From positions 1 to 64,000 of the IMG/VR virus record IMGVR_UViG_3300043418_000072: 64,000 nucleotides of DNA, one strand, 5' to 3'. Shown in pieces: positions 1 to 64,000 of this stretch (position 1 is the first letter of the stretch; each line of letters starts with the position of its first letter). A model generated the notes under the pieces. It saw nothing but the letters and a program-made list of their open reading frames with translations, was not told the origin of the DNA and searched no databases. Both the position numbers and the translations under genes were made by a program.

Positions 1-36
1 GATGATGTATTCAATCAACTGTTCGTATTTGTTCAT
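1..36 (-). CDS. 5' end of a probable prohead core/scaffold protein (runs off the window)
   Basis: Reads MNKYEQLIEYII from the ATG at 36. AAGGAA Shine-Dalgarno and a TAAATA late box (73-78) lie upstream. Position downstream of portal fits T4-like head core genes. Confidence 0.5.
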   Translation of the reverse strand, partial: MNKYEQLIEYII

Positions 37-137
37 ATTAAAAATTCCTTTCAATAATATGGCTTGTAATGATATTTACTAATCTACGCAGATTACTGCT
101 TTAAATGGGGGTTTTTTGAATCGTTTTGTCGGAATAA

Positions 138-380
138 TTAAATTCCACCAGGCATAGCACCCATTCCAGCGTCAGCGGCCGGAGCTTTGTACTGCTTGGT
201 AACTTTCTTCAATTTGTCTTCGTGTTCGAATTTGCGTACATCGTTTGCCATTCTCAGCTTGTTTAGGTGAGCAAAGGTTAGCTTAGTTTTACGCATATCT
301 TTAAGATGCTGGATGCTGTTATCGTCCTCTTCAGAACGATAACCTGCTTGTCTGCCGTCAAATAATTCAGTTATAAACAT
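138..380 (-). CDS. Small head-module protein, possible prohead core protein (gp67/gp68-like position)
   Basis: 80 aa ORF right after portal with its own TAAATA box (389-394). N-terminus MFITELF resembles a capsid-targeting/protease motif. Confidence 0.5.
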   Translation of the reverse strand: MFITELFDGRQAGYRSEEDDNSIQHLKDMRKTKLTFAHLNKLRMANDVRKFEHEDKLKKVTKQYKAPAADAGMGAMPGGI

Positions 381-410
381 ATATAGTGTATTTACTTATT
401 TATGTTGAAT

Positions 411-2117
411 TTACGCTGCTGCGGGAGGACCGCCCGGGGCCATTGCACCACCAGCTGCTGGTGCTCCAGGTGCTGGACCTACTCCGGGTGCGCCGGGTGG
501 CCCTTCTTCAGGGGCAGGGGCAACAGACTCTAAGTCTCCTGCAATACCGCCTGGTGTAACGCCAACGCTACGTAAGTCTGCGCCAGGTGCTGGTGCTGCT
601 TCTACGTCGCCTTGTTCTTCGTTCCACTGTTGTTCGTTTTCATTCATCTCTTGTTCGCTTAGACCTAAGTAACGAGTCATCAACCAACGCTTAGAGAAGT
701 ATGGGAACGCTTCTAAGCTAGTAAACGTTGCAATTCGTGCTTGGTCGGCTTCCGCTTGACTGTAGCTTGCAAAGTTTTGTGGCTCTTCGAATACCAAATC
801 AAACAATGAACCGTCGATGTTAATGCCTCTCCAACGCATAAACATCTTAAACTCTTGGTCAAGTTTGTCTACTACCATTGACTGTAAACGCTTGCAATAC
901 TGGTTGAAGCGCCATTCTTGGATCATTGCTGTGCCGACTTTACCGTCATTGGCACTTTGAGTTCCATCATCTAAGCCTGTTGGCAAATAGCTAGACGGAA
1001 TACGCAACCCACGGAATAGCTTGTTAGTAAAGAAACGCAAGTCTGTAATTTCGCCTAAGTTCTGACCGCCGGGTAGTGTATCAACACTAGATCCGCGACC
1101 GTCTGCTGTTACAGGGAAGAAGTAATCTTCGTTTGTGCTCAATGGATTGTACGTAGCATCCATCATGTTGGCACCGCCACCTGTTTGTGTAGGGATTCGG
1201 CGCTGTGAAACTTCGTTTTTAATACGGTCAACGAATGCCATAGCCATATGTGTTGGCATATTACCTACGTCAATCTTAAAGATTCTACGCTCCGGAGCAC
1301 GTTGCACACGGTAGATAATAATGCTGTCTTCGAGCAACTCTTTTTGCTTAAACACCTTGAAAACGTTTTCTAATACGCTGTTACCAAACGGCCAATATAC
1401 GTCTAAGCCTTCTGTTAAACTGATGTGTACCACATGTTCTGCGTTGATAACTGCTTCGTTTTGTTGGTGCGCAAAGCGTCCACCACCGCTTGATGGGCTG
1501 TTAGGTTGCACATAGCTACCGCTCGGACCGCCTACTTGTGGGTGGTTAGTGAATGTGTCACTGGTGCTAACTGCTGTAACTGTTAAGTTCTGGAAATTAG
1601 GGTTTAAGTCTTTAACAATATACTGTTCAGGCTTTTTGCCTTCTGCTTCGTTAACAATAACTTTAGTAACCTTGCTCATTTCAGTCCAGAATAACTTAAA
1701 TGTTTCTGGATCGCGGATAAACACTTGATCGCCGTACTTGATAACATTACGGAAAATCTTAAAGATGCGTTTGTTGAATTCGTTTAGAGCGACCCATTGC
1801 TGTAGCTGCTCTTTAATGATGTTTACTTCGTTGTCAGTTGGCTTGTCTTTGAAATGGATACTAAACGCTGTGTTGTTTTCCATGTTCTTTTGTGTAGAGA
1901 ACTCAGCTAAAATGTCTAGTGCAGCGTTAACTTCACTGTCCATGTCCATTTGTTCATACTGATTGTAACGCTCAACACGGTTAGGGTGACCGATATATAC
2001 TTCTGGTAGTGTGCTTTGATAGTTACGATAGCCAGGATCAGCTAAACGACCATTGGCCATTGGGCTTACGTTTGACGGTAAGTTTGCGCTCTTGAAATAC
2101 TTTTTCCACCCGGCCAT
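411..2117 (-). CDS. gp20: Portal vertex protein (T4 gp20-like)
   Basis: Motifs YRVQRAPERRIFKIDVGNMP, EDYFFP, GRGSSVDTLPGGQNLGEITDLRFF and GLRIPSSYL are typical of T4-type portals. SD AAGGA. Pro/Gly/Ala-rich C-terminal tail. Confidence 0.93.
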   Translation of the reverse strand: MAGWKKYFKSANLPSNVSPMANGRLADPGYRNYQSTLPEVYIGHPNRVERYNQYEQMDMDSEVNAALDILAEFSTQKNMENNTAFSIHFKDKPTDNEVNIIKEQLQQWVALNEFNKRIFKIFRNVIKYGDQVFIRDPETFKLFWTEMSKVTKVIVNEAEGKKPEQYIVKDLNPNFQNLTVTAVSTSDTFTNHPQVGGPSGSYVQPNSPSSGGGRFAHQQNEAVINAEHVVHISLTEGLDVYWPFGNSVLENVFKVFKQKELLEDSIIIYRVQRAPERRIFKIDVGNMPTHMAMAFVDRIKNEVSQRRIPTQTGGGANMMDATYNPLSTNEDYFFPVTADGRGSSVDTLPGGQNLGEITDLRFFTNKLFRGLRIPSSYLPTGLDDGTQSANDGKVGTAMIQEWRFNQYCKRLQSMVVDKLDQEFKMFMRWRGINIDGSLFDLVFEEPQNFASYSQAEADQARIATFTSLEAFPYFSKRWLMTRYLGLSEQEMNENEQQWNEEQGDVEAAPAPGADLRSVGVTPGGIAGDLESVAPAPEEGPPGAPGVGPAPGAPAAGGAMAPGGPPAAA

Positions 2118-2118
2118 A

Positions 2119-2664
2119 TTAAATTTCCTTTGCCTTATTGTTTAAATAAGCAGCTCTTCTTGTATCAGACCAGGAAGTTCCGGTTATCCCTTTATTCCAA
2201 GGAATCGTTCCTTTTTTAGTTTCTGAAATTTTTTGTTTAGTTTCCATTGATTTCGTTAATCCAATGTTAGCTTTTCTAATTTTGTTTGCATGTTGGATTG
2301 ACTTAGGCTTACTATAATTTTTTATTGCTTCCGCAGATCTAACTTTTCCTAAATTAGATTCTGATATTTTTATCTTAGTCTCAGCACTATGATGCCATCC
2401 CGATGTACATGCCCACTGATTTAATTTTATATTGTCAAGAACGCCGCCATCTAATTTTCTACCATATTTTCTTATCAACTGCATTTCAATTTGAAGAGCA
2501 TCGGCCTCTGTTAAATCTGTACAAATCAATTCTCTACAGTGTAAGGCAGGGACCGTTACATGTTTATGGGGTGCGTGGATACGGTTCCCTTTACCTTTTC
2601 CGATATAATATGGAGTTCCGTCTTCAGTTAAGTACCGATATACGTAGAAAATAGCTTGTGTCAT
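2119..2664 (-). CDS. Free-standing GIY-YIG homing endonuclease with NUMOD3-like repeats
   Basis: YVYRY...PYYIGKG GIY-YIG motif and catalytic Arg/Glu region. Two HSAETKIKIS/KSMETKQKIS NUMOD3-like repeats. Visibly AT-richer than flanking genes. Confidence 0.85.
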   Translation of the reverse strand: MTQAIFYVYRYLTEDGTPYYIGKGKGNRIHAPHKHVTVPALHCRELICTDLTEADALQIEMQLIRKYGRKLDGGVLDNIKLNQWACTSGWHHSAETKIKISESNLGKVRSAEAIKNYSKPKSIQHANKIRKANIGLTKSMETKQKISETKKGTIPWNKGITGTSWSDTRRAAYLNNKAKEI

Positions 2665-2681
2665 TGTGTATTTACCGTTGC

Positions 2682-5168
2682 TTAACTCATGTTACGCATA
2701 AGACGTTCCGTAATGTCCCTATTATCGCCCATAATTCTAATTAAGTCTTCTGTTCTAGACAGTTGCTCTTTAAACAGTGAGGCTAACTCACTAGACGAAT
2801 CCGATGTAGCTGACCTGTTTGCCCCAAACATCTTTAAGAGTTCGCTCATTCCAGCAGACCCTTCTTTGAGGCCACCGTCTTCTTTCATTGGTAGCACTAG
2901 TTCCTTGCCGTGCAGCATAGACGCATATCCAGTCATTGGGCCACTAGCAATACCACCGTTAGCATACGATCCAGTTGGGGTAGCAGCTTTGTCTGGTTTT
3001 GATCCAGTTAGTCCGCCCCAGTTTTGATATAGTCCATAGCCTGCGCCAAGAACGCCGCCAGCTAATGCACCCATTGGGCCAAACATGGCACCCATACTAG
3101 CACCAGATAGTGCTGCACTACCAACACCAAGTCCGGCGCCAAGTTTTTCGTGCCCTGATTCTTTAGCCATGTCGGCACCCTTATCAAGGGCTAGGCCGCC
3201 CACCATACCAGCAATAGATCCCTTGTTGCTTTTTAGGAAATCTCCTGCACCACTCTTAGCACTCTTAGCCATTTCTTTTGCGCCACCACTAATGCCACCA
3301 CTTGCTCCGCCTTTTGCAGCAAATAATGACAGCACTGGTACTATCGCAGTTAATGCTGACACAATACCTGCCATTGCTGTTAACAAAGGCGACTGTGTGC
3401 CTGCGTTAATTCCCAGTTTAGCAAGCTCTTTAACAGAACCTTCAATGTCTTTAATAGTTGTATCAATTGCTTTTGCAAACTGTGGCAAGTTCTGTGCTGC
3501 AATCTTTTCCATTTCGACTGCAAAACGCTGCTGAGTTTCTTGTAGTCCAACTTCTTCTCGCTTGCCGCCCTTGCCTTCGTTCATTTGTTCAAGGATCTTC
3601 TTACGCTCTTCTTCAGTTGCCGCAGTTTGCAACTTACGTGTCAGCTGATCAGTTTTCATTTGATCACGGGCTGCGGCTGCTGCATCAGCATTACCTGCGT
3701 TACCAGCTTGTGCCAATGCTTTGTTAGCCATTGCACCTTTGTGGATTTCGTCTGAGTTCTCACCTTGCACCTTAAGGGTGTTATCTAAGTTTAGTCTACC
3801 TTCTGCTGCCAGGTTAGCAAACTCTTGGTTAGACTTGGCCAGTCCGCTGTTAGTTGCTTCTGCAATAGCAACATCTTTGCTAATAACAGTGCCGTAGATC
3901 ATACGCTCACGCAGGGCTTTGCGCTGAACTTCGCTCATACCCTTCATACTCTCAGTGATGTTGATACGTTCTTGCTCTGTCATTCCATCTAATTGCTGCT
4001 GGAATGCCAAGTTATCATTTTCTTGTCTAATCTGCTCTTGCTTGGCTTTCATATCTTCGCCAGTTAAGTCAGACAATAGCTTTAAATTCTTTGCGTATGT
4101 TTCTGTACGTGCAGCAATTTCTTCATTGCTTGCATTTAGCTTCCCGCTCGGTCCGGCCATCTGAGCCATAACTTGAGCATAAGCTCCTGCTTGCTCTTCC
4201 ATGCCCATGCCTAGAGCCATCATGCCTTTGCGGGCACTTGCTCCACCAGCTTCCATTGCTTTAGCTAGTTTCTTACTGCCTTCACCTACGCCCATTCCCA
4301 ACTGGGACAGTGCATCTTTGTTCTCTCCAACTGCCTTAGAAAACTGTTCTAGTGTTAGTCCTGCAGAGTTAGCAGTTCTAATCATTTCTTTCATGCCGCC
4401 GGCAAACATCGCACCACTGGCACTCATTGTTTGGAAGCCGCCGATTAGCTTTTGAGTCTGTGACAGCATAAAGCCAATACCAGCTTTAGCTAATTCACTT
4501 ACAGTATTACTTAGGAATCCTAGTGCGGCGCCAGCAACTGACGCAGCTATACCAAACTTACCCATTTTGCCACCAGCACCTGCTGTGGCTGCACCAAAAT
4601 CCCCAAGAGCCTTTGCACCAACTTGTGTTGCTGAGTTAGCAGTGTCAATATTGGCTTTCATAAACTCAGATGCCACAGACAGTGCATCACCACCACTTAG
4701 AGCTGCTGTTGCAGATCTAGTAAACGAGCTTGCAACCCCTTTAAGCACAGTGCCTGCCAGTGTACCCATTGAGTTCTTGAAGATTTCGCTGGATTTGTTT
4801 CTAGCATTGGCTTCTTCGAGTATTGCTTTCTCAGCAATTAGTGCAGCTTTCTTCTCTTTGTCCGCGGTATTGTTTACTTCTTTGCGTAAGCTAGCCAGTG
4901 ATTCTTCAAGATCATCAGCTGACATTCCTCCGCTTTTAAACTTTTCCTTAAGGCCCTTTAAGCTAGCGTCAATTTGATCATACGATCGCTTGAACATCTT
5001 ATTGGCTGATTCCATGTTCTTAGCAAAATCCAGCGCAGTCTTCTTAGCGTCGGCTTCACTTTTGCCCTTACCAAGCTCTGTTGCGATATTTTTCTCAATG
5101 GTGTGCCGATATACTTCGCTTATCTTCTTAAACTTTTCTAACTCTTCGTCCAGATTTACATCAGCCAT
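2682..5168 (-). CDS. Tail tape measure protein
   Basis: 828 aa Ala/Gly/Lys-rich, predicted helical, with Gly-rich hydrophobic stretches and a C-terminal YANGGIASGP...HGKELVLP motif. Adjacent to hub chaperone genes. Confidence 0.75.
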   Translation of the reverse strand: MADVNLDEELEKFKKISEVYRHTIEKNIATELGKGKSEADAKKTALDFAKNMESANKMFKRSYDQIDASLKGLKEKFKSGGMSADDLEESLASLRKEVNNTADKEKKAALIAEKAILEEANARNKSSEIFKNSMGTLAGTVLKGVASSFTRSATAALSGGDALSVASEFMKANIDTANSATQVGAKALGDFGAATAGAGGKMGKFGIAASVAGAALGFLSNTVSELAKAGIGFMLSQTQKLIGGFQTMSASGAMFAGGMKEMIRTANSAGLTLEQFSKAVGENKDALSQLGMGVGEGSKKLAKAMEAGGASARKGMMALGMGMEEQAGAYAQVMAQMAGPSGKLNASNEEIAARTETYAKNLKLLSDLTGEDMKAKQEQIRQENDNLAFQQQLDGMTEQERINITESMKGMSEVQRKALRERMIYGTVISKDVAIAEATNSGLAKSNQEFANLAAEGRLNLDNTLKVQGENSDEIHKGAMANKALAQAGNAGNADAAAAARDQMKTDQLTRKLQTAATEEERKKILEQMNEGKGGKREEVGLQETQQRFAVEMEKIAAQNLPQFAKAIDTTIKDIEGSVKELAKLGINAGTQSPLLTAMAGIVSALTAIVPVLSLFAAKGGASGGISGGAKEMAKSAKSGAGDFLKSNKGSIAGMVGGLALDKGADMAKESGHEKLGAGLGVGSAALSGASMGAMFGPMGALAGGVLGAGYGLYQNWGGLTGSKPDKAATPTGSYANGGIASGPMTGYASMLHGKELVLPMKEDGGLKEGSAGMSELLKMFGANRSATSDSSSELASLFKEQLSRTEDLIRIMGDNRDITERLMRNMS

Positions 5169-5178
5169 GGTTTTTACC

Positions 5179-5186
5179 TATAAATA
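5179..5186 (+). promoter_or_regulatory. T4-type late promoter TATAAATA for the gp26-like gene
   Basis: Exact T4 late consensus 34 nt before the ATG at 5221. A gp55-like sigma is encoded in the window. Confidence 0.75.
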
Positions 5187-5203
5187 TACATTAGTATCAA
5201 TTA

Positions 5204-5211
5204 TATTTATA
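5204..5211 (-). promoter_or_regulatory. T4-type late promoter TATAAATA for the tape measure gene
   Basis: Exact consensus on the minus strand 35 nt before the ATG at 5168. Confidence 0.75.
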
Positions 5212-5220
5212 GGAAATAAA

Positions 5221-6069
5221 ATGCCAAATTCAAGCATCAACCCACTATCTCGTCACTTTCGCCAACCTGCAATGTACATTAAGTTAACCAGCGGTGGCAA
5301 GTACTGGGCAGACGGTGCGCTAGAGCTTCCGGGTACAGGAGAACTTCCAGTGTTACCAATGACAACTAAAGATGAAATCATCTTACGCACTCCAGACGCA
5401 CTAGTTAACGGAACTAGCGTAGTGCAAGTGATTGAAAGCTGCTGCCCGAACATTAAAGATGCATGGGCTATGCCAAGCATTGACGTTGATTCTACGCTAA
5501 TTGCAATTCGCATCGCTAGCTACGGGCAACACATGCCTATTAGCAGCAAGTGCCCTGCATGTGAAGAAGAAAACGACTATGATATCGATCTAGCAGAGTC
5601 GTTGTCTAAGGTAAAAATTCCAGACTACGTTACCCCAATTGCAGCAGACGAAACGCTGACTATTCAGTTAAAGCCCATGCCTTACTCGCAAGTAAGCAAA
5701 TCAGGCGGTGTTAAACTAGAAGAAGAGAAATTAATCCAGGCCCTTGCTAATCCAGACCTAGATGAAGAATTGCGTATTGCAGAGTACGATAAGCATGTTA
5801 AGAAAATGATTAGTCTTAACTTAGACAACATTGTGGCATGTACTAAAAGCATCACTGCTGACGGGATTGTGGTTACAAACCCTGCACACATTAGAGAATA
5901 CTACGCAAACGCAGAAGCTGGTGTAATGCGTAAAATCAACACACGTATGGAAAGCATCGCAGCTGAAGCTGGTATCAAGCCACATGACGCTACCTGCAAT
6001 GAGTGTGGCCATCAATTCAAACTAGCTGTGGAGTTTGATTACTCTAATTTTTTCGCCAAAGGCTTTTGA
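5221..6069 (+). CDS. gp26: Baseplate hub subunit/assembly chaperone (T4 gp26-like); true start 5221, not 4990
   Basis: NPLSRHFRQP...LPVLPMTTKDEIILRTPDALVNG...IDVDSTLIAIRIASYG plus two CxxC pairs (CPAC, CNEC). SD AGGA before 5221. The ORF-track extension to 4990 is antisense to tape measure. Confidence 0.8.
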   Translation: MPNSSINPLSRHFRQPAMYIKLTSGGKYWADGALELPGTGELPVLPMTTKDEIILRTPDALVNGTSVVQVIESCCPNIKDAWAMPSIDVDSTLIAIRIASYGQHMPISSKCPACEEENDYDIDLAESLSKVKIPDYVTPIAADETLTIQLKPMPYSQVSKSGGVKLEEEKLIQALANPDLDEELRIAEYDKHVKKMISLNLDNIVACTKSITADGIVVTNPAHIREYYANAEAGVMRKINTRMESIAAEAGIKPHDATCNECGHQFKLAVEFDYSNFFAKGF

Positions 6070-6284
6070 TTCTCAACGCAGAAGACAGCATGGCCCTCAT
6101 TGAGGGTTATGAAAAAGAAACAAAAGCCATGAAAGAGGAAGTGCTGCGTATATGTTGGTATATGCGCGGCGGTATAAGTTACAACGATGCCATGCTGTTA
6201 AGCCAGCAGGAAAGAGAACTTATAGATAAAATCGTTAACGATAACATGGAAACAACAAAGAAATCAGGACTTCCGTTCTTCTAA
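6066..6284 (+). CDS. Small hub assembly protein (gp51-like), possibly expressed as a -1 frameshift extension of gp26
   Basis: WYMRGGISYNDAMLLSQQERELI resembles gp51-like chaperone tails. Only a TTG (6066) or a weak ATG (6090) start. Its frame opens exactly at a T TTT TTC heptamer (6048-6054). Confidence 0.6.
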   Translation: MILNAEDSMALIEGYEKETKAMKEEVLRICWYMRGGISYNDAMLLSQQERELIDKIVNDNMETTKKSGLPFF

Positions 6285-6304
6285 GTCTCAGTTATTCATT
6301 TATT

Positions 6305-6810
6305 AAAGTCTAAGGGTTTAAAGATGTCTACGACATCTGTTGTTTCGCTTATCAGCTCACAACATAGGTTAAAGTTTTAATTTGTTAGCTTACATACAGA
6401 GCGAAGCGATTTAATACTTCATCTAGATTAATTGGTCACACTTTGCCCGAGCAGGGCAAAAAATGATTGAACTTCATCTGAGTAGCACAGTCACTTAGCG
6501 TTACAACAATTACAGAGGCGGTCGTCCGGTACCTCGAGTTGCGTCTTTATACGACGGCAGTTTATATACATACGCTAACACATATATAAACGTTAGGGTT
6601 TTTCTCCCTTCTTTTAGCCTTGATTAAATTCTTTTCAAACAGCAAAACCGGTTTTATGAAGGCATATCCGATCGTCGTCCTGTTAAGGATAGTTGCTGAG
6701 TGCTCCATACAGCGTGGAGTCTTCCGTCCCTGTGACCCGAGGTCCAGTTTTCCTAGGCGCCCGACTTTTAGCTGGCGCTTGCCTTATACTGTGTATCCTG
6801 CTTAGACTTT
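6305..6810 (-). ncRNA. Candidate large structured RNA (~506 nt), family not recognised
   Basis: Fills a 530-bp gene-free gap. Bounded by a perfect 10-bp inverted repeat (AAAGTCTAAG 6305-6314 / CTTAGACTTT 6801-6810). At least eight internal stems. One 14-bp helix (6560-6591) has four G-U pairs on the minus strand that would be A-C mismatches on the plus strand. Confidence 0.55.
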
Positions 6811-6815
6811 GTGTC

Positions 6816-7244
6816 TTAAATTTTGTTTATGATGTGGGAGCCATGGACACGAACAGAAATCTGTCCGTTATAATAATCTGTTGTTTCTAATACTTTACGT
6901 TCGAATTGCTCTCTAGCTTCAATGTAACTACATTCAGCCTTTGATTTGCAAATGTGAAGTATCTCTCTGGAAAAGTTTTCGGTGCCTAATTTTGTAATGT
7001 CTGAGGTTAACTCTGTGCTTGAACCATAATATTCTCTCCAATCGCTATCGATCTTTGAGCGGATTTTCTTTTTCTTTTTCGTGCCATTCTTTAATTTCAC
7101 TGTTTTTACAGTTGTCTTAGAGAACTTGGCTAGTTTTTTGCCTATGTACTTTCGGCCAGATAGATTATTTGTAATTAAGTAAACAAACCCAACACAGTCT
7201 TCGGGTAATTCTTCGACGGGTGCGCCTTGATATATCCAGGTCAT
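6816..7244 (-). CDS. Small GIY-YIG nuclease (endonuclease II/DenA-like)
   Basis: GFVYLITN...KYIGKK, YYGSS, FSREIL..C, EAREQF and YYNGQI match the single-domain GIY-YIG fold. Very basic insert KTVKLKNGTKKKKKIRSK. Confidence 0.8.
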   Translation of the reverse strand: MTWIYQGAPVEELPEDCVGFVYLITNNLSGRKYIGKKLAKFSKTTVKTVKLKNGTKKKKKIRSKIDSDWREYYGSSTELTSDITKLGTENFSREILHICKSKAECSYIEAREQFERKVLETTDYYNGQISVRVHGSHIINKI

Positions 7245-7277
7245 GTTAGATTAGTTTTAGTGCCATGTGTTCTATAG

Positions 7278-8510
7278 TTATGCCTTGATGCTAGTAGTAA
7301 AATAATTTGTTATTTGGGGCTGTTTAAGCCATTGCCATAATGTTAGCTTCTCGTACAATTCCTGCGTTAAAACAGGATCGCCTGGTAGCTCTAGTGCCTT
7401 GATGATTGCCTTAATTTCGTTGTCTATGTGTTGCTTGAACCATGTAGGGTCGCGTGGGTTGCTATCTGCTGGTGCAGGTTCGCTATGCTCCCATTTGCTA
7501 TATTGTTCAAGCAACCGTTTTTTAATATCTTGTGGTAAGTGTTGTATCTGTTGATATGCTGGACGAACTAACATGTTAGTCATTACATCAACTTCTCTTG
7601 ATACACACCAGCGGTATAAATCGTCTAATGTGTGTACACTCAGTGCGCTAGGTACTGCACGTACTGTAACATAGACGTGTCCTTGTTTGCGATGCTTTAG
7701 GTATAAATCAATATTGTCTAATACTGTTTGCGTACTCGAACCCTGTCGAATCAAATCGTTAAGTTCCCCGGTGCATTCAATACTAACACCAACGTCTACG
7801 TGTCTGAATGCGTTTAGTTTCTGCATCAGTGATTGATTAAACACCGTTCCGTTGGTAGTAAATCCTAGATATATGTTGTTCTTGCCCGCAAGTAGCAGGC
7901 GGTCAATTAGCTGTTCAAAGCGAGGGTTAAGTAAGGGTTCTCCACCTATTAAGTGTACAAACTCCAAGTCTTTTGACCCGCAGATGTAGTCAGTTACATG
8001 ATCCCATGCTTGTTGATCTTCAGTCCAGTTCATACGGGCAGCACCTCTAAAGGTCCCTGCTTTAATTTCTTGGACTGCAATCTTACTGCTAGCCATTGGC
8101 GTACACATTCTGCAAGCAAGATTACATTCGTTACCTAAGCTGATATGAAAGCTGTTAATACGTGGTGCAATATTTTCGTACTTGCGTTGATCAAATGTTT
8201 TGTAGAAGTTAACGGGATCAATTCCGTCTTTGTGATTTTCTTTAACTCGTTTGCTACTAGACCCCATTGCATCTTCATGATAACACATAGCGCACAGGGG
8301 CTCATTGATGCCCGACAATTTGTTAACACGGGCAGCATGTTGGTGTTCACTAGCAACCCACTCGGGTATAGTCATGATATGTACATTGTACTGTGCAGCC
8401 GCAGGCGTCCCATATACACGGTTGGGCTGTGCTCCACAGGTATGATAAGTGCCATCTGCATTGATATGCACTTCCTTCCATGGCACATTACAAAATACTT
8501 TATCGATCAT
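7278..8510 (-). CDS. Radical SAM protein with N-terminal twitch/SPASM-like Cys module
   Basis: CNLACRMC motif, GGEP and TTNGT core motifs. N-terminal FCNVPW...TC...CAMC. Confidence 0.88.
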   Translation of the reverse strand: MIDKVFCNVPWKEVHINADGTYHTCGAQPNRVYGTPAAAQYNVHIMTIPEWVASEHQHAARVNKLSGINEPLCAMCYHEDAMGSSSKRVKENHKDGIDPVNFYKTFDQRKYENIAPRINSFHISLGNECNLACRMCTPMASSKIAVQEIKAGTFRGAARMNWTEDQQAWDHVTDYICGSKDLEFVHLIGGEPLLNPRFEQLIDRLLLAGKNNIYLGFTTNGTVFNQSLMQKLNAFRHVDVGVSIECTGELNDLIRQGSSTQTVLDNIDLYLKHRKQGHVYVTVRAVPSALSVHTLDDLYRWCVSREVDVMTNMLVRPAYQQIQHLPQDIKKRLLEQYSKWEHSEPAPADSNPRDPTWFKQHIDNEIKAIIKALELPGDPVLTQELYEKLTLWQWLKQPQITNYFTTSIKA

Positions 8511-9450
8511 TTCTACACTTTATATTACAAACTTCTAACGGGAACAGTTCTAATCTAGTTAAAAACTCTTCCCATAATGGATCCGCAAGGATGTCAGACA
8601 AGGGTCGTGTCTTGATACTTAAACGATCGCGATACTTTTCGACAAAATCGTTTTGCTGATATCCGCTGTTGAACCAAGGACAGGGAAACACTAGTCCGTT
8701 AACGTTAATGAACATTTCCTTTTTCCAGTTCAAGCACTTGGCCCAACTATGCACATCCTTTTGATACTGGATATCAATTACCATGCCACGGGCACTGAGT
8801 GCGCCTTTTTTCTTTTGATAGTTAGGCACATTAATAACAATCTCAGGGCATAATGGATCGACCCCGTTAACTGCATAGCGACCGTCAAACTTGGTACTAT
8901 GCACCTCATTGAACTCGTCGACTCCCGCAGCCCGTGCAACTTCTTTGATCTCCCTGGTGTGGTGCTCGTTGAAGTTAAAAATAATGTAACTCCAAATGAT
9001 CCTACACGGCGACGCTGCACGTAGACTCTTGATACCAGCAATGATACTGTCAAAATTGCTATTGACTCGATATAGTTCATTGCTCGCTTGATCCCACCCG
9101 TCTACGCTAAATGTAACTGCATCATGCTCTGTTAGCATGTGCCCTAGTCGATCCCACCAGTCTACGCTCTTGTAGCTACCATTGGTTACAATCTTAACTT
9201 GTATGCGATTGAGTTTTAGATACTCAACGATTTCTAGGAACTCTGTTGCATAGATTGGATCGCCTACATCGCCGCAGAACAAGAATGTCTTCATGTTAGT
9301 TAGCATAGACGGAGGAAACGCCAACATGAATTCATGTAGCGTTATTTCTCTATTCAGTTGTTCGGGCTTTAATTCAGTACGAGGGCAGCGTGGACATTTT
9401 AGTGTACACTTGCTGCTGATCTCGATATGAATGTCTTGTAGGTTAAACAA
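8500..9450 (-). CDS. Radical SAM protein with C-terminal SPASM/twitch domain
   Basis: CTLKCPRC, GDVGDP, VTNGS, FSVDG. C-terminal C...GLVFPC...CNIKC. TTG start overlaps the gp46 stop. Confidence 0.88.
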   Translation of the reverse strand: MFNLQDIHIEISSKCTLKCPRCPRTELKPEQLNREITLHEFMLAFPPSMLTNMKTFLFCGDVGDPIYATEFLEIVEYLKLNRIQVKIVTNGSYKSVDWWDRLGHMLTEHDAVTFSVDGWDQASNELYRVNSNFDSIIAGIKSLRAASPCRIIWSYIIFNFNEHHTREIKEVARAAGVDEFNEVHSTKFDGRYAVNGVDPLCPEIVINVPNYQKKKGALSARGMVIDIQYQKDVHSWAKCLNWKKEMFINVNGLVFPCPWFNSGYQQNDFVEKYRDRLSIKTRPLSDILADPLWEEFLTRLELFPLEVCNIKCRNDR

Positions 9451-11215
9451 TGTCTATGTCTGTATTATAACTGGTGTAGCCGTTTTCCTTAACAACGTGT
9501 AATGTGTTGTTAACTCGGCCCGCTAACTCATCTTTGTGCGACACAAGCCAAATGCTCTTGTTGCTTTCACGACTCATCTTCTTAAGGATGCTTAGTGCAT
9601 TTTCAACACCACTGGTGTCCATGCCGCTGTCTACTAGCTCGTCAATGAACAACAGGTTAATGGGTTGATATAAACTTTCCCAAACATCACGGAACGCCCA
9701 GCTCAATGACAAAATCAATCTGTTACGTTCGCCACGTGACAAGTTGTCAAAGTCTAGATCGCGCCCTAGTTCGGTAATGCTAACTGATAAGTCGTTGTTG
9801 AATTTTACAGTATGCGGCAAGCCAATGCGATCTAAGTATTGTCCTAAACGTGCATTTAAGTAGCTCAAGTTTTGATCGATAATGCGCTTACGGATAAAGC
9901 TGTCTTTATTAGTTAACAATTTAAGCAAGAACTCTTGGTGCTCTTTCAAACTCACAAGTTCGTTCATTACATCGTATGAGATTTCTTCTAACGCTTGCTC
10001 ACTCATTTCTTTAATTTGCTCTGCATAAGGATCGGCTTCCTTTTCCTTTGCAGACAATTGGGCAAGTACGCTAGCCATACTGCTACGGTGTTCAAACGCA
10101 TCGCTTTCGCGATCGTAATAGACTTTTGGTTGCGCACCAGCTTCGCCAAATTCGGCTAAGGCATTCTTTAGTTCTACAATTTGAAAACCTAGAGCTTCAA
10201 AGTCAACGGTAACAGTTTCTAATTCTTTTAGTTTGGCTGCTAATTGTGTTTCGTGATTTTCATCATGCAGCTCGTGGCCACACGCATGACACTTGTGTTC
10301 ATGTAATGCAGCAACTTCTTGCTCAATGCGAGCGTAGAGCTTACGTTCACGGTCCTGATCTAACTCTGCACGTTTAAGGGCTTTGTTTAGCTCATTAATG
10401 TCTTTGACTTTCTGATTGTACTCGCTAAGTTCTTTGTGCGCTTGCAATTCAGCTTCGATGTCTAACGTGCTTAACTCATCAAAGGCACGTTGGAACTGTA
10501 GCACATCACGATCGTGGTGCTCTGTCCACATTTTCTGGCGTCTACGCAGACTACCAATCTGTTCTTCGATACGCTTGTTAGCATCGCCTACTGCTTTGAT
10601 GCGATATTCTTCTTGTGTGATTGCATCTTTAGTGGCTTTAGACAGTTCTTTCAATGACTCTGCCTTCTCGCTTAACAAGGTAATGCCCAACAACTGCTCA
10701 ATAATAGTGCGTTGATCATTGGCTTTGAGTGCAAGGAATGGTTCAGTGTAGGTGTTGAGTGCAAGGATATGCTTAAACATATCGTGGCTCATACCTAACA
10801 TACGCTCAATCTCTGCTTGAGTTTCGCGGCTGTCGCCTTGGGCCTCATCGGTAATTTCTTTTTCAGTACCTGACACAAAGAACTTCATAATGCCAGGCTT
10901 GCGCCCGCGCTCAATGCGATAGTCAATACCATCCTTTTCAAAATCAATGGTAACCAACATGCCTTTGCCATTGGTCTTATTGATCAAGTTATCTTTCTTG
11001 ATGTTAGTAAGTGCATTACCGTACAAGGCGAAGCTTAGTGCATTGATGATGGTTGTTTTACCTGTGCCATTACGTGCGCCAGTATCGTCGCCGCCTAAGT
11101 CTAAGTTTTCACCAAGTACTAGCGTCAAGTCATTGCGGTCAAAGTTGACGGCTTGCGTGGCATTTCCTACGCTCATGAAATTCTTCACGGTTAAATCTTT
11201 GATCTTGAAAGTCAT
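9443..11215 (-). CDS. gp46: Recombination endonuclease ATPase subunit (gp46, Rad50/SbcC-like)
   Basis: Walker A NGTGKT, coiled coil with CHAC zinc hook, signature LSRGE, Walker B LFIDE, H-loop VSH. Confidence 0.95.
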   Translation of the reverse strand: MTFKIKDLTVKNFMSVGNATQAVNFDRNDLTLVLGENLDLGGDDTGARNGTGKTTIINALSFALYGNALTNIKKDNLINKTNGKGMLVTIDFEKDGIDYRIERGRKPGIMKFFVSGTEKEITDEAQGDSRETQAEIERMLGMSHDMFKHILALNTYTEPFLALKANDQRTIIEQLLGITLLSEKAESLKELSKATKDAITQEEYRIKAVGDANKRIEEQIGSLRRRQKMWTEHHDRDVLQFQRAFDELSTLDIEAELQAHKELSEYNQKVKDINELNKALKRAELDQDRERKLYARIEQEVAALHEHKCHACGHELHDENHETQLAAKLKELETVTVDFEALGFQIVELKNALAEFGEAGAQPKVYYDRESDAFEHRSSMASVLAQLSAKEKEADPYAEQIKEMSEQALEEISYDVMNELVSLKEHQEFLLKLLTNKDSFIRKRIIDQNLSYLNARLGQYLDRIGLPHTVKFNNDLSVSITELGRDLDFDNLSRGERNRLILSLSWAFRDVWESLYQPINLLFIDELVDSGMDTSGVENALSILKKMSRESNKSIWLVSHKDELAGRVNNTLHVVKENGYTSYNTDIDIV

Positions 11216-11802
11216 TCTTTATATTGCCTCATTAAATTATCTTTCCATGGTAGCATTCTGAGATTGCTGATTTGTGCTGCTTCATGCGGACTCTGCCCTT
11301 TTTCGAAGCACTCTTTAATAGGGGTTATATGGTCTAATTGCCATCCACCTTCTACACCGCATAATGTCCTTGGGTAGTTATTAGGGTTAATTGCATCTTT
11401 ATGTTTTTCATACATCTTCTGACTAAGTCCGTGTACTTTTCTTGCATACCTAGTATATTCTTCGATATTTGGATTACGAATTGGCCTAAGCATCCCCTTA
11501 TACGATGGATTTTGTGTAAGCATCTGGCATCGTGGAGAACAAAATCTTTTTTTGGAGGCTTGGTTAACGGTAAACGAAGTTGAACAATCTTTACAAATGC
11601 AACTACGGGTAACTTGCCGTATTTTTTTAATATTTGGTTTTCCAGGTTTAGCTCCGATTGGGATAATGATTCCTTGTTGCTTTCTAAATCGATATACTGT
11701 TTGCGGGTGTATGTTTAGCAATTTTCCTATTTCGGCTGCGGCCAATAATGGGTTACTAATTAATTCTATTTCTTTTGTTGTGTAGATTCTTGCGTTAGCC
11801 AT
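11212..11802 (-). CDS. Putative HNH-type homing endonuclease
   Basis: N-terminal HTH-like region, CKDC/FCSPRC zinc finger, C-terminal WQLDHITP...NLRMLPWKDN. AT-rich, with its own late box and SD AAGGAG. Confidence 0.7.
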   Translation of the reverse strand: MANARIYTTKEIELISNPLLAAAEIGKLLNIHPQTVYRFRKQQGIIIPIGAKPGKPNIKKIRQVTRSCICKDCSTSFTVNQASKKRFCSPRCQMLTQNPSYKGMLRPIRNPNIEEYTRYARKVHGLSQKMYEKHKDAINPNNYPRTLCGVEGGWQLDHITPIKECFEKGQSPHEAAQISNLRMLPWKDNLMRQYKE

Positions 11803-11829
11803 AGAAATACTCCTTTGGGGTATTTACCT
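11212..11829 (-). mobile_element. Homing endonuclease cassette inserted after codon 10 of the ancestral gp46
   Basis: A relic gp46 start (MFKIKDLTVK, 11859-11830) sits upstream of the cassette and a second copy (MTFKIKDLTVK) sits downstream. The 17-mer GTTAAATCTTTGATCTT occurs at both 11190-11206 and 11837-11853. Confidence 0.7.
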
Positions 11830-11859
11830 CTTTACAGTTAAATCTTTGATCTTAAACAT
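11824..11859 (-). pseudogene. Relic 5' fragment of gp46 (MFKIKDLTVKR*)
   Basis: Starts by TAATG overlap with the gp47 stop. Nine residues are identical to the present gp46 N-terminus with synonymous codon differences. Ends at the TAA of the late box. Confidence 0.75.
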
Positions 11860-12875
11860 TAGAGGTTTCTATAGATATCGAGTAGTAGGTTTTTATTGAA
11901 TTTGCCGTTGTCTAAATTAGTAAGTTGACCAGTAACAATTTGATCAATTGATTCAAATTCAATATTGCCTTGAATTTCATATTCAGTTAAGTCAGTAACC
12001 TTAGCTGGGATAAGAGTAAGCTCGCGTAATTTGTATGTATCAACGAACGTTTCTTTAATAAACGTTGCCTCTTCGTAGCTGATATCAATGTCTAAGTTAA
12101 CACGGCAGTGCATACCGGGTTGCAACATCTTTTCAGTATGAGTGATAACGTCACTAAGTTGGAACACACGGTACTTGGGCTGATCTGGCCACGAATGATA
12201 TTCGGGATCCTTGCCCCAATCTAAGATAGTTAATCCTCGATCGTCGTCGCCGGCGTCTGCATAGTTGTGGGGGAACGCATTTCCGATGTAGGTAATGTTG
12301 CGTTGGGTTTGTCGTTTATGGAAGTGTCCACTAAACACATGACCAAAGCCCTGCATGTCGTCGCCAGTTAACTCACCGTGATCTGGCATGGCAACCATTG
12401 CGTTCATTAAGTAACCCGGAAGCTCAAAATGGCCAAACATGTATTGGCCCTTCATCTTCTTCAGCTTTTTATAATCGTCGCCTACAAGCCAAGGGGCAAT
12501 AGTGACATTACCGTCGCTAAACCAATCATTGCAGATTTGAATATTAGGGAGGTGCTTCGCCCACTCCACGCTCTGAACGTCACGTTTATCGCGATAGTAT
12601 AAATCATGGTTACCAGGAATAAAATACACACGTTCAAAATTTGCATTCAGATGCTCCAATGCTTGCAGGCTATACCCTAGTGTTAGGATGTTAATGCTTG
12701 CGCGGTTGTTATGCCAGTCGCCTAAAAACAAACAGGTTTCGCAACCTTCTGCTTTGGCTTTGGCTGTGGCCCACTTGACAAAGTTCAAACAGTCCTCGTT
12801 GTGTAGAGTGCTGTTTGACTTTAAGCCAAAGTGGATGTCAGTAAAGATTGCGGCTTTTTTAAATAAATTACTCAT
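11859..12875 (-). CDS. gp47: Recombination endonuclease nuclease subunit (gp47, Mre11/SbcD-like)
   Basis: Metallophosphoesterase motifs DIH, GDWH, GNHD and GHFH, directly upstream of gp46. Confidence 0.95.
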   Translation of the reverse strand: MSNLFKKAAIFTDIHFGLKSNSTLHNEDCLNFVKWATAKAKAEGCETCLFLGDWHNNRASINILTLGYSLQALEHLNANFERVYFIPGNHDLYYRDKRDVQSVEWAKHLPNIQICNDWFSDGNVTIAPWLVGDDYKKLKKMKGQYMFGHFELPGYLMNAMVAMPDHGELTGDDMQGFGHVFSGHFHKRQTQRNITYIGNAFPHNYADAGDDDRGLTILDWGKDPEYHSWPDQPKYRVFQLSDVITHTEKMLQPGMHCRVNLDIDISYEEATFIKETFVDTYKLRELTLIPAKVTDLTEYEIQGNIEFESIDQIVTGQLTNLDNGKFNKNLLLDIYRNL

Positions 12876-13816
12876 TCACAGATTTTTCGTAAATCGGTTA
12901 GATTAGTGGGTAGCATATTAAGATTGTACACTTTTAACCTAATTCCTTTTTTGCCAAGTTGATGTTGTATTACAGATTCGTCCAAAATACTTAAAGTATC
13001 CCAGTTAAAGTTAACAGTGGAATCGATATTTTGGATGATGTTATTAACTAATTGATCTTTGTTTATATGCGTTTGCGTAGACATCCAATGTGTATGTATT
13101 GTAGACATCTTATCTTGGTTCTGCAACGTATATGGTTGACCTAGCCATTGGATGCACTCACAAATTGTGTCTTCGAAATTTTGATAGAAATCTATTTGAC
13201 TAATTTTAAAAACATTTCCGGGGCAAGCATCTAACTTAGTTGGGTGCGCTGTTTTAGATAGTGACACTAAGTCTAGTCCGCTAAGTATTTCCCTGAGGAT
13301 CCATGCCGGGAGATGCTTAATTTGAGAGCTTGCAGCCTTTGAAGGCACCCGTGGGATGTTGATATTATAAATTTCCTTATACAATAAAGAATTTGCAACA
13401 ATCATTGAGCACACATGCCCCCAAAAAATCCCACCAAATGCAGCTCTAAAGAATGCGTTATTTAATTGCGTTAGTGTGTGCTCAGGGGACGACACTATTG
13501 AGATCATATGTAACGAATCTTCTCCAACGCAATCTACAAAATTTTTATAGTCGTTGGATTTCAATGGTGGGTGCATTAAGACAATATTCGAATTTCGAGC
13601 AGTGCCAGACCTGATACAAGATCTCCATTGGAAATAATCATCAATTGTTACACCGTTGTTGTTTTCTTTTCTAAAAATGTGATTGTGTGATGCATTATTT
13701 AAATCCAACGGAATAGGCATATTGCAGTATTCCTTGATTCCAAAGTAATTTAAGCACCACAGTAACCAATTTCCATGGTTACCAGAGTGATACAATAACG
13801 GAATAAGGTTACTCAT
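12872..13816 (-). CDS. Hypothetical protein inserted between sigma and gp47 (start 13816 preferred)
   Basis: AT-rich ORF coupled at both ends (GATGAGTAA and ATGA overlaps). The N-terminal YHSGNHGNWL loosely recalls sulfotransferase-like loops but is unassigned. Confidence 0.6.
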   Translation of the reverse strand: MSNLIPLLYHSGNHGNWLLWCLNYFGIKEYCNMPIPLDLNNASHNHIFRKENNNGVTIDDYFQWRSCIRSGTARNSNIVLMHPPLKSNDYKNFVDCVGEDSLHMISIVSSPEHTLTQLNNAFFRAAFGGIFWGHVCSMIVANSLLYKEIYNINIPRVPSKAASSQIKHLPAWILREILSGLDLVSLSKTAHPTKLDACPGNVFKISQIDFYQNFEDTICECIQWLGQPYTLQNQDKMSTIHTHWMSTQTHINKDQLVNNIIQNIDSTVNFNWDTLSILDESVIQHQLGKKGIRLKVYNLNMLPTNLTDLRKICE

Positions 13817-14678
13817 CGCCATCGTACCCTCCGCCGCCGCCACCGCCCATACCTTGACGAGTATAACTTGGGTTTAGGTTATTCATTTCTAAGATATCGT
13901 CTCTCAGATTCTGGTTACGCTTTTCGATGTTCAAGACACGAGTAAAACTGTTAGTGATAGCGGCAGTATAATACGCAAAAGGGTTCTGCGATTTGGATTC
14001 GTCAAACTGGAGTCCGATTTGGCTGAGTTGAAGTAGGGCTTGGCTTCGCATTTCGTCATTGTATGTGTATCCTCTCCAGTTAGAGCGTGTGGCGTAACGC
14101 TCGCATAATTTCATAAACATGTGCGCTAGCTTGCGGGTCATTGCGCCATGATCCTTGCTATATACGCCGTCTTCTAAGGTACCTTTCCAGTGGCTTCTAC
14201 CAACTACAACAGGCTCGCCTGCTTCGTTAAGTTTATAATGCAAGAATGGAGGAAAGTTACATTTGGTGTATTTGGTAGTTTTTGCTTCTTCGGGTTCGTC
14301 GTATTCGCTTAGGATTTCGTCATCCTCGTCTACCCATGCAGCAACTTTTTTGCCTTTTTTACTATCGTCAAGTGGTACATGCTCCCAACTCATTACCCTA
14401 AAAATAACGTCCGACTCGGCAATAGTGTCCAATTCGATTGCAAATTCATCTAGTTTACGCTTTGTGCCATCTGCGGTAGCTAGTTCATGTGCTGCTTTTG
14501 CTAAACGTTCTGCTCTATTAGTGCGACCTTCTAAGATATTGGCCTTGTTTAGTCTTTTCAAATCCGGTAAGATGATGTCGTAATCGCCATATTCTGGTTG
14601 AGTGTAGCAACAATAGGTGTTCTTACTTTTATGAATTTCCTTTAGGATGTCTTTGTTGTTGAGATAGTTGTGTTTCAT
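13809..14678 (-). CDS. gp55: Late-transcription sigma factor (T4 gp55-like)
   Basis: HNYLNNKDIL N-terminus and RSNWRGYTYNDEM...FDESKSQNPFAYYT...F region. TAAATA boxes precede the structural genes. Confidence 0.85.
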   Translation of the reverse strand: MKHNYLNNKDILKEIHKSKNTYCCYTQPEYGDYDIILPDLKRLNKANILEGRTNRAERLAKAAHELATADGTKRKLDEFAIELDTIAESDVIFRVMSWEHVPLDDSKKGKKVAAWVDEDDEILSEYDEPEEAKTTKYTKCNFPPFLHYKLNEAGEPVVVGRSHWKGTLEDGVYSKDHGAMTRKLAHMFMKLCERYATRSNWRGYTYNDEMRSQALLQLSQIGLQFDESKSQNPFAYYTAAITNSFTRVLNIEKRNQNLRDDILEMNNLNPSYTRQGMGGGGGGGYDGDE

Positions 14679-14710
14679 GTTTTAACACGTTCCTTATAAT
14701 AATAGTACAT

Positions 14711-14739
14711 AATATAACAAATAAATACTACAATAGCAA
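14711..14739 (-). promoter_or_regulatory. Sigma70-type promoter for the late sigma operon
   Basis: Minus strand TTGCTA-17 nt-TATATT with an extended -10 TG. SD AAGGA before the ATG at 14678. Confidence 0.55.
14720..14727 (+). promoter_or_regulatory. Late promoter box AATAAATA for the baseplate operon
   Basis: TAAATA core 22 nt before the ATG at 14750, at the strand switch. Confidence 0.6.
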
Positions 14740-14749
14740 GAGAAATCAT

Positions 14750-15625
14750 ATGTCAGACAGTTTATTTTCGTCCGTTTCTAGCATGTTTAACACAGCTAAG
14801 GAGAGCGTTGCTGACGCAATAACTTCTGCTGAGTCCAATCCTGTAATAAGAAAAGCACTCAACATTGTTGACCCTGCACAAACCCGTTTAAAAGCAGCAG
14901 GATTACTAAAAGGCGGAGCAAAAACATCTGCTACGAATTCTAGTGCCCCAAATGTTTCATTTGCCACTAGCGACACCGACTGGAGATTGAAAATTAGTCT
15001 TGCTCAGTCGGCAGACTATTTTTACAAAAATCCAGAAGATGCGGGTATTATGAATCCGCTAGCGCCAACAGGAGGGGTTATTTTCCCTTACACTCCTCAA
15101 GTGAGTGTTACACATGCAGCACGTTACGGCTCACAAAACCTTACACATAGTAATTATACCAATTACTTCTACGAAGGTTCAGAAGTTCAAGCAATCAGCA
15201 TCAGCGGCGACTTTACTGTTCAAACTGTTGCAGAAGGACAGTACTTGATGGCAGCAATTTATTTCTTTAGAGCAGCAACAAAGATGTTCTTTGGGCAAGG
15301 TAACAAAGTAGGCAATCCTCCACCAATGGTGTTTTTAACAGGTTATGGTAGCCACTATTTTCCAAATGTACCTTGCGTAGTTACTAGTTTTGCGCACACT
15401 ATGCCTCAGGATGTTGATTATCTAGCAATACCAACAGGTGGCGGCCAAGCAGTAGCACAAGATGCAGGTAGACCAGTGTCGGGGATGACTACTCGAGTAC
15501 CAACAAATAGCACATTGACTATAAGTTTACAGCCAATTTACTCTAGAGCCAATTTATACGACAACTTCAATCTTGAAGATTTTGCTGCTGGCAAACTTAT
15601 CAATGGCAAAGGTGGATACATTTAA
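14750..15625 (+). CDS. Tail tube initiator/baseplate cap-like protein (gp48/gp54-like)
   Basis: GGVIFPYTPQVSVTH...ISISGDFT...PPPMVFLTGYG...PCVVTSFAHT pattern resembles tube-fold initiators. First gene of the baseplate operon. Confidence 0.55.
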   Translation: MSDSLFSSVSSMFNTAKESVADAITSAESNPVIRKALNIVDPAQTRLKAAGLLKGGAKTSATNSSAPNVSFATSDTDWRLKISLAQSADYFYKNPEDAGIMNPLAPTGGVIFPYTPQVSVTHAARYGSQNLTHSNYTNYFYEGSEVQAISISGDFTVQTVAEGQYLMAAIYFFRAATKMFFGQGNKVGNPPPMVFLTGYGSHYFPNVPCVVTSFAHTMPQDVDYLAIPTGGGQAVAQDAGRPVSGMTTRVPTNSTLTISLQPIYSRANLYDNFNLEDFAAGKLINGKGGYI

Positions 15626-15927
15626 TGACAACTACATACAACAAAGCTAGCCCTTACGCAGCAACTAATAAATTTGGACAATTTCTAGACCTATTAGAAT
15701 ACCGTGCTATTTCTAAGAAATCTGATGATGTGTCTTACACCATTGACCGTGTTTACAAATACCGCCCTGACATGCTGGCATACGACTTGTACGGTGACAG
15801 CGCATTGTGGTGGGTGTTTATTGCACGAAATCCCAATGTTCTTAAAGATCCAGTATTTGGATTTAAGCCAGGTGTGACTATTTACATTCCCAAGAAGGAA
15901 ACCCTTGTTGCTGAATTAGGAATCTAA
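15625..15927 (+). CDS. gp53: Baseplate wedge subunit with LysM-like fold (gp53-like)
   Basis: YRPDMLAYDLYGDSALWWVF...NP...F..G..IYIP is the gp53/LysM signature. Confidence 0.8.
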   Translation: MTTTYNKASPYAATNKFGQFLDLLEYRAISKKSDDVSYTIDRVYKYRPDMLAYDLYGDSALWWVFIARNPNVLKDPVFGFKPGVTIYIPKKETLVAELGI

Positions 15928-15930
15928 TCT

Positions 15931-18738
15931 ATGGCAACGTTTAGTAAATTCACCCTAGTAATTGATCCAGTTACTGGACAAGAAGTCGAGTTTGGGTCTT
16001 TATCAAAATCCGCACAACAACAAATTCTTGCAGCAGATGAAGCAGCAACAGCACAACAGCTTGGGTTATATTCTGCTGCATCACAAAATGCAGGCACCGC
16101 AGTTAACAGTGTAGCGACCCCAGTTAATGAGCCAATTGTGGCTCCAGCGGTTCCGGTAGATCCACCGGTCACAGACGGTGAAGCTGCTAATGAGTTAGCA
16201 GCCACACAAAGCGATGACGAACCGATTAGTGATGAGGAATCTGACATCATTGATTCCTCAGACGACTCTCCTACTGAAGACGACGTTGCTGATTTTAATG
16301 CTCGACATGCAGCCGATGACGAAGACGCATCCAACGAGTCAGCAAGTCCCGAATCTAAGACACAGCTAGGCGATAGCACAACCGCAGTAGCATCATCATC
16401 TGATATTGAAAAACCTACGCCTACTAGAAATCCGTTGCATTCGTATGCTACATCTACTTACGGCATTACGCTGTCTGTATTAAGCAAGGATGCGTACAAG
16501 AGTTTAATAAATGGCGAACTTAAAGGTGCATGGCAACCGACGTACAGTTTAATTAGTAGCGGCGGCGGGGAACATTCTAACCGTAGTAAGTTCTTCCACG
16601 ACGACTTCTATTTTGAAAATCTTAAGATGACAACCATTATTGGACCGAGCTCACAGTCTCGTAACACTAATGCTATCGATTTGTCATTTACTATCATTGA
16701 GCCGTACGGCATTACGTTGCTTGATAGAATCATTGATGTATGCGCTGATCCCAAGGTCAATGGCAAGAACTATTTGCAACAGCCATATTTGCTTGAAATT
16801 AATTTCTTTGGTTCAGACGCCCTGGGCAAACAACACACTAAAATCCACGAGTTACAAAAGCGTATTCCTATCAAGTTACTAGAGATGAAAATTCGAGTAA
16901 CTGCTAAAGGCACAGAATACGCAATGAAAGCAATTCCGTTTAACCACGGTGCTCTATTAGAATCTGTAAACTCCACTCCTGCAAACTTTGAAATCAAAGC
17001 TACTAAAGTTAGCGACTTCTTCAATGGCATGGAACAAGGGGAGATGGCTAAGCAAATTCAACAAAAGAACCAAGCTCGCAGCGATGCAATTTTAGCAGCG
17101 GGTATTACTAAAGACGATGACGGTAATGATATCCTACCTCCAGGGCAGCGTGTTGGATTAGGCGGCGACGAAAAAGCACTAGCCGCAGCAGAAAAAACAA
17201 TTAACGCACCTTACTCGGTTAAGAGCTATCCGGGTGCATATAACGCATGGCAACAGAGTGCAGTTGATGGTGCGCACGTAACTGTGGCTAACCAAATTAA
17301 ATTTGAATTTGATCCCGAGTTAAATTCAGAGATTGTTGACCCTACTAAAGTGCCGTTGTACAGATCTAAGATGACTGTAGCCGATAAGGCGTCAGAGCAG
17401 GGAAAAGATGCTAGCACCAGCAGCAAGACTCCGACTAACGACTTTGATCCAAATACTATGTCGTTTAACATTAGCTCCGGTACTAGCGTAGTTGATGTTA
17501 TTAACATGGTTATGCGTAACAGCAAGTATATTAAAGATCAGGTAGTTGACCCACTAAGCGACAAGAATACTCTCCCAACTGATACTACTGTTAAGTATTA
17601 TAAAATTGTACCAAAAGTTGAATTGTTAGACTTTGACGACAAGCGCAATGAGTACGCAAAGCTGACTACCTTCTACGTTAAGAAGTACGATTACTATAAT
17701 AGCAAGAGTCCCAACTTACCAGTTGCAAAACCTAAAGGTGCAGTTAAAGAATACAACTACATTTACACTGGTAAAAACATTGATATCTTAGAGTTTTCCT
17801 TGGACTTTGACACAGCTTACTATACTACGGTAGTTGTTAACCGTGAGAAAACAGAAGCAACCAGTGGCGCTGCAAACGCAGACTCGGGTGATGCTAGCAA
17901 AGACAATTTAAAAAATCAGCCAACACACAATGACAGAGTAGCCAAGGCAACTACACAACCAGTGAGTGCAGATGCACAAGCAACAGCCACTAACGCCGAT
18001 TCTGCAAAGTCTGTATTAGTCGCTAATGCAACAAAGAGTATTGCAGCATCAAGTCGTGGTGATATGCTTAACGTTAAATTAAAGATTCTTGGCGACCCTC
18101 ATTTTATTAAACAAGATGATGTTTATGCAAACCCCGGTCACAGTGATTATGCAGATACTAAAACGTTAATCATGCCCGGAACATTAAACATGGATCGTGT
18201 AGAGATTTTCTGTAAGATTAATTTTACAACTCCAGTAGACATGGATGATAAAACCGGTCTAACTAGAAAAGATACTAGATACACAAATGCTGGTTTCAGT
18301 GGCTATTACAAAATTTTAACAGTGGAGAGCGAGTTCTCTAAAGGCCAATTTATACAGACACTTGATTGCATTCGCGTATTTGATCAAGACACTCCTAACG
18401 AACAAGAGCGTGCTCAATCAAAAGCAGAAAAAGCACGTAGAGACTTTGCTCAAACAGACCCACGTTTAATCAATCAGCAGACTGACGATGAAGATCCGTT
18501 TGAAGCGATGCGCAAACAGAATGAAGAACAAGAAGACGAGCCAATTGATGTTGATGAATTGTTTGACACGCCAGACGAAGAAGCCGGGCAGGACGACGAT
18601 AACAACAGCGAAGAAACTAGCGCCAGCAATGAAGGGCAATCAATTGCAGATGATTTAGATGGCGCACCTGAGATAGATGTAGACACTCAACTAGCTGAAG
18701 ACAATTCAAGCTCTGAGCCACAAAACCCGTTTGCATAA
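15931..18738 (+). CDS. Baseplate hub protein (gp27-like) with acidic disordered termini
   Basis: Located between gp53 and gp5. Contains hub-like LKILGDPHFI and YKILTVESEFSKGQFIQTL motifs. D/E-rich N- and C-terminal segments. Confidence 0.6.
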   Translation: MATFSKFTLVIDPVTGQEVEFGSLSKSAQQQILAADEAATAQQLGLYSAASQNAGTAVNSVATPVNEPIVAPAVPVDPPVTDGEAANELAATQSDDEPISDEESDIIDSSDDSPTEDDVADFNARHAADDEDASNESASPESKTQLGDSTTAVASSSDIEKPTPTRNPLHSYATSTYGITLSVLSKDAYKSLINGELKGAWQPTYSLISSGGGEHSNRSKFFHDDFYFENLKMTTIIGPSSQSRNTNAIDLSFTIIEPYGITLLDRIIDVCADPKVNGKNYLQQPYLLEINFFGSDALGKQHTKIHELQKRIPIKLLEMKIRVTAKGTEYAMKAIPFNHGALLESVNSTPANFEIKATKVSDFFNGMEQGEMAKQIQQKNQARSDAILAAGITKDDDGNDILPPGQRVGLGGDEKALAAAEKTINAPYSVKSYPGAYNAWQQSAVDGAHVTVANQIKFEFDPELNSEIVDPTKVPLYRSKMTVADKASEQGKDASTSSKTPTNDFDPNTMSFNISSGTSVVDVINMVMRNSKYIKDQVVDPLSDKNTLPTDTTVKYYKIVPKVELLDFDDKRNEYAKLTTFYVKKYDYYNSKSPNLPVAKPKGAVKEYNYIYTGKNIDILEFSLDFDTAYYTTVVVNREKTEATSGAANADSGDASKDNLKNQPTHNDRVAKATTQPVSADAQATATNADSAKSVLVANATKSIAASSRGDMLNVKLKILGDPHFIKQDDVYANPGHSDYADTKTLIMPGTLNMDRVEIFCKINFTTPVDMDDKTGLTRKDTRYTNAGFSGYYKILTVESEFSKGQFIQTLDCIRVFDQDTPNEQERAQSKAEKARRDFAQTDPRLINQQTDDEDPFEAMRKQNEEQEDEPIDVDELFDTPDEEAGQDDDNNSEETSASNEGQSIADDLDGAPEIDVDTQLAEDNSSSEPQNPFA

Positions 18739-18750
18739 CAGAGAATATAT

Positions 18751-21700
18751 ATGAGTTCAGATAAAAGATTAGTTAATAGATTACCAGAGCGGGTACGCCG
18801 CGAAGACACTCCCGGGGTACGAATTGACTCGGGGCCCTTCATTGGAATTATTAGAAACAATAATGATCCTACTAGGGCAGGACGTTTGCAAGTATGGATT
18901 CCTGACTTGGGTGGTAAAAGCGATGACCCGTCTAGCTGGCGCACAGTAAGTTATGCTAGTCCATTCTATGGAACAACATTCCAACCAGACAACGTACAAA
19001 ACAACAAGTTTACAGACGTATCTCATAGCTATGGCATGTGGGCAGTAGTGCCCGACATTGGTAACCAAGTAATCTGTACATTCATTGCAGGCGACCCTAA
19101 CAGAGGGTTCTGGTTTGCTTGTATTAACCCTAATTTAAGTCATCACATGGTTCCAGCAATGGGAACAGGTGGATCAGTTGACAACAACTTAACAACCGCA
19201 GGACTTAAAGAAAAGTACGATCCAAATACCAGCATTTGGCCAGTGGCAGAATTTAACGAAAACTCAACAGGTGCGATTAAACCAGGTTGGACTAACAACC
19301 CTAAGCCTGTGCATGAGTTCCAGGCAAACATTTTGATCCAGCAGGGACTAGACAGAGACGGACTCCGTGGTGCAATTGGATCTAGCAGCCAGCGAGAAAG
19401 TCCTAGCACTGTATTTGGTATTAGTACTCCTGGTAGACCGCTTAATGATCCGATGGATAACCCTCAATATCAAGCTAAGTTGAAAGCCGGTACACTAACG
19501 GAAGCAGATACTGCGATTACAGGTCGTAAGGGTGGCCACACTTTTGTTATGGACGATGGATCATCAACTGGTGCTGATCAGTTAATGCGTTTACGAACAG
19601 CAGGTGGGCATCAGTTGCTAATGAACGACAGTGACCGCGTTGTGTATCTTGCTAACAGTGATGGCAGTGTGTGGCTTGAGTTTACTGGTGGCGGACATAT
19701 TAACGTATTCAGTGCAGCAGGCATTAACATGCGCACTGATGGTGAGTTTAACCTTCACGCAGGAAAAGACATTAACATGCACAGCGGTGGCTCTATTAAG
19801 ATGAAAGCCGATGTGTCGATTAACAGCCAAGCCAAAGATTACACAATTAAAGCCAGCAACAGTGTGGGCATCCAGTCTGGTAAAGTTGGAGTATTAGCAG
19901 ACGGTGCGCTGAGTTTGCAGTCTGCCAATGGCGGATGGTTAAGCGATGGTAAACTAGCACTGCAAGGCAGCAAAGTATTGCTTAATACCGAAGCTCCGGC
20001 AGCAGTTACGCCAGTGGCAGATATTAAAACAAACAAACAAACAGATACCGGATGGGATGACAAAAAGGGTATTTGGTCAAACCAAGCGGACGTATTTGAA
20101 AGCATTGCTACAATTACTCCATCGCACGAGCCGTGGCCACGTGGTCCGGGCAAAGGTGCAACAAAGAAAGCAGTTAGTCAGTTTGCTGCGGCACCACAGC
20201 CAGTTAAACCTACTAGCGTGTGTGCTCCGCCAGGACAAACATTGCCACCTAACATCAATAACATTACCCCAAGTGGGGGAAGCAATGAGGCAATGCTTGA
20301 GTCTACATTAACTGGATATGGGCTAACTGATAGAATACAAATTGCAGCGATTATGGCACAGTGTGCCCATGAGTCCGGTAACTTCCAGTTCTTAACCGAA
20401 CTTGGAGCAGACAGCTACTTCCAGAAATATGAAGGTCGTGCAGATTTAGGCAACACACAGCCGGGCGATGGACTAAAGTACAAAGGCCGCGGGTTTATTC
20501 AGATCACAGGTCGTGACTTATATACCCAAGCAGGAGCTTACTTGAACATTGACTTGGTTAACCAGCCACAGTTAGCAGCAGATCCAGCAACAGCAGCAAA
20601 GCTAGTATTGTTCTTCTTCTTCCAGTTTAAGAAAAGCAGAACCGCCGGCGTCAACTGGGGCGATGTAACCGCAGTAACTCGAATTGTTAACGGTGGTACA
20701 AACGGGCTACCTGACAGGGTTGCTAAATTCTCTGCGTACACACAAAAATACACTAACGGAATCGTTATAACAGGATCAGGTGGCGTTCTAACCGACGGCA
20801 GCGGAAACCCAGTAACAACAGGATCTACTAAACTAGATCCGGGGCCAGACATTGCAAAGAGCAAGTCAGTAGTAAGTCCTGCACCAGGCGAATCAATGAA
20901 GAAACAAGATGCCCCAAATCCGGGCGCAATTACTTCAACTGAATCTAAGATTCCGGGACTGATTCCTACGCAAATGAAAGCACTGATGATCGAAATTGGA
21001 TTTGCAGAATCCAATTCAGACTATGCTGCACAAGATACAGACCTAAACAGAATCGGTCGTTATGCAGTCAACGCTAATCTATTGCGTGACAACGGATACA
21101 TCAAATCTGACTACGTTAAAAAGTACAAAGGTGCTGCTATATTCCAAGCTGGTGCATGGACTGGCAAAGATGGTATTAGTGATGCAGCGGGATTTACTAG
21201 TGCAAAAGGAACACAAGACACGCTAATGGAGAAAATTCTCAACGATTACTATACAGCGTTAGTAAGTAATCGAGGTATTCAAATTGAAGACGATGTGTGT
21301 ACCGTTGCAGGCATGATGAGTGTTGCATACTTCTTACGAGACAGTGAGCGTGGATTCTTTAGCGGTAGTCCGCCTGACCAAGCTAAGTTCTGGAGAGAAC
21401 AGGGTAATAACATCACCAATGAGCAGAAGCAAACACCAGATTCTGCATACAATCAAGGTCGATATGCGATTGACGTATTAAGTATATCAACTGCTGGCGC
21501 AGCTAGCGGAGCAGTTGGGACTATAACTCCATCTACCACTGGTATTGATCCCAACGAAGTGTTTACATTCACAAACCGCAGCGGCGATGCAGCTCACTTT
21601 GATGTTGCAACCGTTGACTTTAAGGATCGATTGCTACAAGCAGCCCGTGACTACAAAGCAGCAACCGGCAAGAAAGTTACTATTAGCAGCACAGTGCGTA

Positions 21701-22017
21701 CACAGGATGAGCAGACATCAATTTACGATGGATGGATTGCTGCTGGCGGTCAGTTGCCGGGGAACCCAACAGTTAACGTTACCCCATACGGTAATATTAG
21801 CAGACCAGTTAAGACAGTTGGCAATCACGGTCTAGGTATTGCAGCAGACATTGGGGTTGCAGATGCAATCGCAATGGAGAGCATGGGCATATTAGCCAAG
21901 TACGGCTTATACAGATTTGACCCTGCAGGCGATCCACCTCACATTCAGTTAAAGCCCGAGCTACGCCCAGCTAATTTAGCAACTATCCAGAGTTTACCCG
22001 GCAATAGCACAGCATAA
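18751..22017 (+). CDS. gp5: Baseplate central spike (gp5/VgrG-like) with GH19, second lysozyme-like and M15 peptidase domains
   Basis: OB-fold DPTRAGRLQVWIP...PDIGNQV; GHTFVMDD/GHQLLMND beta repeats; GH19 AQCAHESG...YKGRGFIQITGR...VNGGTNGLPDR; AESNSDY...GRY segment; M15-like SSTVRT...NHGLGIAAD...DPPH. Confidence 0.88.
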   Translation: MSSDKRLVNRLPERVRREDTPGVRIDSGPFIGIIRNNNDPTRAGRLQVWIPDLGGKSDDPSSWRTVSYASPFYGTTFQPDNVQNNKFTDVSHSYGMWAVVPDIGNQVICTFIAGDPNRGFWFACINPNLSHHMVPAMGTGGSVDNNLTTAGLKEKYDPNTSIWPVAEFNENSTGAIKPGWTNNPKPVHEFQANILIQQGLDRDGLRGAIGSSSQRESPSTVFGISTPGRPLNDPMDNPQYQAKLKAGTLTEADTAITGRKGGHTFVMDDGSSTGADQLMRLRTAGGHQLLMNDSDRVVYLANSDGSVWLEFTGGGHINVFSAAGINMRTDGEFNLHAGKDINMHSGGSIKMKADVSINSQAKDYTIKASNSVGIQSGKVGVLADGALSLQSANGGWLSDGKLALQGSKVLLNTEAPAAVTPVADIKTNKQTDTGWDDKKGIWSNQADVFESIATITPSHEPWPRGPGKGATKKAVSQFAAAPQPVKPTSVCAPPGQTLPPNINNITPSGGSNEAMLESTLTGYGLTDRIQIAAIMAQCAHESGNFQFLTELGADSYFQKYEGRADLGNTQPGDGLKYKGRGFIQITGRDLYTQAGAYLNIDLVNQPQLAADPATAAKLVLFFFFQFKKSRTAGVNWGDVTAVTRIVNGGTNGLPDRVAKFSAYTQKYTNGIVITGSGGVLTDGSGNPVTTGSTKLDPGPDIAKSKSVVSPAPGESMKKQDAPNPGAITSTESKIPGLIPTQMKALMIEIGFAESNSDYAAQDTDLNRIGRYAVNANLLRDNGYIKSDYVKKYKGAAIFQAGAWTGKDGISDAAGFTSAKGTQDTLMEKILNDYYTALVSNRGIQIEDDVCTVAGMMSVAYFLRDSERGFFSGSPPDQAKFWREQGNNITNEQKQTPDSAYNQGRYAIDVLSISTAGAASGAVGTITPSTTGIDPNEVFTFTNRSGDAAHFDVATVDFKDRLLQAARDYKAATGKKVTISSTVRTQDEQTSIYDGWIAAGGQLPGNPTVNVTPYGNISRPVKTVGNHGLGIAADIGVADAIAMESMGILAKYGLYRFDPAGDPPHIQLKPELRPANLATIQSLPGNSTA

Positions 22018-22025
22018 ATATTACT

Positions 22026-22400
22026 ATGGTAACTTATCGCGGATTTAACACAATTAACCAAGTCAAGAAGTTTAGATTAACAGATCTTGACTTGGTTAAA
22101 CGCAACCTCTTAAATCATTTCATGATTCGCAAAGGGGAGAAGTTAATGCAACCAAATTTTGGTAGTATTATCTGGAACATATTGTTTGAACCATTGACTG
22201 AGGAAACTAAAAAGGTTATCCTTGATGATGTAACAACGATTGTAGGGTACGATCCGCGTATTGCAGTGGATGAGGTTATTATCCAGGAGCTAGGCAACGG
22301 GTTGCAACTGCAAATAGCATTGACTTACAAGCCAGGTAACACCACAACAAGCATGACGTTAGCGTTTGATAAAAATAGTCAAACGCTAACTATGTCTTAA
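22026..22400 (+). CDS. gp25: Baseplate wedge subunit (gp25-like)
   Basis: LLNHFMIRKGEKLMQPNFGS...LFEP...DPRI is the gp25 signature. CATAAATA box at 22013-22020. Confidence 0.9.
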   Translation: MVTYRGFNTINQVKKFRLTDLDLVKRNLLNHFMIRKGEKLMQPNFGSIIWNILFEPLTEETKKVILDDVTTIVGYDPRIAVDEVIIQELGNGLQLQIALTYKPGNTTTSMTLAFDKNSQTLTMS

Positions 22401-22445
22401 TAGTACCACTTTTTACACGCCATAAATACTGAATAAGGTATAGAT

Positions 22446-25400
22446 ATGGCTACTACAACACGTCAAACGAGTTTACTTGTCCAACAGGATTGGACAAAAT
22501 TGTATCAAACTTTCCGCAATGCGGACTTCCAAAGTTATGATTACGAAACGCTACGCAAGTCAATGATTGACTATTTGCGTACTTATTATCCTGAAGATTT
22601 CAACGACTTCACTGAGAGCAGCGAATACATCGCATTAATTGACTTGATTGCGTTCCTAGGGCAGTCACTTGCTTTCCGTACAGATTTGAACGCACGTGAA
22701 AACTTCTTAGATACAGCAGAACGTCGTGATAGCGTATTAAAGCTAGCCAAGCTAATCAGCTACAATCCTAAACGAAACCTACCTTCCACTGGTTATTTAA
22801 AAATTAACAGTGTAAGCACGACCGAAACAATTACTGACAGCAACGGCCTAAACTTAGCTAACTTGCTAATTAGCTGGAATGATGCTGCAAACGAAAACTG
22901 GTTAGAGCAATTTACTTCTATTATTAACGCATCCTTGTTAAGCAGTCAAGTAGTAGGCAAGCCCGGCGCAAGCAACACAATCAATGGCGTATTAACTGAT
23001 GAGTATGGCATTAGTATTGTTCCTGGGGTACTACCAGTTTACAAGTTTACATCTTCTATTGAAGGAGTGAACATGCCGTTTGAGGCAGTTAGTGCAACCA
23101 GCTATAACCAAAGCTATATCTACGAAAAAGATCCAAAGCCAACGGGTGTGTTTAACATCTTGTCTCGTAATGACAACCAAGGCAACGGATCAAATAACAC
23201 AGGCTTCTTTGTTTACTTTAAGCAAGGTGAATTAAAGAGCTTGGACTTTTCTCTAACTGATAGCTTGCCTAACCGTGTTGCTAACATTAACTTTGACAAC
23301 ATCAACGACATTGACGTCTGGTTATACCAATTAACATCGTCAAACATTCCTGGCGCTAAGTGGACACAGATTCCAGCCATTGGCGGATTGAACGTAGTAT
23401 ACAACCAAGAAAGTCAGCGTAACCTATTCCAAGTAGCAACTCGTGCAAACGACCAAATTGACTTGGTATTTGGTGACGGCGCCTTTGCAAACGTACCACA
23501 AGGTAACTTCCGTTTGTACTACCGTCAAAGCAACGGATTGAACTACAAGATTACTCCCGACGAAATGCAGGCTGTGTCGTTTAGCATCAGTTACGTTAGC
23601 CGTACTAACCGCATCGAAACTCTAACTATCTCTGCTAGCTTGAACTACACAGTTACAAACAGCAGTGCAAAAGAGTCTATTAACGATATCCGCACAAAAG
23701 CACCTCAACAGTACTATACTCAAAACCGTATGGTGACTGGCGAAGACTACAATACATTACCGTTCACTAGCTTTAACAACATTTTAAAAGTTAAAGCAGT
23801 AAACCGCTCTAGCTCGGGTATCAGTCGCTACCTTGATGTAGTTGACAGTAGCGGAAAATATTCTAGTACCAACATCTTTGCACAAGATGGCATGGTGTAT
23901 AAGAACTATCAGAATACCACAACATCGTTTACATATTCAACGATTAACGACATTAACAAGACTATATTTAACGTTGCCAAACCAATGATTGCAACCAAAG
24001 AGTCTGTGCATTTGTATTACAACACGGCGGCAACGTTTGTTCCATCTACAACTGCAAATTGGACTAAAGTTTCTATTGCAAACGGGACAACCACTGGTTA
24101 CTTTAACTCAGGTACTAACATTGGTATCGGTGCAACAGGCAACTATCAATACATTACAATGGGTGCATTGATTAAATTTGTGCCGCCTACAGGATTTTAC
24201 TTTGACAAGAACAATCAGTTGCAAGCAGGTACTCCTACATTAAACACTGACAAGACTTACATTTATGCGTCGGTTGATTCTACATCATCGCCGACATTGG
24301 TAGTGAGTCAGATTGTTCCAACTGATGCAATAATTGAATCTATTATTCCTGTCTTCAAGAATGACTGGACAACTTCTTTAATTTCAAATATTGCAAGTCA
24401 GATTCAAGCTAACAAAAACTTTGGCGTAAGCTATTCTGTTGCAACAGCTGGTGCTCAACCAACATGGAACATTATTCCTAACACTAACTTGAGTTTAGGC
24501 GATTACGATCTGGCTTCTGCAGGTACAGCAGTAGATACCAGCTGGTATTTGGCATTCACTTACAACAACGGTCAGTACACTATTACTCAGCGTAATTTGT
24601 ATTACTATATCGAGAGTGTACTAGAAACTCGTTTCTACTTTGACCCTAAAGTTAAAACTTACGACAGTAACACTGGCTTGATTCTTAAAGACCACATTAA
24701 GATCTTGAAGACTAACAGCATGCCTGATTCTTCTGCGGCGCTGTCAGTTGATCAAAATTGGTATGTATATAACAGCATTGTGCAAGCCGACGGCTACCAA
24801 GACACTAAGAAAGTATTGATTACTTTCCCTGATTCAAATAACGATGGTATCCCTGATGATCCTACATTGTTTGAAACTCTAGTGGCTCCAGCAGTTAATA
24901 CATTTAACAAATATGTATACTTCAAGCAAGTGGTAAGTTACAGCAGCTTCGTTGATTACGTAGTAGTTGATGCTGGCACGATTGTTGCTACTTACGGAAC
25001 TAAAACAGCAATTTCATTAAATGCAAGTCTATATAACGAGACACAGATCTTCTACGCATTTACTGAAAACAAATTCTATGTACTAACTAACGGAAACTTA
25101 ATTGAGAATACTCAATATATTGCCCGTGTTGGTCGCCAAGACTTGTATTTCCAATACCGTCACAATAGTCCTAACAACCGTCGCATTGACCCAAGTCCAA
25201 ACAACATCATGGATTTGTATTTGTTAACAAAGACTTACAACACATTGTACACAGCATGGATCCGTGATAGCAGCAATAAAATCACGCAGCCAGTTGCTCC
25301 TACCACTGAAGAATTGCGAGTTGACTTTAGTACCCTAGAGAACTTAAAAGCAATGAGTGATACTATCATTTATAACTCTGCTAAGTTTAAGCCAATCTTT

Positions 25401-25778
25401 GGTGCTAAGGCTCCACTGGCATTACAAGCAACATTTAAAATCGTTAAAAACCCTAACGTTACAGTAAGCGACAATGACATTAAGAGTCAAGTGATTTCGG
25501 CCATTAACGCATACTTTGACATCACTAACTGGGACTTTGGCGAAACGTTTTACTTCTCTGAGTTGAGCGCATATCTACATAACAAACTAACTCCTAACGT
25601 GAGTAGTATTATCATTGTTCCTAGTTCGGGACAAGGACAATTTGGCGGCCTGTATCAAATCAATGCAGAGCCAAATGAAATCATTACTAGTGCAGCTACA
25701 GTTGATAACGTACAAATTATCAGCGCAATCACCGCATCACAATTGAACCAGACTGCATCTGGGTTAAATATTGTATAA
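22446..25778 (+). CDS. gp6: Baseplate wedge subunit (gp6-like)
   Basis: DFQSYDYETLR...FNDF.ESS...ARENFLDTAERRDS; FGDG; ESINDIR..AP..Y.TQNRMVT.EDY. CATAAATA box at 22421-22428. Confidence 0.88.
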   Translation: MATTTRQTSLLVQQDWTKLYQTFRNADFQSYDYETLRKSMIDYLRTYYPEDFNDFTESSEYIALIDLIAFLGQSLAFRTDLNARENFLDTAERRDSVLKLAKLISYNPKRNLPSTGYLKINSVSTTETITDSNGLNLANLLISWNDAANENWLEQFTSIINASLLSSQVVGKPGASNTINGVLTDEYGISIVPGVLPVYKFTSSIEGVNMPFEAVSATSYNQSYIYEKDPKPTGVFNILSRNDNQGNGSNNTGFFVYFKQGELKSLDFSLTDSLPNRVANINFDNINDIDVWLYQLTSSNIPGAKWTQIPAIGGLNVVYNQESQRNLFQVATRANDQIDLVFGDGAFANVPQGNFRLYYRQSNGLNYKITPDEMQAVSFSISYVSRTNRIETLTISASLNYTVTNSSAKESINDIRTKAPQQYYTQNRMVTGEDYNTLPFTSFNNILKVKAVNRSSSGISRYLDVVDSSGKYSSTNIFAQDGMVYKNYQNTTTSFTYSTINDINKTIFNVAKPMIATKESVHLYYNTAATFVPSTTANWTKVSIANGTTTGYFNSGTNIGIGATGNYQYITMGALIKFVPPTGFYFDKNNQLQAGTPTLNTDKTYIYASVDSTSSPTLVVSQIVPTDAIIESIIPVFKNDWTTSLISNIASQIQANKNFGVSYSVATAGAQPTWNIIPNTNLSLGDYDLASAGTAVDTSWYLAFTYNNGQYTITQRNLYYYIESVLETRFYFDPKVKTYDSNTGLILKDHIKILKTNSMPDSSAALSVDQNWYVYNSIVQADGYQDTKKVLITFPDSNNDGIPDDPTLFETLVAPAVNTFNKYVYFKQVVSYSSFVDYVVVDAGTIVATYGTKTAISLNASLYNETQIFYAFTENKFYVLTNGNLIENTQYIARVGRQDLYFQYRHNSPNNRRIDPSPNNIMDLYLLTKTYNTLYTAWIRDSSNKITQPVAPTTEELRVDFSTLENLKAMSDTIIYNSAKFKPIFGAKAPLALQATFKIVKNPNVTVSDNDIKSQVISAINAYFDITNWDFGETFYFSELSAYLHNKLTPNVSSIIIVPSSGQGQFGGLYQINAEPNEIITSAATVDNVQIISAITASQLNQTASGLNIV

Positions 25779-25797
25779 GACATAAATTGAGATAATA

Positions 25798-28700
25798 ATG
25801 GCAGCTACAAAAACAATTAACTTTTTACCTGAGATTTTTCAGACCGATACAAACAAGAAATTTCTTAACGCGACCCTAGACCAATTAATTAGTGAACCTA
25901 ATTTTAAAAAGGTCAATGGATACATTGGTAGAAAGTTTGCGCCGACGTTTAAAACAACTGACAGCTACATCAGCGAAATTGATGCAGCTCGTCAAAACTA
26001 TCAACTTGAGCCAAGTACTGTAATCGTTAACCCACAAACTGACACTGTTGATTTTTATAGCAGCTATGTTGATTTAATTAACAAGATTAAATTTTACGGT
26101 GGTAATGTTGACAACCATAGCCGTTTGTTCTCTAATGAAATGTACAGCTTTGACGGTAAGTTTGACTTTGACAAGTTTATTAACTTCTCGCAGTACTACT
26201 GGATTGAAAATGGCCCTGAGTCTGTTATGATCAGTGCCAGCGGTGTACCAACTGAATACTCTTGGGATGTAACAATTGATTCTACTACCGGTGCATACAA
26301 CTTCGCAAGTAAAGCTGGCGCAGATAACAACCCAAACATTACACTAGCATACGGTGGCAAGTACACCTTTAACGTTAAGGCTGGCGAATTCTGGATCCAA
26401 GCTAAACCCGGCACTAGTGGATTTGACAGCGACCACCCAAACATTAACGTGCGACAAGTTCTTGGCGTAGCAAACAACGGAGCCACAACAGGATCAGTTG
26501 AGTTTATTGTACCGCAACCAAACGGTCAATCGCGTTACACTGATATGCCATTGTCACAAAGTGTTGACTATGCTACTACTATTGCATTCAGAGACATCAA
26601 TGGTGCAACCTCTGCAGACTTTATCTCTCAGTTTAATGGCTTTGATGGTGTTTCTGCTGCAATTAACGGTAAGAGAATTATTTTTGTTGGTAGTAACATC
26701 GACGAATACTACTGGACTAGCGCACTAACAAATAACGATGTAGTTCCAACCGCCGACCGTTCTAAAACTTGGCAAGTACAAGTGGATCAAAACACTGACA
26801 TCATCACTTTGGTGCCAGCAGAGATCGTAAACAAGAACGAACGTGTTTACATTAAGTCTGGTAATACAAATGCAAGCAAGAACTTCTTCCTTGACTACAC
26901 TGGATTCTATAAAGAAGTACCATTATTAACTGCTCCGTTGAAGACATTGTTCTATCAAAACTCATTGAGCGGATTGTCAGCTGGTATTATTTCTCTAGTA
27001 GACCCAGCAAGTGCAGTAATTGATCCAGCGTCGGACATTGTAGGACAGAAGTCGTACATTAGTCCAACTGGTGTAGTGTTTACTAACGGACTTCGTATTA
27101 GATTTGATACTACAGCAATTAACGGGTACGCAGATAACGAATACTATGTTGAAGGCGTTGGGTCTGCCATTAGATTGGTTCCGGTTGCGGCATTGATTGC
27201 ACCTGAGCTACCAAACTTGTCCACTCACGATTATTTGACCATTAACCGTAGCAGTTTAAGTGTTAACGCATGGAGCCGTAGCAATCGCTGGTTCCACGTT
27301 GACGTGTTAAAAGCTACCGCAGCATACAACAACGAAGACTTAGTCTTAGATCAAAGTCTAAGAGCAAGCCGTTCTATCATTGAATTTGAACCAGACGTTC
27401 AATTGTTTAACTACGGTTTTGTTGCCAAGAACCCAATTGACATTTTTGATACTAGCATTACCAATGCTTACACTCAAATTGAAAACAAAGCCACAGACAA
27501 CGACACTACATTAACTGTAACCAACAGTGGTATTACACTGACACTAACACACGGCGATAGAGTAATTTTCTCTAACGATTCGAGTCCAACTGTTAGAAGT
27601 AAAATTTATGTGTTTAAAATTGTAGACATTAGTGAAAACATTAACGTCCAACAATACATCGGTAACATTGTTGAGGCAGACGATGCAGAGATTGTTGCCC
27701 GTAATAACCTATTAGTGACTGGCGGCACAAGTGCTGGAAAAGAAATCTGGTATGATGGCACAAGCTGGCACACTGCCCAACAAAAAACAGCAGTAAACCA
27801 AGCACCGTTGTTTGATATGTACGACGAAGCAGGAAACAGCTTTGGTGATACAAACTATTATGTTAACACCAGCTTTGCAGGTACCAAGTTATTTTCTTAT
27901 AAGCCAGGCACAGGCGCAAATGACCTAGTGCTTGGATTCCCATTAAGCTACCGTACGTTTAACAACGTGGGTGATATTCAATACGAAAACAACTTTGATG
28001 TTGACACGTTTACATACCTAGTTAGTCCATCAACTAAAGTTGAGAGCATTAACACTGGATATCTACATGTAACAACTGCAATTGATACACACGATACTAC
28101 AAACATCTGGACAAAGACAACAGAGAAAAGCAAGCAATATCAGATTATTCGTCACACTGCTGATGGAACTAATAACTTGTTTGAAATTGACATATTGCCG
28201 AACCCAAGCGCGGATATTCCTAACGTTAAAGTTCTTGTAAACAGTAAAGTAATTGATGTAACTAACTTTGGATTAACACAAATTGGCGCACGATATGCAG
28301 TATTGATTAACCCAACATTGTTGGCAGTCGGTGATAGCGTTGACTTGTTAATCTATAGCAGCAGTGTTAGTAAGTTAGGATACTACCAAGTTCCATCTAA
28401 CTTAGATAATAACTCACTAAACGGAAACTTTACATCATTGACATTGGGACAAATTCGTAATCACTTGATTACGTTAAGTCAAAATTCTCAATCAGTAACT
28501 GGTACAGTACCAGGTAATAACAACCTACGAGACATCAACATCAAAGCCAATGGTGGCAACATTTTAAAACATGCTAGCCCAGTGGTGTACAGCAGCTTGT
28601 TCTTAGTTGACGGGACAATGAATTTTGTTGACGGACTACGTAACGCACAAAAAGAATATGCCAAGTTCAAGAATAAAATCCTTGAGCTATCAACTCAAAT

Positions 28701-31700
28701 TGAAATAGATGTAAACGACATTGCCGGTTCTCTTGATACTATCATTGGTACAATCAATGCAGTAAAGAACTCCAACTTCCCTTGGTACTATAGCGATATG
28801 GCTCCGTGGGGACAAAACAAAACTACTCTGCCATTGTATACTGTATTAGATCCACGAATTCGTGAATACGAATTAACTAAGATCTTTAATGATACTGAGT
28901 TAAGCAATCTTGCGGTGCTGGTATATTTGACTCGCACAGTTAACGGTGCAACCACAAAAGAATTGCTAGTTAAAGGTCGAGACTATGTGTTTAACAGTGA
29001 CAGACCTACTATCACTGTGGTTGATTCGTTCAACTTAAACTACAACGACATTATCACTATCGTAGAATATAGCAATACCGACGGTAACTATATTCCTGAA
29101 ACACCATCTAAGATGGGTATGTGGACTTCATCGGTTCCGATGATCTATTCCGACGATACATTTGCTAGTGGTCCAGTTGATGTAATCCAAGGACACGACG
29201 GAAGCATTACACCTGCGTTTGGTGATTACCGCGATGCTATCTTGCTTGAATTTGAACGTAGAATCTACAACAACATTAAGCAAGAGTTGACACCATTGGT
29301 TGTGCAAGCAGGAAGCCAATTCCCTGGACGTTTCCGTGTAACAGATTACAGCCTAGCTGAATTTAACCAAGTGTTAAGCTCAAATTTCTTGAGCTGGGTT
29401 GGTAACAACAGACTTGACTACACTACAAATAACTATTTCCAAAGTAACAATCCTTGGACTTGGAACTACAAAAATTTCAAAGATGTGCTAACAGGTGATT
29501 ACTTACCGGGCACATGGAGAGCAATTTTTGATTATTTCTACGATACAGATCGTCCTCACACACATCCATGGGAAATGTTAGGTTTCACCGAGAAGCCAGA
29601 TTACTGGGATGACCGTTACGGTGCCGCACCATACACAGGTGGTAACTTAGTACTATGGACAGACTTGAGTTTAGGTTATATCCATGCAGGAGACCGTGCA
29701 GGTATCTACGCTGAGTTTGCTCGTCCTGGATTATTGAATATTATCCCCGTAGATGACAACGGTAATTTGCGCAGCCCTGAAAAATTTGCAGTACTAGATT
29801 TTGATAGTTCGAAGGCAAACTCGAGCTATGCAGTGGGCGATTTTGGCCCAGTTGAAACTGCATGGCGCCGTAGCAGCGATTATCCGTTTGTTTTAATGCA
29901 AACATTGGCTCTGTTAAAGCCTGCCTACTTCTTCTCAAACTTTGCTAACATTGACCGTTACAAGTACAATAATAACATTGCACAATACCTAGTAAGCCCA
30001 GGTAACCAACACCTTACTCCTACTAGCTTAGAAGTAAACGGTGCAGTAGATTCCAATGGCAATATCCAACGCACTGCTGGATATGTTAACTGGATTAGCG
30101 ATTACCTAAAGAACTTAGGCATCGGCGAACCGCAGGCTAAAATTAAAACTTACCTGAAAAACTTAAACGTACAGTTGAGCTACAAAGCAGCAGGTTTTAC
30201 AGACAAGCGTTATATTAACTTGCTAGCGGAACAAGGTAGCCCAAACTCAACTAGTGACAGTATTATTATCCCTGACGATAACTATCGCGTTGAACTGTTT
30301 AAATCAGTTCCTACTAATAAGATTGCGTACAGTGCAGTTATTGTTGAGCGTAGTCAGAATGGTTACACAGTAAGCGGCTACAACCTAAGCAGCCCTTACT
30401 TTACAATCGTACCTAGCCTATCTAATAACAACGCCTATACGATTACTGCTGGTAAAGCAAGAGGCGTAATATACAAAGACTATCAGAAAGTTCGTGTACG
30501 TGTTCCGTACGGATTTGAATTTAAAACAACACAAGAAGTAGTTGACTTCTTGGTAAGCTACCAACGTCAATTACAAAGCCAAGGTTTTGTATTTACAGAA
30601 TTTGATAATGACTTAGGTGCAAAGCAAGATTGGATATTGAGCGCACGAGAATTTTTAACTTGGGCACAACAAGGATGGCAAGCTGGTAATGTTATCATCT
30701 TGAGTCCAGTTAACCAATCGTTGTCAGTAAAGTCAACTAACACAGTAGTGGACGAGATCACAAACTTGCCAACAGGATCTAAAGTAATGGATCCTAACTT
30801 TAGTGTAATTAAACCTAGTGCATTCTCAGTGATCCGCGAAGACAATAAATTTAATATCTCAACCACTAAAGGTCAGACTATTGCGTTTGCGGAATTGCAC
30901 CTAGTGCAGTACGAACATGTATTAATATTTGATAACAAGACTTCGTTTAACGATATTATCTATAGTCCAGACACTGGTAACAGACAATACCGCTTGAAAC
31001 TAATTGGTAGCAAGACTGCTGATTGGTCTGGAGCACTTAACCCGGCTGGCTTCATCTACAACAACAACAAAGTTGATGAATGGCAACAAGGCAAGGACTA
31101 CAAAAAAGGTTCGTTAGTTTCATACAAGAATAGTTACTATGTTGCATTAGGCAAAGTAGTTGCGGCTGATTTGTTTGATATTAAACAGTGGAAGCAAATT
31201 GACCAGAACAGCATCAAGACTGGTCTGTTGCCTAACTTTGCTACTAACGCTGCAAAATTTGAATCTATCTACGACATTAACAATCAACCAGTTGATGAAG
31301 AACTAAACTTCTATAGCAACGGTATTACTGGATTCAGAGAGCGTCAGTACTTAACTGACTTAGCACTTGATGTAGAAACACAAAGCAAATTCTACCAAGG
31401 GTATATTAAGCAAAAAGGTACAAAGAACGCGATCCTTGCATTGGCGCAAGCGCAGCTAGCTAACATTAGCAACGAGATTACCGTATCAGAAGAGTGGGCA
31501 TTGCGTGTCGGCGAATACGGCGCAACTGATAGCGATCGTTTTGTTGAATTGCAACTCGACGAAGCGATTATAACTAACAATCCTGCACCGATACAGCTTC
31601 TAAAAGATAATGAAGTTCCATTGCGTGGAGTAGCACATTACTACCCTCGAGAAGTATACAGAAGTTCTTTAACTCACACTCCCGACATGTTTGGTGATTA

Positions 31701-34700
31701 TGTGTCAACTGCCGATGACGTGGGCTATCCAACTGCTGGTTATGTAAACATTGATGACGTAGATGCTACTATTTTTGACATTCAAAATTTTGCAGACCTT
31801 GGAAACGTGTTAAACAAAATTGGTACTGGATTTACTATCTGGGCTGCAAAAGGGTTTAGCGGAGACTGGGATGTTTACCGAGTAAGCGAAACAGAGTGTG
31901 CGGTCACAGGATTGTCATACAGCATCAACAATTACGCAACAGTGACCACAAGTGCAGAGCACAATTTATCAATCGGTGATATTGTTGCAGTTCGTAGATT
32001 TGATGATAGATTTGATGGCTTCTACCAAGTGTATGCCATTAATGGAATTAACAGTTTCACAATTGGATTGCGCCAAAACTACAAACTACTAAGTCAGTTA
32101 CAGACAGTGTCGGGTAACGGAATTTTATTTAAGTTAGCAAGTGGTCGTATGGCAAACCCAACAGAAATCGACTCACATACTCCGCCATACGGATGGGTAC
32201 AGAACGACAAAGTCTGGGTTGATACATTGGATGCAGCAGGTAACTGGGGAGTCTACAATAAAACTAGCCCATGGGAATCTGCAACTAAGATTTATCTAAA
32301 CAGCAGTGAATACCAGGGCCAAGACAACTTTGGTCAAAGTTTGAAAATTTCAAGCGATGGTAAGATTATGTTTGCTGGCGCTCCAAATAGCGGCACCGGT
32401 CGAGCAGCGATCTTCTTAAAGACAACCGATGGCGAATGGTTAGAAAACAGTAATTTCGTAGTTGGTAGCACAGGTACTAGCGGCTTCGGACAAGTAATTG
32501 ATGCTAGCGATAGATCGTTTGTAATTGCAGCCCCAAGAAGTTTGTCAAACACTGGTTATGTGTACGTATACTCTGTAGACGTAGCAACTGGCGTGTCAAT
32601 GAGTCAAGTCATAACGGTACCAACTGGACAAGCAAACGACTTATTTGGCGCAAGTCTTGCAGTTAGTCAGAATGGTAACTGGTTGTACATTGGTGCGCCG
32701 GGCGCAGGAAAAGTGTATGCTTATGGATTGTTTGCTGATTCTACTAATATCCAAACTCTTGCAGCCACTGGTAGCAATAATGACTTTACATTAACTAATC
32801 AAACAATTACAGATCCAAGTGAGCTGCTAGTTAACGGTGATACGACGTTAGTTCCTAACGTTGATTTTACAATTATCGACGTTAGTGGAACATACAAGAT
32901 CCGATTCTTAGTTAACGGCATGGCCACCCCGCCTGCGGCTGGCCCAATCCTAGTAACAGTACACTCTCGTTACAAGTTAATCGATACATGGATTCAGGGC
33001 AACGGGTTTGGTACTAGCGTTGCATGTAACCCTGCAGGAGATCAAATTGCAATTGGTGCAAACACTGCAACAGTCGGCAGCGTTGCTAATGCTGGTAAGG
33101 GCTACGTATATGACCGTATGGTTGAAGGCTTCTATGCAAACGGGTCGAATAACACATTTATCCCTGTGCGACAAATCGGTAGCACACGCAGAGTAACAGC
33201 AAATAATGTAGAACAAATTGCAGGAGTTGATTACAATATCGTCGGTAACAACGTTCAATTTGTAGTAGCTCCGACAGCAGGTACATTGATTAACATTGAG
33301 ACTAACCAGTTTAACTTGATTCAAACATTGTCTAGCAGTACTGCAACTGATGGTCAACGCTTTGGTACAAAGGTAGTTATTAGTCCAGACACTACTAAGA
33401 TTTACTTTAGTGCTCCGTACTTTAACTTGCCGTACTACAGAAGCGGCGCAGTATACACCTTTGCAAACCAAGGTCGTCTATACGGATCCATTATTGGTAC
33501 AGTAGCTAATCCAACAGTTACGCCAGGTCACAGTATCCGTGTTAACACAGTTGAAATTCAGTTCACTAGCAATACATTGGCGCACGTTGTTAGTAAGATT
33601 AACGGTGCTGGTATTCCCGGTATTACAGCATTTGATGACAACGGTCACTTGAAGATTGTGTCTGCTCGTGTTACTTCGTTTAACAACATTGGTGTGTTAA
33701 CTAAGAGTAATAAACTAGACGTATTGCCGGGCAGCGGAACTACACTGGCTCCTGGAACAGGAACAGCATTAGTTGATTTGGGACTAACAATCTTTGTTCA
33801 GACTCAAACTATCACACACCCAATGAGCAATGAAAACGAATTCTTTGGTTCGGCTCTTGCTATTAGCGACAATGCCACAACATTGGCTATTGGTAGCACA
33901 GGTGCTAAGACTATCAACGGAACATCGTTTGATTCAACCGAAACGACATTTGACGTTGGTAGCTTGAACTTTAAGGATGCTATTGCCAACAGTGGTGCGG
34001 TATACATTTACGATTTGATGGACAACCCATTTGAATCAATTGATAATCCAGCATTGTTTGCTTACGTACAACAGTTGCAGGCACCGGCACTTGATGACAA
34101 CTTTAACTTTGGTGCGTCAATTGACATTGTTGGTAATTACATTGTTGCTGGCGCAATCAATGATTACTCAATTACTGCACGTGGCGGTAGCATCTATGCG
34201 TTTGAAAACACAATGGGCACACAAGGGTGGGACTTGATTCGTTTCAATGAAACTCGTGTTGAGCCAAACAGCATTGACAAGTTGTACATCTATAACACAA
34301 AGACACAGAACATTACTGCTAGACTAGATTACTTTGATCCAGTTAAAGGCAAGTTGTTGGGTGTTGCACAACAAGACATTGATTATGCAAGCATAACTGA
34401 CCCAGCAATTTACAACGACGGTACTGGTGTCGACACTGGCCCTACTAGTAAGTTTGATACAACATTCCACTGGACAAATGCACAAGTTGGCAAGACATGG
34501 TGGGACACAGATCAAATGCGTTTTATTGATTACGAACAAGGTGATATTGTGTACCGTAGCAAGCACTGGGGTGATATGTTCCCTGGCAGCAATGTTAAGG
34601 TATACGAGTGGGTTGAGAGCAGCGTATTGCCAAGCAAGTATGTTGAAAGTGGCGGCAACGGAATTCCTAGAGATGACTCAAACGGCGCATTTGTTAGCTA

Positions 34701-37700
34701 TACATTTGTTGATGCAGCAACTGGCTTGTTTAAGACATTGTATTATTTCTGGGTAAGTGATAAAACCACTGTTGATGTTATCAAAACTAACAGAACAAAC
34801 AGTGTAAGCACAATCCAACAAATTATTAAGAATCCAAAAGACCAAGGGATCTCTTATGTTGCTGCATTGGCTAAAAATGCAATTAGTTTGTACAACGTGA
34901 ACTCGTTCTTAACAGGAACAGACGCAGTGTTGCATATTGATTACAGCCCTGCAACTAGCACAAACATTATTCATAGCGAATATCAGCTAGTTGAAGAGAA
35001 CAGCGATGCGACACCAATTCCGACTCGTATTATTACCAAGATGCAAGACAGTTTATCTGGGCTTGACCGTGCGGGATTAGTAGTACCAGATCCGGAGCTA
35101 ACTGCGGTTGCACAGGTAGGTATTGATATTCGTCCTCGCCAAACTATGTTCGTGGATCGTTTAGCAGCACTAGAGAATTTTGTAAAATACGTAAACAGTA
35201 TTTTTGCATTGTACCCGATTGTTGACAGCAGAGACATTTCTACATTAGAAGCAGGGGCGCCAATTCCGGCTGCTGGTACAGGCGAATGGGATGCTAAGAT
35301 TGCAGAGCGCATTGAATTAGATTACATTGTAACATCAGCTCTTGCTGATGGCTATAAGATCTTAATTGAGTCTGACAGTGAGCATAGTGGCTTATGGACA
35401 ATCTTTAAATGGATTTCTGCAACTCAAAGCTGGTTCTTAGTAAGAATTCAAAGTTTTGCCACCAGCATCTACTGGACAAAGATTGATTGGTATGCAACTG
35501 ATTTTGACTACACTCAAAAGCCAACACACACCATTGATCGTTATTACCAACTTGATAAGCTAGCTTTAACAGCAGGCGACACTATCAAGTTGAACGACAA
35601 TGGTGCTGGACGATTTGTGTACTACCGTGTTGCTAGCGATTTATCGTTAACTCAAGTGGGTATCCAAGATGGAACTATCGAGTTGTCAAGCAGCATCTAT
35701 GACCTGGAATCAGGTAACATGGCGTTCGACAACGACAACTTTGACACTGTTCGATTCGACCAAAACCCTAACCAAGAAGTTCGCTACATCTTTGATAGTG
35801 TGTACAATGACATCTTTACTAAGGAAATTAAGGTTGAATTTAACAAGCTATTCTTTGGATTAGTGAACTATATTTTCAGCGAACAAAAGTCCACTGATTG
35901 GATCTTTAAGACCAGCTTTATCCGTGTACTACACAAGATTCGTGATCTTGTGCAATACCCTAGCTATGTTAAAGACAACCAAACATTCTACGAAGACTAC
36001 ATTAACGAAGTTAAGCCATATCGCACACAAATCCGTGAATACGTACCTTTATACAGAGGTACTGATTACCTACACGCAGGTGCAACAGACTTTGACTTGC
36101 CGTCGTACTACGACACAGTGTCTAGTACATTCCGCAGTCCAGACGGCACATACACAACCGACGCTGAGTTGTTAACTACTGCAAATTATGCAGACTGGAA
36201 TAACAATCACACCTATAGCGTAGTCGAAATTGACATCGCAAATGGTGGTACTGGTTATACATTGACTCCGAACGTCGAAGTATCGGGCGGCAATGGTTCA
36301 GGCGTAGTTGCACATGCAACAATTAACGTCACTTACGGAAACGTTGCAAGCGTTACTATTATTAGTCCTGGTTCAGGCTTTACTACTCCTCCGGTTGTTA
36401 CTGTTAACGGTAACGGTACTGGTGCAATTCTTGTACCTAAGTTAAAGAACGTATTCTTTAAGCCAGATCCTGCCAGCAGCTACAATACAGTGCGTACATT
36501 TGATACAACTATTAAATTTGACCGCACTAACTTTACAAGCAACGTAGTGGACTGGGCTGCAAATACAGCGTATTCTGCAACGGTGTCAACTGGTACAGGT
36601 ACAGGTAACATCTGGCTAGCAAGTGGCAACTTAGTTACATACAACAATATCATTTACAAGCCAGTGGCTGCAAATGCAAACACTCATGCAACATTTGATT
36701 CTAGTTTGTTTGAAGTTGTTAATGCTGGTAACGCACTAATCAGAGCAAACGATCGTATAATGGGCTACTATCAGCCAGGTGTTGGTATGCCAGCTCGTGT
36801 GGTCTCTATGCTAATCGACGGCACCGAGTATCCAGGGGTAAATGTAACTGGTGGCAAATTTGATAGCTTTACAAGCAACGTCAATGTTGGTGCAACTGTG
36901 GCATTCTTTAGCGCAAACTCAAGTATCATTAGCACTAATGCAAATGTTGATTTCATTGAATTAGGTTACGAATTGAACCAACAAATTACAGTGATTGGGT
37001 CAGCTAACAATAACAAGGTATTTGGTATTGTTGACGTAAGCGCAAACACAATGATCTTAGATACTGCCCTAGTATCAAATGAAAGCGTTGGTGCAAACGT
37101 AACCCTACGTTACTTAGATTATACTGATACCAGCAAGATTGATGGTACAATTTCTAGTAGCTACCTTGATAGTGCATTAGGTACCCGCCCAGAAGATATT
37201 AATATCGATGGTGGTGCATACGTAGACACATTCAGCAGCCATGCTCCTGAAGAGTTGATTCCTGGACGTGTATACGACACATTGTCGATGACAGTATTTA
37301 CTAAGATTTCTGGCAACACCGTAACTCTTGGGCACAGAGTGTTCCAAAACATGAACGGTCAAGTGCAGTATCACCGTATTACGGATGCAAATACAACCAC
37401 TTTGATCGCCGACTTATCCCTAAGTGATAGTAACGTTCATGTAACAAATGCTAGCGTATTACCTGCACCTAACGCAGAACAGGGTCATCCTGGTATTGTG
37501 TTTATTAACGGCGAAAAGATCACATATTACACAATTGATACTGTAAATAATGTGTTAGGTCAGATCCGTCGTGGTGTTGATGGCACAGGCGCCCCGTTAA
37601 CTCATGTTGCTGGTAGCCGCGTTGTTGATGCTAGTATGCAACAAATTGTTCCCGGAAGTACCACAACTGAATCATGGTTAAACATGACAGCTAACGTAGC

Positions 37701-37776
37701 AGATGGGACAGGATTTGAGGGATCTACCACAAGCGAAGTAACGTTCCTTAAAGCTAGCCCAAGTTATACACCATGA
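25798..37776 (+). CDS. Giant baseplate wedge/structural protein (3992 aa, gp7-like position) with FG-GAP propeller and CBM-like modules
   Basis: Uninterrupted 12 kb ORF after gp6. Seven FG-x-S-x-A...GA repeats (~32320-34200). W..GK.Y..G.LV.Y chitin-binding-like motifs (~31080 and ~36550). Confidence 0.75.
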   Translation: MAATKTINFLPEIFQTDTNKKFLNATLDQLISEPNFKKVNGYIGRKFAPTFKTTDSYISEIDAARQNYQLEPSTVIVNPQTDTVDFYSSYVDLINKIKFYGGNVDNHSRLFSNEMYSFDGKFDFDKFINFSQYYWIENGPESVMISASGVPTEYSWDVTIDSTTGAYNFASKAGADNNPNITLAYGGKYTFNVKAGEFWIQAKPGTSGFDSDHPNINVRQVLGVANNGATTGSVEFIVPQPNGQSRYTDMPLSQSVDYATTIAFRDINGATSADFISQFNGFDGVSAAINGKRIIFVGSNIDEYYWTSALTNNDVVPTADRSKTWQVQVDQNTDIITLVPAEIVNKNERVYIKSGNTNASKNFFLDYTGFYKEVPLLTAPLKTLFYQNSLSGLSAGIISLVDPASAVIDPASDIVGQKSYISPTGVVFTNGLRIRFDTTAINGYADNEYYVEGVGSAIRLVPVAALIAPELPNLSTHDYLTINRSSLSVNAWSRSNRWFHVDVLKATAAYNNEDLVLDQSLRASRSIIEFEPDVQLFNYGFVAKNPIDIFDTSITNAYTQIENKATDNDTTLTVTNSGITLTLTHGDRVIFSNDSSPTVRSKIYVFKIVDISENINVQQYIGNIVEADDAEIVARNNLLVTGGTSAGKEIWYDGTSWHTAQQKTAVNQAPLFDMYDEAGNSFGDTNYYVNTSFAGTKLFSYKPGTGANDLVLGFPLSYRTFNNVGDIQYENNFDVDTFTYLVSPSTKVESINTGYLHVTTAIDTHDTTNIWTKTTEKSKQYQIIRHTADGTNNLFEIDILPNPSADIPNVKVLVNSKVIDVTNFGLTQIGARYAVLINPTLLAVGDSVDLLIYSSSVSKLGYYQVPSNLDNNSLNGNFTSLTLGQIRNHLITLSQNSQSVTGTVPGNNNLRDINIKANGGNILKHASPVVYSSLFLVDGTMNFVDGLRNAQKEYAKFKNKILELSTQIEIDVNDIAGSLDTIIGTINAVKNSNFPWYYSDMAPWGQNKTTLPLYTVLDPRIREYELTKIFNDTELSNLAVLVYLTRTVNGATTKELLVKGRDYVFNSDRPTITVVDSFNLNYNDIITIVEYSNTDGNYIPETPSKMGMWTSSVPMIYSDDTFASGPVDVIQGHDGSITPAFGDYRDAILLEFERRIYNNIKQELTPLVVQAGSQFPGRFRVTDYSLAEFNQVLSSNFLSWVGNNRLDYTTNNYFQSNNPWTWNYKNFKDVLTGDYLPGTWRAIFDYFYDTDRPHTHPWEMLGFTEKPDYWDDRYGAAPYTGGNLVLWTDLSLGYIHAGDRAGIYAEFARPGLLNIIPVDDNGNLRSPEKFAVLDFDSSKANSSYAVGDFGPVETAWRRSSDYPFVLMQTLALLKPAYFFSNFANIDRYKYNNNIAQYLVSPGNQHLTPTSLEVNGAVDSNGNIQRTAGYVNWISDYLKNLGIGEPQAKIKTYLKNLNVQLSYKAAGFTDKRYINLLAEQGSPNSTSDSIIIPDDNYRVELFKSVPTNKIAYSAVIVERSQNGYTVSGYNLSSPYFTIVPSLSNNNAYTITAGKARGVIYKDYQKVRVRVPYGFEFKTTQEVVDFLVSYQRQLQSQGFVFTEFDNDLGAKQDWILSAREFLTWAQQGWQAGNVIILSPVNQSLSVKSTNTVVDEITNLPTGSKVMDPNFSVIKPSAFSVIREDNKFNISTTKGQTIAFAELHLVQYEHVLIFDNKTSFNDIIYSPDTGNRQYRLKLIGSKTADWSGALNPAGFIYNNNKVDEWQQGKDYKKGSLVSYKNSYYVALGKVVAADLFDIKQWKQIDQNSIKTGLLPNFATNAAKFESIYDINNQPVDEELNFYSNGITGFRERQYLTDLALDVETQSKFYQGYIKQKGTKNAILALAQAQLANISNEITVSEEWALRVGEYGATDSDRFVELQLDEAIITNNPAPIQLLKDNEVPLRGVAHYYPREVYRSSLTHTPDMFGDYVSTADDVGYPTAGYVNIDDVDATIFDIQNFADLGNVLNKIGTGFTIWAAKGFSGDWDVYRVSETECAVTGLSYSINNYATVTTSAEHNLSIGDIVAVRRFDDRFDGFYQVYAINGINSFTIGLRQNYKLLSQLQTVSGNGILFKLASGRMANPTEIDSHTPPYGWVQNDKVWVDTLDAAGNWGVYNKTSPWESATKIYLNSSEYQGQDNFGQSLKISSDGKIMFAGAPNSGTGRAAIFLKTTDGEWLENSNFVVGSTGTSGFGQVIDASDRSFVIAAPRSLSNTGYVYVYSVDVATGVSMSQVITVPTGQANDLFGASLAVSQNGNWLYIGAPGAGKVYAYGLFADSTNIQTLAATGSNNDFTLTNQTITDPSELLVNGDTTLVPNVDFTIIDVSGTYKIRFLVNGMATPPAAGPILVTVHSRYKLIDTWIQGNGFGTSVACNPAGDQIAIGANTATVGSVANAGKGYVYDRMVEGFYANGSNNTFIPVRQIGSTRRVTANNVEQIAGVDYNIVGNNVQFVVAPTAGTLINIETNQFNLIQTLSSSTATDGQRFGTKVVISPDTTKIYFSAPYFNLPYYRSGAVYTFANQGRLYGSIIGTVANPTVTPGHSIRVNTVEIQFTSNTLAHVVSKINGAGIPGITAFDDNGHLKIVSARVTSFNNIGVLTKSNKLDVLPGSGTTLAPGTGTALVDLGLTIFVQTQTITHPMSNENEFFGSALAISDNATTLAIGSTGAKTINGTSFDSTETTFDVGSLNFKDAIANSGAVYIYDLMDNPFESIDNPALFAYVQQLQAPALDDNFNFGASIDIVGNYIVAGAINDYSITARGGSIYAFENTMGTQGWDLIRFNETRVEPNSIDKLYIYNTKTQNITARLDYFDPVKGKLLGVAQQDIDYASITDPAIYNDGTGVDTGPTSKFDTTFHWTNAQVGKTWWDTDQMRFIDYEQGDIVYRSKHWGDMFPGSNVKVYEWVESSVLPSKYVESGGNGIPRDDSNGAFVSYTFVDAATGLFKTLYYFWVSDKTTVDVIKTNRTNSVSTIQQIIKNPKDQGISYVAALAKNAISLYNVNSFLTGTDAVLHIDYSPATSTNIIHSEYQLVEENSDATPIPTRIITKMQDSLSGLDRAGLVVPDPELTAVAQVGIDIRPRQTMFVDRLAALENFVKYVNSIFALYPIVDSRDISTLEAGAPIPAAGTGEWDAKIAERIELDYIVTSALADGYKILIESDSEHSGLWTIFKWISATQSWFLVRIQSFATSIYWTKIDWYATDFDYTQKPTHTIDRYYQLDKLALTAGDTIKLNDNGAGRFVYYRVASDLSLTQVGIQDGTIELSSSIYDLESGNMAFDNDNFDTVRFDQNPNQEVRYIFDSVYNDIFTKEIKVEFNKLFFGLVNYIFSEQKSTDWIFKTSFIRVLHKIRDLVQYPSYVKDNQTFYEDYINEVKPYRTQIREYVPLYRGTDYLHAGATDFDLPSYYDTVSSTFRSPDGTYTTDAELLTTANYADWNNNHTYSVVEIDIANGGTGYTLTPNVEVSGGNGSGVVAHATINVTYGNVASVTIISPGSGFTTPPVVTVNGNGTGAILVPKLKNVFFKPDPASSYNTVRTFDTTIKFDRTNFTSNVVDWAANTAYSATVSTGTGTGNIWLASGNLVTYNNIIYKPVAANANTHATFDSSLFEVVNAGNALIRANDRIMGYYQPGVGMPARVVSMLIDGTEYPGVNVTGGKFDSFTSNVNVGATVAFFSANSSIISTNANVDFIELGYELNQQITVIGSANNNKVFGIVDVSANTMILDTALVSNESVGANVTLRYLDYTDTSKIDGTISSSYLDSALGTRPEDINIDGGAYVDTFSSHAPEELIPGRVYDTLSMTVFTKISGNTVTLGHRVFQNMNGQVQYHRITDANTTTLIADLSLSDSNVHVTNASVLPAPNAEQGHPGIVFINGEKITYYTIDTVNNVLGQIRRGVDGTGAPLTHVAGSRVVDASMQQIVPGSTTTESWLNMTANVADGTGFEGSTTSEVTFLKASPSYTP

Positions 37777-37799
37777 TAATGAATACAATAAATACAGAT

Positions 37800-38456
37800 A
37801 TGGATAAAAATATGACAGACGTACAACCAGAAAACAATGCCGTTACTGCGGTAGTTAAGCAGCCTGATGAACAAGGCAACATGACTATCCGCGGTCACAT
37901 TAAAATTTCGGACCCAGAAACAGGGGAAGTGTTTATTGATAAGCCAAACGCTATTCACTACGAAAATATCAGTGAAGCAATGGCCTACAGTTTAGCTGAC
38001 AAAAGCGGAAACTTCATTAACGTAATGAATTTTGGTAACGGTGGTACAAGTGTTGACCCAACTGGCGTTATTAACTACTTGCCAACTAACACAAACAGTC
38101 AAAACGCTGCATTGTATAATCAAACATTTAGTAAAAACGTTGACGATACTAGCATTGCTAACTTAGACCCAACTAATAATAAGATGGAAATCCGTCATAT
38201 TCCTGGGCAAGTGTTTACAGACATTCTAGTAACATGTCTATTAGACTACGGCGAGCCTTCAAGTCAAGCAGCGTTCGACAATAGCCAGAACTTAACTGAA
38301 GCCTTTGTTTTTGATGAACTAGGTTTGTTCAGTACTGCTGGAAAAATGCTTACTCACGTGGTATTCCACCCAGTACAAAAAGCTCTTAACCGCAAAATTC
38401 AAATCGACTATACAGTGCGTATTCAAGCCTTGACTAACCTAAGCGCGATCGGATAA
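37800..38456 (+). CDS. Structural protein, tail-collar/fibre attachment-like (start 37800 or 37812)
   Basis: FGNGGT...FVFDELGL...LTHVVFHPVQK...IDYTVRI. AATAAATA box at 37787-37794 argues against the 37773 start. Confidence 0.55.
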   Translation: MDKNMTDVQPENNAVTAVVKQPDEQGNMTIRGHIKISDPETGEVFIDKPNAIHYENISEAMAYSLADKSGNFINVMNFGNGGTSVDPTGVINYLPTNTNSQNAALYNQTFSKNVDDTSIANLDPTNNKMEIRHIPGQVFTDILVTCLLDYGEPSSQAAFDNSQNLTEAFVFDELGLFSTAGKMLTHVVFHPVQKALNRKIQIDYTVRIQALTNLSAIG

Positions 38457-38462
38457 TAACGT

Positions 38463-39929
38463 ATGTCATACCTAGTTAATAAAACAGACGGCCAGTTACT
38501 TGCCACTATCTTAGACGGACAAACCAATGGCTCTGCCAGCAGTATTGTTTTAATCGGTAAACAAGTAACAGGCTATGGTGAAATACAAAACGAAAATTTT
38601 GTACACATCATGGAAAACTTTGCAAATAGCATTGATCCTGCTCACCCATTGGCGGGCCAATTGTGGTGGAACACCGCAGCTAACACTATGCAGGTGTTTG
38701 ACGGAGCAAACTGGCGACCAGTAACTGGTTTTACTAGTGCAGCCACTGCCCCATCTAATGCTTATATTGGCGATCAGTGGTGGGATACAACTAACGACCA
38801 GTACAGAATTTACAATGGCACTGAGTGGGCTCTAGTGGGACCATCGTATAGTAAACTAGACGGTAAAAGCGGCGCATTAGTTGAAACAGTTTATGACACT
38901 GGGCTAACTAAACACACAGTTATTAAACTATATCATAACGGAAACGTAACTGCAATTATCAACCGCGATGCAGAGTTTACTCCAAACGTGTCAATCTCTG
39001 GCTTTACAACAGTACAGCCTGGTATTAGTTTTACTAGCGAAGTTGATGCTATTAAGTTTTACGGTACAGCAACAAACGCAGACACATTGGGTAACTTAAC
39101 TCCGAGTCAGTTCTTACGCAGCGACATTGATTCAACAACTACGGGTACATTAAGTGTCAATGGTCAACTTAACGTTGGACAAAATAACGAATTTAATGCA
39201 ACAGTTAACGGACTTAGTCAAGTAATTCTAAAGAATACAGCAAACAACCAAGACCTGCAGATTAAAGTAACAGTGGCTAACGCATTAACCACTGCATTGG
39301 TGGTAAGTGGAACAGACGGCTTAGTAACAGTTGCACAAAATCCTGTTGATGCAATGGGGGTCGCAACTAAGGGCTACGTTGACGCAGTAGCTGACAATTT
39401 ACGCAACGATACATCTGCAGAAATACTAGCTAACGTTGCAACAATCAACGTTGACTTAACAACTATGCGTGCCAACACAGCGGCTGCTAACGTTGCGATT
39501 AACATTTTGCGTGGTGGTAAAGCAAACATTGCTGGACCAACATTCACAGGTAACGTACAAGCACCTACCCCAACCGCAGGCGATAGCTCTAATAGAATTG
39601 CAACAACAGCATTTGTTGCAAACGCAATTGATATCTTTGACGCGACACAAATCTATAACAATACCACAAATGTAAAAGCAAATGATGGTTCTATTGATTT
39701 GGTTGCTAGCGGTATTACTACTGCAACTATCACTAGCAGCGGTATTACTACTGCAACTCGTCCGCAAAACGACAATAACACTTTTGCTGCTACTACAGCA
39801 TACGTGGATCGCGGCGACAAGAACTTTGTATTAAACTCGGTTAAGTATCAGCCAACGTGCTATGTGTCAGACCAGTTACCGAATAACAGCATTGGCGCAA
39901 ATGGCGACCTTTGGTTCCAATACCAATAA
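38463..39929 (+). CDS. Tail fibre protein
   Basis: N-terminal ENFAN...GQLWW and GDQWWDT modules; DAMGVATKGYVD and IATTAFV fibre repeats. Confidence 0.75.
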   Translation: MSYLVNKTDGQLLATILDGQTNGSASSIVLIGKQVTGYGEIQNENFVHIMENFANSIDPAHPLAGQLWWNTAANTMQVFDGANWRPVTGFTSAATAPSNAYIGDQWWDTTNDQYRIYNGTEWALVGPSYSKLDGKSGALVETVYDTGLTKHTVIKLYHNGNVTAIINRDAEFTPNVSISGFTTVQPGISFTSEVDAIKFYGTATNADTLGNLTPSQFLRSDIDSTTTGTLSVNGQLNVGQNNEFNATVNGLSQVILKNTANNQDLQIKVTVANALTTALVVSGTDGLVTVAQNPVDAMGVATKGYVDAVADNLRNDTSAEILANVATINVDLTTMRANTAAANVAINILRGGKANIAGPTFTGNVQAPTPTAGDSSNRIATTAFVANAIDIFDATQIYNNTTNVKANDGSIDLVASGITTATITSSGITTATRPQNDNNTFAATTAYVDRGDKNFVLNSVKYQPTCYVSDQLPNNSIGANGDLWFQYQ

Positions 39930-39938
39930 GGATAATTA

Positions 39939-41519
39939 ATGGCTAGCGAATTAGAAACCGTTGTTACCGTCCCGCTTTCGTACATAGGCGGGCGCTACGT
40001 TTTAACCATGCCAGAATTTGGATTCACTGGTAAAGTTGGATTCAACTTATGGGGTGCCGGTGGCGGATGCGGCGGCAATGATTCTCATCACGGCGGCAAC
40101 GGCGCAGGCGGCGGCTACGTTGAGGGTATTATTAATCGTGTTAAAGCTGGGGCAACAATTGAAGTATTTGTTGGGCAAGGCGGCGGCGCTGGAGGATCCA
40201 GTTCCGGCGGCGGTGGCGGATATAACGGAAAAAGTGGAACAGGCTTTAGCGGGGGCGCTGGCGGCAATGCAGGACCAGCTGGCTGGTCGGGTGGCGGCGG
40301 CGGCGGAGGTGGCGCCACTGTAGTTGCTATTAACGGACGTCCTGTTGCAGTTGCAGGTGGAGGTGGTGGCGGAGGTGGAGGCGGAAATCACGGATTTGGT
40401 GTAGACGCTGGAATCTCATTTAACCACACCTATAAAGACAATGTAGCACTAACTGATCAGTCAAAAGGCATCGCAGGCGGAAGCCATCACGGAGATGGTG
40501 GCGGTGGTGGCGGCGGGGGTGGCGGCATTGCCGGCGGCAGTGGCGGATATCCCTCAGGTGGCGACAGCGGCGGCGATTGCGGATCCAACGGAACTAACGA
40601 TGCACGTTCTGAACAACCTGTGTTTACAGGAGAGTACTGTAATTACAAAGTACCGGGTGGATTTAATTCTCCATTATATCCAGGCAGTAACGTTGGGTTC
40701 GGCGGAGCAAACGATGCAGCCGCTAGCTATTATCCCAATGGTGGCGCAAACGGTGCATGGAGCTGGTTGTTAAACACATACAGCGTTTGGCAAGGCAACG
40801 GCAATTATACTTACAGCGTATACTTTCCTGCTTCGCAAAACTATCAATTTGATCTAGCGATTGACAACTACGGTTGGTTGTATGTAGATGATGTTGAAAT
40901 GGTGTATGCACCGAGTTTCAACGGAGTATGGTCAGCAACACACTTTATTGCAGCAGGTTGGCACACAGTCAGAGTATATGGTATTAACACAGGCGGCCCG
41001 GGCGCAATTGGCGCACAGATTTTACAAAACGGGACACAGATTTGGAATACTCGCAGCGCGATTAATCCTAACGATGGATCTAGAACCGCACAAGGTGGCA
41101 ACGGGTATGCAATTATCACATTCTACAGATCGTCGGGATTCTTTGTAAAGAAAGACGGAGCTTACACTCTCATTCGTCCCCGCGTAAAGGTTAATCATGT
41201 ATTTGCAGCTAGGCTGCACACATGGGTTAAGATTGACGGGGAATGGCGCAGCGCCAATGGATCAGACACTGTGGTTTTTGATCAAGATAGCGTAAACTGG
41301 AGCGATAGCGGATTGCCATCAGATTTTATTACTCCTCCAACTTACTACTTAGGTGGCGACGGCGGAGGCGGCGGATGGGGCGGTGATGGCCAGTCAGATA
41401 GTGGCAACGACGGAACTGACGGAGATGGTGACGGCGATGGCGATGGCGACGGAGGAGATGGCGGAGGCGGCGGAGGAGATGGCGGGGGCGGCGGCGATGG
41501 CGGAGGCGGTGACGGTTGA
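39939..41519 (+). CDS. Glycine-rich fibre/adhesin with PA14-like beta domain and Gly/Asp C-terminal tail
   Basis: Poly-Gly tracts with GGGGGATVV...VAVAGGGGG pattern (polyglycine-II bundle type). YQFDLAIDNYGWLYVD...GWHTVRV domain. Confidence 0.65.
   Translation: MASELETVVTVPLSYIGGRYVLTMPEFGFTGKVGFNLWGAGGGCGGNDSHHGGNGAGGGYVEGIINRVKAGATIEVFVGQGGGAGGSSSGGGGGYNGKSGTGFSGGAGGNAGPAGWSGGGGGGGGATVVAINGRPVAVAGGGGGGGGGGNHGFGVDAGISFNHTYKDNVALTDQSKGIAGGSHHGDGGGGGGGGGGIAGGSGGYPSGGDSGGDCGSNGTNDARSEQPVFTGEYCNYKVPGGFNSPLYPGSNVGFGGANDAAASYYPNGGANGAWSWLLNTYSVWQGNGNYTYSVYFPASQNYQFDLAIDNYGWLYVDDVEMVYAPSFNGVWSATHFIAAGWHTVRVYGINTGGPGAIGAQILQNGTQIWNTRSAINPNDGSRTAQGGNGYAIITFYRSSGFFVKKDGAYTLIRPRVKVNHVFAARLHTWVKIDGEWRSANGSDTVVFDQDSVNWSDSGLPSDFITPPTYYLGGDGGGGGWGGDGQSDSGNDGTDGDGDGDGDGDGGDGGGGGGDGGGGGDGGGGDG
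41353..41516 (+). repeat. GC-rich low-complexity GGC/GAT/GAC codon repeat encoding (GD)n/(GGGGD)n
   Basis: Seen directly at the 3' end of the 39939 ORF. Confidence 0.85.
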
Positions 41520-41575
41520 TCCTATTGTAAAAGCACCATAAAACTAAGATAAATAACTAATAATCAGGTAAAAGA

Positions 41576-43117
41576 ATGTCGTATACAATATCATTATCAA
41601 ACGGGCAATCACTTTTCGGAGCCGATGGGTTGCCGGATGGAACAATTGACACCACTTCTACTAGCTTGGCATTAGTTGGTAAAAACTACCCTGGCTACGG
41701 CGTGTTCCTTAACAGCAACTTAGTTCACTTAGTTGAAAACTTTGCTAACTCGTCTGCTCCTATCGCAGCATTACCGGGTCAAATCTGGTTTGACTCTGCA
41801 AACAAGTCGTTAAAAGTAAACGTTGCAAGCGCAGTGGGAACAGAATCGTGGAAAGTACTTGCTGGTATCACTAACGCTGCAACTAAAGCAGCTATCACTA
41901 TTGCCCCAAATGTGGGCGAGTTTTGGTGGGACACTACTAACAACCAACTTAAAGTCTATAGCGGATTGCTATCACAAGGTGATACAGGTTGGGTAACAGT
42001 GGGTCCAGCAAGTAACACAACTACTGGTCAAACCGGTGCACAGCCCGACACAGTTGTTGACGTAGGATCAGTTTCGCACGTGGTTGTTAAGTTCTACATT
42101 GCCGGCGGCGACCCTGTTGCTATCTTGAGTAAAGACGTTGAATTTACACCTAGTGCCACTATTCCGGGTTTCCAGACTATCAAGCCTGGGTTTAACTTGA
42201 GCACAGCTACTACTAACCGTTTGCAATATTTCGGTAACGCCAACGTTGCAATGAGCTTGATGGTTAACGGGTCAGTTGTAAGCGCCAGCAACTTTACCCG
42301 GTCTGATGTAGTAACAACTAGTACAGTGCCGATTATCACAAGCAACATAGCGGGATTGGCAATTGGCCCAACCAGCGATTTTGTAGTTAACGTAACCCCT
42401 GCAACCACTTCAGTTGGTTTGTATAACACAGACAACAATTACGATACCGTTTTCTATGTTAAAACAGGCGGCGTAACTACTCCAGTTCTAAAAGCAAACG
42501 GCGCACTGGGCGCATTGCAATTATACAATGACCCAACAACTGGTTTGGGCGTTGCAACCAAACAGTATGTTGACTTAGCTAACGCTTCGATTGCGTCGAC
42601 TATGTTAAAACGAGATGGTACAACTACTATCACAGGATCATTGACACCTGCAGCCAACGTAACGTATAATCTAGGTTCTAGTACAGCTTGGTTTAACGTC
42701 ATGTACGGTAAATCCTACCAAGCACAATACGCTGACTTGGCAGAACGCTTTGCTGCTGATGCAGCTTATGAAAAAGGTACAGTAGTTGAATTAGGTGGCG
42801 ACAAAGAAGTTACATTAGTCAAGGATGATCTTAGCGATGCAGTGTTTGGTGTTGTAAGCACCGGTGCTGCTTATTTGCTAAACTCCACAGTTGGTTCAGA
42901 CAAGTCGCATCCGGCCATTGCATTAGCAGGACGAGTACCGGTTAATGTAGTTGGTATAATTACCAAAGGCGACCGCTTAGTGAGCGCAGGCAATGGATTT
43001 GCTAGAGCAGGAACCAAAGAGGAAATTACTCCGTGGAACGTAATTGGGCGAGCACTAGAGAACAAAACCACAACCGGCAATGGCGTAATTGAAGCTATTG
43101 TTAAAGTTAATAGCTAA
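41576..43117 (+). CDS. Tail fibre protein with C-terminal chaperone/autoprocessing-like domain
   Basis: N-terminus paralogous to 38463. C-terminal AQYADLAERF...GTVV.LGG.KEVT...GRVPV...KGDRLVS domain. GATAAATA box at 41548-41555. Confidence 0.75.
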   Translation: MSYTISLSNGQSLFGADGLPDGTIDTTSTSLALVGKNYPGYGVFLNSNLVHLVENFANSSAPIAALPGQIWFDSANKSLKVNVASAVGTESWKVLAGITNAATKAAITIAPNVGEFWWDTTNNQLKVYSGLLSQGDTGWVTVGPASNTTTGQTGAQPDTVVDVGSVSHVVVKFYIAGGDPVAILSKDVEFTPSATIPGFQTIKPGFNLSTATTNRLQYFGNANVAMSLMVNGSVVSASNFTRSDVVTTSTVPIITSNIAGLAIGPTSDFVVNVTPATTSVGLYNTDNNYDTVFYVKTGGVTTPVLKANGALGALQLYNDPTTGLGVATKQYVDLANASIASTMLKRDGTTTITGSLTPAANVTYNLGSSTAWFNVMYGKSYQAQYADLAERFAADAAYEKGTVVELGGDKEVTLVKDDLSDAVFGVVSTGAAYLLNSTVGSDKSHPAIALAGRVPVNVVGIITKGDRLVSAGNGFARAGTKEEITPWNVIGRALENKTTTGNGVIEAIVKVNS

Positions 43118-43131
43118 TATCGGAATACAAA

Positions 43132-44127
43132 ATGGCATACGGATCAGGAAATCAAATTATTGCGTTAGACTACAACACCTTTGCACAAGGTGGTGCGTCA
43201 GTTAACCATGCAGTAGCAAACATCAACACCATTTGGGGCACAGGACAAGGCGACAAAGGCTATGGACAAAGCACAGTGTTGTCAACAGTTGCAGGCGGTA
43301 CAGATACGGTAACTGCTACCCAATGGGCAACAATGATTTCCCGTTTAAACAGTATGCTAACTCACCAAATCGGATCGGGTTCGGGCATCACTGCACCAAC
43401 AGCAGGCGCGACTATTGCGTACCTAAACACATTAAGCTCAAGCATAACCACAGCGTTTAACAACCGTCTAAATGCTGCATCTAACGGAACGGACGTTGCT
43501 GGAACAGCAACTAACAGTGTGTGGAGCACTGGTGCACCAACTACATTCCAGATTATTAAAACAGCATCTTGGGCAAGTGCAGATCAAGCACGTTACTTCT
43601 TTAATGCTGGCGGCAAACTAATCCTTACATTTGGTACAGTTACTAACTCAGCAGGTAACAGCAAAGGTGCTGATTGGGCAACTCTAATTAACACTAAATT
43701 CAGTAGCATTACAGTTGGTGGTTACTCAAACGTGCGTAACGGCACTGGCGGTACTGCTGGTTTTACTAACAGTGCAATCGGATACTGGAATGCCGGTACA
43801 AGTAACAACTCAATGATTAACTTAACCTCTGCATCTGGTACAGCAGATTATGGCTCCAACTCTATTGCAGTTGGTATCAAGACAAACGGTGTACAAGGTA
43901 GCAATGGAGACGTTGGGTCTATTATGACGTTCCAAATTGATTTAAGCGATGCAGCAGCAGATACAAACATTGCACCAGCAGGTATTCCGGCATATACTCC
44001 AGCTGGTACAGCACCATCTCAAGGTAACTTTAACGATTCGTTGAACCTAACTATCCCAGTAAGCATTACAATCAGGCCACCAGAGACATCAAACCTATCT
44101 GGTATTGTTAACCCAACAATCGCGTAA
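43132..44127 (+). CDS. Virion structural protein (Thr/Ala/Gly/Ser-rich), last gene of the tail module
   Basis: Composition and position. Followed by a terminator. Confidence 0.55.
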   Translation: MAYGSGNQIIALDYNTFAQGGASVNHAVANINTIWGTGQGDKGYGQSTVLSTVAGGTDTVTATQWATMISRLNSMLTHQIGSGSGITAPTAGATIAYLNTLSSSITTAFNNRLNAASNGTDVAGTATNSVWSTGAPTTFQIIKTASWASADQARYFFNAGGKLILTFGTVTNSAGNSKGADWATLINTKFSSITVGGYSNVRNGTGGTAGFTNSAIGYWNAGTSNNSMINLTSASGTADYGSNSIAVGIKTNGVQGSNGDVGSIMTFQIDLSDAAADTNIAPAGIPAYTPAGTAPSQGNFNDSLNLTIPVSITIRPPETSNLSGIVNPTIA

Positions 44128-44128
44128 T

Positions 44129-44156
44129 ATTAAAAGCACTTTCGGGTGCTTTTAAT
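44129..44156 (+). terminator. Intrinsic terminator, probably bidirectional
   Basis: ATTAAAAGCAC-T-TTCG-G-GTGCTTTTAAT stem with UUCG loop and A/T tracts on both sides. Confidence 0.85.
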
Positions 44157-44186
44157 TTGACTCTTTCCTTTCCCTTTGTGTATAAT
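44157..44186 (+). promoter_or_regulatory. Near-consensus sigma70 promoter for the modification cluster, probably leaderless
   Basis: TTGACT (44157-44162), 18 nt, TATAAT (44181-44186). The ATG at 44193 is 6 nt later and has no SD. Confidence 0.75.
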
Positions 44187-44192
44187 TGTGTT

Positions 44193-44507
44193 ATGAGTAA
44201 CATACCTACGATTGTGGACCAAATTCGATTAGCCACTAACTATCAAAAGAACAAGCGCATACTACGGGAGCGCATCCAAACTGATCTGCATTTTGCACAT
44301 AATGGCGGTTTATTTAAAATCACTCCGGGCCTGATCTCTTTTGTAAAAGAATGGCCTGTTGACGAACTGTACATTGAAGATGTGTACGAGAATCCAATTC
44401 AAGTGGATAGACAGGTATTCTTAGTGCAAGCACAACAACATTACAGTCGAGTTATGAATGAATGGCATCAACAACATGCAGAACTTAAAAAGATTAGAAA
44501 AATCTAA
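44193..44507 (+). CDS. Hypothetical protein (start 44193)
   Basis: ORF; the upstream TTG start lies inside the -35 box. Confidence 0.65.
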   Translation: MSNIPTIVDQIRLATNYQKNKRILRERIQTDLHFAHNGGLFKITPGLISFVKEWPVDELYIEDVYENPIQVDRQVFLVQAQQHYSRVMNEWHQQHAELKKIRKI

Positions 44508-45303
44508 GGGCGTGTTATTGTTTGCATTTAACAATGCAGATACTGATTACATTAAGCTAACCAGCAACACTATTCGCTTGATTAAGCATAACCTCGGCTT
44601 GCCAGTTACGTTAGTAACGGGCTTAGATGAAGTAGTTGATTTTGAAGTTGATAACATAGTACGCATTGAATCACAAGGTGGCAACACACGTTACAGCACA
44701 GAGCTAGGTCAACGTGTACAGTGGCGAAACTTTGGTCGGTATATGGCCTACGAGCTTAGTCCATACGATGAAACTATTCTTATGGACACTGACTACCTTG
44801 TATTAGATAACAGTCTATTGACATATTTTGATACAACGTGGGACTACTTAATTCCACATCGTAATATTAATTTGGGACAAGATGAATTTGCGGATACCAT
44901 GGGCATGTACAGCTTGCCATTTATCTGGGCCACAGTTATCTTGTTTCGCAAAACAACCAAAGCAGAAACGCTATTTGATTTAGTGGGACGAGTGCAGCGT
45001 AATTACGATTACTATAAGATGTTATACAATATCCCTGCAACTAATTATCGTAACGATTATGCGTTTGCGATTGCAGATTATTTGGTTAACGGTTACCAGA
45101 CTGATAAACAAACGCAGTTACCACAGCCTTTATTAACTGCCACTGGGCAGCTACAAAGTATTAATAGGATTGGATCTTTACTGCACGTCAAAGACACTAA
45201 CGAAGGCTATGTTATCCCATTGGGTAATTTACATGTCCTGAGTAAAGGATATTTACTTAGTAACAACTTTAAAACATTTGTGGATCAGCACTGTGCAGCA
45301 TAA
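44476..45303 (+). CDS. GT-A fold glycosyltransferase (GT8-like)
   Basis: GVLLFAFN...SPYDETILMDTDYLV with intact DxD; late H..K motif. Confidence 0.7.
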   Translation: MQNLKRLEKSKGVLLFAFNNADTDYIKLTSNTIRLIKHNLGLPVTLVTGLDEVVDFEVDNIVRIESQGGNTRYSTELGQRVQWRNFGRYMAYELSPYDETILMDTDYLVLDNSLLTYFDTTWDYLIPHRNINLGQDEFADTMGMYSLPFIWATVILFRKTTKAETLFDLVGRVQRNYDYYKMLYNIPATNYRNDYAFAIADYLVNGYQTDKQTQLPQPLLTATGQLQSINRIGSLLHVKDTNEGYVIPLGNLHVLSKGYLLSNNFKTFVDQHCAA

Positions 45304-46135
45304 AGAACAACAGGGATTTTTAACTATTGCACAAAACGGCAATGCAGATTATCTGCGAATGGCCTACGTGCAAGCATTGAGTATTAAGGCAGTGACACCG
45401 GGTGCCAGGTATGCAGTTATTGTAGACGCAGCTACTATGGCACAAGTGTCAGAGCAACATCGCAAGGTGTTTGATTATGTAATTGAATTAACACATGATT
45501 ATTCAACTGGTACTGATTGGAAGTTAGCAAATGAATGGCAAGTATTTTGGCTTACTCCTTTTAAGGAAACGATCAAGCTGGAAGCAGACATCGTGGTTAC
45601 ACGGGACATGACACAGAGGTGGGACCTATACCGTATGCGTGATGTGGTATTGGGACTAGGATGCAGAAACTATCATGGCGACCAAGTGCCAAGTCCATAT
45701 CGAACATTGTTCGTAGACAATGAGTTACCTGATGTATATAATGGACTGATGTATTTTCGTTATAGTAAAACAGCATTAGAATTCTTTAAGGTCGCAAGAG
45801 AGCTGTTCCTTACGTGGGAGCAGGTTGGGGCAGAGTTTAAGCGAACAGCAACTACTCAGGCCACTACAGATTTCGTATATGCAGTGGCCTCTAACATTGT
45901 TGGTAGAGAGTTAACTACGTTACCCGGGGTTGGAACAAGTTTTGTACACATGAAGCCCGGTATTAATGGATGGCCGTCGGATACTGAATTTCATAGGGCA
46001 GTTAATGTAGTAGTAGATGCACCAGATATTAGAATCAATAATGTGCTGCAACTATTTCCGGTCCATTATCATTACAAAGACTTTATCACAGATGAGATAA
46101 TTAGAGATTATGAACGAGCTGCCGGAGTTAATTAA
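45278..46135 (+). CDS. GT-A fold glycosyltransferase paralogue
   Basis: GFLTIAQN...TPFKETIKLEADIV (ExD), VYNGLMYF, FVHMK, HYH. Aligns by eye with 44476. Start may be GTG 45293. Confidence 0.7.
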   Translation: MWISTVQHKEQQGFLTIAQNGNADYLRMAYVQALSIKAVTPGARYAVIVDAATMAQVSEQHRKVFDYVIELTHDYSTGTDWKLANEWQVFWLTPFKETIKLEADIVVTRDMTQRWDLYRMRDVVLGLGCRNYHGDQVPSPYRTLFVDNELPDVYNGLMYFRYSKTALEFFKVARELFLTWEQVGAEFKRTATTQATTDFVYAVASNIVGRELTTLPGVGTSFVHMKPGINGWPSDTEFHRAVNVVVDAPDIRINNVLQLFPVHYHYKDFITDEIIRDYERAAGVN

Positions 46136-46460
46136 AGCATTTGGTTTGATTGAACCAGAGGTTGCGCAAACCATTGAATATCGTTTATACTACGATGTAC
46201 ATGGTAATGCCCTGTACATGGGTATGGGTGATAGTAAAGGTACTAATTATATCACTATACCAAAATCAGTTTATGATAGAGCAACAGTACATAACCTAAA
46301 AGTTGTAAATGAACAGTTAATCACAATCGATGCTGGTACAATGTGGTTGCAGTTACGTAAATCAACAAGTGGGTACGCAGTAGTTAAGAACCATCCTGCG
46401 CTGCTAATAGAACAAGACGAAGAGTATACAGACATCGAATACTATGACAGAAATAATTGA
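46110..46460 (+). CDS. Hypothetical protein
   Basis: ORF coupled within the operon; no motif recognised. Confidence 0.6.
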   Translation: MNELPELIKAFGLIEPEVAQTIEYRLYYDVHGNALYMGMGDSKGTNYITIPKSVYDRATVHNLKVVNEQLITIDAGTMWLQLRKSTSGYAVVKNHPALLIEQDEEYTDIEYYDRNN

Positions 46461-47343
46461 CGTTGCAGACCTGGACTGCATCTTCCTTACATATGATGAA
46501 CCTAAAAAAGAAGAATTCTGGATTCAGATACAGAATGTCGTTCCTTGGGCCAAGCGGGTGGATGGCGTTAGCGGGAGCGATGCTGCACACAAAGCAGCGG
46601 CAAGAGCTAGTGACACGGACCGCTTCATTCTTATTGACGGAGACAACCTCCCCGATCCTTCTTTCTTTAACCGGCAACTTAGTATTGATGATACTAATCG
46701 TGATTGTGTATTTAGATGGAGAGCAAGGAATATTATAAATGGATTACAATATGGCAATGGTGGGATTTCGTGCTGGACTAGGAGCTTTGTCGAATCTATG
46801 CGCACACACGAAGCCACTGACGGTAGTCATGAGACACAAGTTGAATTCTGTTTCCATCCTCAATACTGGGCTATGGCCGACTGCTACAGTACCACGCATC
46901 CGAATGCCACTGCGTTCCAGGCTTGGCGTGCAGGATTTAGGGAAGGCGTTAAAATGTGTTTGGACCGTGGACGTAAACCAAGTTTATCTGATTTCAAAAA
47001 TAGCGTTGTTAGGCGAAACCTTGACAACTTATCTATCTGGCACAACGTGGGATCAGATGTGGAAAATGGACTGTGGGCAATGGCAGGTGCCCGCCAAGGT
47101 ACTTACAACACCATGCTCTCAGACTGGGACTACACAGAAGTCCAAGACTTCCAAAAGTTAAAAGACTATTGGGATAACACGGTACACAAGTTTGATGTTA
47201 TTGACTTTGTAAACTTATACAGCGTTGAATTGACGAGATGCTTGGACTTACCTATTATTGACTTGGACGAATACCAAAGTAAATTTTTCAAACATCACTA
47301 CAATAGTCAGTTTAAGAATAAGGGAATCATGTGCAGAGAATAA
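46444..47343 (+). CDS. GT-A fold glycosyltransferase (GT2-like)
   Basis: CIFLTYDEP...AAHKAAARASDTDRFILIDGDN with DxD; GNGG; AWRAGFREGVK. Confidence 0.7.
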   Translation: MTEIIDVADLDCIFLTYDEPKKEEFWIQIQNVVPWAKRVDGVSGSDAAHKAAARASDTDRFILIDGDNLPDPSFFNRQLSIDDTNRDCVFRWRARNIINGLQYGNGGISCWTRSFVESMRTHEATDGSHETQVEFCFHPQYWAMADCYSTTHPNATAFQAWRAGFREGVKMCLDRGRKPSLSDFKNSVVRRNLDNLSIWHNVGSDVENGLWAMAGARQGTYNTMLSDWDYTEVQDFQKLKDYWDNTVHKFDVIDFVNLYSVELTRCLDLPIIDLDEYQSKFFKHHYNSQFKNKGIMCRE

Positions 47344-47897
47344 AAGGCATGATAGTCATTGGTACTGCTCGCAGTGGTAGTCACATGACCTGCGACATGC
47401 TTTATAACGAGTCGCAGTTGCCTGAAAAACTTATACTAGGTGAAGTCACTGAGCTGCCTGATATAGCTGACAAGTTTGTGTATTGCAGCATTGTGCAAAA
47501 CTGGGTAAAGATTGCGCTAGCAGTAGACATTAGTTGGACAAGTGATTACTATGTGGTTAATTTACGCCGTAGAGACAAAGTAGCACAGTATCTAAGTTGG
47601 TGCGTGTTTAGGGCGCAAACACAGGCTAGCATAAGCAAACATTCGCCGGACTGGAATGACTATAAAGACTTGTTACCGTGGGAGTCGACTAAGGACGACA
47701 TAGAGCAATTTCTAATGGAACAATATTTGGACTTTGCAATTACACCAAATGAGATTGTCTATTACGAAGATATGATCAAGTCCTGCAAGACAACTAAGTT
47801 TAAGCAGAACCAATACCCGATCCCTCCCCAAGAGATAGTAACCAATTACACATTAGTTAAAAACATGTTAGAGAAATTTTCATATGACAACAGGTAA
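47331..47897 (+). CDS. Sulfotransferase-like protein (Stf0-like); start may be ATG 47349
   Basis: IVIGTARSGSH PAPS-binding loop, LRRRDKVAQYLS 3'-phosphate motif and YED. Confidence 0.6.
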   Translation: MQRIKGMIVIGTARSGSHMTCDMLYNESQLPEKLILGEVTELPDIADKFVYCSIVQNWVKIALAVDISWTSDYYVVNLRRRDKVAQYLSWCVFRAQTQASISKHSPDWNDYKDLLPWESTKDDIEQFLMEQYLDFAITPNEIVYYEDMIKSCKTTKFKQNQYPIPPQEIVTNYTLVKNMLEKFSYDNR

Positions 47898-49275
47898 GAG
47901 CGACTTTATGAGTGCAGCTGATGAGATGAAGGCCAACTTGGGCCCTGCTCTCTGTTTGGCTAAATGGCAACAAGTAAGTCTGCACCTACCAACTGGATTA
48001 AACAACAGTTGCTACCATCCACCATTGCACAAGATCGACCCAGAAGCCATTAAACTTAACCCTGGCGCACTGCATAACACTGAGCACAAAAAGCAACAGC
48101 GTGTGATCATGCTAAAGGATGAAAAGCCTAGCGAGTGCAGCTATTGCTGGAACATTGAAGCACATGATCAACTAAGCGACAGACATTACAGAAGCGGAGA
48201 GCCCTGGGCAGCAGAACACTATGACGAGATCAAAAATTCTACAGGATCCGAAGATACGATTCCAAGTTATGTGGAAGTCAATTTTAATCACGCTTGTAAC
48301 CTTAAGTGTAGTTATTGCAGCCCTCAGTTTAGCAGTAGTTGGGCTGATGAAGTTGCTAGGCACGGAGCATTTCCTACTAGTGTTCCCCATAATGACCCTG
48401 CTCATTTTACGGGTGTTCGACGACCAATCCCTGCTCGTGAAGACAACCCTTATGTTGATGCGTTTTGGGAGTGGTGGCCTGAACTGTACCCTAAACTTAA
48501 ACATTTTAGAATGACAGGCGGCGAGCCACTAATGGACAAGAACACTTACAAGGTGTTTGACTATGTGCTGGCCATGCCCAAGCCTGACCTGCACTTAAAC
48601 GTAACCAGTAACTTCAGTGTAGAGCCCAAGCTAATGGATCAGTACCTTGACTACGTTAAGCGATTGTGCGATACACAAATTGAACACTTCATGCAGTATG
48701 TTAGTTTAGATAGCGGTAACATGGAACAGGCTGAGTACATTCGACATGGCATGACAGCATCTCGTGTTCATAATAATGTGCAGCGTTACCTAACTGATAT
48801 TCCTTATCGCAACAGTCTCACATTCATTATCACAATGAATAATTTAAGCATCGTTGGCTTACAGGCGCAGCTGGATTGGATTCTGGATTTACGAAAACAG
48901 CATAGCACAACTTATCAACGTGTTTGGTTCGACACTCCGTTGTTACGCACACCTAGCTGGCAAAGCATCCAGATCATGCCATGGGTCTATGTCAAGCGTA
49001 TGGAAGATGTACTAAAATGGATGCAAGCAAATGCCGAAACAGCAGACAAACCATTTCAGGGTTTTAAGGACTACGAGATACAACGTATGGCTCGTGACAT
49101 AGAATGGATGAAGGAAGGTAGCACTCTTGACCCTGAATATGTTACACTGCAACGTGCTGACTTTTATCGCTTCTTTAATCACCACGATACGAGACGCGGC
49201 ACTGACTTTAAAACAACATTCCCGGAAATGAAAGAGTTCTGGGACGAATGTAGGTACCATGCCCAGAATCAATAA
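47884..49275 (+). CDS. Radical SAM protein (N-terminal twitch, subfamily A)
   Basis: CNLKCSYC, TGGEP, VTSN. N-terminal CLAKW...SCYH...CSYC. Confidence 0.88.
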   Translation: MTTGKSDFMSAADEMKANLGPALCLAKWQQVSLHLPTGLNNSCYHPPLHKIDPEAIKLNPGALHNTEHKKQQRVIMLKDEKPSECSYCWNIEAHDQLSDRHYRSGEPWAAEHYDEIKNSTGSEDTIPSYVEVNFNHACNLKCSYCSPQFSSSWADEVARHGAFPTSVPHNDPAHFTGVRRPIPAREDNPYVDAFWEWWPELYPKLKHFRMTGGEPLMDKNTYKVFDYVLAMPKPDLHLNVTSNFSVEPKLMDQYLDYVKRLCDTQIEHFMQYVSLDSGNMEQAEYIRHGMTASRVHNNVQRYLTDIPYRNSLTFIITMNNLSIVGLQAQLDWILDLRKQHSTTYQRVWFDTPLLRTPSWQSIQIMPWVYVKRMEDVLKWMQANAETADKPFQGFKDYEIQRMARDIEWMKEGSTLDPEYVTLQRADFYRFFNHHDTRRGTDFKTTFPEMKEFWDECRYHAQNQ

Positions 49276-50608
49276 CGAAACAGACCTAGAATACAAACGC
49301 AGAGTAATCGACATTAAGAGCGAAAGCTTCTGCGGAGCAAAATGGTACAACGCCACTATCTGGTTAGGTAGTGGTCAAACCACTAGTTGCCATCATCCGT
49401 TGCCACATGCAATCGATGTAAGCGAGCTATCATCTAACCCCAAAGCATTGCACAACACTACCAAGAAGAAAATGGAACGTGAGCAGATGCAAAAGGGAGA
49501 ACGTCCTGCAGGTTGTGAATACTGCTGGAAGATTGAAGATATGGGCAAAGACGCAGTAAGCGACCGTGTTTACAAAACAGTTATATATGACGATAAGGAT
49601 TTGAATTATGCTTTTAGTACCCCAGCCAGCACCGATGTGGATTTGCAAACTTTGGAAATTGCTTTCGACCGCACTTGTCAGTTTGCATGTAGCTACTGCA
49701 ATCCTGCTTTTAGCAGCACTTGGGTTAAAGACATTAGGAATAACGGGGCCTATAACGGATTGGTTAGTGACGGACGAAATCACTTTACTCATGCTCATGA
49801 TAGCTCTCAACTGTATCGCTTCGGTCAAGCTAATCCTTATGTGGACGCCTTTCACAAGTGGTGGGAAAGCGATCTCCACAGAACACTAAAGGAACTACGC
49901 ATTACTGGCGGCGAGCCGTTAATGTCAGGTGAGACTTGGAAGCTAATTGACTGGTTTAAGACTAATAACGGCAAGAGCAAGACACGTCTGGCTATTAACA
50001 GTAACTTAGGCACAGAGGTAGATATTGATCGTTTGCTCGATGCCATTGATGGAGTAGAAGTTGACTTGTACACTAGCAACGAATCTATTGGCTTGCAGTC
50101 TGAGTACATCCGTGATGGTATTAACTTTGGGGACTGGACTAACAACGTAGAGCGTTTACTGGCTAGTGGCAAGTTCCGTGGCCTGCATGTGATGTGTACT
50201 ATTAACGCACTATGTCTTACTAGCTTAGACAGCTTCCTTGAAATGTTGTTAGCATGGAAGAGTAGGTATGGTAAGGACTCGATTAACTTTTCGCTAAATA
50301 TTTTACGATTCCCAAGTTTTCAAAGCCCGTTGGTATTACCCGACGAACTACGCACCCAATACAGAACAAATCTCAGCAACTTCTATCAAGCTCACAAAGA
50401 CACTGGCGTGTGCCACGGATTTGAAATTGATCAATTGAAACGACTAATTGATTACCTTGATGTAATGATAACTCCACATGCAGGTGCGGCAGAGCAATCA
50501 GTGCTACAACAGGACTTTAAAAACTTCTTTGCACAGTACGATCAACGCAGGGGCAAAGACTTCTGCAACACATTCCCTGAGCTAGCAGCTTGGTATAATC
50601 AACTATAA
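49259..50608 (+). CDS. Radical SAM protein (N-terminal twitch, subfamily A)
   Basis: CQFACSYC, TGGEP, INSN. N-terminal FCGAKW...SCHH...CEYC. Confidence 0.88.
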   Translation: MPRINNETDLEYKRRVIDIKSESFCGAKWYNATIWLGSGQTTSCHHPLPHAIDVSELSSNPKALHNTTKKKMEREQMQKGERPAGCEYCWKIEDMGKDAVSDRVYKTVIYDDKDLNYAFSTPASTDVDLQTLEIAFDRTCQFACSYCNPAFSSTWVKDIRNNGAYNGLVSDGRNHFTHAHDSSQLYRFGQANPYVDAFHKWWESDLHRTLKELRITGGEPLMSGETWKLIDWFKTNNGKSKTRLAINSNLGTEVDIDRLLDAIDGVEVDLYTSNESIGLQSEYIRDGINFGDWTNNVERLLASGKFRGLHVMCTINALCLTSLDSFLEMLLAWKSRYGKDSINFSLNILRFPSFQSPLVLPDELRTQYRTNLSNFYQAHKDTGVCHGFEIDQLKRLIDYLDVMITPHAGAAEQSVLQQDFKNFFAQYDQRRGKDFCNTFPELAAWYNQL

Positions 50609-50640
50609 TTCACTATAATTCACTATAATTCACTATAATG
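50592..50640 (+). repeat. 10-bp tandem repeat (ACTATAATTC) spanning a stop-start junction
   Basis: Three exact units at 50602-50631, a partial unit ending in the ATG, and one degenerate upstream unit. Five TATAAT hexamers at a 10-bp period. Confidence 0.95.
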
Positions 50641-51954
50641 GCAGATAACCTAAACGACTACTACAAAGATTACAACTACGGCGCACGTAAGCCGGTGTAC
50701 ATCAAAGAAGAAGACCTACGCACGGATCAGCTCGATCGACTAATTAAGAGCGATCAGTTCTGCATGATTCCCTGGATCCACATGCACGCCTTTCCTGACG
50801 GTCGTGCATATCCTTGCTGCCTGAGCGAGCCAGACCATCCAATTGGTAATCTTAAAACGCAAACCATGCGTGAGATTTGGAACGATGCTCCGCTAAAGGA
50901 CATGCGTAAACGTATGCTACTAAATCAACCTTGCAAGGAATGTACCAAGTGCTATGAGCAAGAAGATAGCAAACTGTTTAGTATGCGTGAAAGTGCTAAC
51001 AAGAACTTCGGGCACCACATTGGATTAGTTGACGACACAAAAGAGGATGGACAATATGATGACTTTAAATTGCGCTACTATGATATTCGCTTTAGCAACC
51101 TTTGTAACTTTAGCTGCCGTACCTGCGGTAGCATCTTTTCAAGTAGTTGGTATAGAGATGAAAAAGCAGCTGGATGGGATCCAAAACACCCTCAAGTGAT
51201 GTATGCTGGTAAAGACAAAGGCGACATGTGGGAGCAGATGCAAGAGCATATCCCACATTTGGAACAAATCTACTGGGCAGGTGGCGAACCGCTTATTATG
51301 GAAGAACACTGGAAGGTACTTGACGAACTAGTTAAGCGCAAGATGTTCCACGTGCGACTGATCTATAACACTAACTTTAGCGAAATGAAGTTTAAAGGTC
51401 GTGACGTATTCGAAATGTGGAAACTGTTTGATTGTGTTAGCGTTGGTGCTAGCTTAGATGGCAGCTATGAGCGCGGCGAGTACATCCGCAAAGGACAAGA
51501 TTGGCAGCAAACCGTTGACAACCGCAAGCGCATGATTGAAGTATGCCCTAACGTAGACTTTTACGTTAGTAGTACAGTAAGCATGATGAACGTGTTGCAT
51601 ATTGCAGACTTTCACCGAGAGTGGAGCGACCTTGGTCTAGTACGCCCAATGGATTGGAACATCAACATCCTACAACATCCGCATCGTTATCGTGTTGATG
51701 TGTTGCCTCAGCATTTGAAAGAGCAAGCCAAAGCAAAGATTGAAGAACACTTACAGTGGCTACGCCCGCAAGACAAACTAAGCAGAGCCACTAGCGGTTA
51801 CGAAGGTATTATTAACTTCATGATGGCAAACGATAGCACAAGCCAATTGCCCGAGTTCTTTAAGAACAATGACTTGATTGATAATGTACGCAAGGAAAAC
51901 TTCTTTGCCGTATTCCCGGAACTTGGAGACCTAAAGAACTATGCACCTACCTAA
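50638..51954 (+). CDS. Radical SAM protein (N-terminal twitch, subfamily B)
   Basis: CNFSCRTC, AGGEP, YNTN, ASLDG. N-terminal FCMIPW...PCC...CTKC. Confidence 0.9.
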   Translation: MADNLNDYYKDYNYGARKPVYIKEEDLRTDQLDRLIKSDQFCMIPWIHMHAFPDGRAYPCCLSEPDHPIGNLKTQTMREIWNDAPLKDMRKRMLLNQPCKECTKCYEQEDSKLFSMRESANKNFGHHIGLVDDTKEDGQYDDFKLRYYDIRFSNLCNFSCRTCGSIFSSSWYRDEKAAGWDPKHPQVMYAGKDKGDMWEQMQEHIPHLEQIYWAGGEPLIMEEHWKVLDELVKRKMFHVRLIYNTNFSEMKFKGRDVFEMWKLFDCVSVGASLDGSYERGEYIRKGQDWQQTVDNRKRMIEVCPNVDFYVSSTVSMMNVLHIADFHREWSDLGLVRPMDWNINILQHPHRYRVDVLPQHLKEQAKAKIEEHLQWLRPQDKLSRATSGYEGIINFMMANDSTSQLPEFFKNNDLIDNVRKENFFAVFPELGDLKNYAPT

Positions 51955-53149
51955 GACTATTTGTATGCTGCCGTGGGTTAGTATTGAGACTAGCCCAATG
52001 GGAACCACACGCCCATGTTGTCTCGCACAAGAGCAGATCACAGACGAAAACGGGGTCAAGTACGATCTTAATGAAACAGACTTAGCAACAGTGTACAAGA
52101 GCGAATACATGCAGAATCTGCGTAGACAATTCCGTGCAGGTGAAAAGCCTGCAACATGTAGTGACTGCTGGAAAGAAGAAGAAATTGGTCGCAACAGCAA
52201 ACGTATCAACAGCCAGATTCGACTAAAGGAATTGTACCCGCTCGTGGACTGGGCCAACGACACGCCAGACCAGCTGTGGTTCATTGACTTAAAGTTAGGC
52301 AACATCTGTAACTTAAAATGCCGTATCTGCGGAAGCTGGAGCAGCAGCAAGTGGGCAGAGGAAGAAATGAATTACATGCCTGCAGGCGCAGACAAGAAAC
52401 AACATATCGCATACCAGTGGTTAAAGAAAGGCGCATGGCCACGCAAGACCACAACGTTCTGGGACAACCTCAGAGAGATGCTACCTAACATCAAATACTT
52501 TGAGTTCACTGGCGGAGAACCATGGTTGATTCAAGAGCACTTTGATCTATTGCGTTATGCAGCCGACAACGGCTTTGCAAAGGGTATTGATATTCACTAC
52601 AATACAAATGCTACCCAATGGCCCGAAAATGCAGTAGATCTATGGAAAGAGTTTGGTCGTGTGGATATTGCATTTAGCGTTGATAACGTAGGTGATCGGT
52701 TTGAATATGAACGCTACGGCGCTAAGTGGGATCGAGCAAACGAAGTAATTGATGCAGCACATCAACTGCGCCGAGTGCAGAAGAATATTACAACTCAGCT
52801 ATGTTTTACAATCAACATTCAAAACGTTTATTACATCGATGAATTGCTAGCTTGGGCTGCACCTAAGATGTTTAACAGCATCCACTTCAACATGTTACAT
52901 AGCCCTAACCATATGAGCGTACAATACATGACACCCGCAGCACAAGAGCTGGTTGTTGCTAAACTGCAATCAGTAACATGGCCGGGTCGTTATCAGCAAG
53001 AAGTTGACAACGTAGTTAGGTTTATACAAAATGGGCAGGGCAGTGATGGTGCAGAATTCCTGCGCCAAATGCAGCGCACAGACGAATACCGCAAGCAAGA
53101 CTTTAGAACAACTCACTTAGACATCGCAAAGGCAATGGGGTATGAATAA
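51941..53149 (+). CDS. Radical SAM protein (N-terminal twitch, subfamily B)
   Basis: CNLKCRIC, TGGEP, YNTN, FSVD. N-terminal ICMLPW...PCC...CSDC. Confidence 0.9.
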   Translation: MHLPKTICMLPWVSIETSPMGTTRPCCLAQEQITDENGVKYDLNETDLATVYKSEYMQNLRRQFRAGEKPATCSDCWKEEEIGRNSKRINSQIRLKELYPLVDWANDTPDQLWFIDLKLGNICNLKCRICGSWSSSKWAEEEMNYMPAGADKKQHIAYQWLKKGAWPRKTTTFWDNLREMLPNIKYFEFTGGEPWLIQEHFDLLRYAADNGFAKGIDIHYNTNATQWPENAVDLWKEFGRVDIAFSVDNVGDRFEYERYGAKWDRANEVIDAAHQLRRVQKNITTQLCFTINIQNVYYIDELLAWAAPKMFNSIHFNMLHSPNHMSVQYMTPAAQELVVAKLQSVTWPGRYQQEVDNVVRFIQNGQGSDGAEFLRQMQRTDEYRKQDFRTTHLDIAKAMGYE

Positions 53150-54446
53150 ACCTGCCACTATGTGCCTTGCACCTTGGGTACATACATATCTAAGTCCACA
53201 AACAGAACGCAGAATGTGTTGCGCTAGCCGCGAACCTGCACAAAATTTTCAACAGTATATCGACGTTTCAGCGGGTACAGGACGTTATATACCAATAACT
53301 CTAGAAGAACACTGGAATAGCGAGCACATGCGGTCGGTCCGTCGTCGCATGATTGCTGGGGAAACCCTACCAGAGTGTGAAGTATGTAATGATAAACTGT
53401 TGAATACTTCCGTTTACCGCAGCTATTTTGACCATATGTTCGGGCATAAGTATGATTACAATGTTGTAATAAACGCAACGGACGAGACGGGCTACACTAC
53501 AATGAAACCCGTTAGCTGGGATTACAGGTTTACCAATCTGTGTAATTTCAAATGCCGTATGTGTGGTGACATGTTAAGTAGTAGTTGGGAGACAGAGCAA
53601 AGACAGCATAACATGATAGATTGGTCTAATCCAAAGAATACTTGGATGCAACCTGAAGTCAAAAAACAAATTGAGCAATTTCAAGATAGAGAAATTGAGG
53701 CAGAGTTTAGTCAAGCCGTCGAAGAACACCGTGTTGAAGAAGTCTACTGGGTTGGCGGAGAACCGCTCATGTATGAACAACACTGGCGCTATATGCAACG
53801 CATCATAGAACTAGGAGATGGCCAAAATGTCTATGCACGATATAATACAAATCTTTCTCGAACTACTTATCGTGGTGTTAACTTGTACACTGATATCCTT
53901 GCTAATATACGGGATTGGCAAATATGTGCAAGTCTTGACGGTACGGGACCAATTGGCGAATACATTAGAACAGGCCTTGATTACCCTAGATGGCTTGAAA
54001 ACTTCCGTGCAGGAATTGCGATCCAGCGTCACCGTCGACAAATGCGAATCGACTTTACCCTTACCTTGCCGGGTATGTTCGAGCTCGAATCCATGCAAAG
54101 ACTGTCCCAAGAACTCAACGTTGACCTCCTTGCCAAAGTAATTTTTAGTTTCAGCCCGGACATAGTTATGTCACCTTTAGCCCTACCTAGACATCTACTA
54201 GATGAATGGATAGATGAACAACTTAACTTAATCAGTAACGATCCGTTAAAGGATATCTTAGTCCAGCTGAAAACTAGACCCACTTTTGCTGAACAATGGC
54301 CCAATGAATATCAAGATGGACTAAAGCGTGGCAAAGCTCGTATCAAAAAACTTGAACAAATTCGCAATGACCAGTATACTATGAGAGATATACTTGCAGA
54401 CAGACCTGCGGTATTAGAATGGTGGGACTCAATTGGGATATCGTGA
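53142..54446 (+). CDS. Radical SAM protein (N-terminal twitch, subfamily B)
   Basis: CNFKCRMC, VGGEP, YNTN, ASLDG. N-terminal MCLAPW...MCC...CEVC. Confidence 0.9.
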   Translation: MNKPATMCLAPWVHTYLSPQTERRMCCASREPAQNFQQYIDVSAGTGRYIPITLEEHWNSEHMRSVRRRMIAGETLPECEVCNDKLLNTSVYRSYFDHMFGHKYDYNVVINATDETGYTTMKPVSWDYRFTNLCNFKCRMCGDMLSSSWETEQRQHNMIDWSNPKNTWMQPEVKKQIEQFQDREIEAEFSQAVEEHRVEEVYWVGGEPLMYEQHWRYMQRIIELGDGQNVYARYNTNLSRTTYRGVNLYTDILANIRDWQICASLDGTGPIGEYIRTGLDYPRWLENFRAGIAIQRHRRQMRIDFTLTLPGMFELESMQRLSQELNVDLLAKVIFSFSPDIVMSPLALPRHLLDEWIDEQLNLISNDPLKDILVQLKTRPTFAEQWPNEYQDGLKRGKARIKKLEQIRNDQYTMRDILADRPAVLEWWDSIGIS

Positions 54447-54642
54447 ACGCTTAGACAGACTATATCACTCTCATGCAAAAACTCTCCAAGGGTTCGAGAG
54501 AGTAACCGAATTGCTCCAACAGGAATATCCGGGCAACTATCGAGTGCATGAGGCATTTGTCCCGTCTAAGATGAGTTGGGGACCACGATTGGTATTTGAG
54601 GACGAACAAGAAGAAATTGTGTTTCGATTAAAGTATGAATAA
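54433..54642 (+). CDS. Small hypothetical protein
   Basis: 69 aa ORF overlapping both neighbours. Confidence 0.6.
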   Translation: MGYRERLDRLYHSHAKTLQGFERVTELLQQEYPGNYRVHEAFVPSKMSWGPRLVFEDEQEEIVFRLKYE

Positions 54643-55723
54643 AGTAACAGTAACCCTGCAAAACCCCTTAGACAAAAGCGACACGTTAGATTACTACATC
54701 AACGTAAACGATACTCCAATGGGCAAACTGTGGTTCGAAGCATTGCAGGATGTAGTGCAGCGTAATCTATATCTTGAAAAGAACTTTTGCTTTTTGGGAT
54801 TTCCTGACAGCCAACGTGACTTGCGTTTTATTTGCCAAGAACTGTTTTGGGCAGTAAATGAGATTAACAGTTTCTTTGACGACTATCATATCGAAGAATT
54901 GTATACTCATACCACATTACGTGATCCAGTTACACTCGATCCCAACCAAGACTTGATGAACAAGTTGCATAATCATTTTGAGATACTGCAAGGCACTGTT
55001 AACGGACTTAGTGAATATTACAAGCGGGCAGACTACACTACAAAGTTTGCTATCCGCCAACTAAACTTACTATGCCACGAAGCAGAAAGTTTAATGTTAA
55101 GCCAGCGTAAAAAAGCAACAGCGCCAGAGTGGGTACGCCCTAGCCAAATCACAACCTTTTTAAATTGTCCACGATATGAATTCCCAGGAATATGTAAAAC
55201 TGCTTTTAGCGAACATAACTACGATCGACGCTTTGGGGAAGTCTACTTACATTGGACACAGATTGGCAAAACACTGTTTGAAGTTTATAGAGATGAGGCG
55301 GGAGTCGATATTGACCAGGCCACTTGTGATGCTATTACTCACCTACGTTACTATAGCGGGGAGTTTGACATTGAATGGGCGCAAGATGTATGCTTTAATG
55401 GTCCGCATCCTTGGCACACCCGAGAGCTTACAGGATTTAGGGATTGGCTTGTCCGTAACGGATTCGACTTACATGACACGCAATATAACTATGGATACCA
55501 TTCAGTGGGCCAAGTTTCGTTGCAAGAAAGTTTTGGCACAACTGATTACGCCAACATATGGCCCATCCTCTCTAAATACCTTGACATACAGGGGATCACT
55601 ACAGATGACGGGCGAGGGAATGTACTACGCTCCCTATATCCCTACACTTGGACAGACCAAGACTACTACCAACAACAAATCAACCGTTTAAAGCCTGGAT
55701 ATGATTATAGCAGCAGGCGATAG
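54635..55723 (+). CDS. Hypothetical protein with His/Glu motifs
   Basis: 362 aa ORF containing LHNHFE and NLLCHEAE; family not recognised. Confidence 0.65.
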   Translation: MNKVTVTLQNPLDKSDTLDYYINVNDTPMGKLWFEALQDVVQRNLYLEKNFCFLGFPDSQRDLRFICQELFWAVNEINSFFDDYHIEELYTHTTLRDPVTLDPNQDLMNKLHNHFEILQGTVNGLSEYYKRADYTTKFAIRQLNLLCHEAESLMLSQRKKATAPEWVRPSQITTFLNCPRYEFPGICKTAFSEHNYDRRFGEVYLHWTQIGKTLFEVYRDEAGVDIDQATCDAITHLRYYSGEFDIEWAQDVCFNGPHPWHTRELTGFRDWLVRNGFDLHDTQYNYGYHSVGQVSLQESFGTTDYANIWPILSKYLDIQGITTDDGRGNVLRSLYPYTWTDQDYYQQQINRLKPGYDYSSRR

Positions 55724-56525
55724 TTTTGTTTATGGCAGTGAGCTAGCAAGCCCTGCCAATACCTTTACAGCATTGTTAGGCGCAGACGAGTGCGTTGCAT
55801 GGCCAGGATATAGCAACGATGCTATTGCCCGCACCACCATTGAACGTTGCGAGCAAGGCGGGGTAACTGGTGTAATCGTTAGCTGGACATTTCCCGGTCG
55901 TTACGAGTTTAGATTTGCATACGATACAAAGCAACGCAAAAGTCCATGGTACAGCATTAACTCGTGGACGATAAAACAAGATGCAAGAGAAATTGAAAAA
56001 GAATTCGTTACTAAGGATAAGGCTATTCTGGATGCCCAGCTGGAGACCATCGGCAGAGCGCAGACGACTGGTGTTGCAGATTTTGCAAGAACGTTCTACG
56101 CACACGTGGGTTCTACGGAATATTGGGAAGTGTATTCAAGTCTTAAAGAAATTGTGTACCTTCAAAATTACCTTCAAGTAAAAGGCATTCCCTACATGTT
56201 TACTTGTGCAGACAATAGCTTGATCTATAACTACACCGTTAGCCAAAACGATCCTACTATTATGAGTCTTGTAAACCAAATTGATTTGTTGAAATGGTAT
56301 TGGTTTCCTGCAGGAACTAAGTTTAATGAAACATGCGACCCAAGAGGTTTCTATCAGTGGGCAAAGGAAAATAAATACCCTATAGGCACCACACATCCGC
56401 TAGAGCAAGCGCACAGTGACGCAGCCCTATTAATGAAAGAACAATTCAATGAACTGGTTAAAAAGTCTGTACAACAGAATCCGTCTAGAGATTCGTTACC
56501 GCAAGAAACTCAAGGAATTGCGTAA
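55701..56525 (+). CDS. SGNH/GDSL-like hydrolase or acyltransferase
   Basis: AAGDSFVYG, AWPGYSNDAI and C-terminal THPLEQAH. Confidence 0.65.
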   Translation: MIIAAGDSFVYGSELASPANTFTALLGADECVAWPGYSNDAIARTTIERCEQGGVTGVIVSWTFPGRYEFRFAYDTKQRKSPWYSINSWTIKQDAREIEKEFVTKDKAILDAQLETIGRAQTTGVADFARTFYAHVGSTEYWEVYSSLKEIVYLQNYLQVKGIPYMFTCADNSLIYNYTVSQNDPTIMSLVNQIDLLKWYWFPAGTKFNETCDPRGFYQWAKENKYPIGTTHPLEQAHSDAALLMKEQFNELVKKSVQQNPSRDSLPQETQGIA

Positions 56526-56546
56526 GCGCGATCCATTTATATACAA

Positions 56547-57092
56547 ATGATGTTTGTTAACGGTGACAGCTTTACATACGGGGAAGAACTACCACACGAC
56601 CAAAAACCGTGGCCACAGTTATTAGACTGCCCTGTTATGAATAGAGCTCAGCCGGGCTATAGCAATGATGCAATCGTTAAGTCTACGGTGGTTGCAGTAG
56701 AGAATAATTACCCAACCTATGCAATCATTGCTTGGACTACACCTAATAGGATAGAAGTAAACGGACAACACCTTACTCCAAGTAGTCATAGAAAGTATGG
56801 ATCGATTTGCGATCATGTATTCTTGGATTGGGACGAAGAATGGGCCATAACAAAGTTTTTAACGCAAGTGGTAATGTTAGATGCGTACTTGCGTGATCGC
56901 AATGTACCTTATGTATTTGTAAGAACGTTCGATGTTCCTAATTGCAAGGTAGGCAATTGGATACCGGGCAGTATGGTAGAATGGATGGGCGATTGCCCTA
57001 AAGGACCCGGCGGGCATCCGCTAGAGCTAGGTCATCAAAGAATAGCAGATAAAATAAATGAACATATTAGGCATCTCGGCTGGTTATCATGA
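56547..57092 (+). CDS. SGNH/GDSL-like hydrolase or acyltransferase paralogue
   Basis: VNGDSFTYG, NRAQPGYSNDAI and GHPLELGH. Confidence 0.65.
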   Translation: MMFVNGDSFTYGEELPHDQKPWPQLLDCPVMNRAQPGYSNDAIVKSTVVAVENNYPTYAIIAWTTPNRIEVNGQHLTPSSHRKYGSICDHVFLDWDEEWAITKFLTQVVMLDAYLRDRNVPYVFVRTFDVPNCKVGNWIPGSMVEWMGDCPKGPGGHPLELGHQRIADKINEHIRHLGWLS

Positions 57093-58545
57093 CGCAGCCG
57101 CAACAGTGTTAGACGAAGATGGGAACATCCTTTTCGCCAGTCATTCCGAAAGATATAGTAAGTCAAAGTCGGATGCTAATTTCTGTAGTCCACTTATTCG
57201 TAAGCTCGAGGAATACAATCCCATTCAGACCGTGGCTTATTACGAACGTCCTATATATAAGCAGCTACGTCAGGCTTATGCAGGACAAGGATTTGAGTGG
57301 GATAAGCTCAGCGTTAAGAAACTTGTGCATAAGCAGATTGGTCATGCCAAGTGGTGGGATCTTGCCCACTACAAAAACTACAACCATCACCTTAGCCATG
57401 CAGCAGCGGGATTTCAAACAAGCGATTTTAACAGAGCAACCGTGGTCGTTATTGATGCCATTGGGGAGTTTGAAACAACCACTATATGGGGAGCTGAATA
57501 CATTAACGGTAAGGCAACGTATAAAAAACTTTGGCAACAGAATTACCCACATTCAATCGGACTCTTTTATAGTGGAGTTACTCAGCGGGTTGGCCTACGC
57601 CCACTAGACGAAGAATACATTCTAATGGGCATGGCTGCTTATGGTAATCCGGTGCAAACTAGCAATAGTATGCGTTATGACTTAATCGATGATGAATGGG
57701 AGATTAAGTTTAAAGAAAACATGCACATAGGACTTTCGCAAAAGTATCTATGTGATTTTAAAGACTATGATCTAGCGGCCGGCGCTCAAGACTTAGCAGA
57801 GGATTTAATTCTCAATGTTATGGTTCGAGCAAAGCAATTTAAGTGGAGTGACAATCTTGTATACATGGGCGGGTGCGCTTTAAACTGTGCAGCAAATGCA
57901 CGTATAGGAAACTACTTTGAGAATATATGGATTATGCCTAACCCTGGCGATGCTGGCAGTAGCCTTGGTGCTGCTGCTTTGGCTTATGGGGGTGCCCTTA
58001 ACTGGAGAGACGCTTATCTCGGGCATGATATTCCTGGGCCTTACCCTGTTAACAACATTTTGGACGAGTTACTTACTCGGCAAATTGTGGGAGTGGCTTC
58101 CGGGCGAGCCGAATTCGGACCAAGGGCACTTGGAAACAGAAGCCTGCTTGCAGATCCTAGAGGCAGCGAGATTAAGGAGAAAGTAAATGACATTAAACGT
58201 AGACAACAATTCAGACCATTTGCGCCCGTTATTTTGGAAGAACTGGCTGATACTTACTTTGATATGCCTCGCGGTTTCGAGCATAGTAGGTATATGCAGT
58301 CAGTCGCTCGTTGCAGGGTACCTGACTTATTTCCTGCTATCGTTCACGCTGACGGGACTAGTCGTGTCCAGACAGTGCCGAAAGATGGAAGCGGCATTAG
58401 AGAGCTGCTCGAGAAGTGGTATGTAATGACCGGATGCCCTATGCTGTTAAACACAAGCCTTAACATTCGTGGGGAACCAATGGTAAACGATCGTGCAGAC
58501 GCCGACCGCTTTGAACAATTATACAGCGTAAAGGTCTGTTCATGA
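57058..58545 (+). CDS. O-carbamoyltransferase (NodU/CmcH/TobZ family)
   Basis: ILGISAGYHDAAA, HHLSHAAAG, IDAIGE, GGCALNC, GDAGSSLGAA, EFGPRALGNRS, FRPFAP, HADGTSRVQTV, LLNTSLN. Confidence 0.93.
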   Translation: MNILGISAGYHDAAATVLDEDGNILFASHSERYSKSKSDANFCSPLIRKLEEYNPIQTVAYYERPIYKQLRQAYAGQGFEWDKLSVKKLVHKQIGHAKWWDLAHYKNYNHHLSHAAAGFQTSDFNRATVVVIDAIGEFETTTIWGAEYINGKATYKKLWQQNYPHSIGLFYSGVTQRVGLRPLDEEYILMGMAAYGNPVQTSNSMRYDLIDDEWEIKFKENMHIGLSQKYLCDFKDYDLAAGAQDLAEDLILNVMVRAKQFKWSDNLVYMGGCALNCAANARIGNYFENIWIMPNPGDAGSSLGAAALAYGGALNWRDAYLGHDIPGPYPVNNILDELLTRQIVGVASGRAEFGPRALGNRSLLADPRGSEIKEKVNDIKRRQQFRPFAPVILEELADTYFDMPRGFEHSRYMQSVARCRVPDLFPAIVHADGTSRVQTVPKDGSGIRELLEKWYVMTGCPMLLNTSLNIRGEPMVNDRADADRFEQLYSVKVCS

Positions 58546-58745
58546 CTGACGCAACTAGTAGAAGTATTGCTAAGACTATTAGTTGGAGAGTAACTGGTAC
58601 CGCATCAACTTTATTGATATCGTATTTGGTACTTGGGAATCTTCAAATAGCTGGCGCAATAGCATCAACACAATTAGTAATTAATACTGTGTTATATTTT
58701 ATGCACGAACGTGCCTGGAATAAAATTAGATGGGGTAGAGAATGA
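58542..58745 (+). CDS. Small membrane protein (DUF2061-like)
   Basis: RSIAKTISWR...YFMHERAWNKIRWG. Confidence 0.8.
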   Translation: MTDATSRSIAKTISWRVTGTASTLLISYLVLGNLQIAGAIASTQLVINTVLYFMHERAWNKIRWGRE

Positions 58746-59164
58746 CTAAAAAGATTTTAATATTTGGGTTGCCGGGCAGTGGCAAAAGTACGCTAGCTAA
58801 ACCATTTGCAGAGCTAATTGGTGGTGTGTGGCTTAACGCAGATGCAGTTCGTGACGAATACAATGACTGGGATTTTACTCCCGAAGGTCGTATGCGTCAA
58901 GCAATGCGTATGAAATATCTAGCCGACGGCGTAGTTAAGGCCGGTAAGATTGCAGTAGCTGATTTTGTATGCCCTACTGAAGCAGCAAGAGCAGAATTTG
59001 ATGCTGAGTTTACAGTGTGGATGGACACTATCACCGAAGGTAGATTTGAAGACACTAATAAACTATTTGAAAAGCCTGCCTACTGTGATTATCATGTTAG
59101 CACTTGGTTTGATGATACACACAAGCAACTAGCAGAAGTAGTTGCAAAGTACATGAAGCATTAA
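58742..59164 (+). CDS. cysC: Adenylylsulfate (APS) kinase-like protein
   Basis: GLPGSGKST P-loop, LNADAVR, DWDFTPEGRMRQ and FEKP. Coupled to the DUF2061-like gene. Confidence 0.75.
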   Translation: MTKKILIFGLPGSGKSTLAKPFAELIGGVWLNADAVRDEYNDWDFTPEGRMRQAMRMKYLADGVVKAGKIAVADFVCPTEAARAEFDAEFTVWMDTITEGRFEDTNKLFEKPAYCDYHVSTWFDDTHKQLAEVVAKYMKH

Positions 59165-60279
59165 AGCGGAATGGCAAATCGTAGATTGTCAGTTAGTTCA
59201 CACCAAGCTGCATCCAAGAAGTCTTGGCTGTAGAATCGATTATAGTTGTAAGAGAGCACATCCTGCATTTCTTTAAGCATACGCTCTAACTGCTTGTCTG
59301 TCTTTTTGCAGATAGTTTCTAATACATCTGCAACAGCTTTTAGTCGCAGCACAGGATCCTCAATATCGTCGTAACTTTCGTCCCACCATTGGCTAAATGT
59401 TTCAAATCCGTATTCGCGTAAATACTTTAAGTTGTGAGCAGGCCCAACAAGTAAGAATGGCATTTGGCTCACAATAGGTTTGAATATCTTTTCAGTTAGG
59501 TGATGTTTACGATCCCAGAAACAAGTTTCGGTAACCACGTACACAAAACTCTCTTGAGTCTCTGGTACTGCACTTAACACAAAGCTATGATTAGGAATTG
59601 AATCCCGGTCTTTGTAATCAACACGTAACGGTAATGGTGCCGTTGAAATATTTGCAATGGCTTTGTTCGCTGCATCCCATGATATTAACCAATTTGATGC
59701 CGCAGATGATAAGTTGTCTACGTATGTTCCGCCATCTGGGCAAGTATCGTTATAACTAACATGCCCTTTGCTTAGGATATTGCGTTCGATTAGTTCACTA
59801 ATCAACAAACTTCTATAAACCCTTGAATTACTAGTGAGTCTATTAAATGTCACATACTTCTTTTTTATTGTTCTATCTACTGGTATTGTTAATCTGCTAT
59901 CGTAGCTGTATCCGCGGAACCAATCATGTGCGGCAAACACATGATGAAAGTAATACACAACCTCCCAACCGTAACGAGCACGAATCTCTTCAACGCCACT
60001 ACTTTCCTTTTCCGTAGTGACAAGAACAAAAGGGCCACTCATGTTATCTCTAATGTAGTCAAACAATCTAAAATTGTACGCACCATAGATAGGTTCTTGG
60101 TCATAAAAGATAAACAATGGGTCGCCGTTATTGGGCAAATGACTCATATCCTTTGCTAGCACTTCGATGTTTTCCGGTTGACTTGACCCAAATGGGTGTA
60201 GGTATAATACCCTTGGTTGTGCTACAATAGTAGACAAGAAGTGATAGATGTTTTCGTAATGACTGTTAAGATTATACAT
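59161..60279 (-). CDS. Putative glycosyltransferase (GT-B/GT10-like C-terminus)
   Basis: YVVTET...LTEKIFKPI...PFLLVG...LREYGFETF recalls the TEK motif of fucosyltransferase-like GT10 domains. Confidence 0.55.
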   Translation of the reverse strand: MYNLNSHYENIYHFLSTIVAQPRVLYLHPFGSSQPENIEVLAKDMSHLPNNGDPLFIFYDQEPIYGAYNFRLFDYIRDNMSGPFVLVTTEKESSGVEEIRARYGWEVVYYFHHVFAAHDWFRGYSYDSRLTIPVDRTIKKKYVTFNRLTSNSRVYRSLLISELIERNILSKGHVSYNDTCPDGGTYVDNLSSAASNWLISWDAANKAIANISTAPLPLRVDYKDRDSIPNHSFVLSAVPETQESFVYVVTETCFWDRKHHLTEKIFKPIVSQMPFLLVGPAHNLKYLREYGFETFSQWWDESYDDIEDPVLRLKAVADVLETICKKTDKQLERMLKEMQDVLSYNYNRFYSQDFLDAAWCELTDNLRFAIPL

Positions 60280-62725
60280 GTTTGACGTATTTTATTATGG
60301 CCGCAAGCCAAACCTATTTGAATTTGAACAATATGCGCCGAGCATAGAAGCAGCAGCGGCCAAGTGTGAAACTGGGTACTACTGGTATATTTATGGGGGC
60401 AACGATTACACTGGGTTTGATTTCAATTGGCGTCCTGCGCCGTGGGAACACAGCCATCTGCATGTATGGCCTAGTCAACATCAGCGATGCGGTGATGTAT
60501 TTCTTGCGCACGTAGATACCTATGCGCATAAACAATATCACTTTAGAGCTGAACAATCAATTAAACGTTTACCTTATCCTGCGGGATGGACAATACCCGA
60601 TTACATTGATCAGAACTCTGTGGACCTAACGTGGCACCCGGACACCACCGAAGGCAACTTCACTTATCACTTTCCTAGCCAACATCAAAGTGCAAGCGGC
60701 GTCTACTACACCATGTTGCATACAACTGGCATCAAGTTCGGTAGTGCGTTTACGGTTACAGCATTAGCAGACAAAACTCATTGGGTAGTCCCAGAAGAGA
60801 TTAACGAATCAACAGTTGATTTTAGTTGGCATCCAAATCCGCTTGATCCGCCTTACGAGTATCACTTCGGTAGTGACTACCAACAAAGCATTGGATTAAC
60901 TTACACAGTATCTGGCGCAACCAACATCAGCTTTGCGGGCCCAATGCCTACTCTCGGGTATCACAAATTAACTGCAATGCAAGTGCTGGATATTTTCTTC
61001 ATTGATAAAGGCAACCCGACTGCACAAGTTCGTTACGATAGACTTAACGAACTGCACAATGTCACGAAGGTGCGTTATGCTAACAGCATGATGGACACAA
61101 TCAAGCGATGTGTTGCACGAAGCAAGACCAATAAGTTTTGGGTAGTTAGCAGCGAGTATGACTACACTGGCTTTGACTTCCGTTGGCACGCCGAGCCATG
61201 GCAACAGTATATGACCCATGTGTTTCCAAGTCAGCACAACAAATGGAGTGACACATTCCTAATCAACAAGTGGGAATTCAATCGCCATGCAGAGTGGGCA
61301 AAAGATATAGAAGAGTTTCCTAACTTGAATTTTGTGCCTGACCAAAGTGTAGTTAAACCCGATACCAACTGCAACATGTACTTCGTAGATCACGGCAATC
61401 CCGAAAGCGATATTGATTACACTGCAATGTTAGCTATAGTTCCCGATCTAGTAAAAACACGCTTTGCAAACACCTACCTTGATACCTTTAAGCGTATCAT
61501 GCAAAACGCAGACACTGAGTATGTGTGGATTCTCAACAGCATCTGCGATTACTGGCTATTTGACTTCTCGTGGGAACCAGAGCCGTGGCAACGCGAAATG
61601 ATACACTGCTTCTCTAATGAGTCAGCATCGGTGATATCCAAAGATCAACGTGGCGACACATTCTACATACATGTTGAATCATTTAAAAAGCAAATGATTG
61701 AGCTGGAGTTACTGGATTGGTTTAATGTAATCAATTACATAGATGGGCACGAGGTAAAGCGTTATCCTGTACCAGCAGTATATTACAACTCGGACAACCT
61801 AATAGAAGCAATCAAGAATCATAACTTTACTACTCCGTATGCCTTGTTCACAAAGGACTCGCAACACAAAGGCATGATCGGAAATACCACATGCCTGTGG
61901 ACTGAGAAGGATCGTATTGCCATTGACGTTAGTGCAGACAAAAGCACCAGCTTGATTCCCCGCGATGTTAAGAAGTATATCAAGACTCAAGTATACGATT
62001 ACCCACACCTTGTGGAACATCCTCGCCTACGTAATATGCGGGCAGTGAAGGACTTGGACATTGTGTTTATCAGCAATGGCGAGCCAGACGAACAAAAATG
62101 GTTTGAGCATACTGAGTACATGAGTAACCGCGATGTAAAATGGATTCGTGGGGTTAATGGGCGTGTTGCTGCATATCAAGCCGCAGCTAATGCCAGCACA
62201 ACAGATTGGTTTCTAGCAGTGTTTGCCAAGCTAGAAGTAGTTGGCAATAGAGATATCTGGGAGTTCCGCCCGGACTATTGGCAAGGTCCCAAGCATTACA
62301 TCTTTAACGCACAGAATCCTGTCAATGGACTAGTATACGGACACCAAGGAATGATTGCCTACAATAAGAGCCTTGTTTTAGCAAATAACGACCCTGGAAT
62401 TGACTTTACCCTGTCACAACCGCACGAATCGGTGCCTATTCTTAGCGGGGTAGCACACTATAACCAAGACGCTTGGACCACATGGCGCACAGCCTTTAGA
62501 GAGGTGTTAAAGCTGCGATTGTTTATGGACACACAGCCTACACTGGAAACTGAGCATAGACTGGAAATATGGCGCACAGTTGCGGCAGGCAACTACAGCA
62601 ACTACAGCATCGATGGTGCTAACGATGCCGTTGCGTACTATGAAGAAGTACAGGGTGATTTAGCAAAGCTACAGTTGAGCTTTGAATGGGCGTGGCTACG
62701 TGCCCGTTACGATGCTAAATACTGA
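60278..62725 (+). CDS. Multi-module protein of tandem degenerate GT-A-like units
   Basis: Five DFxWxP..W...HxF repeats. C-terminal unit aligns with 46444 (DIVFISNGEP...AAYQAAANASTTDWF...AWTTWRTAFREVLK) but lacks DxD. Confidence 0.6.
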   Translation: MFDVFYYGRKPNLFEFEQYAPSIEAAAAKCETGYYWYIYGGNDYTGFDFNWRPAPWEHSHLHVWPSQHQRCGDVFLAHVDTYAHKQYHFRAEQSIKRLPYPAGWTIPDYIDQNSVDLTWHPDTTEGNFTYHFPSQHQSASGVYYTMLHTTGIKFGSAFTVTALADKTHWVVPEEINESTVDFSWHPNPLDPPYEYHFGSDYQQSIGLTYTVSGATNISFAGPMPTLGYHKLTAMQVLDIFFIDKGNPTAQVRYDRLNELHNVTKVRYANSMMDTIKRCVARSKTNKFWVVSSEYDYTGFDFRWHAEPWQQYMTHVFPSQHNKWSDTFLINKWEFNRHAEWAKDIEEFPNLNFVPDQSVVKPDTNCNMYFVDHGNPESDIDYTAMLAIVPDLVKTRFANTYLDTFKRIMQNADTEYVWILNSICDYWLFDFSWEPEPWQREMIHCFSNESASVISKDQRGDTFYIHVESFKKQMIELELLDWFNVINYIDGHEVKRYPVPAVYYNSDNLIEAIKNHNFTTPYALFTKDSQHKGMIGNTTCLWTEKDRIAIDVSADKSTSLIPRDVKKYIKTQVYDYPHLVEHPRLRNMRAVKDLDIVFISNGEPDEQKWFEHTEYMSNRDVKWIRGVNGRVAAYQAAANASTTDWFLAVFAKLEVVGNRDIWEFRPDYWQGPKHYIFNAQNPVNGLVYGHQGMIAYNKSLVLANNDPGIDFTLSQPHESVPILSGVAHYNQDAWTTWRTAFREVLKLRLFMDTQPTLETEHRLEIWRTVAAGNYSNYSIDGANDAVAYYEEVQGDLAKLQLSFEWAWLRARYDAKY

Positions 62726-63565
62726 ATGCGAATTAATGAAATTATAACCGAAGCAACTAACCCCGATATTCATCACTCAGAGTTCAAGCACGAGCAAGAG
62801 ATTGGGGGACTACTGTATAAGGCCGAAGCAGATAACAACTCAGGCTACGGTACTACACTAGTCATTACAGTATACAATGGTAGAAAACAAATTGCGTCGA
62901 CTGAATTCATTATAGACGAAGACCACAATTCACTAGTTAGTGCAAACACCTGGGTTTTGCCCAAGTACCAAGATCGGGGTGTAGCTACCACAATGTATGC
63001 TTATGCTAAGATGTTGGGCAACGACATTGTTCCGAGCAGGATACAAACAGATCAGGGCAACAGCATGTGGCGCTCATGGAATCAATCCAAACAAAGCAAA
63101 CACATTCTGCCCCGTGGTCACAAAGGCTACAACGAAGATACAGTGGGCCAATCTCTTGCTGAACTATTTGAGCCTGGTAAAGACTACAAATGGAGTTTCA
63201 CTGGCAGTGAAGAAGCAGTAGCAGTATTCCACATTGGCGAAGTGCCCTATCAATTCCATGCCTATACCTATCCCGGAGAGAATGGTACGTGGGAAGTGGA
63301 GTTTAAAAATGCCGAACGTGGACGCGGCCGCACTACTAAATTTGGATTAACTGGGACTGGTAATTCAGCTGAAGTAATGTCCACTATCACTGATATTATG
63401 CGTGAGTTCTTGCAGCGTTATCAAGGTAAAGTAACAGCACTCACATTCACAGCAGACGAACAGTCACGTCAATCGTTGTATGCTAGAATGGCCAAACGTT
63501 TATTACCAACGTGGCAGTTAACACAAACCGATAAGCAGTTTATATTAACTGCGCCTGCTAACTAA
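62726..63565 (+). CDS. Putative virion-packaged protein with GNAT acetyltransferase-like domain
   Basis: N-terminal MRINEIITEA; VLPKYQDRGVATTMY acetyl-CoA motif A; QTDQGNSMW; TAAATA box (62716-62721) 4 nt before the ATG. Confidence 0.6.
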   Translation: MRINEIITEATNPDIHHSEFKHEQEIGGLLYKAEADNNSGYGTTLVITVYNGRKQIASTEFIIDEDHNSLVSANTWVLPKYQDRGVATTMYAYAKMLGNDIVPSRIQTDQGNSMWRSWNQSKQSKHILPRGHKGYNEDTVGQSLAELFEPGKDYKWSFTGSEEAVAVFHIGEVPYQFHAYTYPGENGTWEVEFKNAERGRGRTTKFGLTGTGNSAEVMSTITDIMREFLQRYQGKVTALTFTADEQSRQSLYARMAKRLLPTWQLTQTDKQFILTAPAN

Positions 63566-64000
63566 AGAACTTTTTGATTGTGCGAACCACATGTTCGACT
63601 TCGCTATCAGTCATTTCGGGGTAGATAGGCAAGCTCATACATTCGCGTGTATATGCACTTGATTCTCTAAAGAATTCATTCATATAGTCGGTGTATTCGT
63701 AACCAACTGGCAATTCAAACAATGGCTTGTCGTAGTGTATCTTTGTTTCGATGCCTGCGTCACGCATATACTGCATCAATGCGTGTCGGTTACTTAGGCG
63801 AATAACAAACTTGTGCCATGCGTGTACAACATCGTCATTGGGCAGTAGCACATCTACGTAAGACACAAGGTTCTCAATATAGTACTCAGCAATGGCTGTT
63901 CTACGCTTTTGCCAATCATCAAAGTGCTTGAGCTTCACTAACATTTGAGCACAATCACTTTCACTCATTCTACTGTTAGTCCCGGGGATTTGATGCCCGC
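63558..64000 (-). CDS. DegT/DnrJ/EryC1/StrS sugar aminotransferase, 3' part (open to the window end)
   Basis: The frame stays open past 63968 (GHQIPGTNSRMSE...). Motifs LVKLKHFDDW..RR, HAWHKF, GIETKIHY and MSLPIYPEM. Confidence 0.85.
   Translation of the reverse strand, partial: GHQIPGTNSRMSESDCAQMLVKLKHFDDWQKRRTAIAEYYIENLVSYVDVLLPNDDVVHAWHKFVIRLSNRHALMQYMRDAGIETKIHYDKPLFELPVGYEYTDYMNEFFRESSAYTRECMSLPIYPEMTDSEVEHVVRTIKKFFS

What the first reader, a model, noticed from the sequence alone, without database searches (positions are those of the whole stretch)
44157..64000. ~20 kb phage-encoded tailoring pathway: glycosyltransferases, radical SAM array, sulfation, carbamoylation, acylation and amino-sugar synthesis
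Seen: directly after the tail-fibre terminator, one sigma70 promoter leads into a chain of overlapping genes. These are three GT-A enzymes, a sulfotransferase-like gene, five radical SAM genes, two SGNH proteins, a NodU-type carbamoyltransferase, DUF2061 and APS kinase. A GT10-like gene, a multi-GT protein and a DegT aminotransferase follow. Known: this enzyme mix resembles Nod-factor or aminoglycoside tailoring clusters. Giant viruses (PBCV-1, Mimivirus) and some mycobacteriophages glycosylate their virions with their own enzymes. Inference: the phage builds a heavily decorated glycan on its virion, the host surface or its DNA. I know of no characterised phage pathway combining all these activities.
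Basis: partly seen in the sequence, partly recalled or inferred. Interest (0 to 1): 0.85.

Follow-up and report, generated by a model that had tools for sequence, protein, structure and literature searches.

The report
Jumbo-phage glycan-tailoring island with radical SAM array
An uncultivated giant phage, and over a hundred related metagenomic contigs, carry a conserved ~21 kb block of soluble sugar-building and sugar-decorating enzymes, including five different radical SAM enzymes of an unstudied family; its product and target are unknown and it has no characterised counterpart.

Summary
The gene block is real. It begins at a terminator-like hairpin and a near-consensus sigma70-type promoter (44131-44186), and 18 tightly packed + strand genes follow. 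It runs past the window end to about 65,617 on the contig, where a DegT aminotransferase and an NDP-hexose 4,6-dehydratase lie.

Firm calls:
- five radical SAM enzymes, all NCBIfam NF033640 (N-terminal twitch domain), with every Fe-S cysteine invariant
- a carbamoyltransferase
- DUF2061
- a short kinase whose best match is APS kinase
- DegT

Fold-level support: the 815-aa protein is a chain of GT-A-like modules, and 46444 is its GT2-like relative with an intact DGD motif.

Motif-level support only: GT-A pair 44458/45278, sulfotransferase-like 47331, the SGNH-like pair, and "GT10-like" 59161.

The island's core is syntenic in over 100 related phage contigs and partly in Ralstonia phage RsoM2USA. 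The same enzyme mix recurs in Bacteroidota chromosomes, and the multi-class radical SAM array recurs in a Bacteriovoracaceae chromosome.

No membrane-bound export or lipid-carrier enzymes are present, and the neighbouring ThyA is a canonical thymidylate synthase. I therefore favour a cytoplasmic glycan built on a soluble acceptor, most plausibly a virion protein, but the target is unproven.

The parts
44131..44186 (+). Terminator-like hairpin (44131-44155), then a sigma70-type promoter: TTGACT 44157-62, 18-nt spacer, TATAAT 44181-86
   Evidence: Read directly. Best promoter match in the region, 11/12. One of three strict matches in 64 kb; the other two lie inside long ORFs. TTGAC-type boxes lie upstream of the same gene in relatives.
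44193..44507 (+). Small conserved protein (104 aa from ATG 44193), function unknown
   Evidence: 37-74% identical in relatives. The ATG is conserved. No Pfam or NCBIfam hit. A homolog sits at the same position in RsoM2USA.
44458..45303 (+). GT-A-like (GT8-like motifs) putative glycosyltransferase, family A1
   Evidence: Invariant D110-x-D112. Paralog of 45278 (hhalign 97.5%). Atlas neighbours are weakly linked to PF11051 and PF03407. No Pfam or PDB sequence hit.
45278..46135 (+). Second GT-A-like paralog, family A2
   Evidence: Invariant E102-x-D104 and an H-x-K-P motif. Hits phrog_1903, function unknown. hhalign to A1.
46110..46460 (+). Small conserved protein (116 aa), function unknown
   Evidence: 28-41% identical in relatives. 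No family hit.
46444..47343 (+). GT2-like glycosyltransferase, family A3, with an intact DGD motif
   Evidence: 75% mean column identity, with invariant D65-G66-D67-N68. hhalign 99.5% to the C-terminal domain of the 815-aa protein, whose model matches GT-A enzymes. At least 8000 database relatives, all unnamed.
47331..47897 (+). Sulfotransferase-like protein (motifs only), lineage-specific insertion
   Evidence: Motifs GTARSGSH and RRRDKVAQYLSW. Found only in the window's nearest relatives and L042. Homologs carry no Pfam hit. hhalign to a Pfam-positive bacterial sulfotransferase-like protein gives only 22.9%.
47884..49275 (+). Radical SAM enzyme 1 (N-terminal twitch domain, NF033640)
   Evidence: E 1.2e-89. 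Invariant CxxxCxxC and four twitch cysteines. Forms its own clade.
49259..50608 (+). Radical SAM enzyme 2 (NF033640)
   Evidence: E 3.2e-87. 51% identical to the RsoM2USA ortholog.
50638..51954 (+). Radical SAM enzyme 3 (NF033640), the class commonest in bacteria
   Evidence: E 2e-123. SPASM hit at residues 42-105. Tree.
51941..53149 (+). Radical SAM enzyme 4 (NF033640)
   Evidence: E 1e-99. Alignment.
53142..54446 (+). Radical SAM enzyme 5 (NF033640), the most conserved class (68-88% across non-identical relatives)
   Evidence: E 2.1e-84. Identities.
54433..54642 (+). 69-aa ORF, present in few relatives, doubtful
   Evidence: Seen in 4 of 81 loci. No family hit.
54635..55723 (+). Conserved orphan-fold protein (family A5), always between the radical SAM array and the carbamoyltransferase
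   Evidence: Present in 59 of 62 loci. AF2 pLDDT 90, pTM 0.87. No PDB match, best E 0.26. Only uncharacterised phage proteins in BFVD.
55701..56525 (+). SGNH/GDSL-like protein (GDS and GYSND motifs), accessory
   Evidence: Motifs read directly. Weak DUF6071 hit. Present in 23 of 62 loci and co-varies with the kinase.
56547..57092 (+). Second, shorter SGNH-like paralog, accessory
   Evidence: Paralog of 55701, E 8e-12. DUF6071 E 4e-5, below cutoff.
57058..58545 (+). NodU/CmcH-family carbamoyltransferase
   Evidence: Carbam_trans_C 160 bits and Carbam_trans_N 122 bits. 63-92% identical across 79 non-identical phage loci. 46% to RsoM2USA.
58542..58745 (+). DUF2061 small membrane protein, accessory
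   Evidence: Pfam E 1e-21. The only hydrophobic segment in the block.
58742..59164 (+). Short P-loop kinase, best match APS kinase, accessory
   Evidence: APS_kinase 32.8 bits against a 21.1 cutoff, matching only profile positions 4-92 of 152. NCBIfam equivalog cutoffs are not met.
59161..60279 (-).
   Evidence: Alignment A4. No PDB or Pfam hit. Family of 12,627 clusters without Pfam coverage.
60278..62725 (+). 815-aa protein: five tandem GT-A-like half-modules, the fifth forming the start of a complete GT2-like C-terminal domain that lacks DxD
   Evidence: AF2 pLDDT 87. Foldseek matches K4 chondroitin polymerase, Mimivirus R699, heparosan synthase 2, LH3 and LARGE1 at E 2e-5 to 2e-3. Internal repeats. 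DGD is replaced by FAK.
62726..63565 (+). 279-aa protein, function unknown, lineage-specific
   Evidence: Seen in 3 loci only. Weak DUF6934 hit.
63558..64000 (-). C-terminal part of a DegT/DnrJ/EryC1 sugar aminotransferase. The gene runs to contig position 64667, followed by an NDP-hexose 4,6-dehydratase (64649-65617, minus strand) outside the window
   Evidence: Translation. Full gene L002:16501-17610 scores 264 bits for DegT. The dehydratase hits Epimerase and GDP_Man_Dehyd. Best NCBIfam matches are PseC/ArnB and dTDP-glucose 4,6-dehydratase, below equivalog cutoffs.

Best explanation
This is a conserved, modular island of soluble enzymes that builds and tailors a glycan in the infected cell's cytoplasm, most plausibly on a phage structural protein such as the tail fibres encoded just upstream.

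**Shown**
- The gene content.
- The intact catalytic motifs of the five radical SAM enzymes.
- The conserved order of the island across a large phage clade.
- The absence of predicted membrane-spanning proteins apart from the 67-aa DUF2061.

**Inferred steps**
1. A host NDP-hexose is converted by the 4,6-dehydratase and the DegT aminotransferase into an NDP-4-amino-4,6-dideoxyhexose.
2. The GT8-like pair, the GT2-like 46444 and the 815-aa multi-module protein assemble sugars on a soluble acceptor.
3. The five anciently diverged twitch-domain radical SAM enzymes each abstract a hydrogen from an unactivated carbon. Each has a four-cysteine site predicted to hold an auxiliary 4Fe-4S cluster, spaced as I recall for BtrN. 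The chemistry could be oxidation, epimerisation, or C-C or C-methyl bond formation.
4. The carbamoyltransferase adds an O-carbamoyl group from carbamoyl phosphate and ATP.
5. In some lineages, SGNH-like proteins, a short P-loop kinase and, in this phage, a sulfotransferase-like protein add or remove further groups.

The orphan-fold protein 54635 is a conserved partner of the radical SAM and carbamoyltransferase module.

**My split of belief**
- Glycoconjugate pathway: about 0.8.
- Acceptor is a virion protein: about 0.35-0.4.
For: - **Enzyme identities:**
- **Radical SAM array:** all seven Fe-S cysteines and the GGEP motif are invariant across the five classes. The five classes sit in the same order in nearly all relatives. 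Each class is a separate, supported clade.
- **Glycosyltransferase modules:** GT-A fold for the 815-aa protein; 46444 is homologous to it and keeps DGD.
- **Conservation:** core genes are present in 45-59 of 62 well-covered loci. Base composition matches the rest of the genome.
- **Position:** the order tail fibre, small protein, two GT-A-like genes, GT2-like gene, radical SAM is conserved in relatives and in distant RsoM2USA.
- **Bacterial parallels:** bacterial loci combine the same radical SAM family with carbamoyltransferase, GT1/GT2, sulfotransferase, GDSL and epimerase genes.
- **Cytoplasmic setting:** no predicted membrane segment except in DUF2061.
- **Against DNA as the target:** canonical thymidylate synthase next to DHFR.
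Against: - No experiment or sequence feature identifies the acceptor. Adjacency to tail-fibre genes may only reflect an insertion hot spot at a module boundary.
- Several enzyme calls rest on motifs alone: the GT8-like pair, the sulfotransferase-like gene, the SGNH-like pair and 59161.
- The 815-aa protein lacks DxD in its complete domain, and its other modules are truncated half-domains, so it may not be catalytic.
- The modules are separable. L109 has the GT and amino-sugar genes without the radical SAM and carbamoyl genes. RsoM2USA splits them about 95 kb apart.
- A Bacteriovoracaceae chromosome has the radical SAM array with no glycosyltransferase or carbamoyltransferase detected within 10 kb; several neighbours have no Pfam hit.
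- No member of NF033640 has a known substrate.
Confidence: 0.45

Rival explanations
1. The block is not one pathway. It is two or three independent modules that sit together at a variable region between the structural and nucleotide-metabolism modules. The modules would be a GT set tied to tail fibres, a radical SAM, 54635 and carbamoyltransferase set, and an amino-sugar set. Their products could differ.
For: - L109 and L110 have the GT module but no radical SAM genes within the stretch fetched; L109 also shows the amino-sugar genes and lacks 54635, the carbamoyltransferase and 59161.
- RsoM2USA has the two parts about 95 kb apart.
- The multi-class radical SAM array occurs in a bacterial chromosome with no glycosyltransferase or carbamoyltransferase detected nearby.
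- There are at least four transcription units on two strands.
- The accessory genes come and go.
Against: - In most of the 62 well-covered loci all core modules are contiguous and in the same order.
- Bacteroidota loci also combine this radical SAM family with carbamoyltransferase, GT, sulfotransferase and GDSL genes, which argues for a functional link.
Confidence: 0.25
2. The island makes a free, soluble or lipid-linked small molecule, such as an aminoglycoside-like or otherwise decorated glycoside, rather than decorating a macromolecule.
For: - All enzymes are soluble.
- The mix parallels natural-product tailoring sets (my knowledge of butirosin, nebramycin and saxitoxin clusters): DegT-type aminotransferase, BtrN-like twitch radical SAM, NodU/CmcH-family carbamoyltransferase, sulfotransferase, GDSL and APS kinase.
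- A bacterial counterpart carries an SxtJ-like gene next to its carbamoyltransferase and a UbiA-GT1-GDSL fusion.
- The N-terminal twitch region aligns weakly with the BtrN twitch domain.
Against: - No scaffold-forming enzyme (cyclitol synthase, PKS or NRPS) is seen.
- The 815-aa protein resembles polymerising two-domain GTs.
- The GT module keeps a strict position after the tail-fibre genes.
- No exporter is present.
Confidence: 0.15
3. The island remodels the host envelope (LPS, capsule or exopolysaccharide) during infection, for example to block superinfection or to stop progeny sticking to debris, as has been proposed for cyanophage LPS gene clusters.
For: - Large clusters of LPS genes and sporadic carbamoyltransferase genes are known in cyanomyoviruses, with function unknown (PMC3037559).
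- A sigma70-type promoter would allow early expression by host RNA polymerase.
- Bacterial homologous cassettes look like surface-glycan loci, with GT2, PMT_2 and ABC transporter genes.
Against: - No initiating phosphoglycosyltransferase, flippase, polymerase, ligase or transporter was identified, and there is no membrane segment except the 67-aa DUF2061.
- The phage would have to plug into host machinery at every membrane step.
Confidence: 0.1
4. The island hypermodifies phage DNA with a decorated sugar to evade restriction.
For: - Phage-encoded GTs commonly glycosylate DNA (cited in PMC12619734).
- The promoter is of an early type.
- The island abuts ThyA and DHFR.
Against: - The ThyA is a canonical thymidylate synthase (top PDB hits E 1e-88, all thymidylate synthases) and is paired with DHFR.
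- No hydroxymethylase, DNA-base kinase or DNA-binding domain was found in the island.
- The short kinase is accessory, present in 25 of 62 loci.
- The rest of the 354-kb genome was not examined.
Confidence: 0.07

Closest known systems
Virus-encoded virion glycosylation systems (chlorovirus PBCV-1, Mimivirus fibril glycans with the R141 dehydratase and L136 aminotransferase, mycobacteriophage capsid/tail-tube glycosylation)
   Same: - The virus carries its own soluble glycosyltransferases.
- As in Mimivirus (my knowledge), it pairs a 4,6-dehydratase with a DegT-type aminotransferase for a 4-amino-6-deoxy sugar.
- A Mimivirus protein (R699) is among the best structural matches of the 815-aa protein.
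- No lipid-carrier or export machinery is present.
   Different: - None of those systems is known to include radical SAM enzymes, a carbamoyltransferase or sulfation genes.
- Glycosylation of the virion is not shown here.
- The GT families here have no Pfam model.
LPS-type gene clusters and 'Nol-like' carbamoyltransferases of T4-like cyanomyoviruses and pelagimyophage HTVC008M
   Same: - Large myophages carry blocks of sugar-metabolism genes and NodU/CmcH-family carbamoyltransferases of unknown role.
   Different: - The carbamoyltransferases are only 27-30% identical.
- The radical SAM search of the phage collection returned no cyanophage records.
- Cyanophage clusters are sporadic, whereas this island is near-universal in its clade.
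NCBIfam NF033640, twitch domain-containing radical SAM proteins; structurally characterised twitch/SPASM enzymes such as BtrN, MoaA, BlsE and viperin
   Same: - All five proteins score far above the family cutoff.
- They have CxxxCxxC plus a four-cysteine site spaced C-x18-C-x40-C-x2-C, close to the BtrN twitch spacing as I recall it.
- The twitch region aligns weakly with BtrN residues 184-258.
   Different: - The twitch domain is N-terminal, not C-terminal.
- No solved structure or known substrate exists for the family. The best PDB matches are viperin and an unnamed radical SAM protein at E about 1e-6, over the core only.
- Five to eight different classes act side by side.
Bacteroidota chromosomal cassettes (L126 Crocinitomicaceae, L150, L152) and the Bacteriovoracaceae radical SAM array (L125/L192)
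   Same: - L126 combines three N-twitch radical SAMs, a carbamoyltransferase, an SxtJ-like small protein, a sulfotransferase, GDSL proteins, a GT1 domain and an epimerase/dehydratase.
- L192 has eight radical SAMs, and their members are sister to each of the five phage classes.
   Different: - The bacterial cassette has a membrane UbiA-GT1-GDSL fusion and a PhyH dioxygenase.
- tblastn (E<=1e-4) found no homolog of the phage GT-A families, 54635 or the 815-aa protein in the genuinely bacterial loci.
- The bacterial carbamoyltransferases are only about 30% identical.
- None of these loci is characterised either.
Ralstonia phage RsoM2USA (the only cultured phage with clear orthologs)
   Same: - Its order is tail-fibre-like gene, 44193-like, two GT-A-like genes, a GT2-like gene, a radical SAM (47884 class, 37%) and a GT2-like domain gene.
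- A second locus holds a radical SAM (49259 class, 51%), an SGNH-like gene and a carbamoyltransferase (46%).
   Different: - It has only two radical SAM genes and two separate loci.
- No 54635, 59161 or full 815-aa homolog was detected in the two RsoM2USA regions compared (41.5 and 18.9 kb).
- All these genes are annotated as hypothetical and are not discussed in the paper.

Membership tests
Radical SAM superfamily / NCBIfam NF033640 (N-terminal twitch radical SAM) | CxxxCxxC motif binding the SAM-cleaving 4Fe-4S cluster | tested here: met
   C156, C160 and C163 (50638 numbering) are invariant in all five classes and 25 sequences.
Radical SAM superfamily / NCBIfam NF033640 (N-terminal twitch radical SAM) | Family HMM score above the curated cutoff (170 bits) | tested here: met
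   284-412 bits for all five.
Radical SAM superfamily / NCBIfam NF033640 (N-terminal twitch radical SAM) | N-terminal twitch (half-SPASM) domain with cysteines for an auxiliary cluster | tested here: met
   C42, C61, C102 and C105 are invariant. Pfam SPASM hits lie at the N-terminus of three of the five. Weak alignment to the BtrN twitch domain.
Radical SAM superfamily / NCBIfam NF033640 (N-terminal twitch radical SAM) | SAM cleavage activity and a defined substrate | not testable with these tools
   Needs anaerobic enzyme assays. No characterised member was found.
NodU/CmcH carbamoyltransferase family | Carbam_trans_N and Carbam_trans_C domains above the Pfam cutoffs | tested here: met
   122.4 and 160.1 bits against cutoffs of 24 and 27. 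The best stretch of the N domain covers only profile positions 110-345 of 346.
NodU/CmcH carbamoyltransferase family | Orthology to NodU proper (NCBIfam equivalog cutoff 1000 bits) | tested here: not met
   136 bits. It is a family member, not a NodU ortholog.
GT-A fold glycosyltransferases (GT2/GT8-like) | Match to a curated GT family model | tested here: not met
   No Pfam, NCBIfam or PDB sequence hit for 44458, 45278, 46444 or 60278.
GT-A fold glycosyltransferases (GT2/GT8-like) | GT-A fold | tested here: met
   Met for the 815-aa protein: Foldseek probabilities 0.97-0.99 to K4 chondroitin polymerase, R699 and GT2 enzymes. 46444 inherits this by homology. Not modelled for 44458 and 45278; only a weak Atlas lead exists.
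GT-A fold glycosyltransferases (GT2/GT8-like) | DxD metal/nucleotide-sugar motif | tested here: inconclusive
   Present and invariant in 46444 (DGD) and 44458 (DxD). It is ExD in 45278. It is absent from the 815-aa C-terminal domain, where FAK replaces it.
GT10-type fucosyltransferases (for 59161-60279) | Family HMM or GT-B fold | tested here: not met
   No Pfam hit in 31 orthologs or in 49 distant relatives. No PDB profile hit.
GT10-type fucosyltransferases (for 59161-60279) | Conserved E...(Y/H)-x-T-E-K donor-binding motif | tested here: inconclusive
   H260, T262, E263 and K264 are invariant. The resemblance to the GT10 motif is from memory only.
Sulfotransferases (for 47331-47897) | Family HMM; PAPS-binding 5'-PSB and 3'-PB motifs | tested here: inconclusive
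   No HMM hit. Motifs GTARSGSH and RRRDKVAQYLSW are present. hhalign to a Pfam-positive bacterial protein aligns both motifs, but at only 22.9% probability.
SGNH/GDSL hydrolases (55701, 56547) | Blocks I (GDS), III (GxND) and V (DxxH); family HMM | tested here: inconclusive
   GDSF and GYSND are present. Block V is unclear. Only sub-threshold DUF6071 hits were found.
APS kinase (58742-59164) | Family HMM and a full-length fold including the APS-binding part | tested here: inconclusive
   Pfam APS_kinase 32.8 bits, above the 21.1 cutoff, but only profile positions 4-92 of 152 match. The protein is 140 aa. All NCBIfam cutoffs are missed.
DegT/DnrJ/EryC1 sugar aminotransferases | Family HMM | tested here: met
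   264 bits for the full gene on the contig. No equivalog cutoff is met, so the sugar is unspecified.
Lipid-carrier-dependent surface polysaccharide loci (O-antigen/capsule) | Initiating phosphoglycosyltransferase, Wzx/Wzy or ABC transporter, membrane proteins | tested here: not met
   No such Pfam hits. No hydrophobic segment except in DUF2061.
Phage DNA hypermodification systems | Pyrimidine hydroxymethylase or other base-activating enzyme linked to the GTs | tested here: not met
   The neighbouring ThyA is a canonical thymidylate synthase next to DHFR. Only the island and its flanks were examined.
Virus-encoded virion glycosylation systems | Glycan demonstrably attached to virion proteins | not testable with these tools
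   Needs virion glycoproteomics.

The most novel reading that the evidence does not exclude
The ordered five-class array of N-terminal-twitch radical SAM enzymes, with the orphan-fold protein 54635 and the carbamoyltransferase, is a self-contained multi-step radical pathway that has not been described. It would be shared between an abundant clade of jumbo phages and Bdellovibrionota or Bacteroidota. In the phage it would install a new kind of heavily rearranged, carbamoylated sugar or other modification on virion components. That would make it the first radical-SAM-dependent virion modification system.
Probability: 0.25. Interest if true: 0.85.

Novelty: new variant of a known kind. Interest (0 to 1): 0.66.

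Why it matters
- Virus-encoded glycosylation is known from a few systems, and it affects host recognition, immune recognition and particle stability.
- This island would add radical SAM chemistry, carbamoylation and possibly sulfation to that repertoire.
- The phage clade is common in metagenomes. One island protein family alone has at least 8000 database clusters.
- The island gives genomic context to three large protein families with no known function: NF033640 radical SAM enzymes, the 59161 family with about 12,600 clusters, and the 54635 orphan fold.
- It points to a cultured model, Ralstonia phage RsoM2USA, in which the function can be tested.

Tried and rejected
- **DNA similarity:** megablast of the island against 50,697 phage records found nothing.
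- **PDB sequence and profile searches:** single-sequence and profile searches for 44458, 45278, 46444, 59161, 54635 and 60278 gave nothing usable.
- **PHROGs:** no informative hits for the unknown genes.
- **Atlas:** nothing for 54635 and 46444.
- **Large homolog search with the 46444 family:** it saturated with 8000 unnamed close relatives and gave no annotation.
- **59161 family:** a profile search of 1.84 billion representatives showed a huge family, but Pfam scans of 49 diverse members were blank.
- **47331:** the homolog search found only close unnamed relatives.
- **Collagen-type glycosylation idea:** LH3 and R699 were among the fold hits, so I checked whether the upstream fibre proteins are collagen-like. 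39939-41519 is poly-glycine without Gly-X-Y repeats, so I dropped the idea.
- **'Moraphage' paper (PMC12619734):** it describes a different lineage and does not mention radical SAM or carbamoyltransferase genes.
- **T4-type late promoter search (TATAAATA):** none near the island.
- **MAG loci:** three loci that seemed to show the whole island in bacteria (L113, L117, L118) are phage contigs binned into MAGs, and I excluded them.
- **First attempt to seed the genome scan:** using all five radical SAM classes failed because no block was conserved enough.

Full report
**Origin of the window**

The window equals positions 1-64000 of IMG/VR contig IMGVR_UViG_3300043418_000072, which is 354,098 bp long. 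It is a jumbo myophage.
- It has a baseplate wedge protein 36% identical to those of Atu_ph07, Phosso, SCTP-2 and the Salmonella, Xanthomonas and Yersinia jumbo phages.
- It also encodes a baseplate hub/lysozyme, a 3992-aa ORF and tail-fibre-like proteins.
- No phage record matches the island at DNA level.
- GC content in the island (0.41-0.45) matches the rest of the window, so it is not a recent foreign insert.

**Check of the observation**

The stop of the tail-fibre-like gene 43132-44127 is followed by a hairpin with a T-run (44131-44155). Then come TTGACT, an 18-nt spacer and TATAAT (44157-44186).
- This is the top-scoring promoter match in the region.
- It is one of three strict matches in the whole window; the other two lie inside long ORFs.
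- The overall number of promoter-like sites is only about 2 sd above shuffles, so the consensus match alone carries little weight.
- Added support: relatives have TTGAC-type boxes at the same place, and the ATG at 44193 is conserved. That ATG, not the TTG at 44157, is the gene start.

From 44193 to 59164 there are 18 + strand ORFs with overlaps or gaps of at most 29 nt. After that the strands alternate:
- 59161-60279 is on the minus strand;
- 60278-63565 is on the + strand and starts 2 nt inside the divergent gene;
- DegT is on the minus strand.

There are therefore at least four transcription units, not one.

The block continues beyond the window:
- DegT, 369 aa, to 64667;
- an NDP-hexose 4,6-dehydratase-like SDR at 64649-65617;
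- then thymidylate synthase and DHFR.

**Gene identities: firm**
- Five radical SAM proteins, all in NCBIfam NF033640 at 284-412 bits against a cutoff of 170.
- A carbamoyltransferase with both Pfam domains.
- DUF2061.
- A 140-aa P-loop kinase whose best hit is APS kinase. It is above the Pfam cutoff but covers only the first 60% of the model, and it misses every NCBIfam cutoff.
- DegT.

**Gene identities: fold level**
- The AlphaFold model of the 815-aa protein has pLDDT 87.
- Its best PDB matches are the two-domain GT-A polymerases K4 chondroitin polymerase and heparosan synthase 2, Mimivirus R699, LH3, LARGE1 and many GT2 enzymes.
- Profile comparison shows five tandem copies of a GT-A-like half-module, each with a motif like FDFSWHPxPW. 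The fifth copy forms the first ~90 residues of one complete C-terminal domain.
- That complete domain is homologous to 46444 at 99.5% probability.
- 46444 keeps an invariant DGD. The 815-aa protein has FAK at the same place.

**Gene identities: motif level only**
- 44458 and 45278 are paralogs (hhalign 97.5%). They have invariant DxD and ExD motifs and a weak Atlas link to PF11051 and PF03407.
- 47331 has sulfotransferase-like PAPS-binding motifs, but no HMM support and only a 22.9% hhalign match to a Pfam-positive bacterial protein.
- 55701 and 56547 have GDS and GxND blocks and sub-threshold DUF6071 hits.
- 59161 has an invariant H-x-T-E-K motif, with no HMM or PDB match, in a family of 12,627 clusters without Pfam coverage.

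54635-55723 lies between the radical SAM array and the carbamoyltransferase in 59 of 62 loci.
- Its model is confident: pLDDT 90, pTM 0.87.
- It has no PDB match; the best E-value is 0.26.
- It matches only uncharacterised phage proteins in BFVD, including one from Atu_ph07.

**The radical SAM array**
- The five proteins are 21-32% identical to each other.
- In an alignment of the five classes from several phages, the CxxxCxxC cysteines, the GGEP motif and four N-terminal cysteines (C-x18-C-x40-C-x2-C) are invariant. All five therefore look active and are predicted to carry an auxiliary 4Fe-4S cluster with four cysteine ligands.
- That spacing resembles the twitch domain of BtrN as I recall it. 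The profile aligns that region weakly to BtrN residues 184-258.
- No solved structure or characterised member of the family turned up.
- The five classes occur in the same order in nearly all relatives, and some phages have extra divergent copies.
- In a maximum-likelihood tree each class is a separate supported clade, so the array is ancient rather than a recent tandem duplication.
- A sixth paralog lies at 7278-8510 on the minus strand.

**Conservation**
- Scans of IMG/VR gave 79 non-identical loci with the carbamoyltransferase at 63-92% identity, and 30 more through 45278. Many come from contigs of 200-374 kb.
- Among 62 loci with at least 6 kb on both sides, the five radical SAM classes are present in 51-59, 54635 in 59, and the 815-aa protein in 58.
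- 59161 is present in 45, and DegT and the dehydratase in 46-49. The last two are limited by the length of flank fetched.
- The accessory genes are less frequent: SGNH-like proteins in 23 and 14, the kinase in 25 and DUF2061 in 16.
- The kinase co-varies with SGNH-like 55701: both 20, one only 8, neither 34.
- 47331 and 62726 occur only in the closest relatives.
- Upstream, the order tail fibre, 44193, 44458, 45278, 46110, 46444, radical SAM is conserved.
- The island is modular. L109 has the GT and amino-sugar genes without the radical SAM and carbamoyl genes.
- RsoM2USA is the only cultured phage with clear orthologs. It has tail fibre, 44193-like, two GT-A-like genes, a GT2-like gene, one radical SAM and a GT2-like domain gene at 216-222 kb. 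It has a second radical SAM, an SGNH-like gene and the carbamoyltransferase at 123-128 kb.
- Its paper does not discuss these genes.

**Bacterial counterparts**
- Three 'MAG' loci with the whole island (L113, L117, L118) also carry the phage tail-fibre genes. They are binned phage contigs and I excluded them.
- In the 16 loci from bacterial genome records that I sampled (two of them, L117 and L118, proved to be the binned phage contigs above), neighbours of the radical SAM gene are enriched in more radical SAM/SPASM proteins (15 of 130) and GT2 (6).
- A Crocinitomicaceae chromosome (L126) combines three such radical SAMs with a carbamoyltransferase, an SxtJ-like small protein, a sulfotransferase (Sulfotransfer_3/Stf0), GDSL proteins, a UbiA-GT1-GDSL fusion, a PhyH dioxygenase and an epimerase/dehydratase.
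- L150, L152 and L151 share the radical SAM plus carbamoyltransferase pairing.
- A Bacteriovoracaceae chromosome (L125/L192) has eight radical SAMs in a row next to rplU, rpmA, obg and lgt. Its members are sister to each of the five phage classes. No glycosyltransferase or carbamoyltransferase was detected within 10 kb.

**What it most likely does**
- The dehydratase and DegT pair predicts an NDP-4-amino-4,6-dideoxyhexose. The exact sugar is unspecified because no equivalog cutoff is met.
- Several GT-A-like proteins predict assembly of an oligosaccharide.
- The carbamoyltransferase predicts O-carbamoylation.
- The radical SAM enzymes predict chemistry at unactivated carbons.
- No cluster protein other than the 67-aa DUF2061 has a hydrophobic segment. 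No lipid-carrier transferase, flippase, polymerase or transporter was identified, which argues against a host-surface polysaccharide.
- The neighbouring ThyA is a canonical thymidylate synthase beside DHFR, and no base-activating enzyme is present, which argues against DNA hypermodification. Only the island and its flanks were examined.
- A soluble acceptor remains. The conserved position right after the tail-fibre genes, kept even in distant RsoM2USA, makes a virion protein the best guess, but this is inference from position only.
- A free small molecule and independent modules remain live rivals.

**Comparison with what is known**
- Virus-encoded virion glycosylation (chloroviruses, Mimivirus, mycobacteriophages) and cyanophage LPS-type clusters with 'Nol-like' carbamoyltransferases are the closest kinds of system.
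- I found none that combines these with a radical SAM array, and no paper describing this island.
- I rate it a new variant of a known kind.
- The radical SAM, 54635 and carbamoyltransferase module could prove to be something more novel.

Noticed in passing
window 7278-8510 (-): A sixth N-terminal-twitch radical SAM paralog (410 aa, CNLACRMC at residue 129) lies 36 kb from the array among minus-strand genes. hhalign probability to the family alignment is 99.9%.
   Followed up: partly
window 25798-37776 (+): A single 3992-aa ORF sits within the baseplate and tail-fibre region. It was not analysed.
   Followed up: no
window 39939-41519 (+): A protein made largely of poly-glycine runs, with a (G/D)n tail and no PHROG or Pfam hit. 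It explains the GC spike (0.507) and GC skew at 40-42 kb.
   Followed up: partly
window 5179-5218: A perfect palindrome carries two facing TATAAATA boxes next to the start of the 2682-5168 (-) gene. These are the only TATAAATA sites in the window.
   Followed up: no
L113, L117, L118 (genome contigs): Contigs deposited in bacterial MAGs (Legionellales SP228; Haliscomenobacter EUL_031, 183 kb and 148 kb) carry part or all of the island in phage order; L117 also has the tail-fibre genes. They are phage contigs binned as bacteria.
   Followed up: yes
L127, L131, L135, L139, L144, L147 and others (Elusimicrobia MAG MJ-2014_bin-0981): Dozens of ~40%-identical N-twitch radical SAM copies are spaced about 2.4 kb apart on about 15 contigs of one MAG. 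This is an unexplained massive expansion.
   Followed up: no
L125 / L192 6055-18051 (Bacteriovoracaceae UBA6144): A chromosomal array of eight N-twitch radical SAM genes lies next to rplU, rpmA, obg, rsfS and lgt. Its members are sister to each of the five phage classes.
   Followed up: partly
window 59161-60279 (-) family: This protein belongs to a family of 12,627 clusters (at 50% identity) with E<=1e-3. None of 49 diverse members sampled has a significant Pfam hit (none above a family cutoff). Some members are doubled, at 740-1018 aa.
   Followed up: partly
window 51941 and 53142 (L190 4941, 6157): The public gene calls start radical SAM genes 4 and 5 at downstream ATGs (51998, 53214). That cuts off the first invariant twitch cysteine, so the longer ORFs are the better models.
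   Followed up: yes
window 55701-56525 and 58742-59164, across 62 related loci: The SGNH-like protein and the short 'APS-kinase-like' P-loop kinase co-vary strongly (both 20, one only 8, neither 34). The putative sulfotransferase is nearly absent from those loci, so the kinase may not serve sulfation.
   Followed up: partly

What the first reader, a model, noticed from the sequence alone, without database searches (positions are those of the whole stretch)
47884..54446. Five tandem radical SAM paralogues with an N-terminal auxiliary Cys module, in two subfamilies
Seen: all five have CxxxCxxC and GGEP. Each carries an N-terminal C-x2-3-W...C(C/x)...CxxC module rather than the usual C-terminal SPASM. 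47884 and 49259 share C.AKW...SC.HP; 50638, 51941 and 53142 share C..PW...CC, as does 7278. Known: SPASM/twitch enzymes act on peptides, proteins and sugars (e.g. BtrN dehydrogenase, anaerobic sulfatase maturases). Inference: a permuted-twitch family expanded by duplication, performing sequential radical steps on one substrate, plausibly the sugar made by neighbouring genes. Seven Fe-S enzymes in 64 kb is a heavy investment for a phage.
Basis: partly seen in the sequence, partly recalled or inferred. Interest (0 to 1): 0.72.

Follow-up and report, generated by a model that had tools for sequence, protein, structure and literature searches.

The report
Phage radical-SAM array in glycan island
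A freshwater jumbo phage carries five old, non-redundant copies of an uncharacterised radical SAM enzyme family (extra iron-sulfur 'twitch' module at the front of the protein instead of the back) inside a conserved sugar-modification gene island next to its tail-fibre genes, which points to unknown radical chemistry on a glycan.

Summary
Five tightly packed ORFs (47884-54446, + strand) each carry CX3CX2C, GGEP and a conserved N-terminal four-Cys module. All five match NCBIfam NF033640 (N_Twi_rSAM, 'twitch domain-containing radical SAM protein') at 284-412 bits against a cut-off of 170. So the 'permuted twitch' architecture is already catalogued. I found no characterised member, solved structure or paper.

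The window is the start of a 354-kb T4-like jumbo phage from freshwater. The genome holds eight family members. The five are ancient paralogues (21-32% identity). In 65 related uncultured phage contigs, R1, R2, R3 and R5 are always present in the same order, R4 is present in 52, and arrays hold 4-9 genes.

The array lies in a roughly 21-kb island directly after the tail-fibre genes. The island holds GT8-like and nucleotide-sugar-fold proteins, SGNH-like proteins, a carbamoyltransferase, an APS-kinase-like protein, a DegT aminotransferase and an SDR.

Elsewhere the family is interleaved or fused with glycosyltransferases: Vibrio phage K566, metagenomic contigs, and one rSAM-GT2 fusion.

Best reading: successive BtrN-like radical tailoring steps on a sugar or glycan. 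The chemistry and the glycan's target are inferred, not shown.

The parts
47884..49275 (+). R1: N-terminal-twitch radical SAM (463 aa). Twitch Cys C24, C43, C85, C88; SAM-cluster Cys C138, C142, C145; GGEP.
   Evidence: NF033640 301 bits. Orthologue in 65/65 related loci, median 69% identity. Cys conservation 100%.
49259..50608 (+). R2: N-terminal-twitch radical SAM (449 aa), sister group of R1 (32% identity).
   Evidence: NF033640 293 bits; 65/65 loci; tree.
50638..51954 (+). R3: N-terminal-twitch radical SAM (438 aa). Twitch module is residues about 42-105 (DNA 50761-50952): C42-x12-G55-x4-C60/C61 ... C102-x2-C105.
   Evidence: NF033640 412 bits; Pfam SPASM at residues 42-105. AF2 pLDDT 93. 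65/65 loci.
51941..53149 (+). R4: N-terminal-twitch radical SAM (402 aa). This is the variable slot of the array.
   Evidence: NF033640 334 bits. Orthologue in 52/65 loci, otherwise absent or replaced by a divergent paralogue. The long start is needed to keep invariant C8.
53142..54446 (+). R5: N-terminal-twitch radical SAM (434 aa). Most conserved of the five; lacks the hairpin Gly.
   Evidence: NF033640 284 bits; 65/65 loci, median 74% identity.
44458..46135 (+). GTa (44458-45303) and GTb (45278-46135): two homologous GT8/glycogenin-like proteins.
   Evidence: hhalign A3 vs A4 probability 97.9%. GTb profile vs glycogenin-1 E 0.004. Weak assignment.
46444..47343 (+). GTc: nucleotide-diphospho-sugar transferase / nucleotidyltransferase-fold protein with an invariant DGDN motif. 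It lies upstream of R1 and is the most conserved non-rSAM gene of the island.
   Evidence: AF2 pLDDT 78. Foldseek best hit PBCV-1 A64R, E 8e-3. All 50 top VIA hits are GT-A or nucleotidyltransferases, Z 6-8.3. Sub-threshold GT2 match. Adjacency of GTc to the first rSAM also seen in L085 and L087.
47331..47897 (+). Accessory 188-aa ORF of unknown function with a P-loop-like GTARSGS motif. A sulfotransferase role is only a motif-level guess.
   Evidence: No Pfam or NCBIfam family. Present in only 3 of 80 related loci.
54635..55723 (+). u54635: conserved 362-aa protein of unknown function directly after R5.
   Evidence: In nearly all related loci. No hit in Pfam, PHROGs, PDB profile or Atlas.
55701..57092 (+). 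Two SGNH/GDSL-like proteins (55701-56525, 56547-57092).
   Evidence: Invariant GDS...G.N...H blocks; weak DUF6071 hits. Inference only.
57058..58545 (+). NodU/CmcH-type O-carbamoyltransferase.
   Evidence: Pfam Carbam_trans_N and Carbam_trans_C, E 4e-35 and 5e-47. A 46%-identical homologue sits two genes from an N_Twi rSAM in Ralstonia phage RsoM2USA.
58742..59164 (+). APS-kinase-like P-loop kinase.
   Evidence: Pfam APS_kinase E 8e-8; NCBIfam hits all below cut-offs.
59161..60279 (-). u59161: possible GT10-like glycosyltransferase (lead only). Paralogues are inserted between rSAM genes in related arrays.
   Evidence: Atlas features: 99 of 100 named neighbours carry Glyco_transf_10, score 0.80. 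No Pfam or PDB support. 44 insertions in 65 arrays.
63558..64000 (-). DegT/DnrJ/EryC1 sugar aminotransferase. It runs on to genome position 64667 and is followed by an SDR epimerase/dehydratase at 64649-65617.
   Evidence: PF01041 264 bits, open frame intact; PF01370 144 bits.
38463..44127 (+). Tail-fibre-like or virion structural genes directly upstream, on the same strand.
   Evidence: Weak PHROG tail-fibre and virion-protein hits. Synteny with the island is conserved.
7278..8510 (-). R6: sixth N_Twi family member in the window, next to a C-terminal-SPASM rSAM (8500-9450).
   Evidence: NF033640 237 bits; Pfam.

Best explanation
Shown: R1-R5 are five functional, ancient, non-redundant members of the N-terminal-twitch radical SAM family (NCBIfam NF033640). 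Each has the SAM-cleaving [4Fe-4S] site (CX3CX2C, GGE) and an N-terminal CX12-17C...CX2C module.

Inferred: the N-terminal module binds one auxiliary [4Fe-4S] cluster ligated by four cysteines, as in BtrN. Such fully ligated clusters are proposed to take an electron from the substrate radical. The default chemistry is therefore H-atom abstraction followed by oxidation (alcohol to ketone), or a related rearrangement such as epimerisation, dehydration or decarboxylation.

Inferred from context: the substrates are sugars, either nucleotide-activated or already part of an oligosaccharide. The five enzymes would carry out different, successive tailoring steps. They would work together with the GT8-like and nucleotide-sugar-fold proteins upstream, and with the SGNH-like, carbamoyltransferase, kinase, aminotransferase and SDR enzymes downstream. 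The product would be an unusual decorated glycan.

Least certain: because the island is co-oriented with the tail-fibre genes and always follows them, I favour the virion (fibres) as the destination of the glycan. The host envelope is the alternative.
For: Family and architecture.

Non-redundancy: 21-32% pairwise identity. Each of R1-R5 forms an orthologue clade with 99-100 support. R1, R2, R3 and R5 are in 65/65 arrays in fixed order. The rSAMs (median 63-74% identity) are more conserved than GTa/GTb (46-49%) and the fibre protein.

Sugar context in this genome: carbamoyltransferase and APS-kinase-like protein, DegT plus SDR, GT8-like and GT-A-fold proteins.

Family-wide link with glycosyltransferases, from independent sources:
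- Vibrio phage K566: four N_Twi rSAMs alternate with two GT8 genes and a GT4-like gene.
- L085: six or more N_Twi rSAMs interleaved with five GT2 genes, one as an rSAM-GT2 fusion protein.
- L086: next to NDP-sugar epimerase/C-methyltransferase, RmlD and GT2 genes.
- L088: among GT2 x3, GT4, GDSL and B12-rSAM genes.
- RsoM2USA: rSAM near the same carbamoyltransferase.

Precedent: BtrN is a twitch rSAM dehydrogenase with a four-Cys auxiliary cluster (PMC9012708). The best structural core matches include the sugar-acting BlsE and DesII.

Identical contigs occur in a freshwater metatranscriptome. This is suggestive only.
Against: No biochemical data exist for any family member.

The glycosyltransferase assignments in this window are individually weak (E 0.004-0.008, sub-threshold Pfam).

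Structural neighbours of the core include peptide-modifying enzymes (CteB, anSME, SuiB, SkfB) as often as sugar-modifying ones.

Some family members are fused to TPR, Sel1 or a subtilase-like domain, which hints at protein substrates.

The contexts I inspected were chosen partly by their fusions and are few; three randomly chosen members lay on contigs too short to inform.

Cluster binding by the N-terminal Cys is inferred from sequence only. The ligand co-fold was not run by the tool, and I could not read the model coordinates.
Confidence: 0.55

Rival explanations
1. The five enzymes are protein or peptide maturases. They would install cross-links, epimerise residues or oxidise side chains on a phage protein, for example the Gly/Ser/Thr/Asn-rich fibre-like proteins encoded just upstream, in the manner of sactipeptide/ranthipeptide maturases or anSME.
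For: Most characterised SPASM/twitch enzymes act on peptides (PMC9012708). Top Foldseek and VIA matches include CteB, SkfB, SuiB and anSME. Family members are fused to TPR, Sel1 and a Peptidase_S8-like domain. The array always follows the fibre genes.
Against: No RiPP-recognition or PqqD-like domain was detected. No conserved small precursor ORF is present: the 69-aa ORF 54433-54642 is found in only 1 of 80 loci. All scores to named peptide-maturase families are far below cut-off. Family members repeatedly interleave or fuse with glycosyltransferases. The fibre-like protein evolves much faster than the enzymes.
Confidence: 0.2
2. The island hypermodifies phage DNA or nucleotides. It would build a glycan or other adduct on a base, with the rSAMs acting on nucleotides as viperin, MoaA or QueE do, to evade host restriction.
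For: Phage glycosyltransferases that decorate DNA are known (cited in PMC12619734). Weak hits to viperin and MoaA models. ThyA and DHFR lie next to the island. The genome has a QueE-like rSAM elsewhere.
Against: There is only one thymidylate-synthase-family gene. It scores as a canonical ThyA and sits beside DHFR, so no hydroxymethylase candidate is evident. No Tet/JBP match was found, but the control for that search was uninformative. Viperin and MoaA scores are 15-30 bits against cut-offs of 180-284. The island is joined to the structural genes, not the replication genes.
Confidence: 0.1
3. The same enzymes remodel the host cell envelope (LPS, capsule or S-layer glycan) during infection, for superinfection exclusion or to prevent progeny re-adsorbing, rather than decorating the virion. 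This shares the chemistry of the best explanation and differs only in the target.
For: GT8 enzymes typically act on the LPS core (established knowledge). Cellular homologues lie in polysaccharide-type clusters. Carbamoyl, sulfate and amino-sugar tailoring are typical of surface glycans.
Against: No flippase, polymerase or lipid-carrier transferase was seen in the island. The island is co-oriented with the late structural genes and invariably linked to them.
Confidence: 0.15

Closest known systems
NCBIfam NF033640 (N_Twi_rSAM, twitch domain-containing radical SAM protein)
   Same: All five ORFs, plus three more in the genome, match full length and well above the curated cut-off, with the same N-terminal twitch followed by the rSAM core.
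   Different: The family is only a bioinformatic definition. I found no characterised member, structure or paper. Arrays of 4-9 tandem members in a phage have not been described.
BtrN (butirosin 2-deoxy-scyllo-inosamine dehydrogenase), the archetypal twitch rSAM
   Same: One auxiliary cluster site of four Cys with a beta-hairpin plus helix. The BtrN twitch aligns to the N-terminal module (E 4e-4). It acts on a sugar-like substrate. In the butirosin pathway the ketone product goes to an aminotransferase (PMC9012708 ref. 29); its DegT family membership is from my own knowledge. A DegT gene is present in the island here.
   Different: In BtrN the twitch is C-terminal; here it is N-terminal. Overall sequence similarity is marginal, and the chemistry here is untested.
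SPASM-domain peptide maturases and anSME (CteB, SkfB, SuiB, AlbA, anSMEcpe)
   Same: Same rSAM core subgroup, with the best Foldseek and VIA matches (Z 12-13). The CX9-15GX4C...CX2C motif is shared.
   Different: Those enzymes have a C-terminal seven-Cys SPASM with two auxiliary clusters, often an N-terminal RRE, and an adjacent precursor peptide. None of these is present here.
Sugar-acting radical SAM enzymes BlsE and DesII; viperin
   Same: BlsE is the top VIA match (Z 13.0) and DesII is in the top ten. These enzymes act on nucleoside-linked or nucleotide-linked sugars.
   Different: Only the core barrel aligns (TM <= 0.37 over the query). There are no N-terminal twitch counterparts, and family-model scores are far below cut-offs.
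rSAM/GT8 cluster of KVP40-like Vibrio phages (e.g. K566) and the rSAM of Ralstonia phage RsoM2USA
   Same: Phage-encoded N_Twi rSAMs alternate with glycosyltransferases or sit near the same carbamoyltransferase. These phages are cultured, so they can be tested.
   Different: Only about 23% identical to R3, with fewer copies and a different genomic position. The genes are annotated only as 'radical SAM' or 'MoaA/NifB/PqqE family'.
Virus-encoded virion glycosylation (mycobacteriophage capsid/tail glycans; chlorovirus A64R)
   Same: Virus-encoded glycosyltransferases sit next to structural genes. The best Foldseek hit for GTc is PBCV-1 A64R. Virion glycosylation in phages is documented (cited in PMC12619734).
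   Different: Those systems contain no radical SAM enzymes. Virion glycosylation is not shown here.

Membership tests
Radical SAM superfamily | CX3CX2C motif for the SAM-binding [4Fe-4S] cluster | tested here: met
   Invariant C138/C142/C145 (R1 numbering) in all paralogues and in 392/392 related ORFs.
Radical SAM superfamily | GGE SAM-binding motif and partial TIM-barrel core | tested here: met
   GGEP is invariant. The AF2 model (pLDDT 93) aligns to rSAM cores at Z 11-13.
NCBIfam NF033640 N_Twi_rSAM | Whole-protein HMM score at or above the curated cut-off (170 bits) with near full-length coverage | tested here: met
   284-412 bits, covering profile positions about 1-398 for all five. Confirmed on six-frame DNA.
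NCBIfam NF033640 N_Twi_rSAM | Twitch-type Cys module located N-terminal to the radical SAM core | tested here: met
   C-x12-17-C ... CX2C lies 45-55 residues before CX3CX2C. Pfam SPASM at R3 residues 42-105 and R4 residues 8-77.
SPASM/twitch rSAM subgroup (as characterised) | Auxiliary-cluster domain is a C-terminal extension | tested here: not met
   The module is N-terminal and there are no conserved C-terminal Cys. The review describes SPASM/twitch as C-terminal extensions (PMC9012708).
SPASM/twitch rSAM subgroup (as characterised) | Twitch rather than SPASM: a single auxiliary site, lacking the full seven-Cys CX2CX5CX3C motif | tested here: met
   Only four conserved N-terminal Cys positions (five in R3-R5 counting the CC pair).
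SPASM/twitch rSAM subgroup (as characterised) | The module actually binds an Fe-S cluster | not testable with these tools
Needs Fe/S analysis, EPR or Mossbauer.
BtrN-like rSAM dehydrogenase | Two-electron oxidation of a sugar or cyclitol hydroxyl, with a four-Cys auxiliary cluster as electron acceptor | not testable with these tools
   Four-Cys ligation is consistent and the twitch aligns weakly (E 4e-4). No activity data.
RiPP radical SAM maturases | RiPP recognition element (PqqD-like) and an adjacent conserved precursor peptide gene | tested here: not met
   No such domain in Pfam or NCBIfam scans. ORF 54433-54642 is not conserved. Detection of divergent RREs is limited.
Anaerobic sulfatase maturase (TIGR03942) / viperin (NF038283) / MoaA (TIGR02666) | Score over the family's curated cut-off | tested here: not met
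   Viperin 15-26 bits against 180 and MoaA 24-31 against 284. The sulfatase maturase model appears only for R6, at 31 against 349.

The most novel reading that the evidence does not exclude
A whole clade of freshwater jumbo phages, and separately KVP40-like vibriophages, encode a multi-enzyme radical 'assembly line' of 4-9 N-terminal-twitch rSAMs working hand in hand with glycosyltransferases. It would build a chemically unprecedented glycan (keto, deoxy, epimerised, C-C or C-O cross-linked sugars, further carbamoylated or sulfated) that is attached to the phage's own tail fibres and shapes adsorption or evasion of host defences. That would give the first function to a protein family of more than 9,000 sequence clusters and a new kind of phage virion modification.
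Probability: 0.25. Interest if true: 0.82.

Novelty: new member of a known kind. Interest (0 to 1): 0.6.

Why it matters
NF033640 is a very large radical SAM family: 9,285 clusters at 50% identity with E<=1e-30. It has a permuted domain order, and I found no known reaction, structure or literature for it.

This locus and its 65+ syntenic relatives give the clearest functional lead available. There is a fixed core of four distinct enzymes plus variable slots, always embedded among sugar-handling genes.

The same rSAM/glycosyltransferase interleaving recurs in cultured Vibrio phages, so the question is directly testable.

If the product decorates the virion, it would add radical chemistry to the small set of known phage glycosylation systems. 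It would also bear on host recognition by abundant freshwater jumbo phages.

It also raises the question of how oxygen-labile enzymes are used by phages of surface waters.

Tried and rejected
- Complex prediction with R3 + 2x[4Fe-4S] + SAM was accepted but not folded, so it gives no evidence either way.
- The search for related loci in genome contigs failed with alignment A2 (no conserved stretch). I therefore have no census of bacterial genomes.
- Profile-vs-PDB searches gave nothing for GTa, u54635, u59161 and SGNH1, and nothing meaningful for GTc.
- The Atlas search for u54635 was uninformative.
- Pfam on 14 u59161 homologues gave nothing, so its GT10 likeness rests on a language-model lead only.
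- Three randomly chosen family representatives lay on contigs of 1.6-5.6 kb with no useful context.
- The T4 late-promoter motif TATAAATA is not enriched. The sigma-70 and terminator scans were near background, so they give no timing evidence.
- The Tet/JBP search had no positive control.
- Megablast of the region against GenBank phages gave no match.
- Literature searches for the family name, for an N-terminal SPASM/twitch domain, and for jumbo-phage rSAM/GT clusters found nothing relevant.
- I considered and rejected recent redundant duplication or pseudogenes. All frames are open, the motifs are intact, and each paralogue has its own conserved orthologues.

Full report
**What is there**

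The window is the first 64 kb of a 354,098-bp IMG/VR virus record rated complete. The record is a T4-like jumbo myovirus. It has a gp20-type portal (about 50% identical to those of PA5oct and Atu_ph07), a T4-type baseplate hub and wedge, gp46/47-like genes and a 3,992-aa virion protein.

The DNA comes from freshwater metagenomes, with weaker matches in wastewater. No GenBank phage shares the region at the nucleotide level.

They form one tightly packed co-directional block. Successive genes overlap by 14, 17, 14 and 8 nt or are separated by 29 nt.

**The observation**

Every ORF has CX3CX2C and GGEP. Each also has four conserved N-terminal cysteines in the pattern C-x12-13-G-x4-C ... C-x2-C, about 50 residues ahead of the SAM-cluster motif. 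R5 lacks the glycine.

- Across 73 diverse sequences the three SAM-cluster Cys and three of the N-terminal Cys are invariant. The fourth is above 90% only because of alignment ambiguity at the 'CC' pair.
- Within each orthologue group the N-terminal Cys are 98-100% conserved.
- No conserved C-terminal Cys cluster exists.

The exception is ORF 7278, which has C..PW but not CC.

**Family assignment**

All five match NCBIfam NF033640 (N_Twi_rSAM, 'twitch domain-containing radical SAM protein') over its full length. Scores are 284-412 bits against a cut-off of 170. Pfam places its SPASM model at the N-terminus of R3 and R4.

A profile of the family aligns the C-terminal twitch of BtrN to profile positions 10-83 (E 4e-4).

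An AlphaFold2 model of R3 is confident (pLDDT 93, pTM 0.90). It shows a beta-hairpin plus helices in the N-terminal module, followed by the partial barrel and a C-terminal helical bundle.

- No solved structure shares the architecture. The best Foldseek TM by query is 0.37 and covers the core only. VIA-align gives Z 13 for BlsE, CteB, anSME, SuiB, DesII and SkfB.
- No Swiss-Prot model shares it either.
- AlphaFold DB clusters hold many uncharacterised look-alikes at TM 0.7-0.84, one of them named 'Twitch domain-containing radical SAM protein'.
- The review literature describes SPASM/twitch domains as C-terminal extensions (PMC9012708).
- Searches for the family name or for an N-terminal SPASM/twitch domain found no paper.

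It is already catalogued as a family and is functionally blank.

**Size and habits of the family**

An exhaustive profile search found 9,285 clusters (50% identity) at E<=1e-30 and 19,100 at E<=1e-10. Many of the best-scoring proteins are fusions of two or three complete modules. Other fusions join the module to GT2, TPR, Sel1 or a subtilase-like domain.

**The paralogues are old and each is kept**

Pairwise identity is 32% for R1/R2 and 21-29% otherwise.

A quick maximum-likelihood tree (SH-aLRT only; the careful search did not finish) splits the family members in these phages into two groups with 99% support. R1, R2 and accessory groups fall on one side. R3, R4, R5 and the three dispersed copies fall on the other. 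Each of R1-R5 forms a 99-100% supported orthologue clade on a long stem.

In 80 related IMG/VR contigs (R3 identity 51-97%) the whole neighbourhood is syntenic. Of these, 65 span the array:

- R1, R2, R3 and R5 are present in all 65.
- R4 is present in 52.
- The gene order never changes.
- Arrays hold 4-9 rSAM genes, with extra divergent paralogues inserted at the R1|R2 and R3|R5 junctions.

The rSAMs (median identity 63-74%) are better conserved than the neighbouring GT8-like genes (46-49%). This pattern argues for distinct, selected functions. It is what one expects of enzymes acting on fixed small-molecule intermediates. That last point is inference.

**Surroundings**

The array sits in an island of about 21 kb (44.4-65.6 kb), immediately downstream of the fibre-like and virion structural genes and co-oriented with them.

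Upstream of the array:
- Two homologous GT8/glycogenin-like proteins.
- GTc, a highly conserved protein. The first 147 residues of its model match only nucleotide-diphospho-sugar transferases and sugar nucleotidyltransferases: 50 of the 50 top VIA hits at Z 6-8.3. The best Foldseek hit is the chlorovirus capsid glycosyltransferase A64R, and there is a sub-threshold GT2 match.

Downstream of the array:
- A conserved unknown protein (u54635).
- Two SGNH-like proteins.
- A NodU/CmcH-type carbamoyltransferase (E 5e-47).
- An APS-kinase-like protein.
- A possible GT10-like protein (lead only).
- An 815-aa protein with a GTc-like domain.
- Just past the window end, an intact DegT aminotransferase and an SDR epimerase/dehydratase.

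Individually the glycosyltransferase calls are weak. Collectively the island is clearly about sugars.

**Family-wide association with glycosyltransferases**

- In cultured Vibrio phage K566, four N_Twi-type rSAMs alternate with two Pfam-significant GT8 genes and a GT4-like gene.
- Metagenomic contig L085 has at least six full N_Twi rSAMs interleaved with five GT2 genes. One of these is a single rSAM-GT2 polypeptide, and a GTc homologue sits directly before the first rSAM.
- L087 repeats the order GTa-GTb-GTc-rSAM.
- Cellular-looking contigs place TPR- or Sel1-fused members among NDP-sugar epimerase, C-methyltransferase, RmlD, GT2, GT4, GDSL and B12-rSAM genes.
- Ralstonia phage RsoM2USA has one strong member two genes from a carbamoyltransferase 46% identical to the one here.

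This sample is small and partly chosen by fusion partner. Three random picks were uninformative.

**Mechanism proposed**

Shown: the SAM-cluster site, the conserved four-Cys N-terminal module, and a confident rSAM fold.

Established for relatives: in BtrN the twitch cluster is ligated by four Cys and is proposed to accept the electron in a two-electron oxidation. In MoaA the cluster has three Cys ligands and binds the substrate (PMC9012708).

Inferred here: each enzyme abstracts a hydrogen atom from a sugar carbon. It then resolves the radical with help from the fully ligated auxiliary cluster. The outcome could be oxidation to a ketone, which would also feed the DegT aminotransferase, or epimerisation, dehydration or decarboxylation.

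Group-specific conserved extra cysteines (R1 C262, R4 C288, R5 C262) could act as hydrogen-atom donors, as in rSAM epimerases. That is speculation.

Whether the substrates are free nucleotide sugars or a growing glycan, and whether the glycan ends up on the fibres or the host envelope, is open.

**Rivals**

- Peptide or protein maturation keeps some weight. It is supported by the structural neighbours, the TPR/Sel1/S8 fusions and the position after the fibre genes. It lacks an RRE and a conserved precursor.
- DNA or nucleotide modification is less likely. There is a single canonical ThyA next to DHFR, no hydroxymethylase candidate, and far sub-threshold viperin and MoaA scores. The Tet/JBP search had no valid control.
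- Redundant duplicates or decaying genes are excluded by the orthologue conservation.

**Expression**

A freshwater metatranscriptome run holds contigs identical to most of 47884-53800. RNA libraries can carry DNA, so this is only suggestive.

**Verdict**

The genes are new members of a catalogued but uncharacterised family. The real interest is the conserved multi-rSAM/glycosyltransferase organisation and the existence of cultured phages in which it can be tested.

Noticed in passing
window 51941-51998 and 53142-53214: The public (JGI) gene calls start R4 at 51998 and R5 at 53214. That removes the invariant first Cys and Trp of the twitch module. The longer starts overlap the upstream stop codon by 14 and 8 nt and restore the family motif.
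   Followed up: yes
window 6816-9450 (- strand): A different radical SAM with a C-terminal SPASM domain (8500-9450) sits back-to-back with the sixth N_Twi copy (7278-8510). A SegE-type GIY-YIG homing endonuclease (6816-7244) flanks them on one side and the gp46/47-like (SbcCD) genes lie on the other. Its homologues also appear inside the rSAM array in some related phages and in L085.
   Followed up: partly
G000:C1:83908-86767 (outside the window): A QueE-like radical SAM (CNLVCSFCDT motif) lies about 1.5 kb from an ORF with a QueD-like C-x3-HG motif. This suggests a 7-deazaguanine pathway in the same phage. It rests on motifs only.
   Followed up: no
window 63558-64000, continuing to G000:C1:66994: The DegT aminotransferase is intact (369 aa, runs past the window end). 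It is followed by an SDR epimerase/dehydratase, then ThyA and DHFR. Two further SDR genes lie at about 93 kb (with DegT-like fragments beside it) and about 278 kb, so the genome has several sugar loci.
   Followed up: partly
P0121-P0146; L089:1311-5807: Many metagenomic proteins are fusions of two or three complete N_Twi rSAM modules (790-1,466 aa). This implies that neighbouring paralogues work as physical partners.
   Followed up: partly
L081 (Vibrio phage K566, 161548-169287 of the record): This cultured KVP40-like phage has four N_Twi-type rSAMs alternating with two GT8 genes and a GT4-like gene. All are annotated only as 'radical SAM' or 'hypothetical'. It is a ready experimental model.
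   Followed up: yes
L082 (Ralstonia phage RsoM2USA, 7941-12702 of the locus): This 344-kb cultured jumbo phage has one strong N_Twi rSAM, annotated as hypothetical. Two genes away is a carbamoyltransferase 46% identical to window 57058-58545.
   Followed up: partly
window 54433-54642: A 69-aa ORF bridges R5 and the next gene, overlapping both. It is called as a gene by JGI but has a homologue in only 1 of 80 related loci, so it is probably not a conserved precursor peptide.
   Followed up: yes
window 60278-62725: Residues about 590-775 of this 815-aa unknown protein are homologous to GTc (26-27% identity via L085/L087). They also give a weak PHROG 'nucleotidyltransferase' hit. GTc-like domains therefore occur twice in the island.
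   Followed up: partly
window 2119-2664 and 6816-7244: Two homing-endonuclease-like genes are inserted among the structural and recombination genes: an unnamed PHROG family with a homing-endonuclease hit next to the portal gene, and a SegE GIY-YIG gene.
   Followed up: no
window 25798-37776: A single 3,992-aa ORF matches a PHROG 'virion structural protein' family (1,166 bits). Window GC content peaks at 0.51 just downstream, in the 40-42 kb bin (fibre-like genes).
   Followed up: no
window 47884-53800: A freshwater metatranscriptome library (run X3) contains contigs identical to most of the array. A second RNA run holds near-identical fragments with a few substitutions, from a related strain.
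   Followed up: partly
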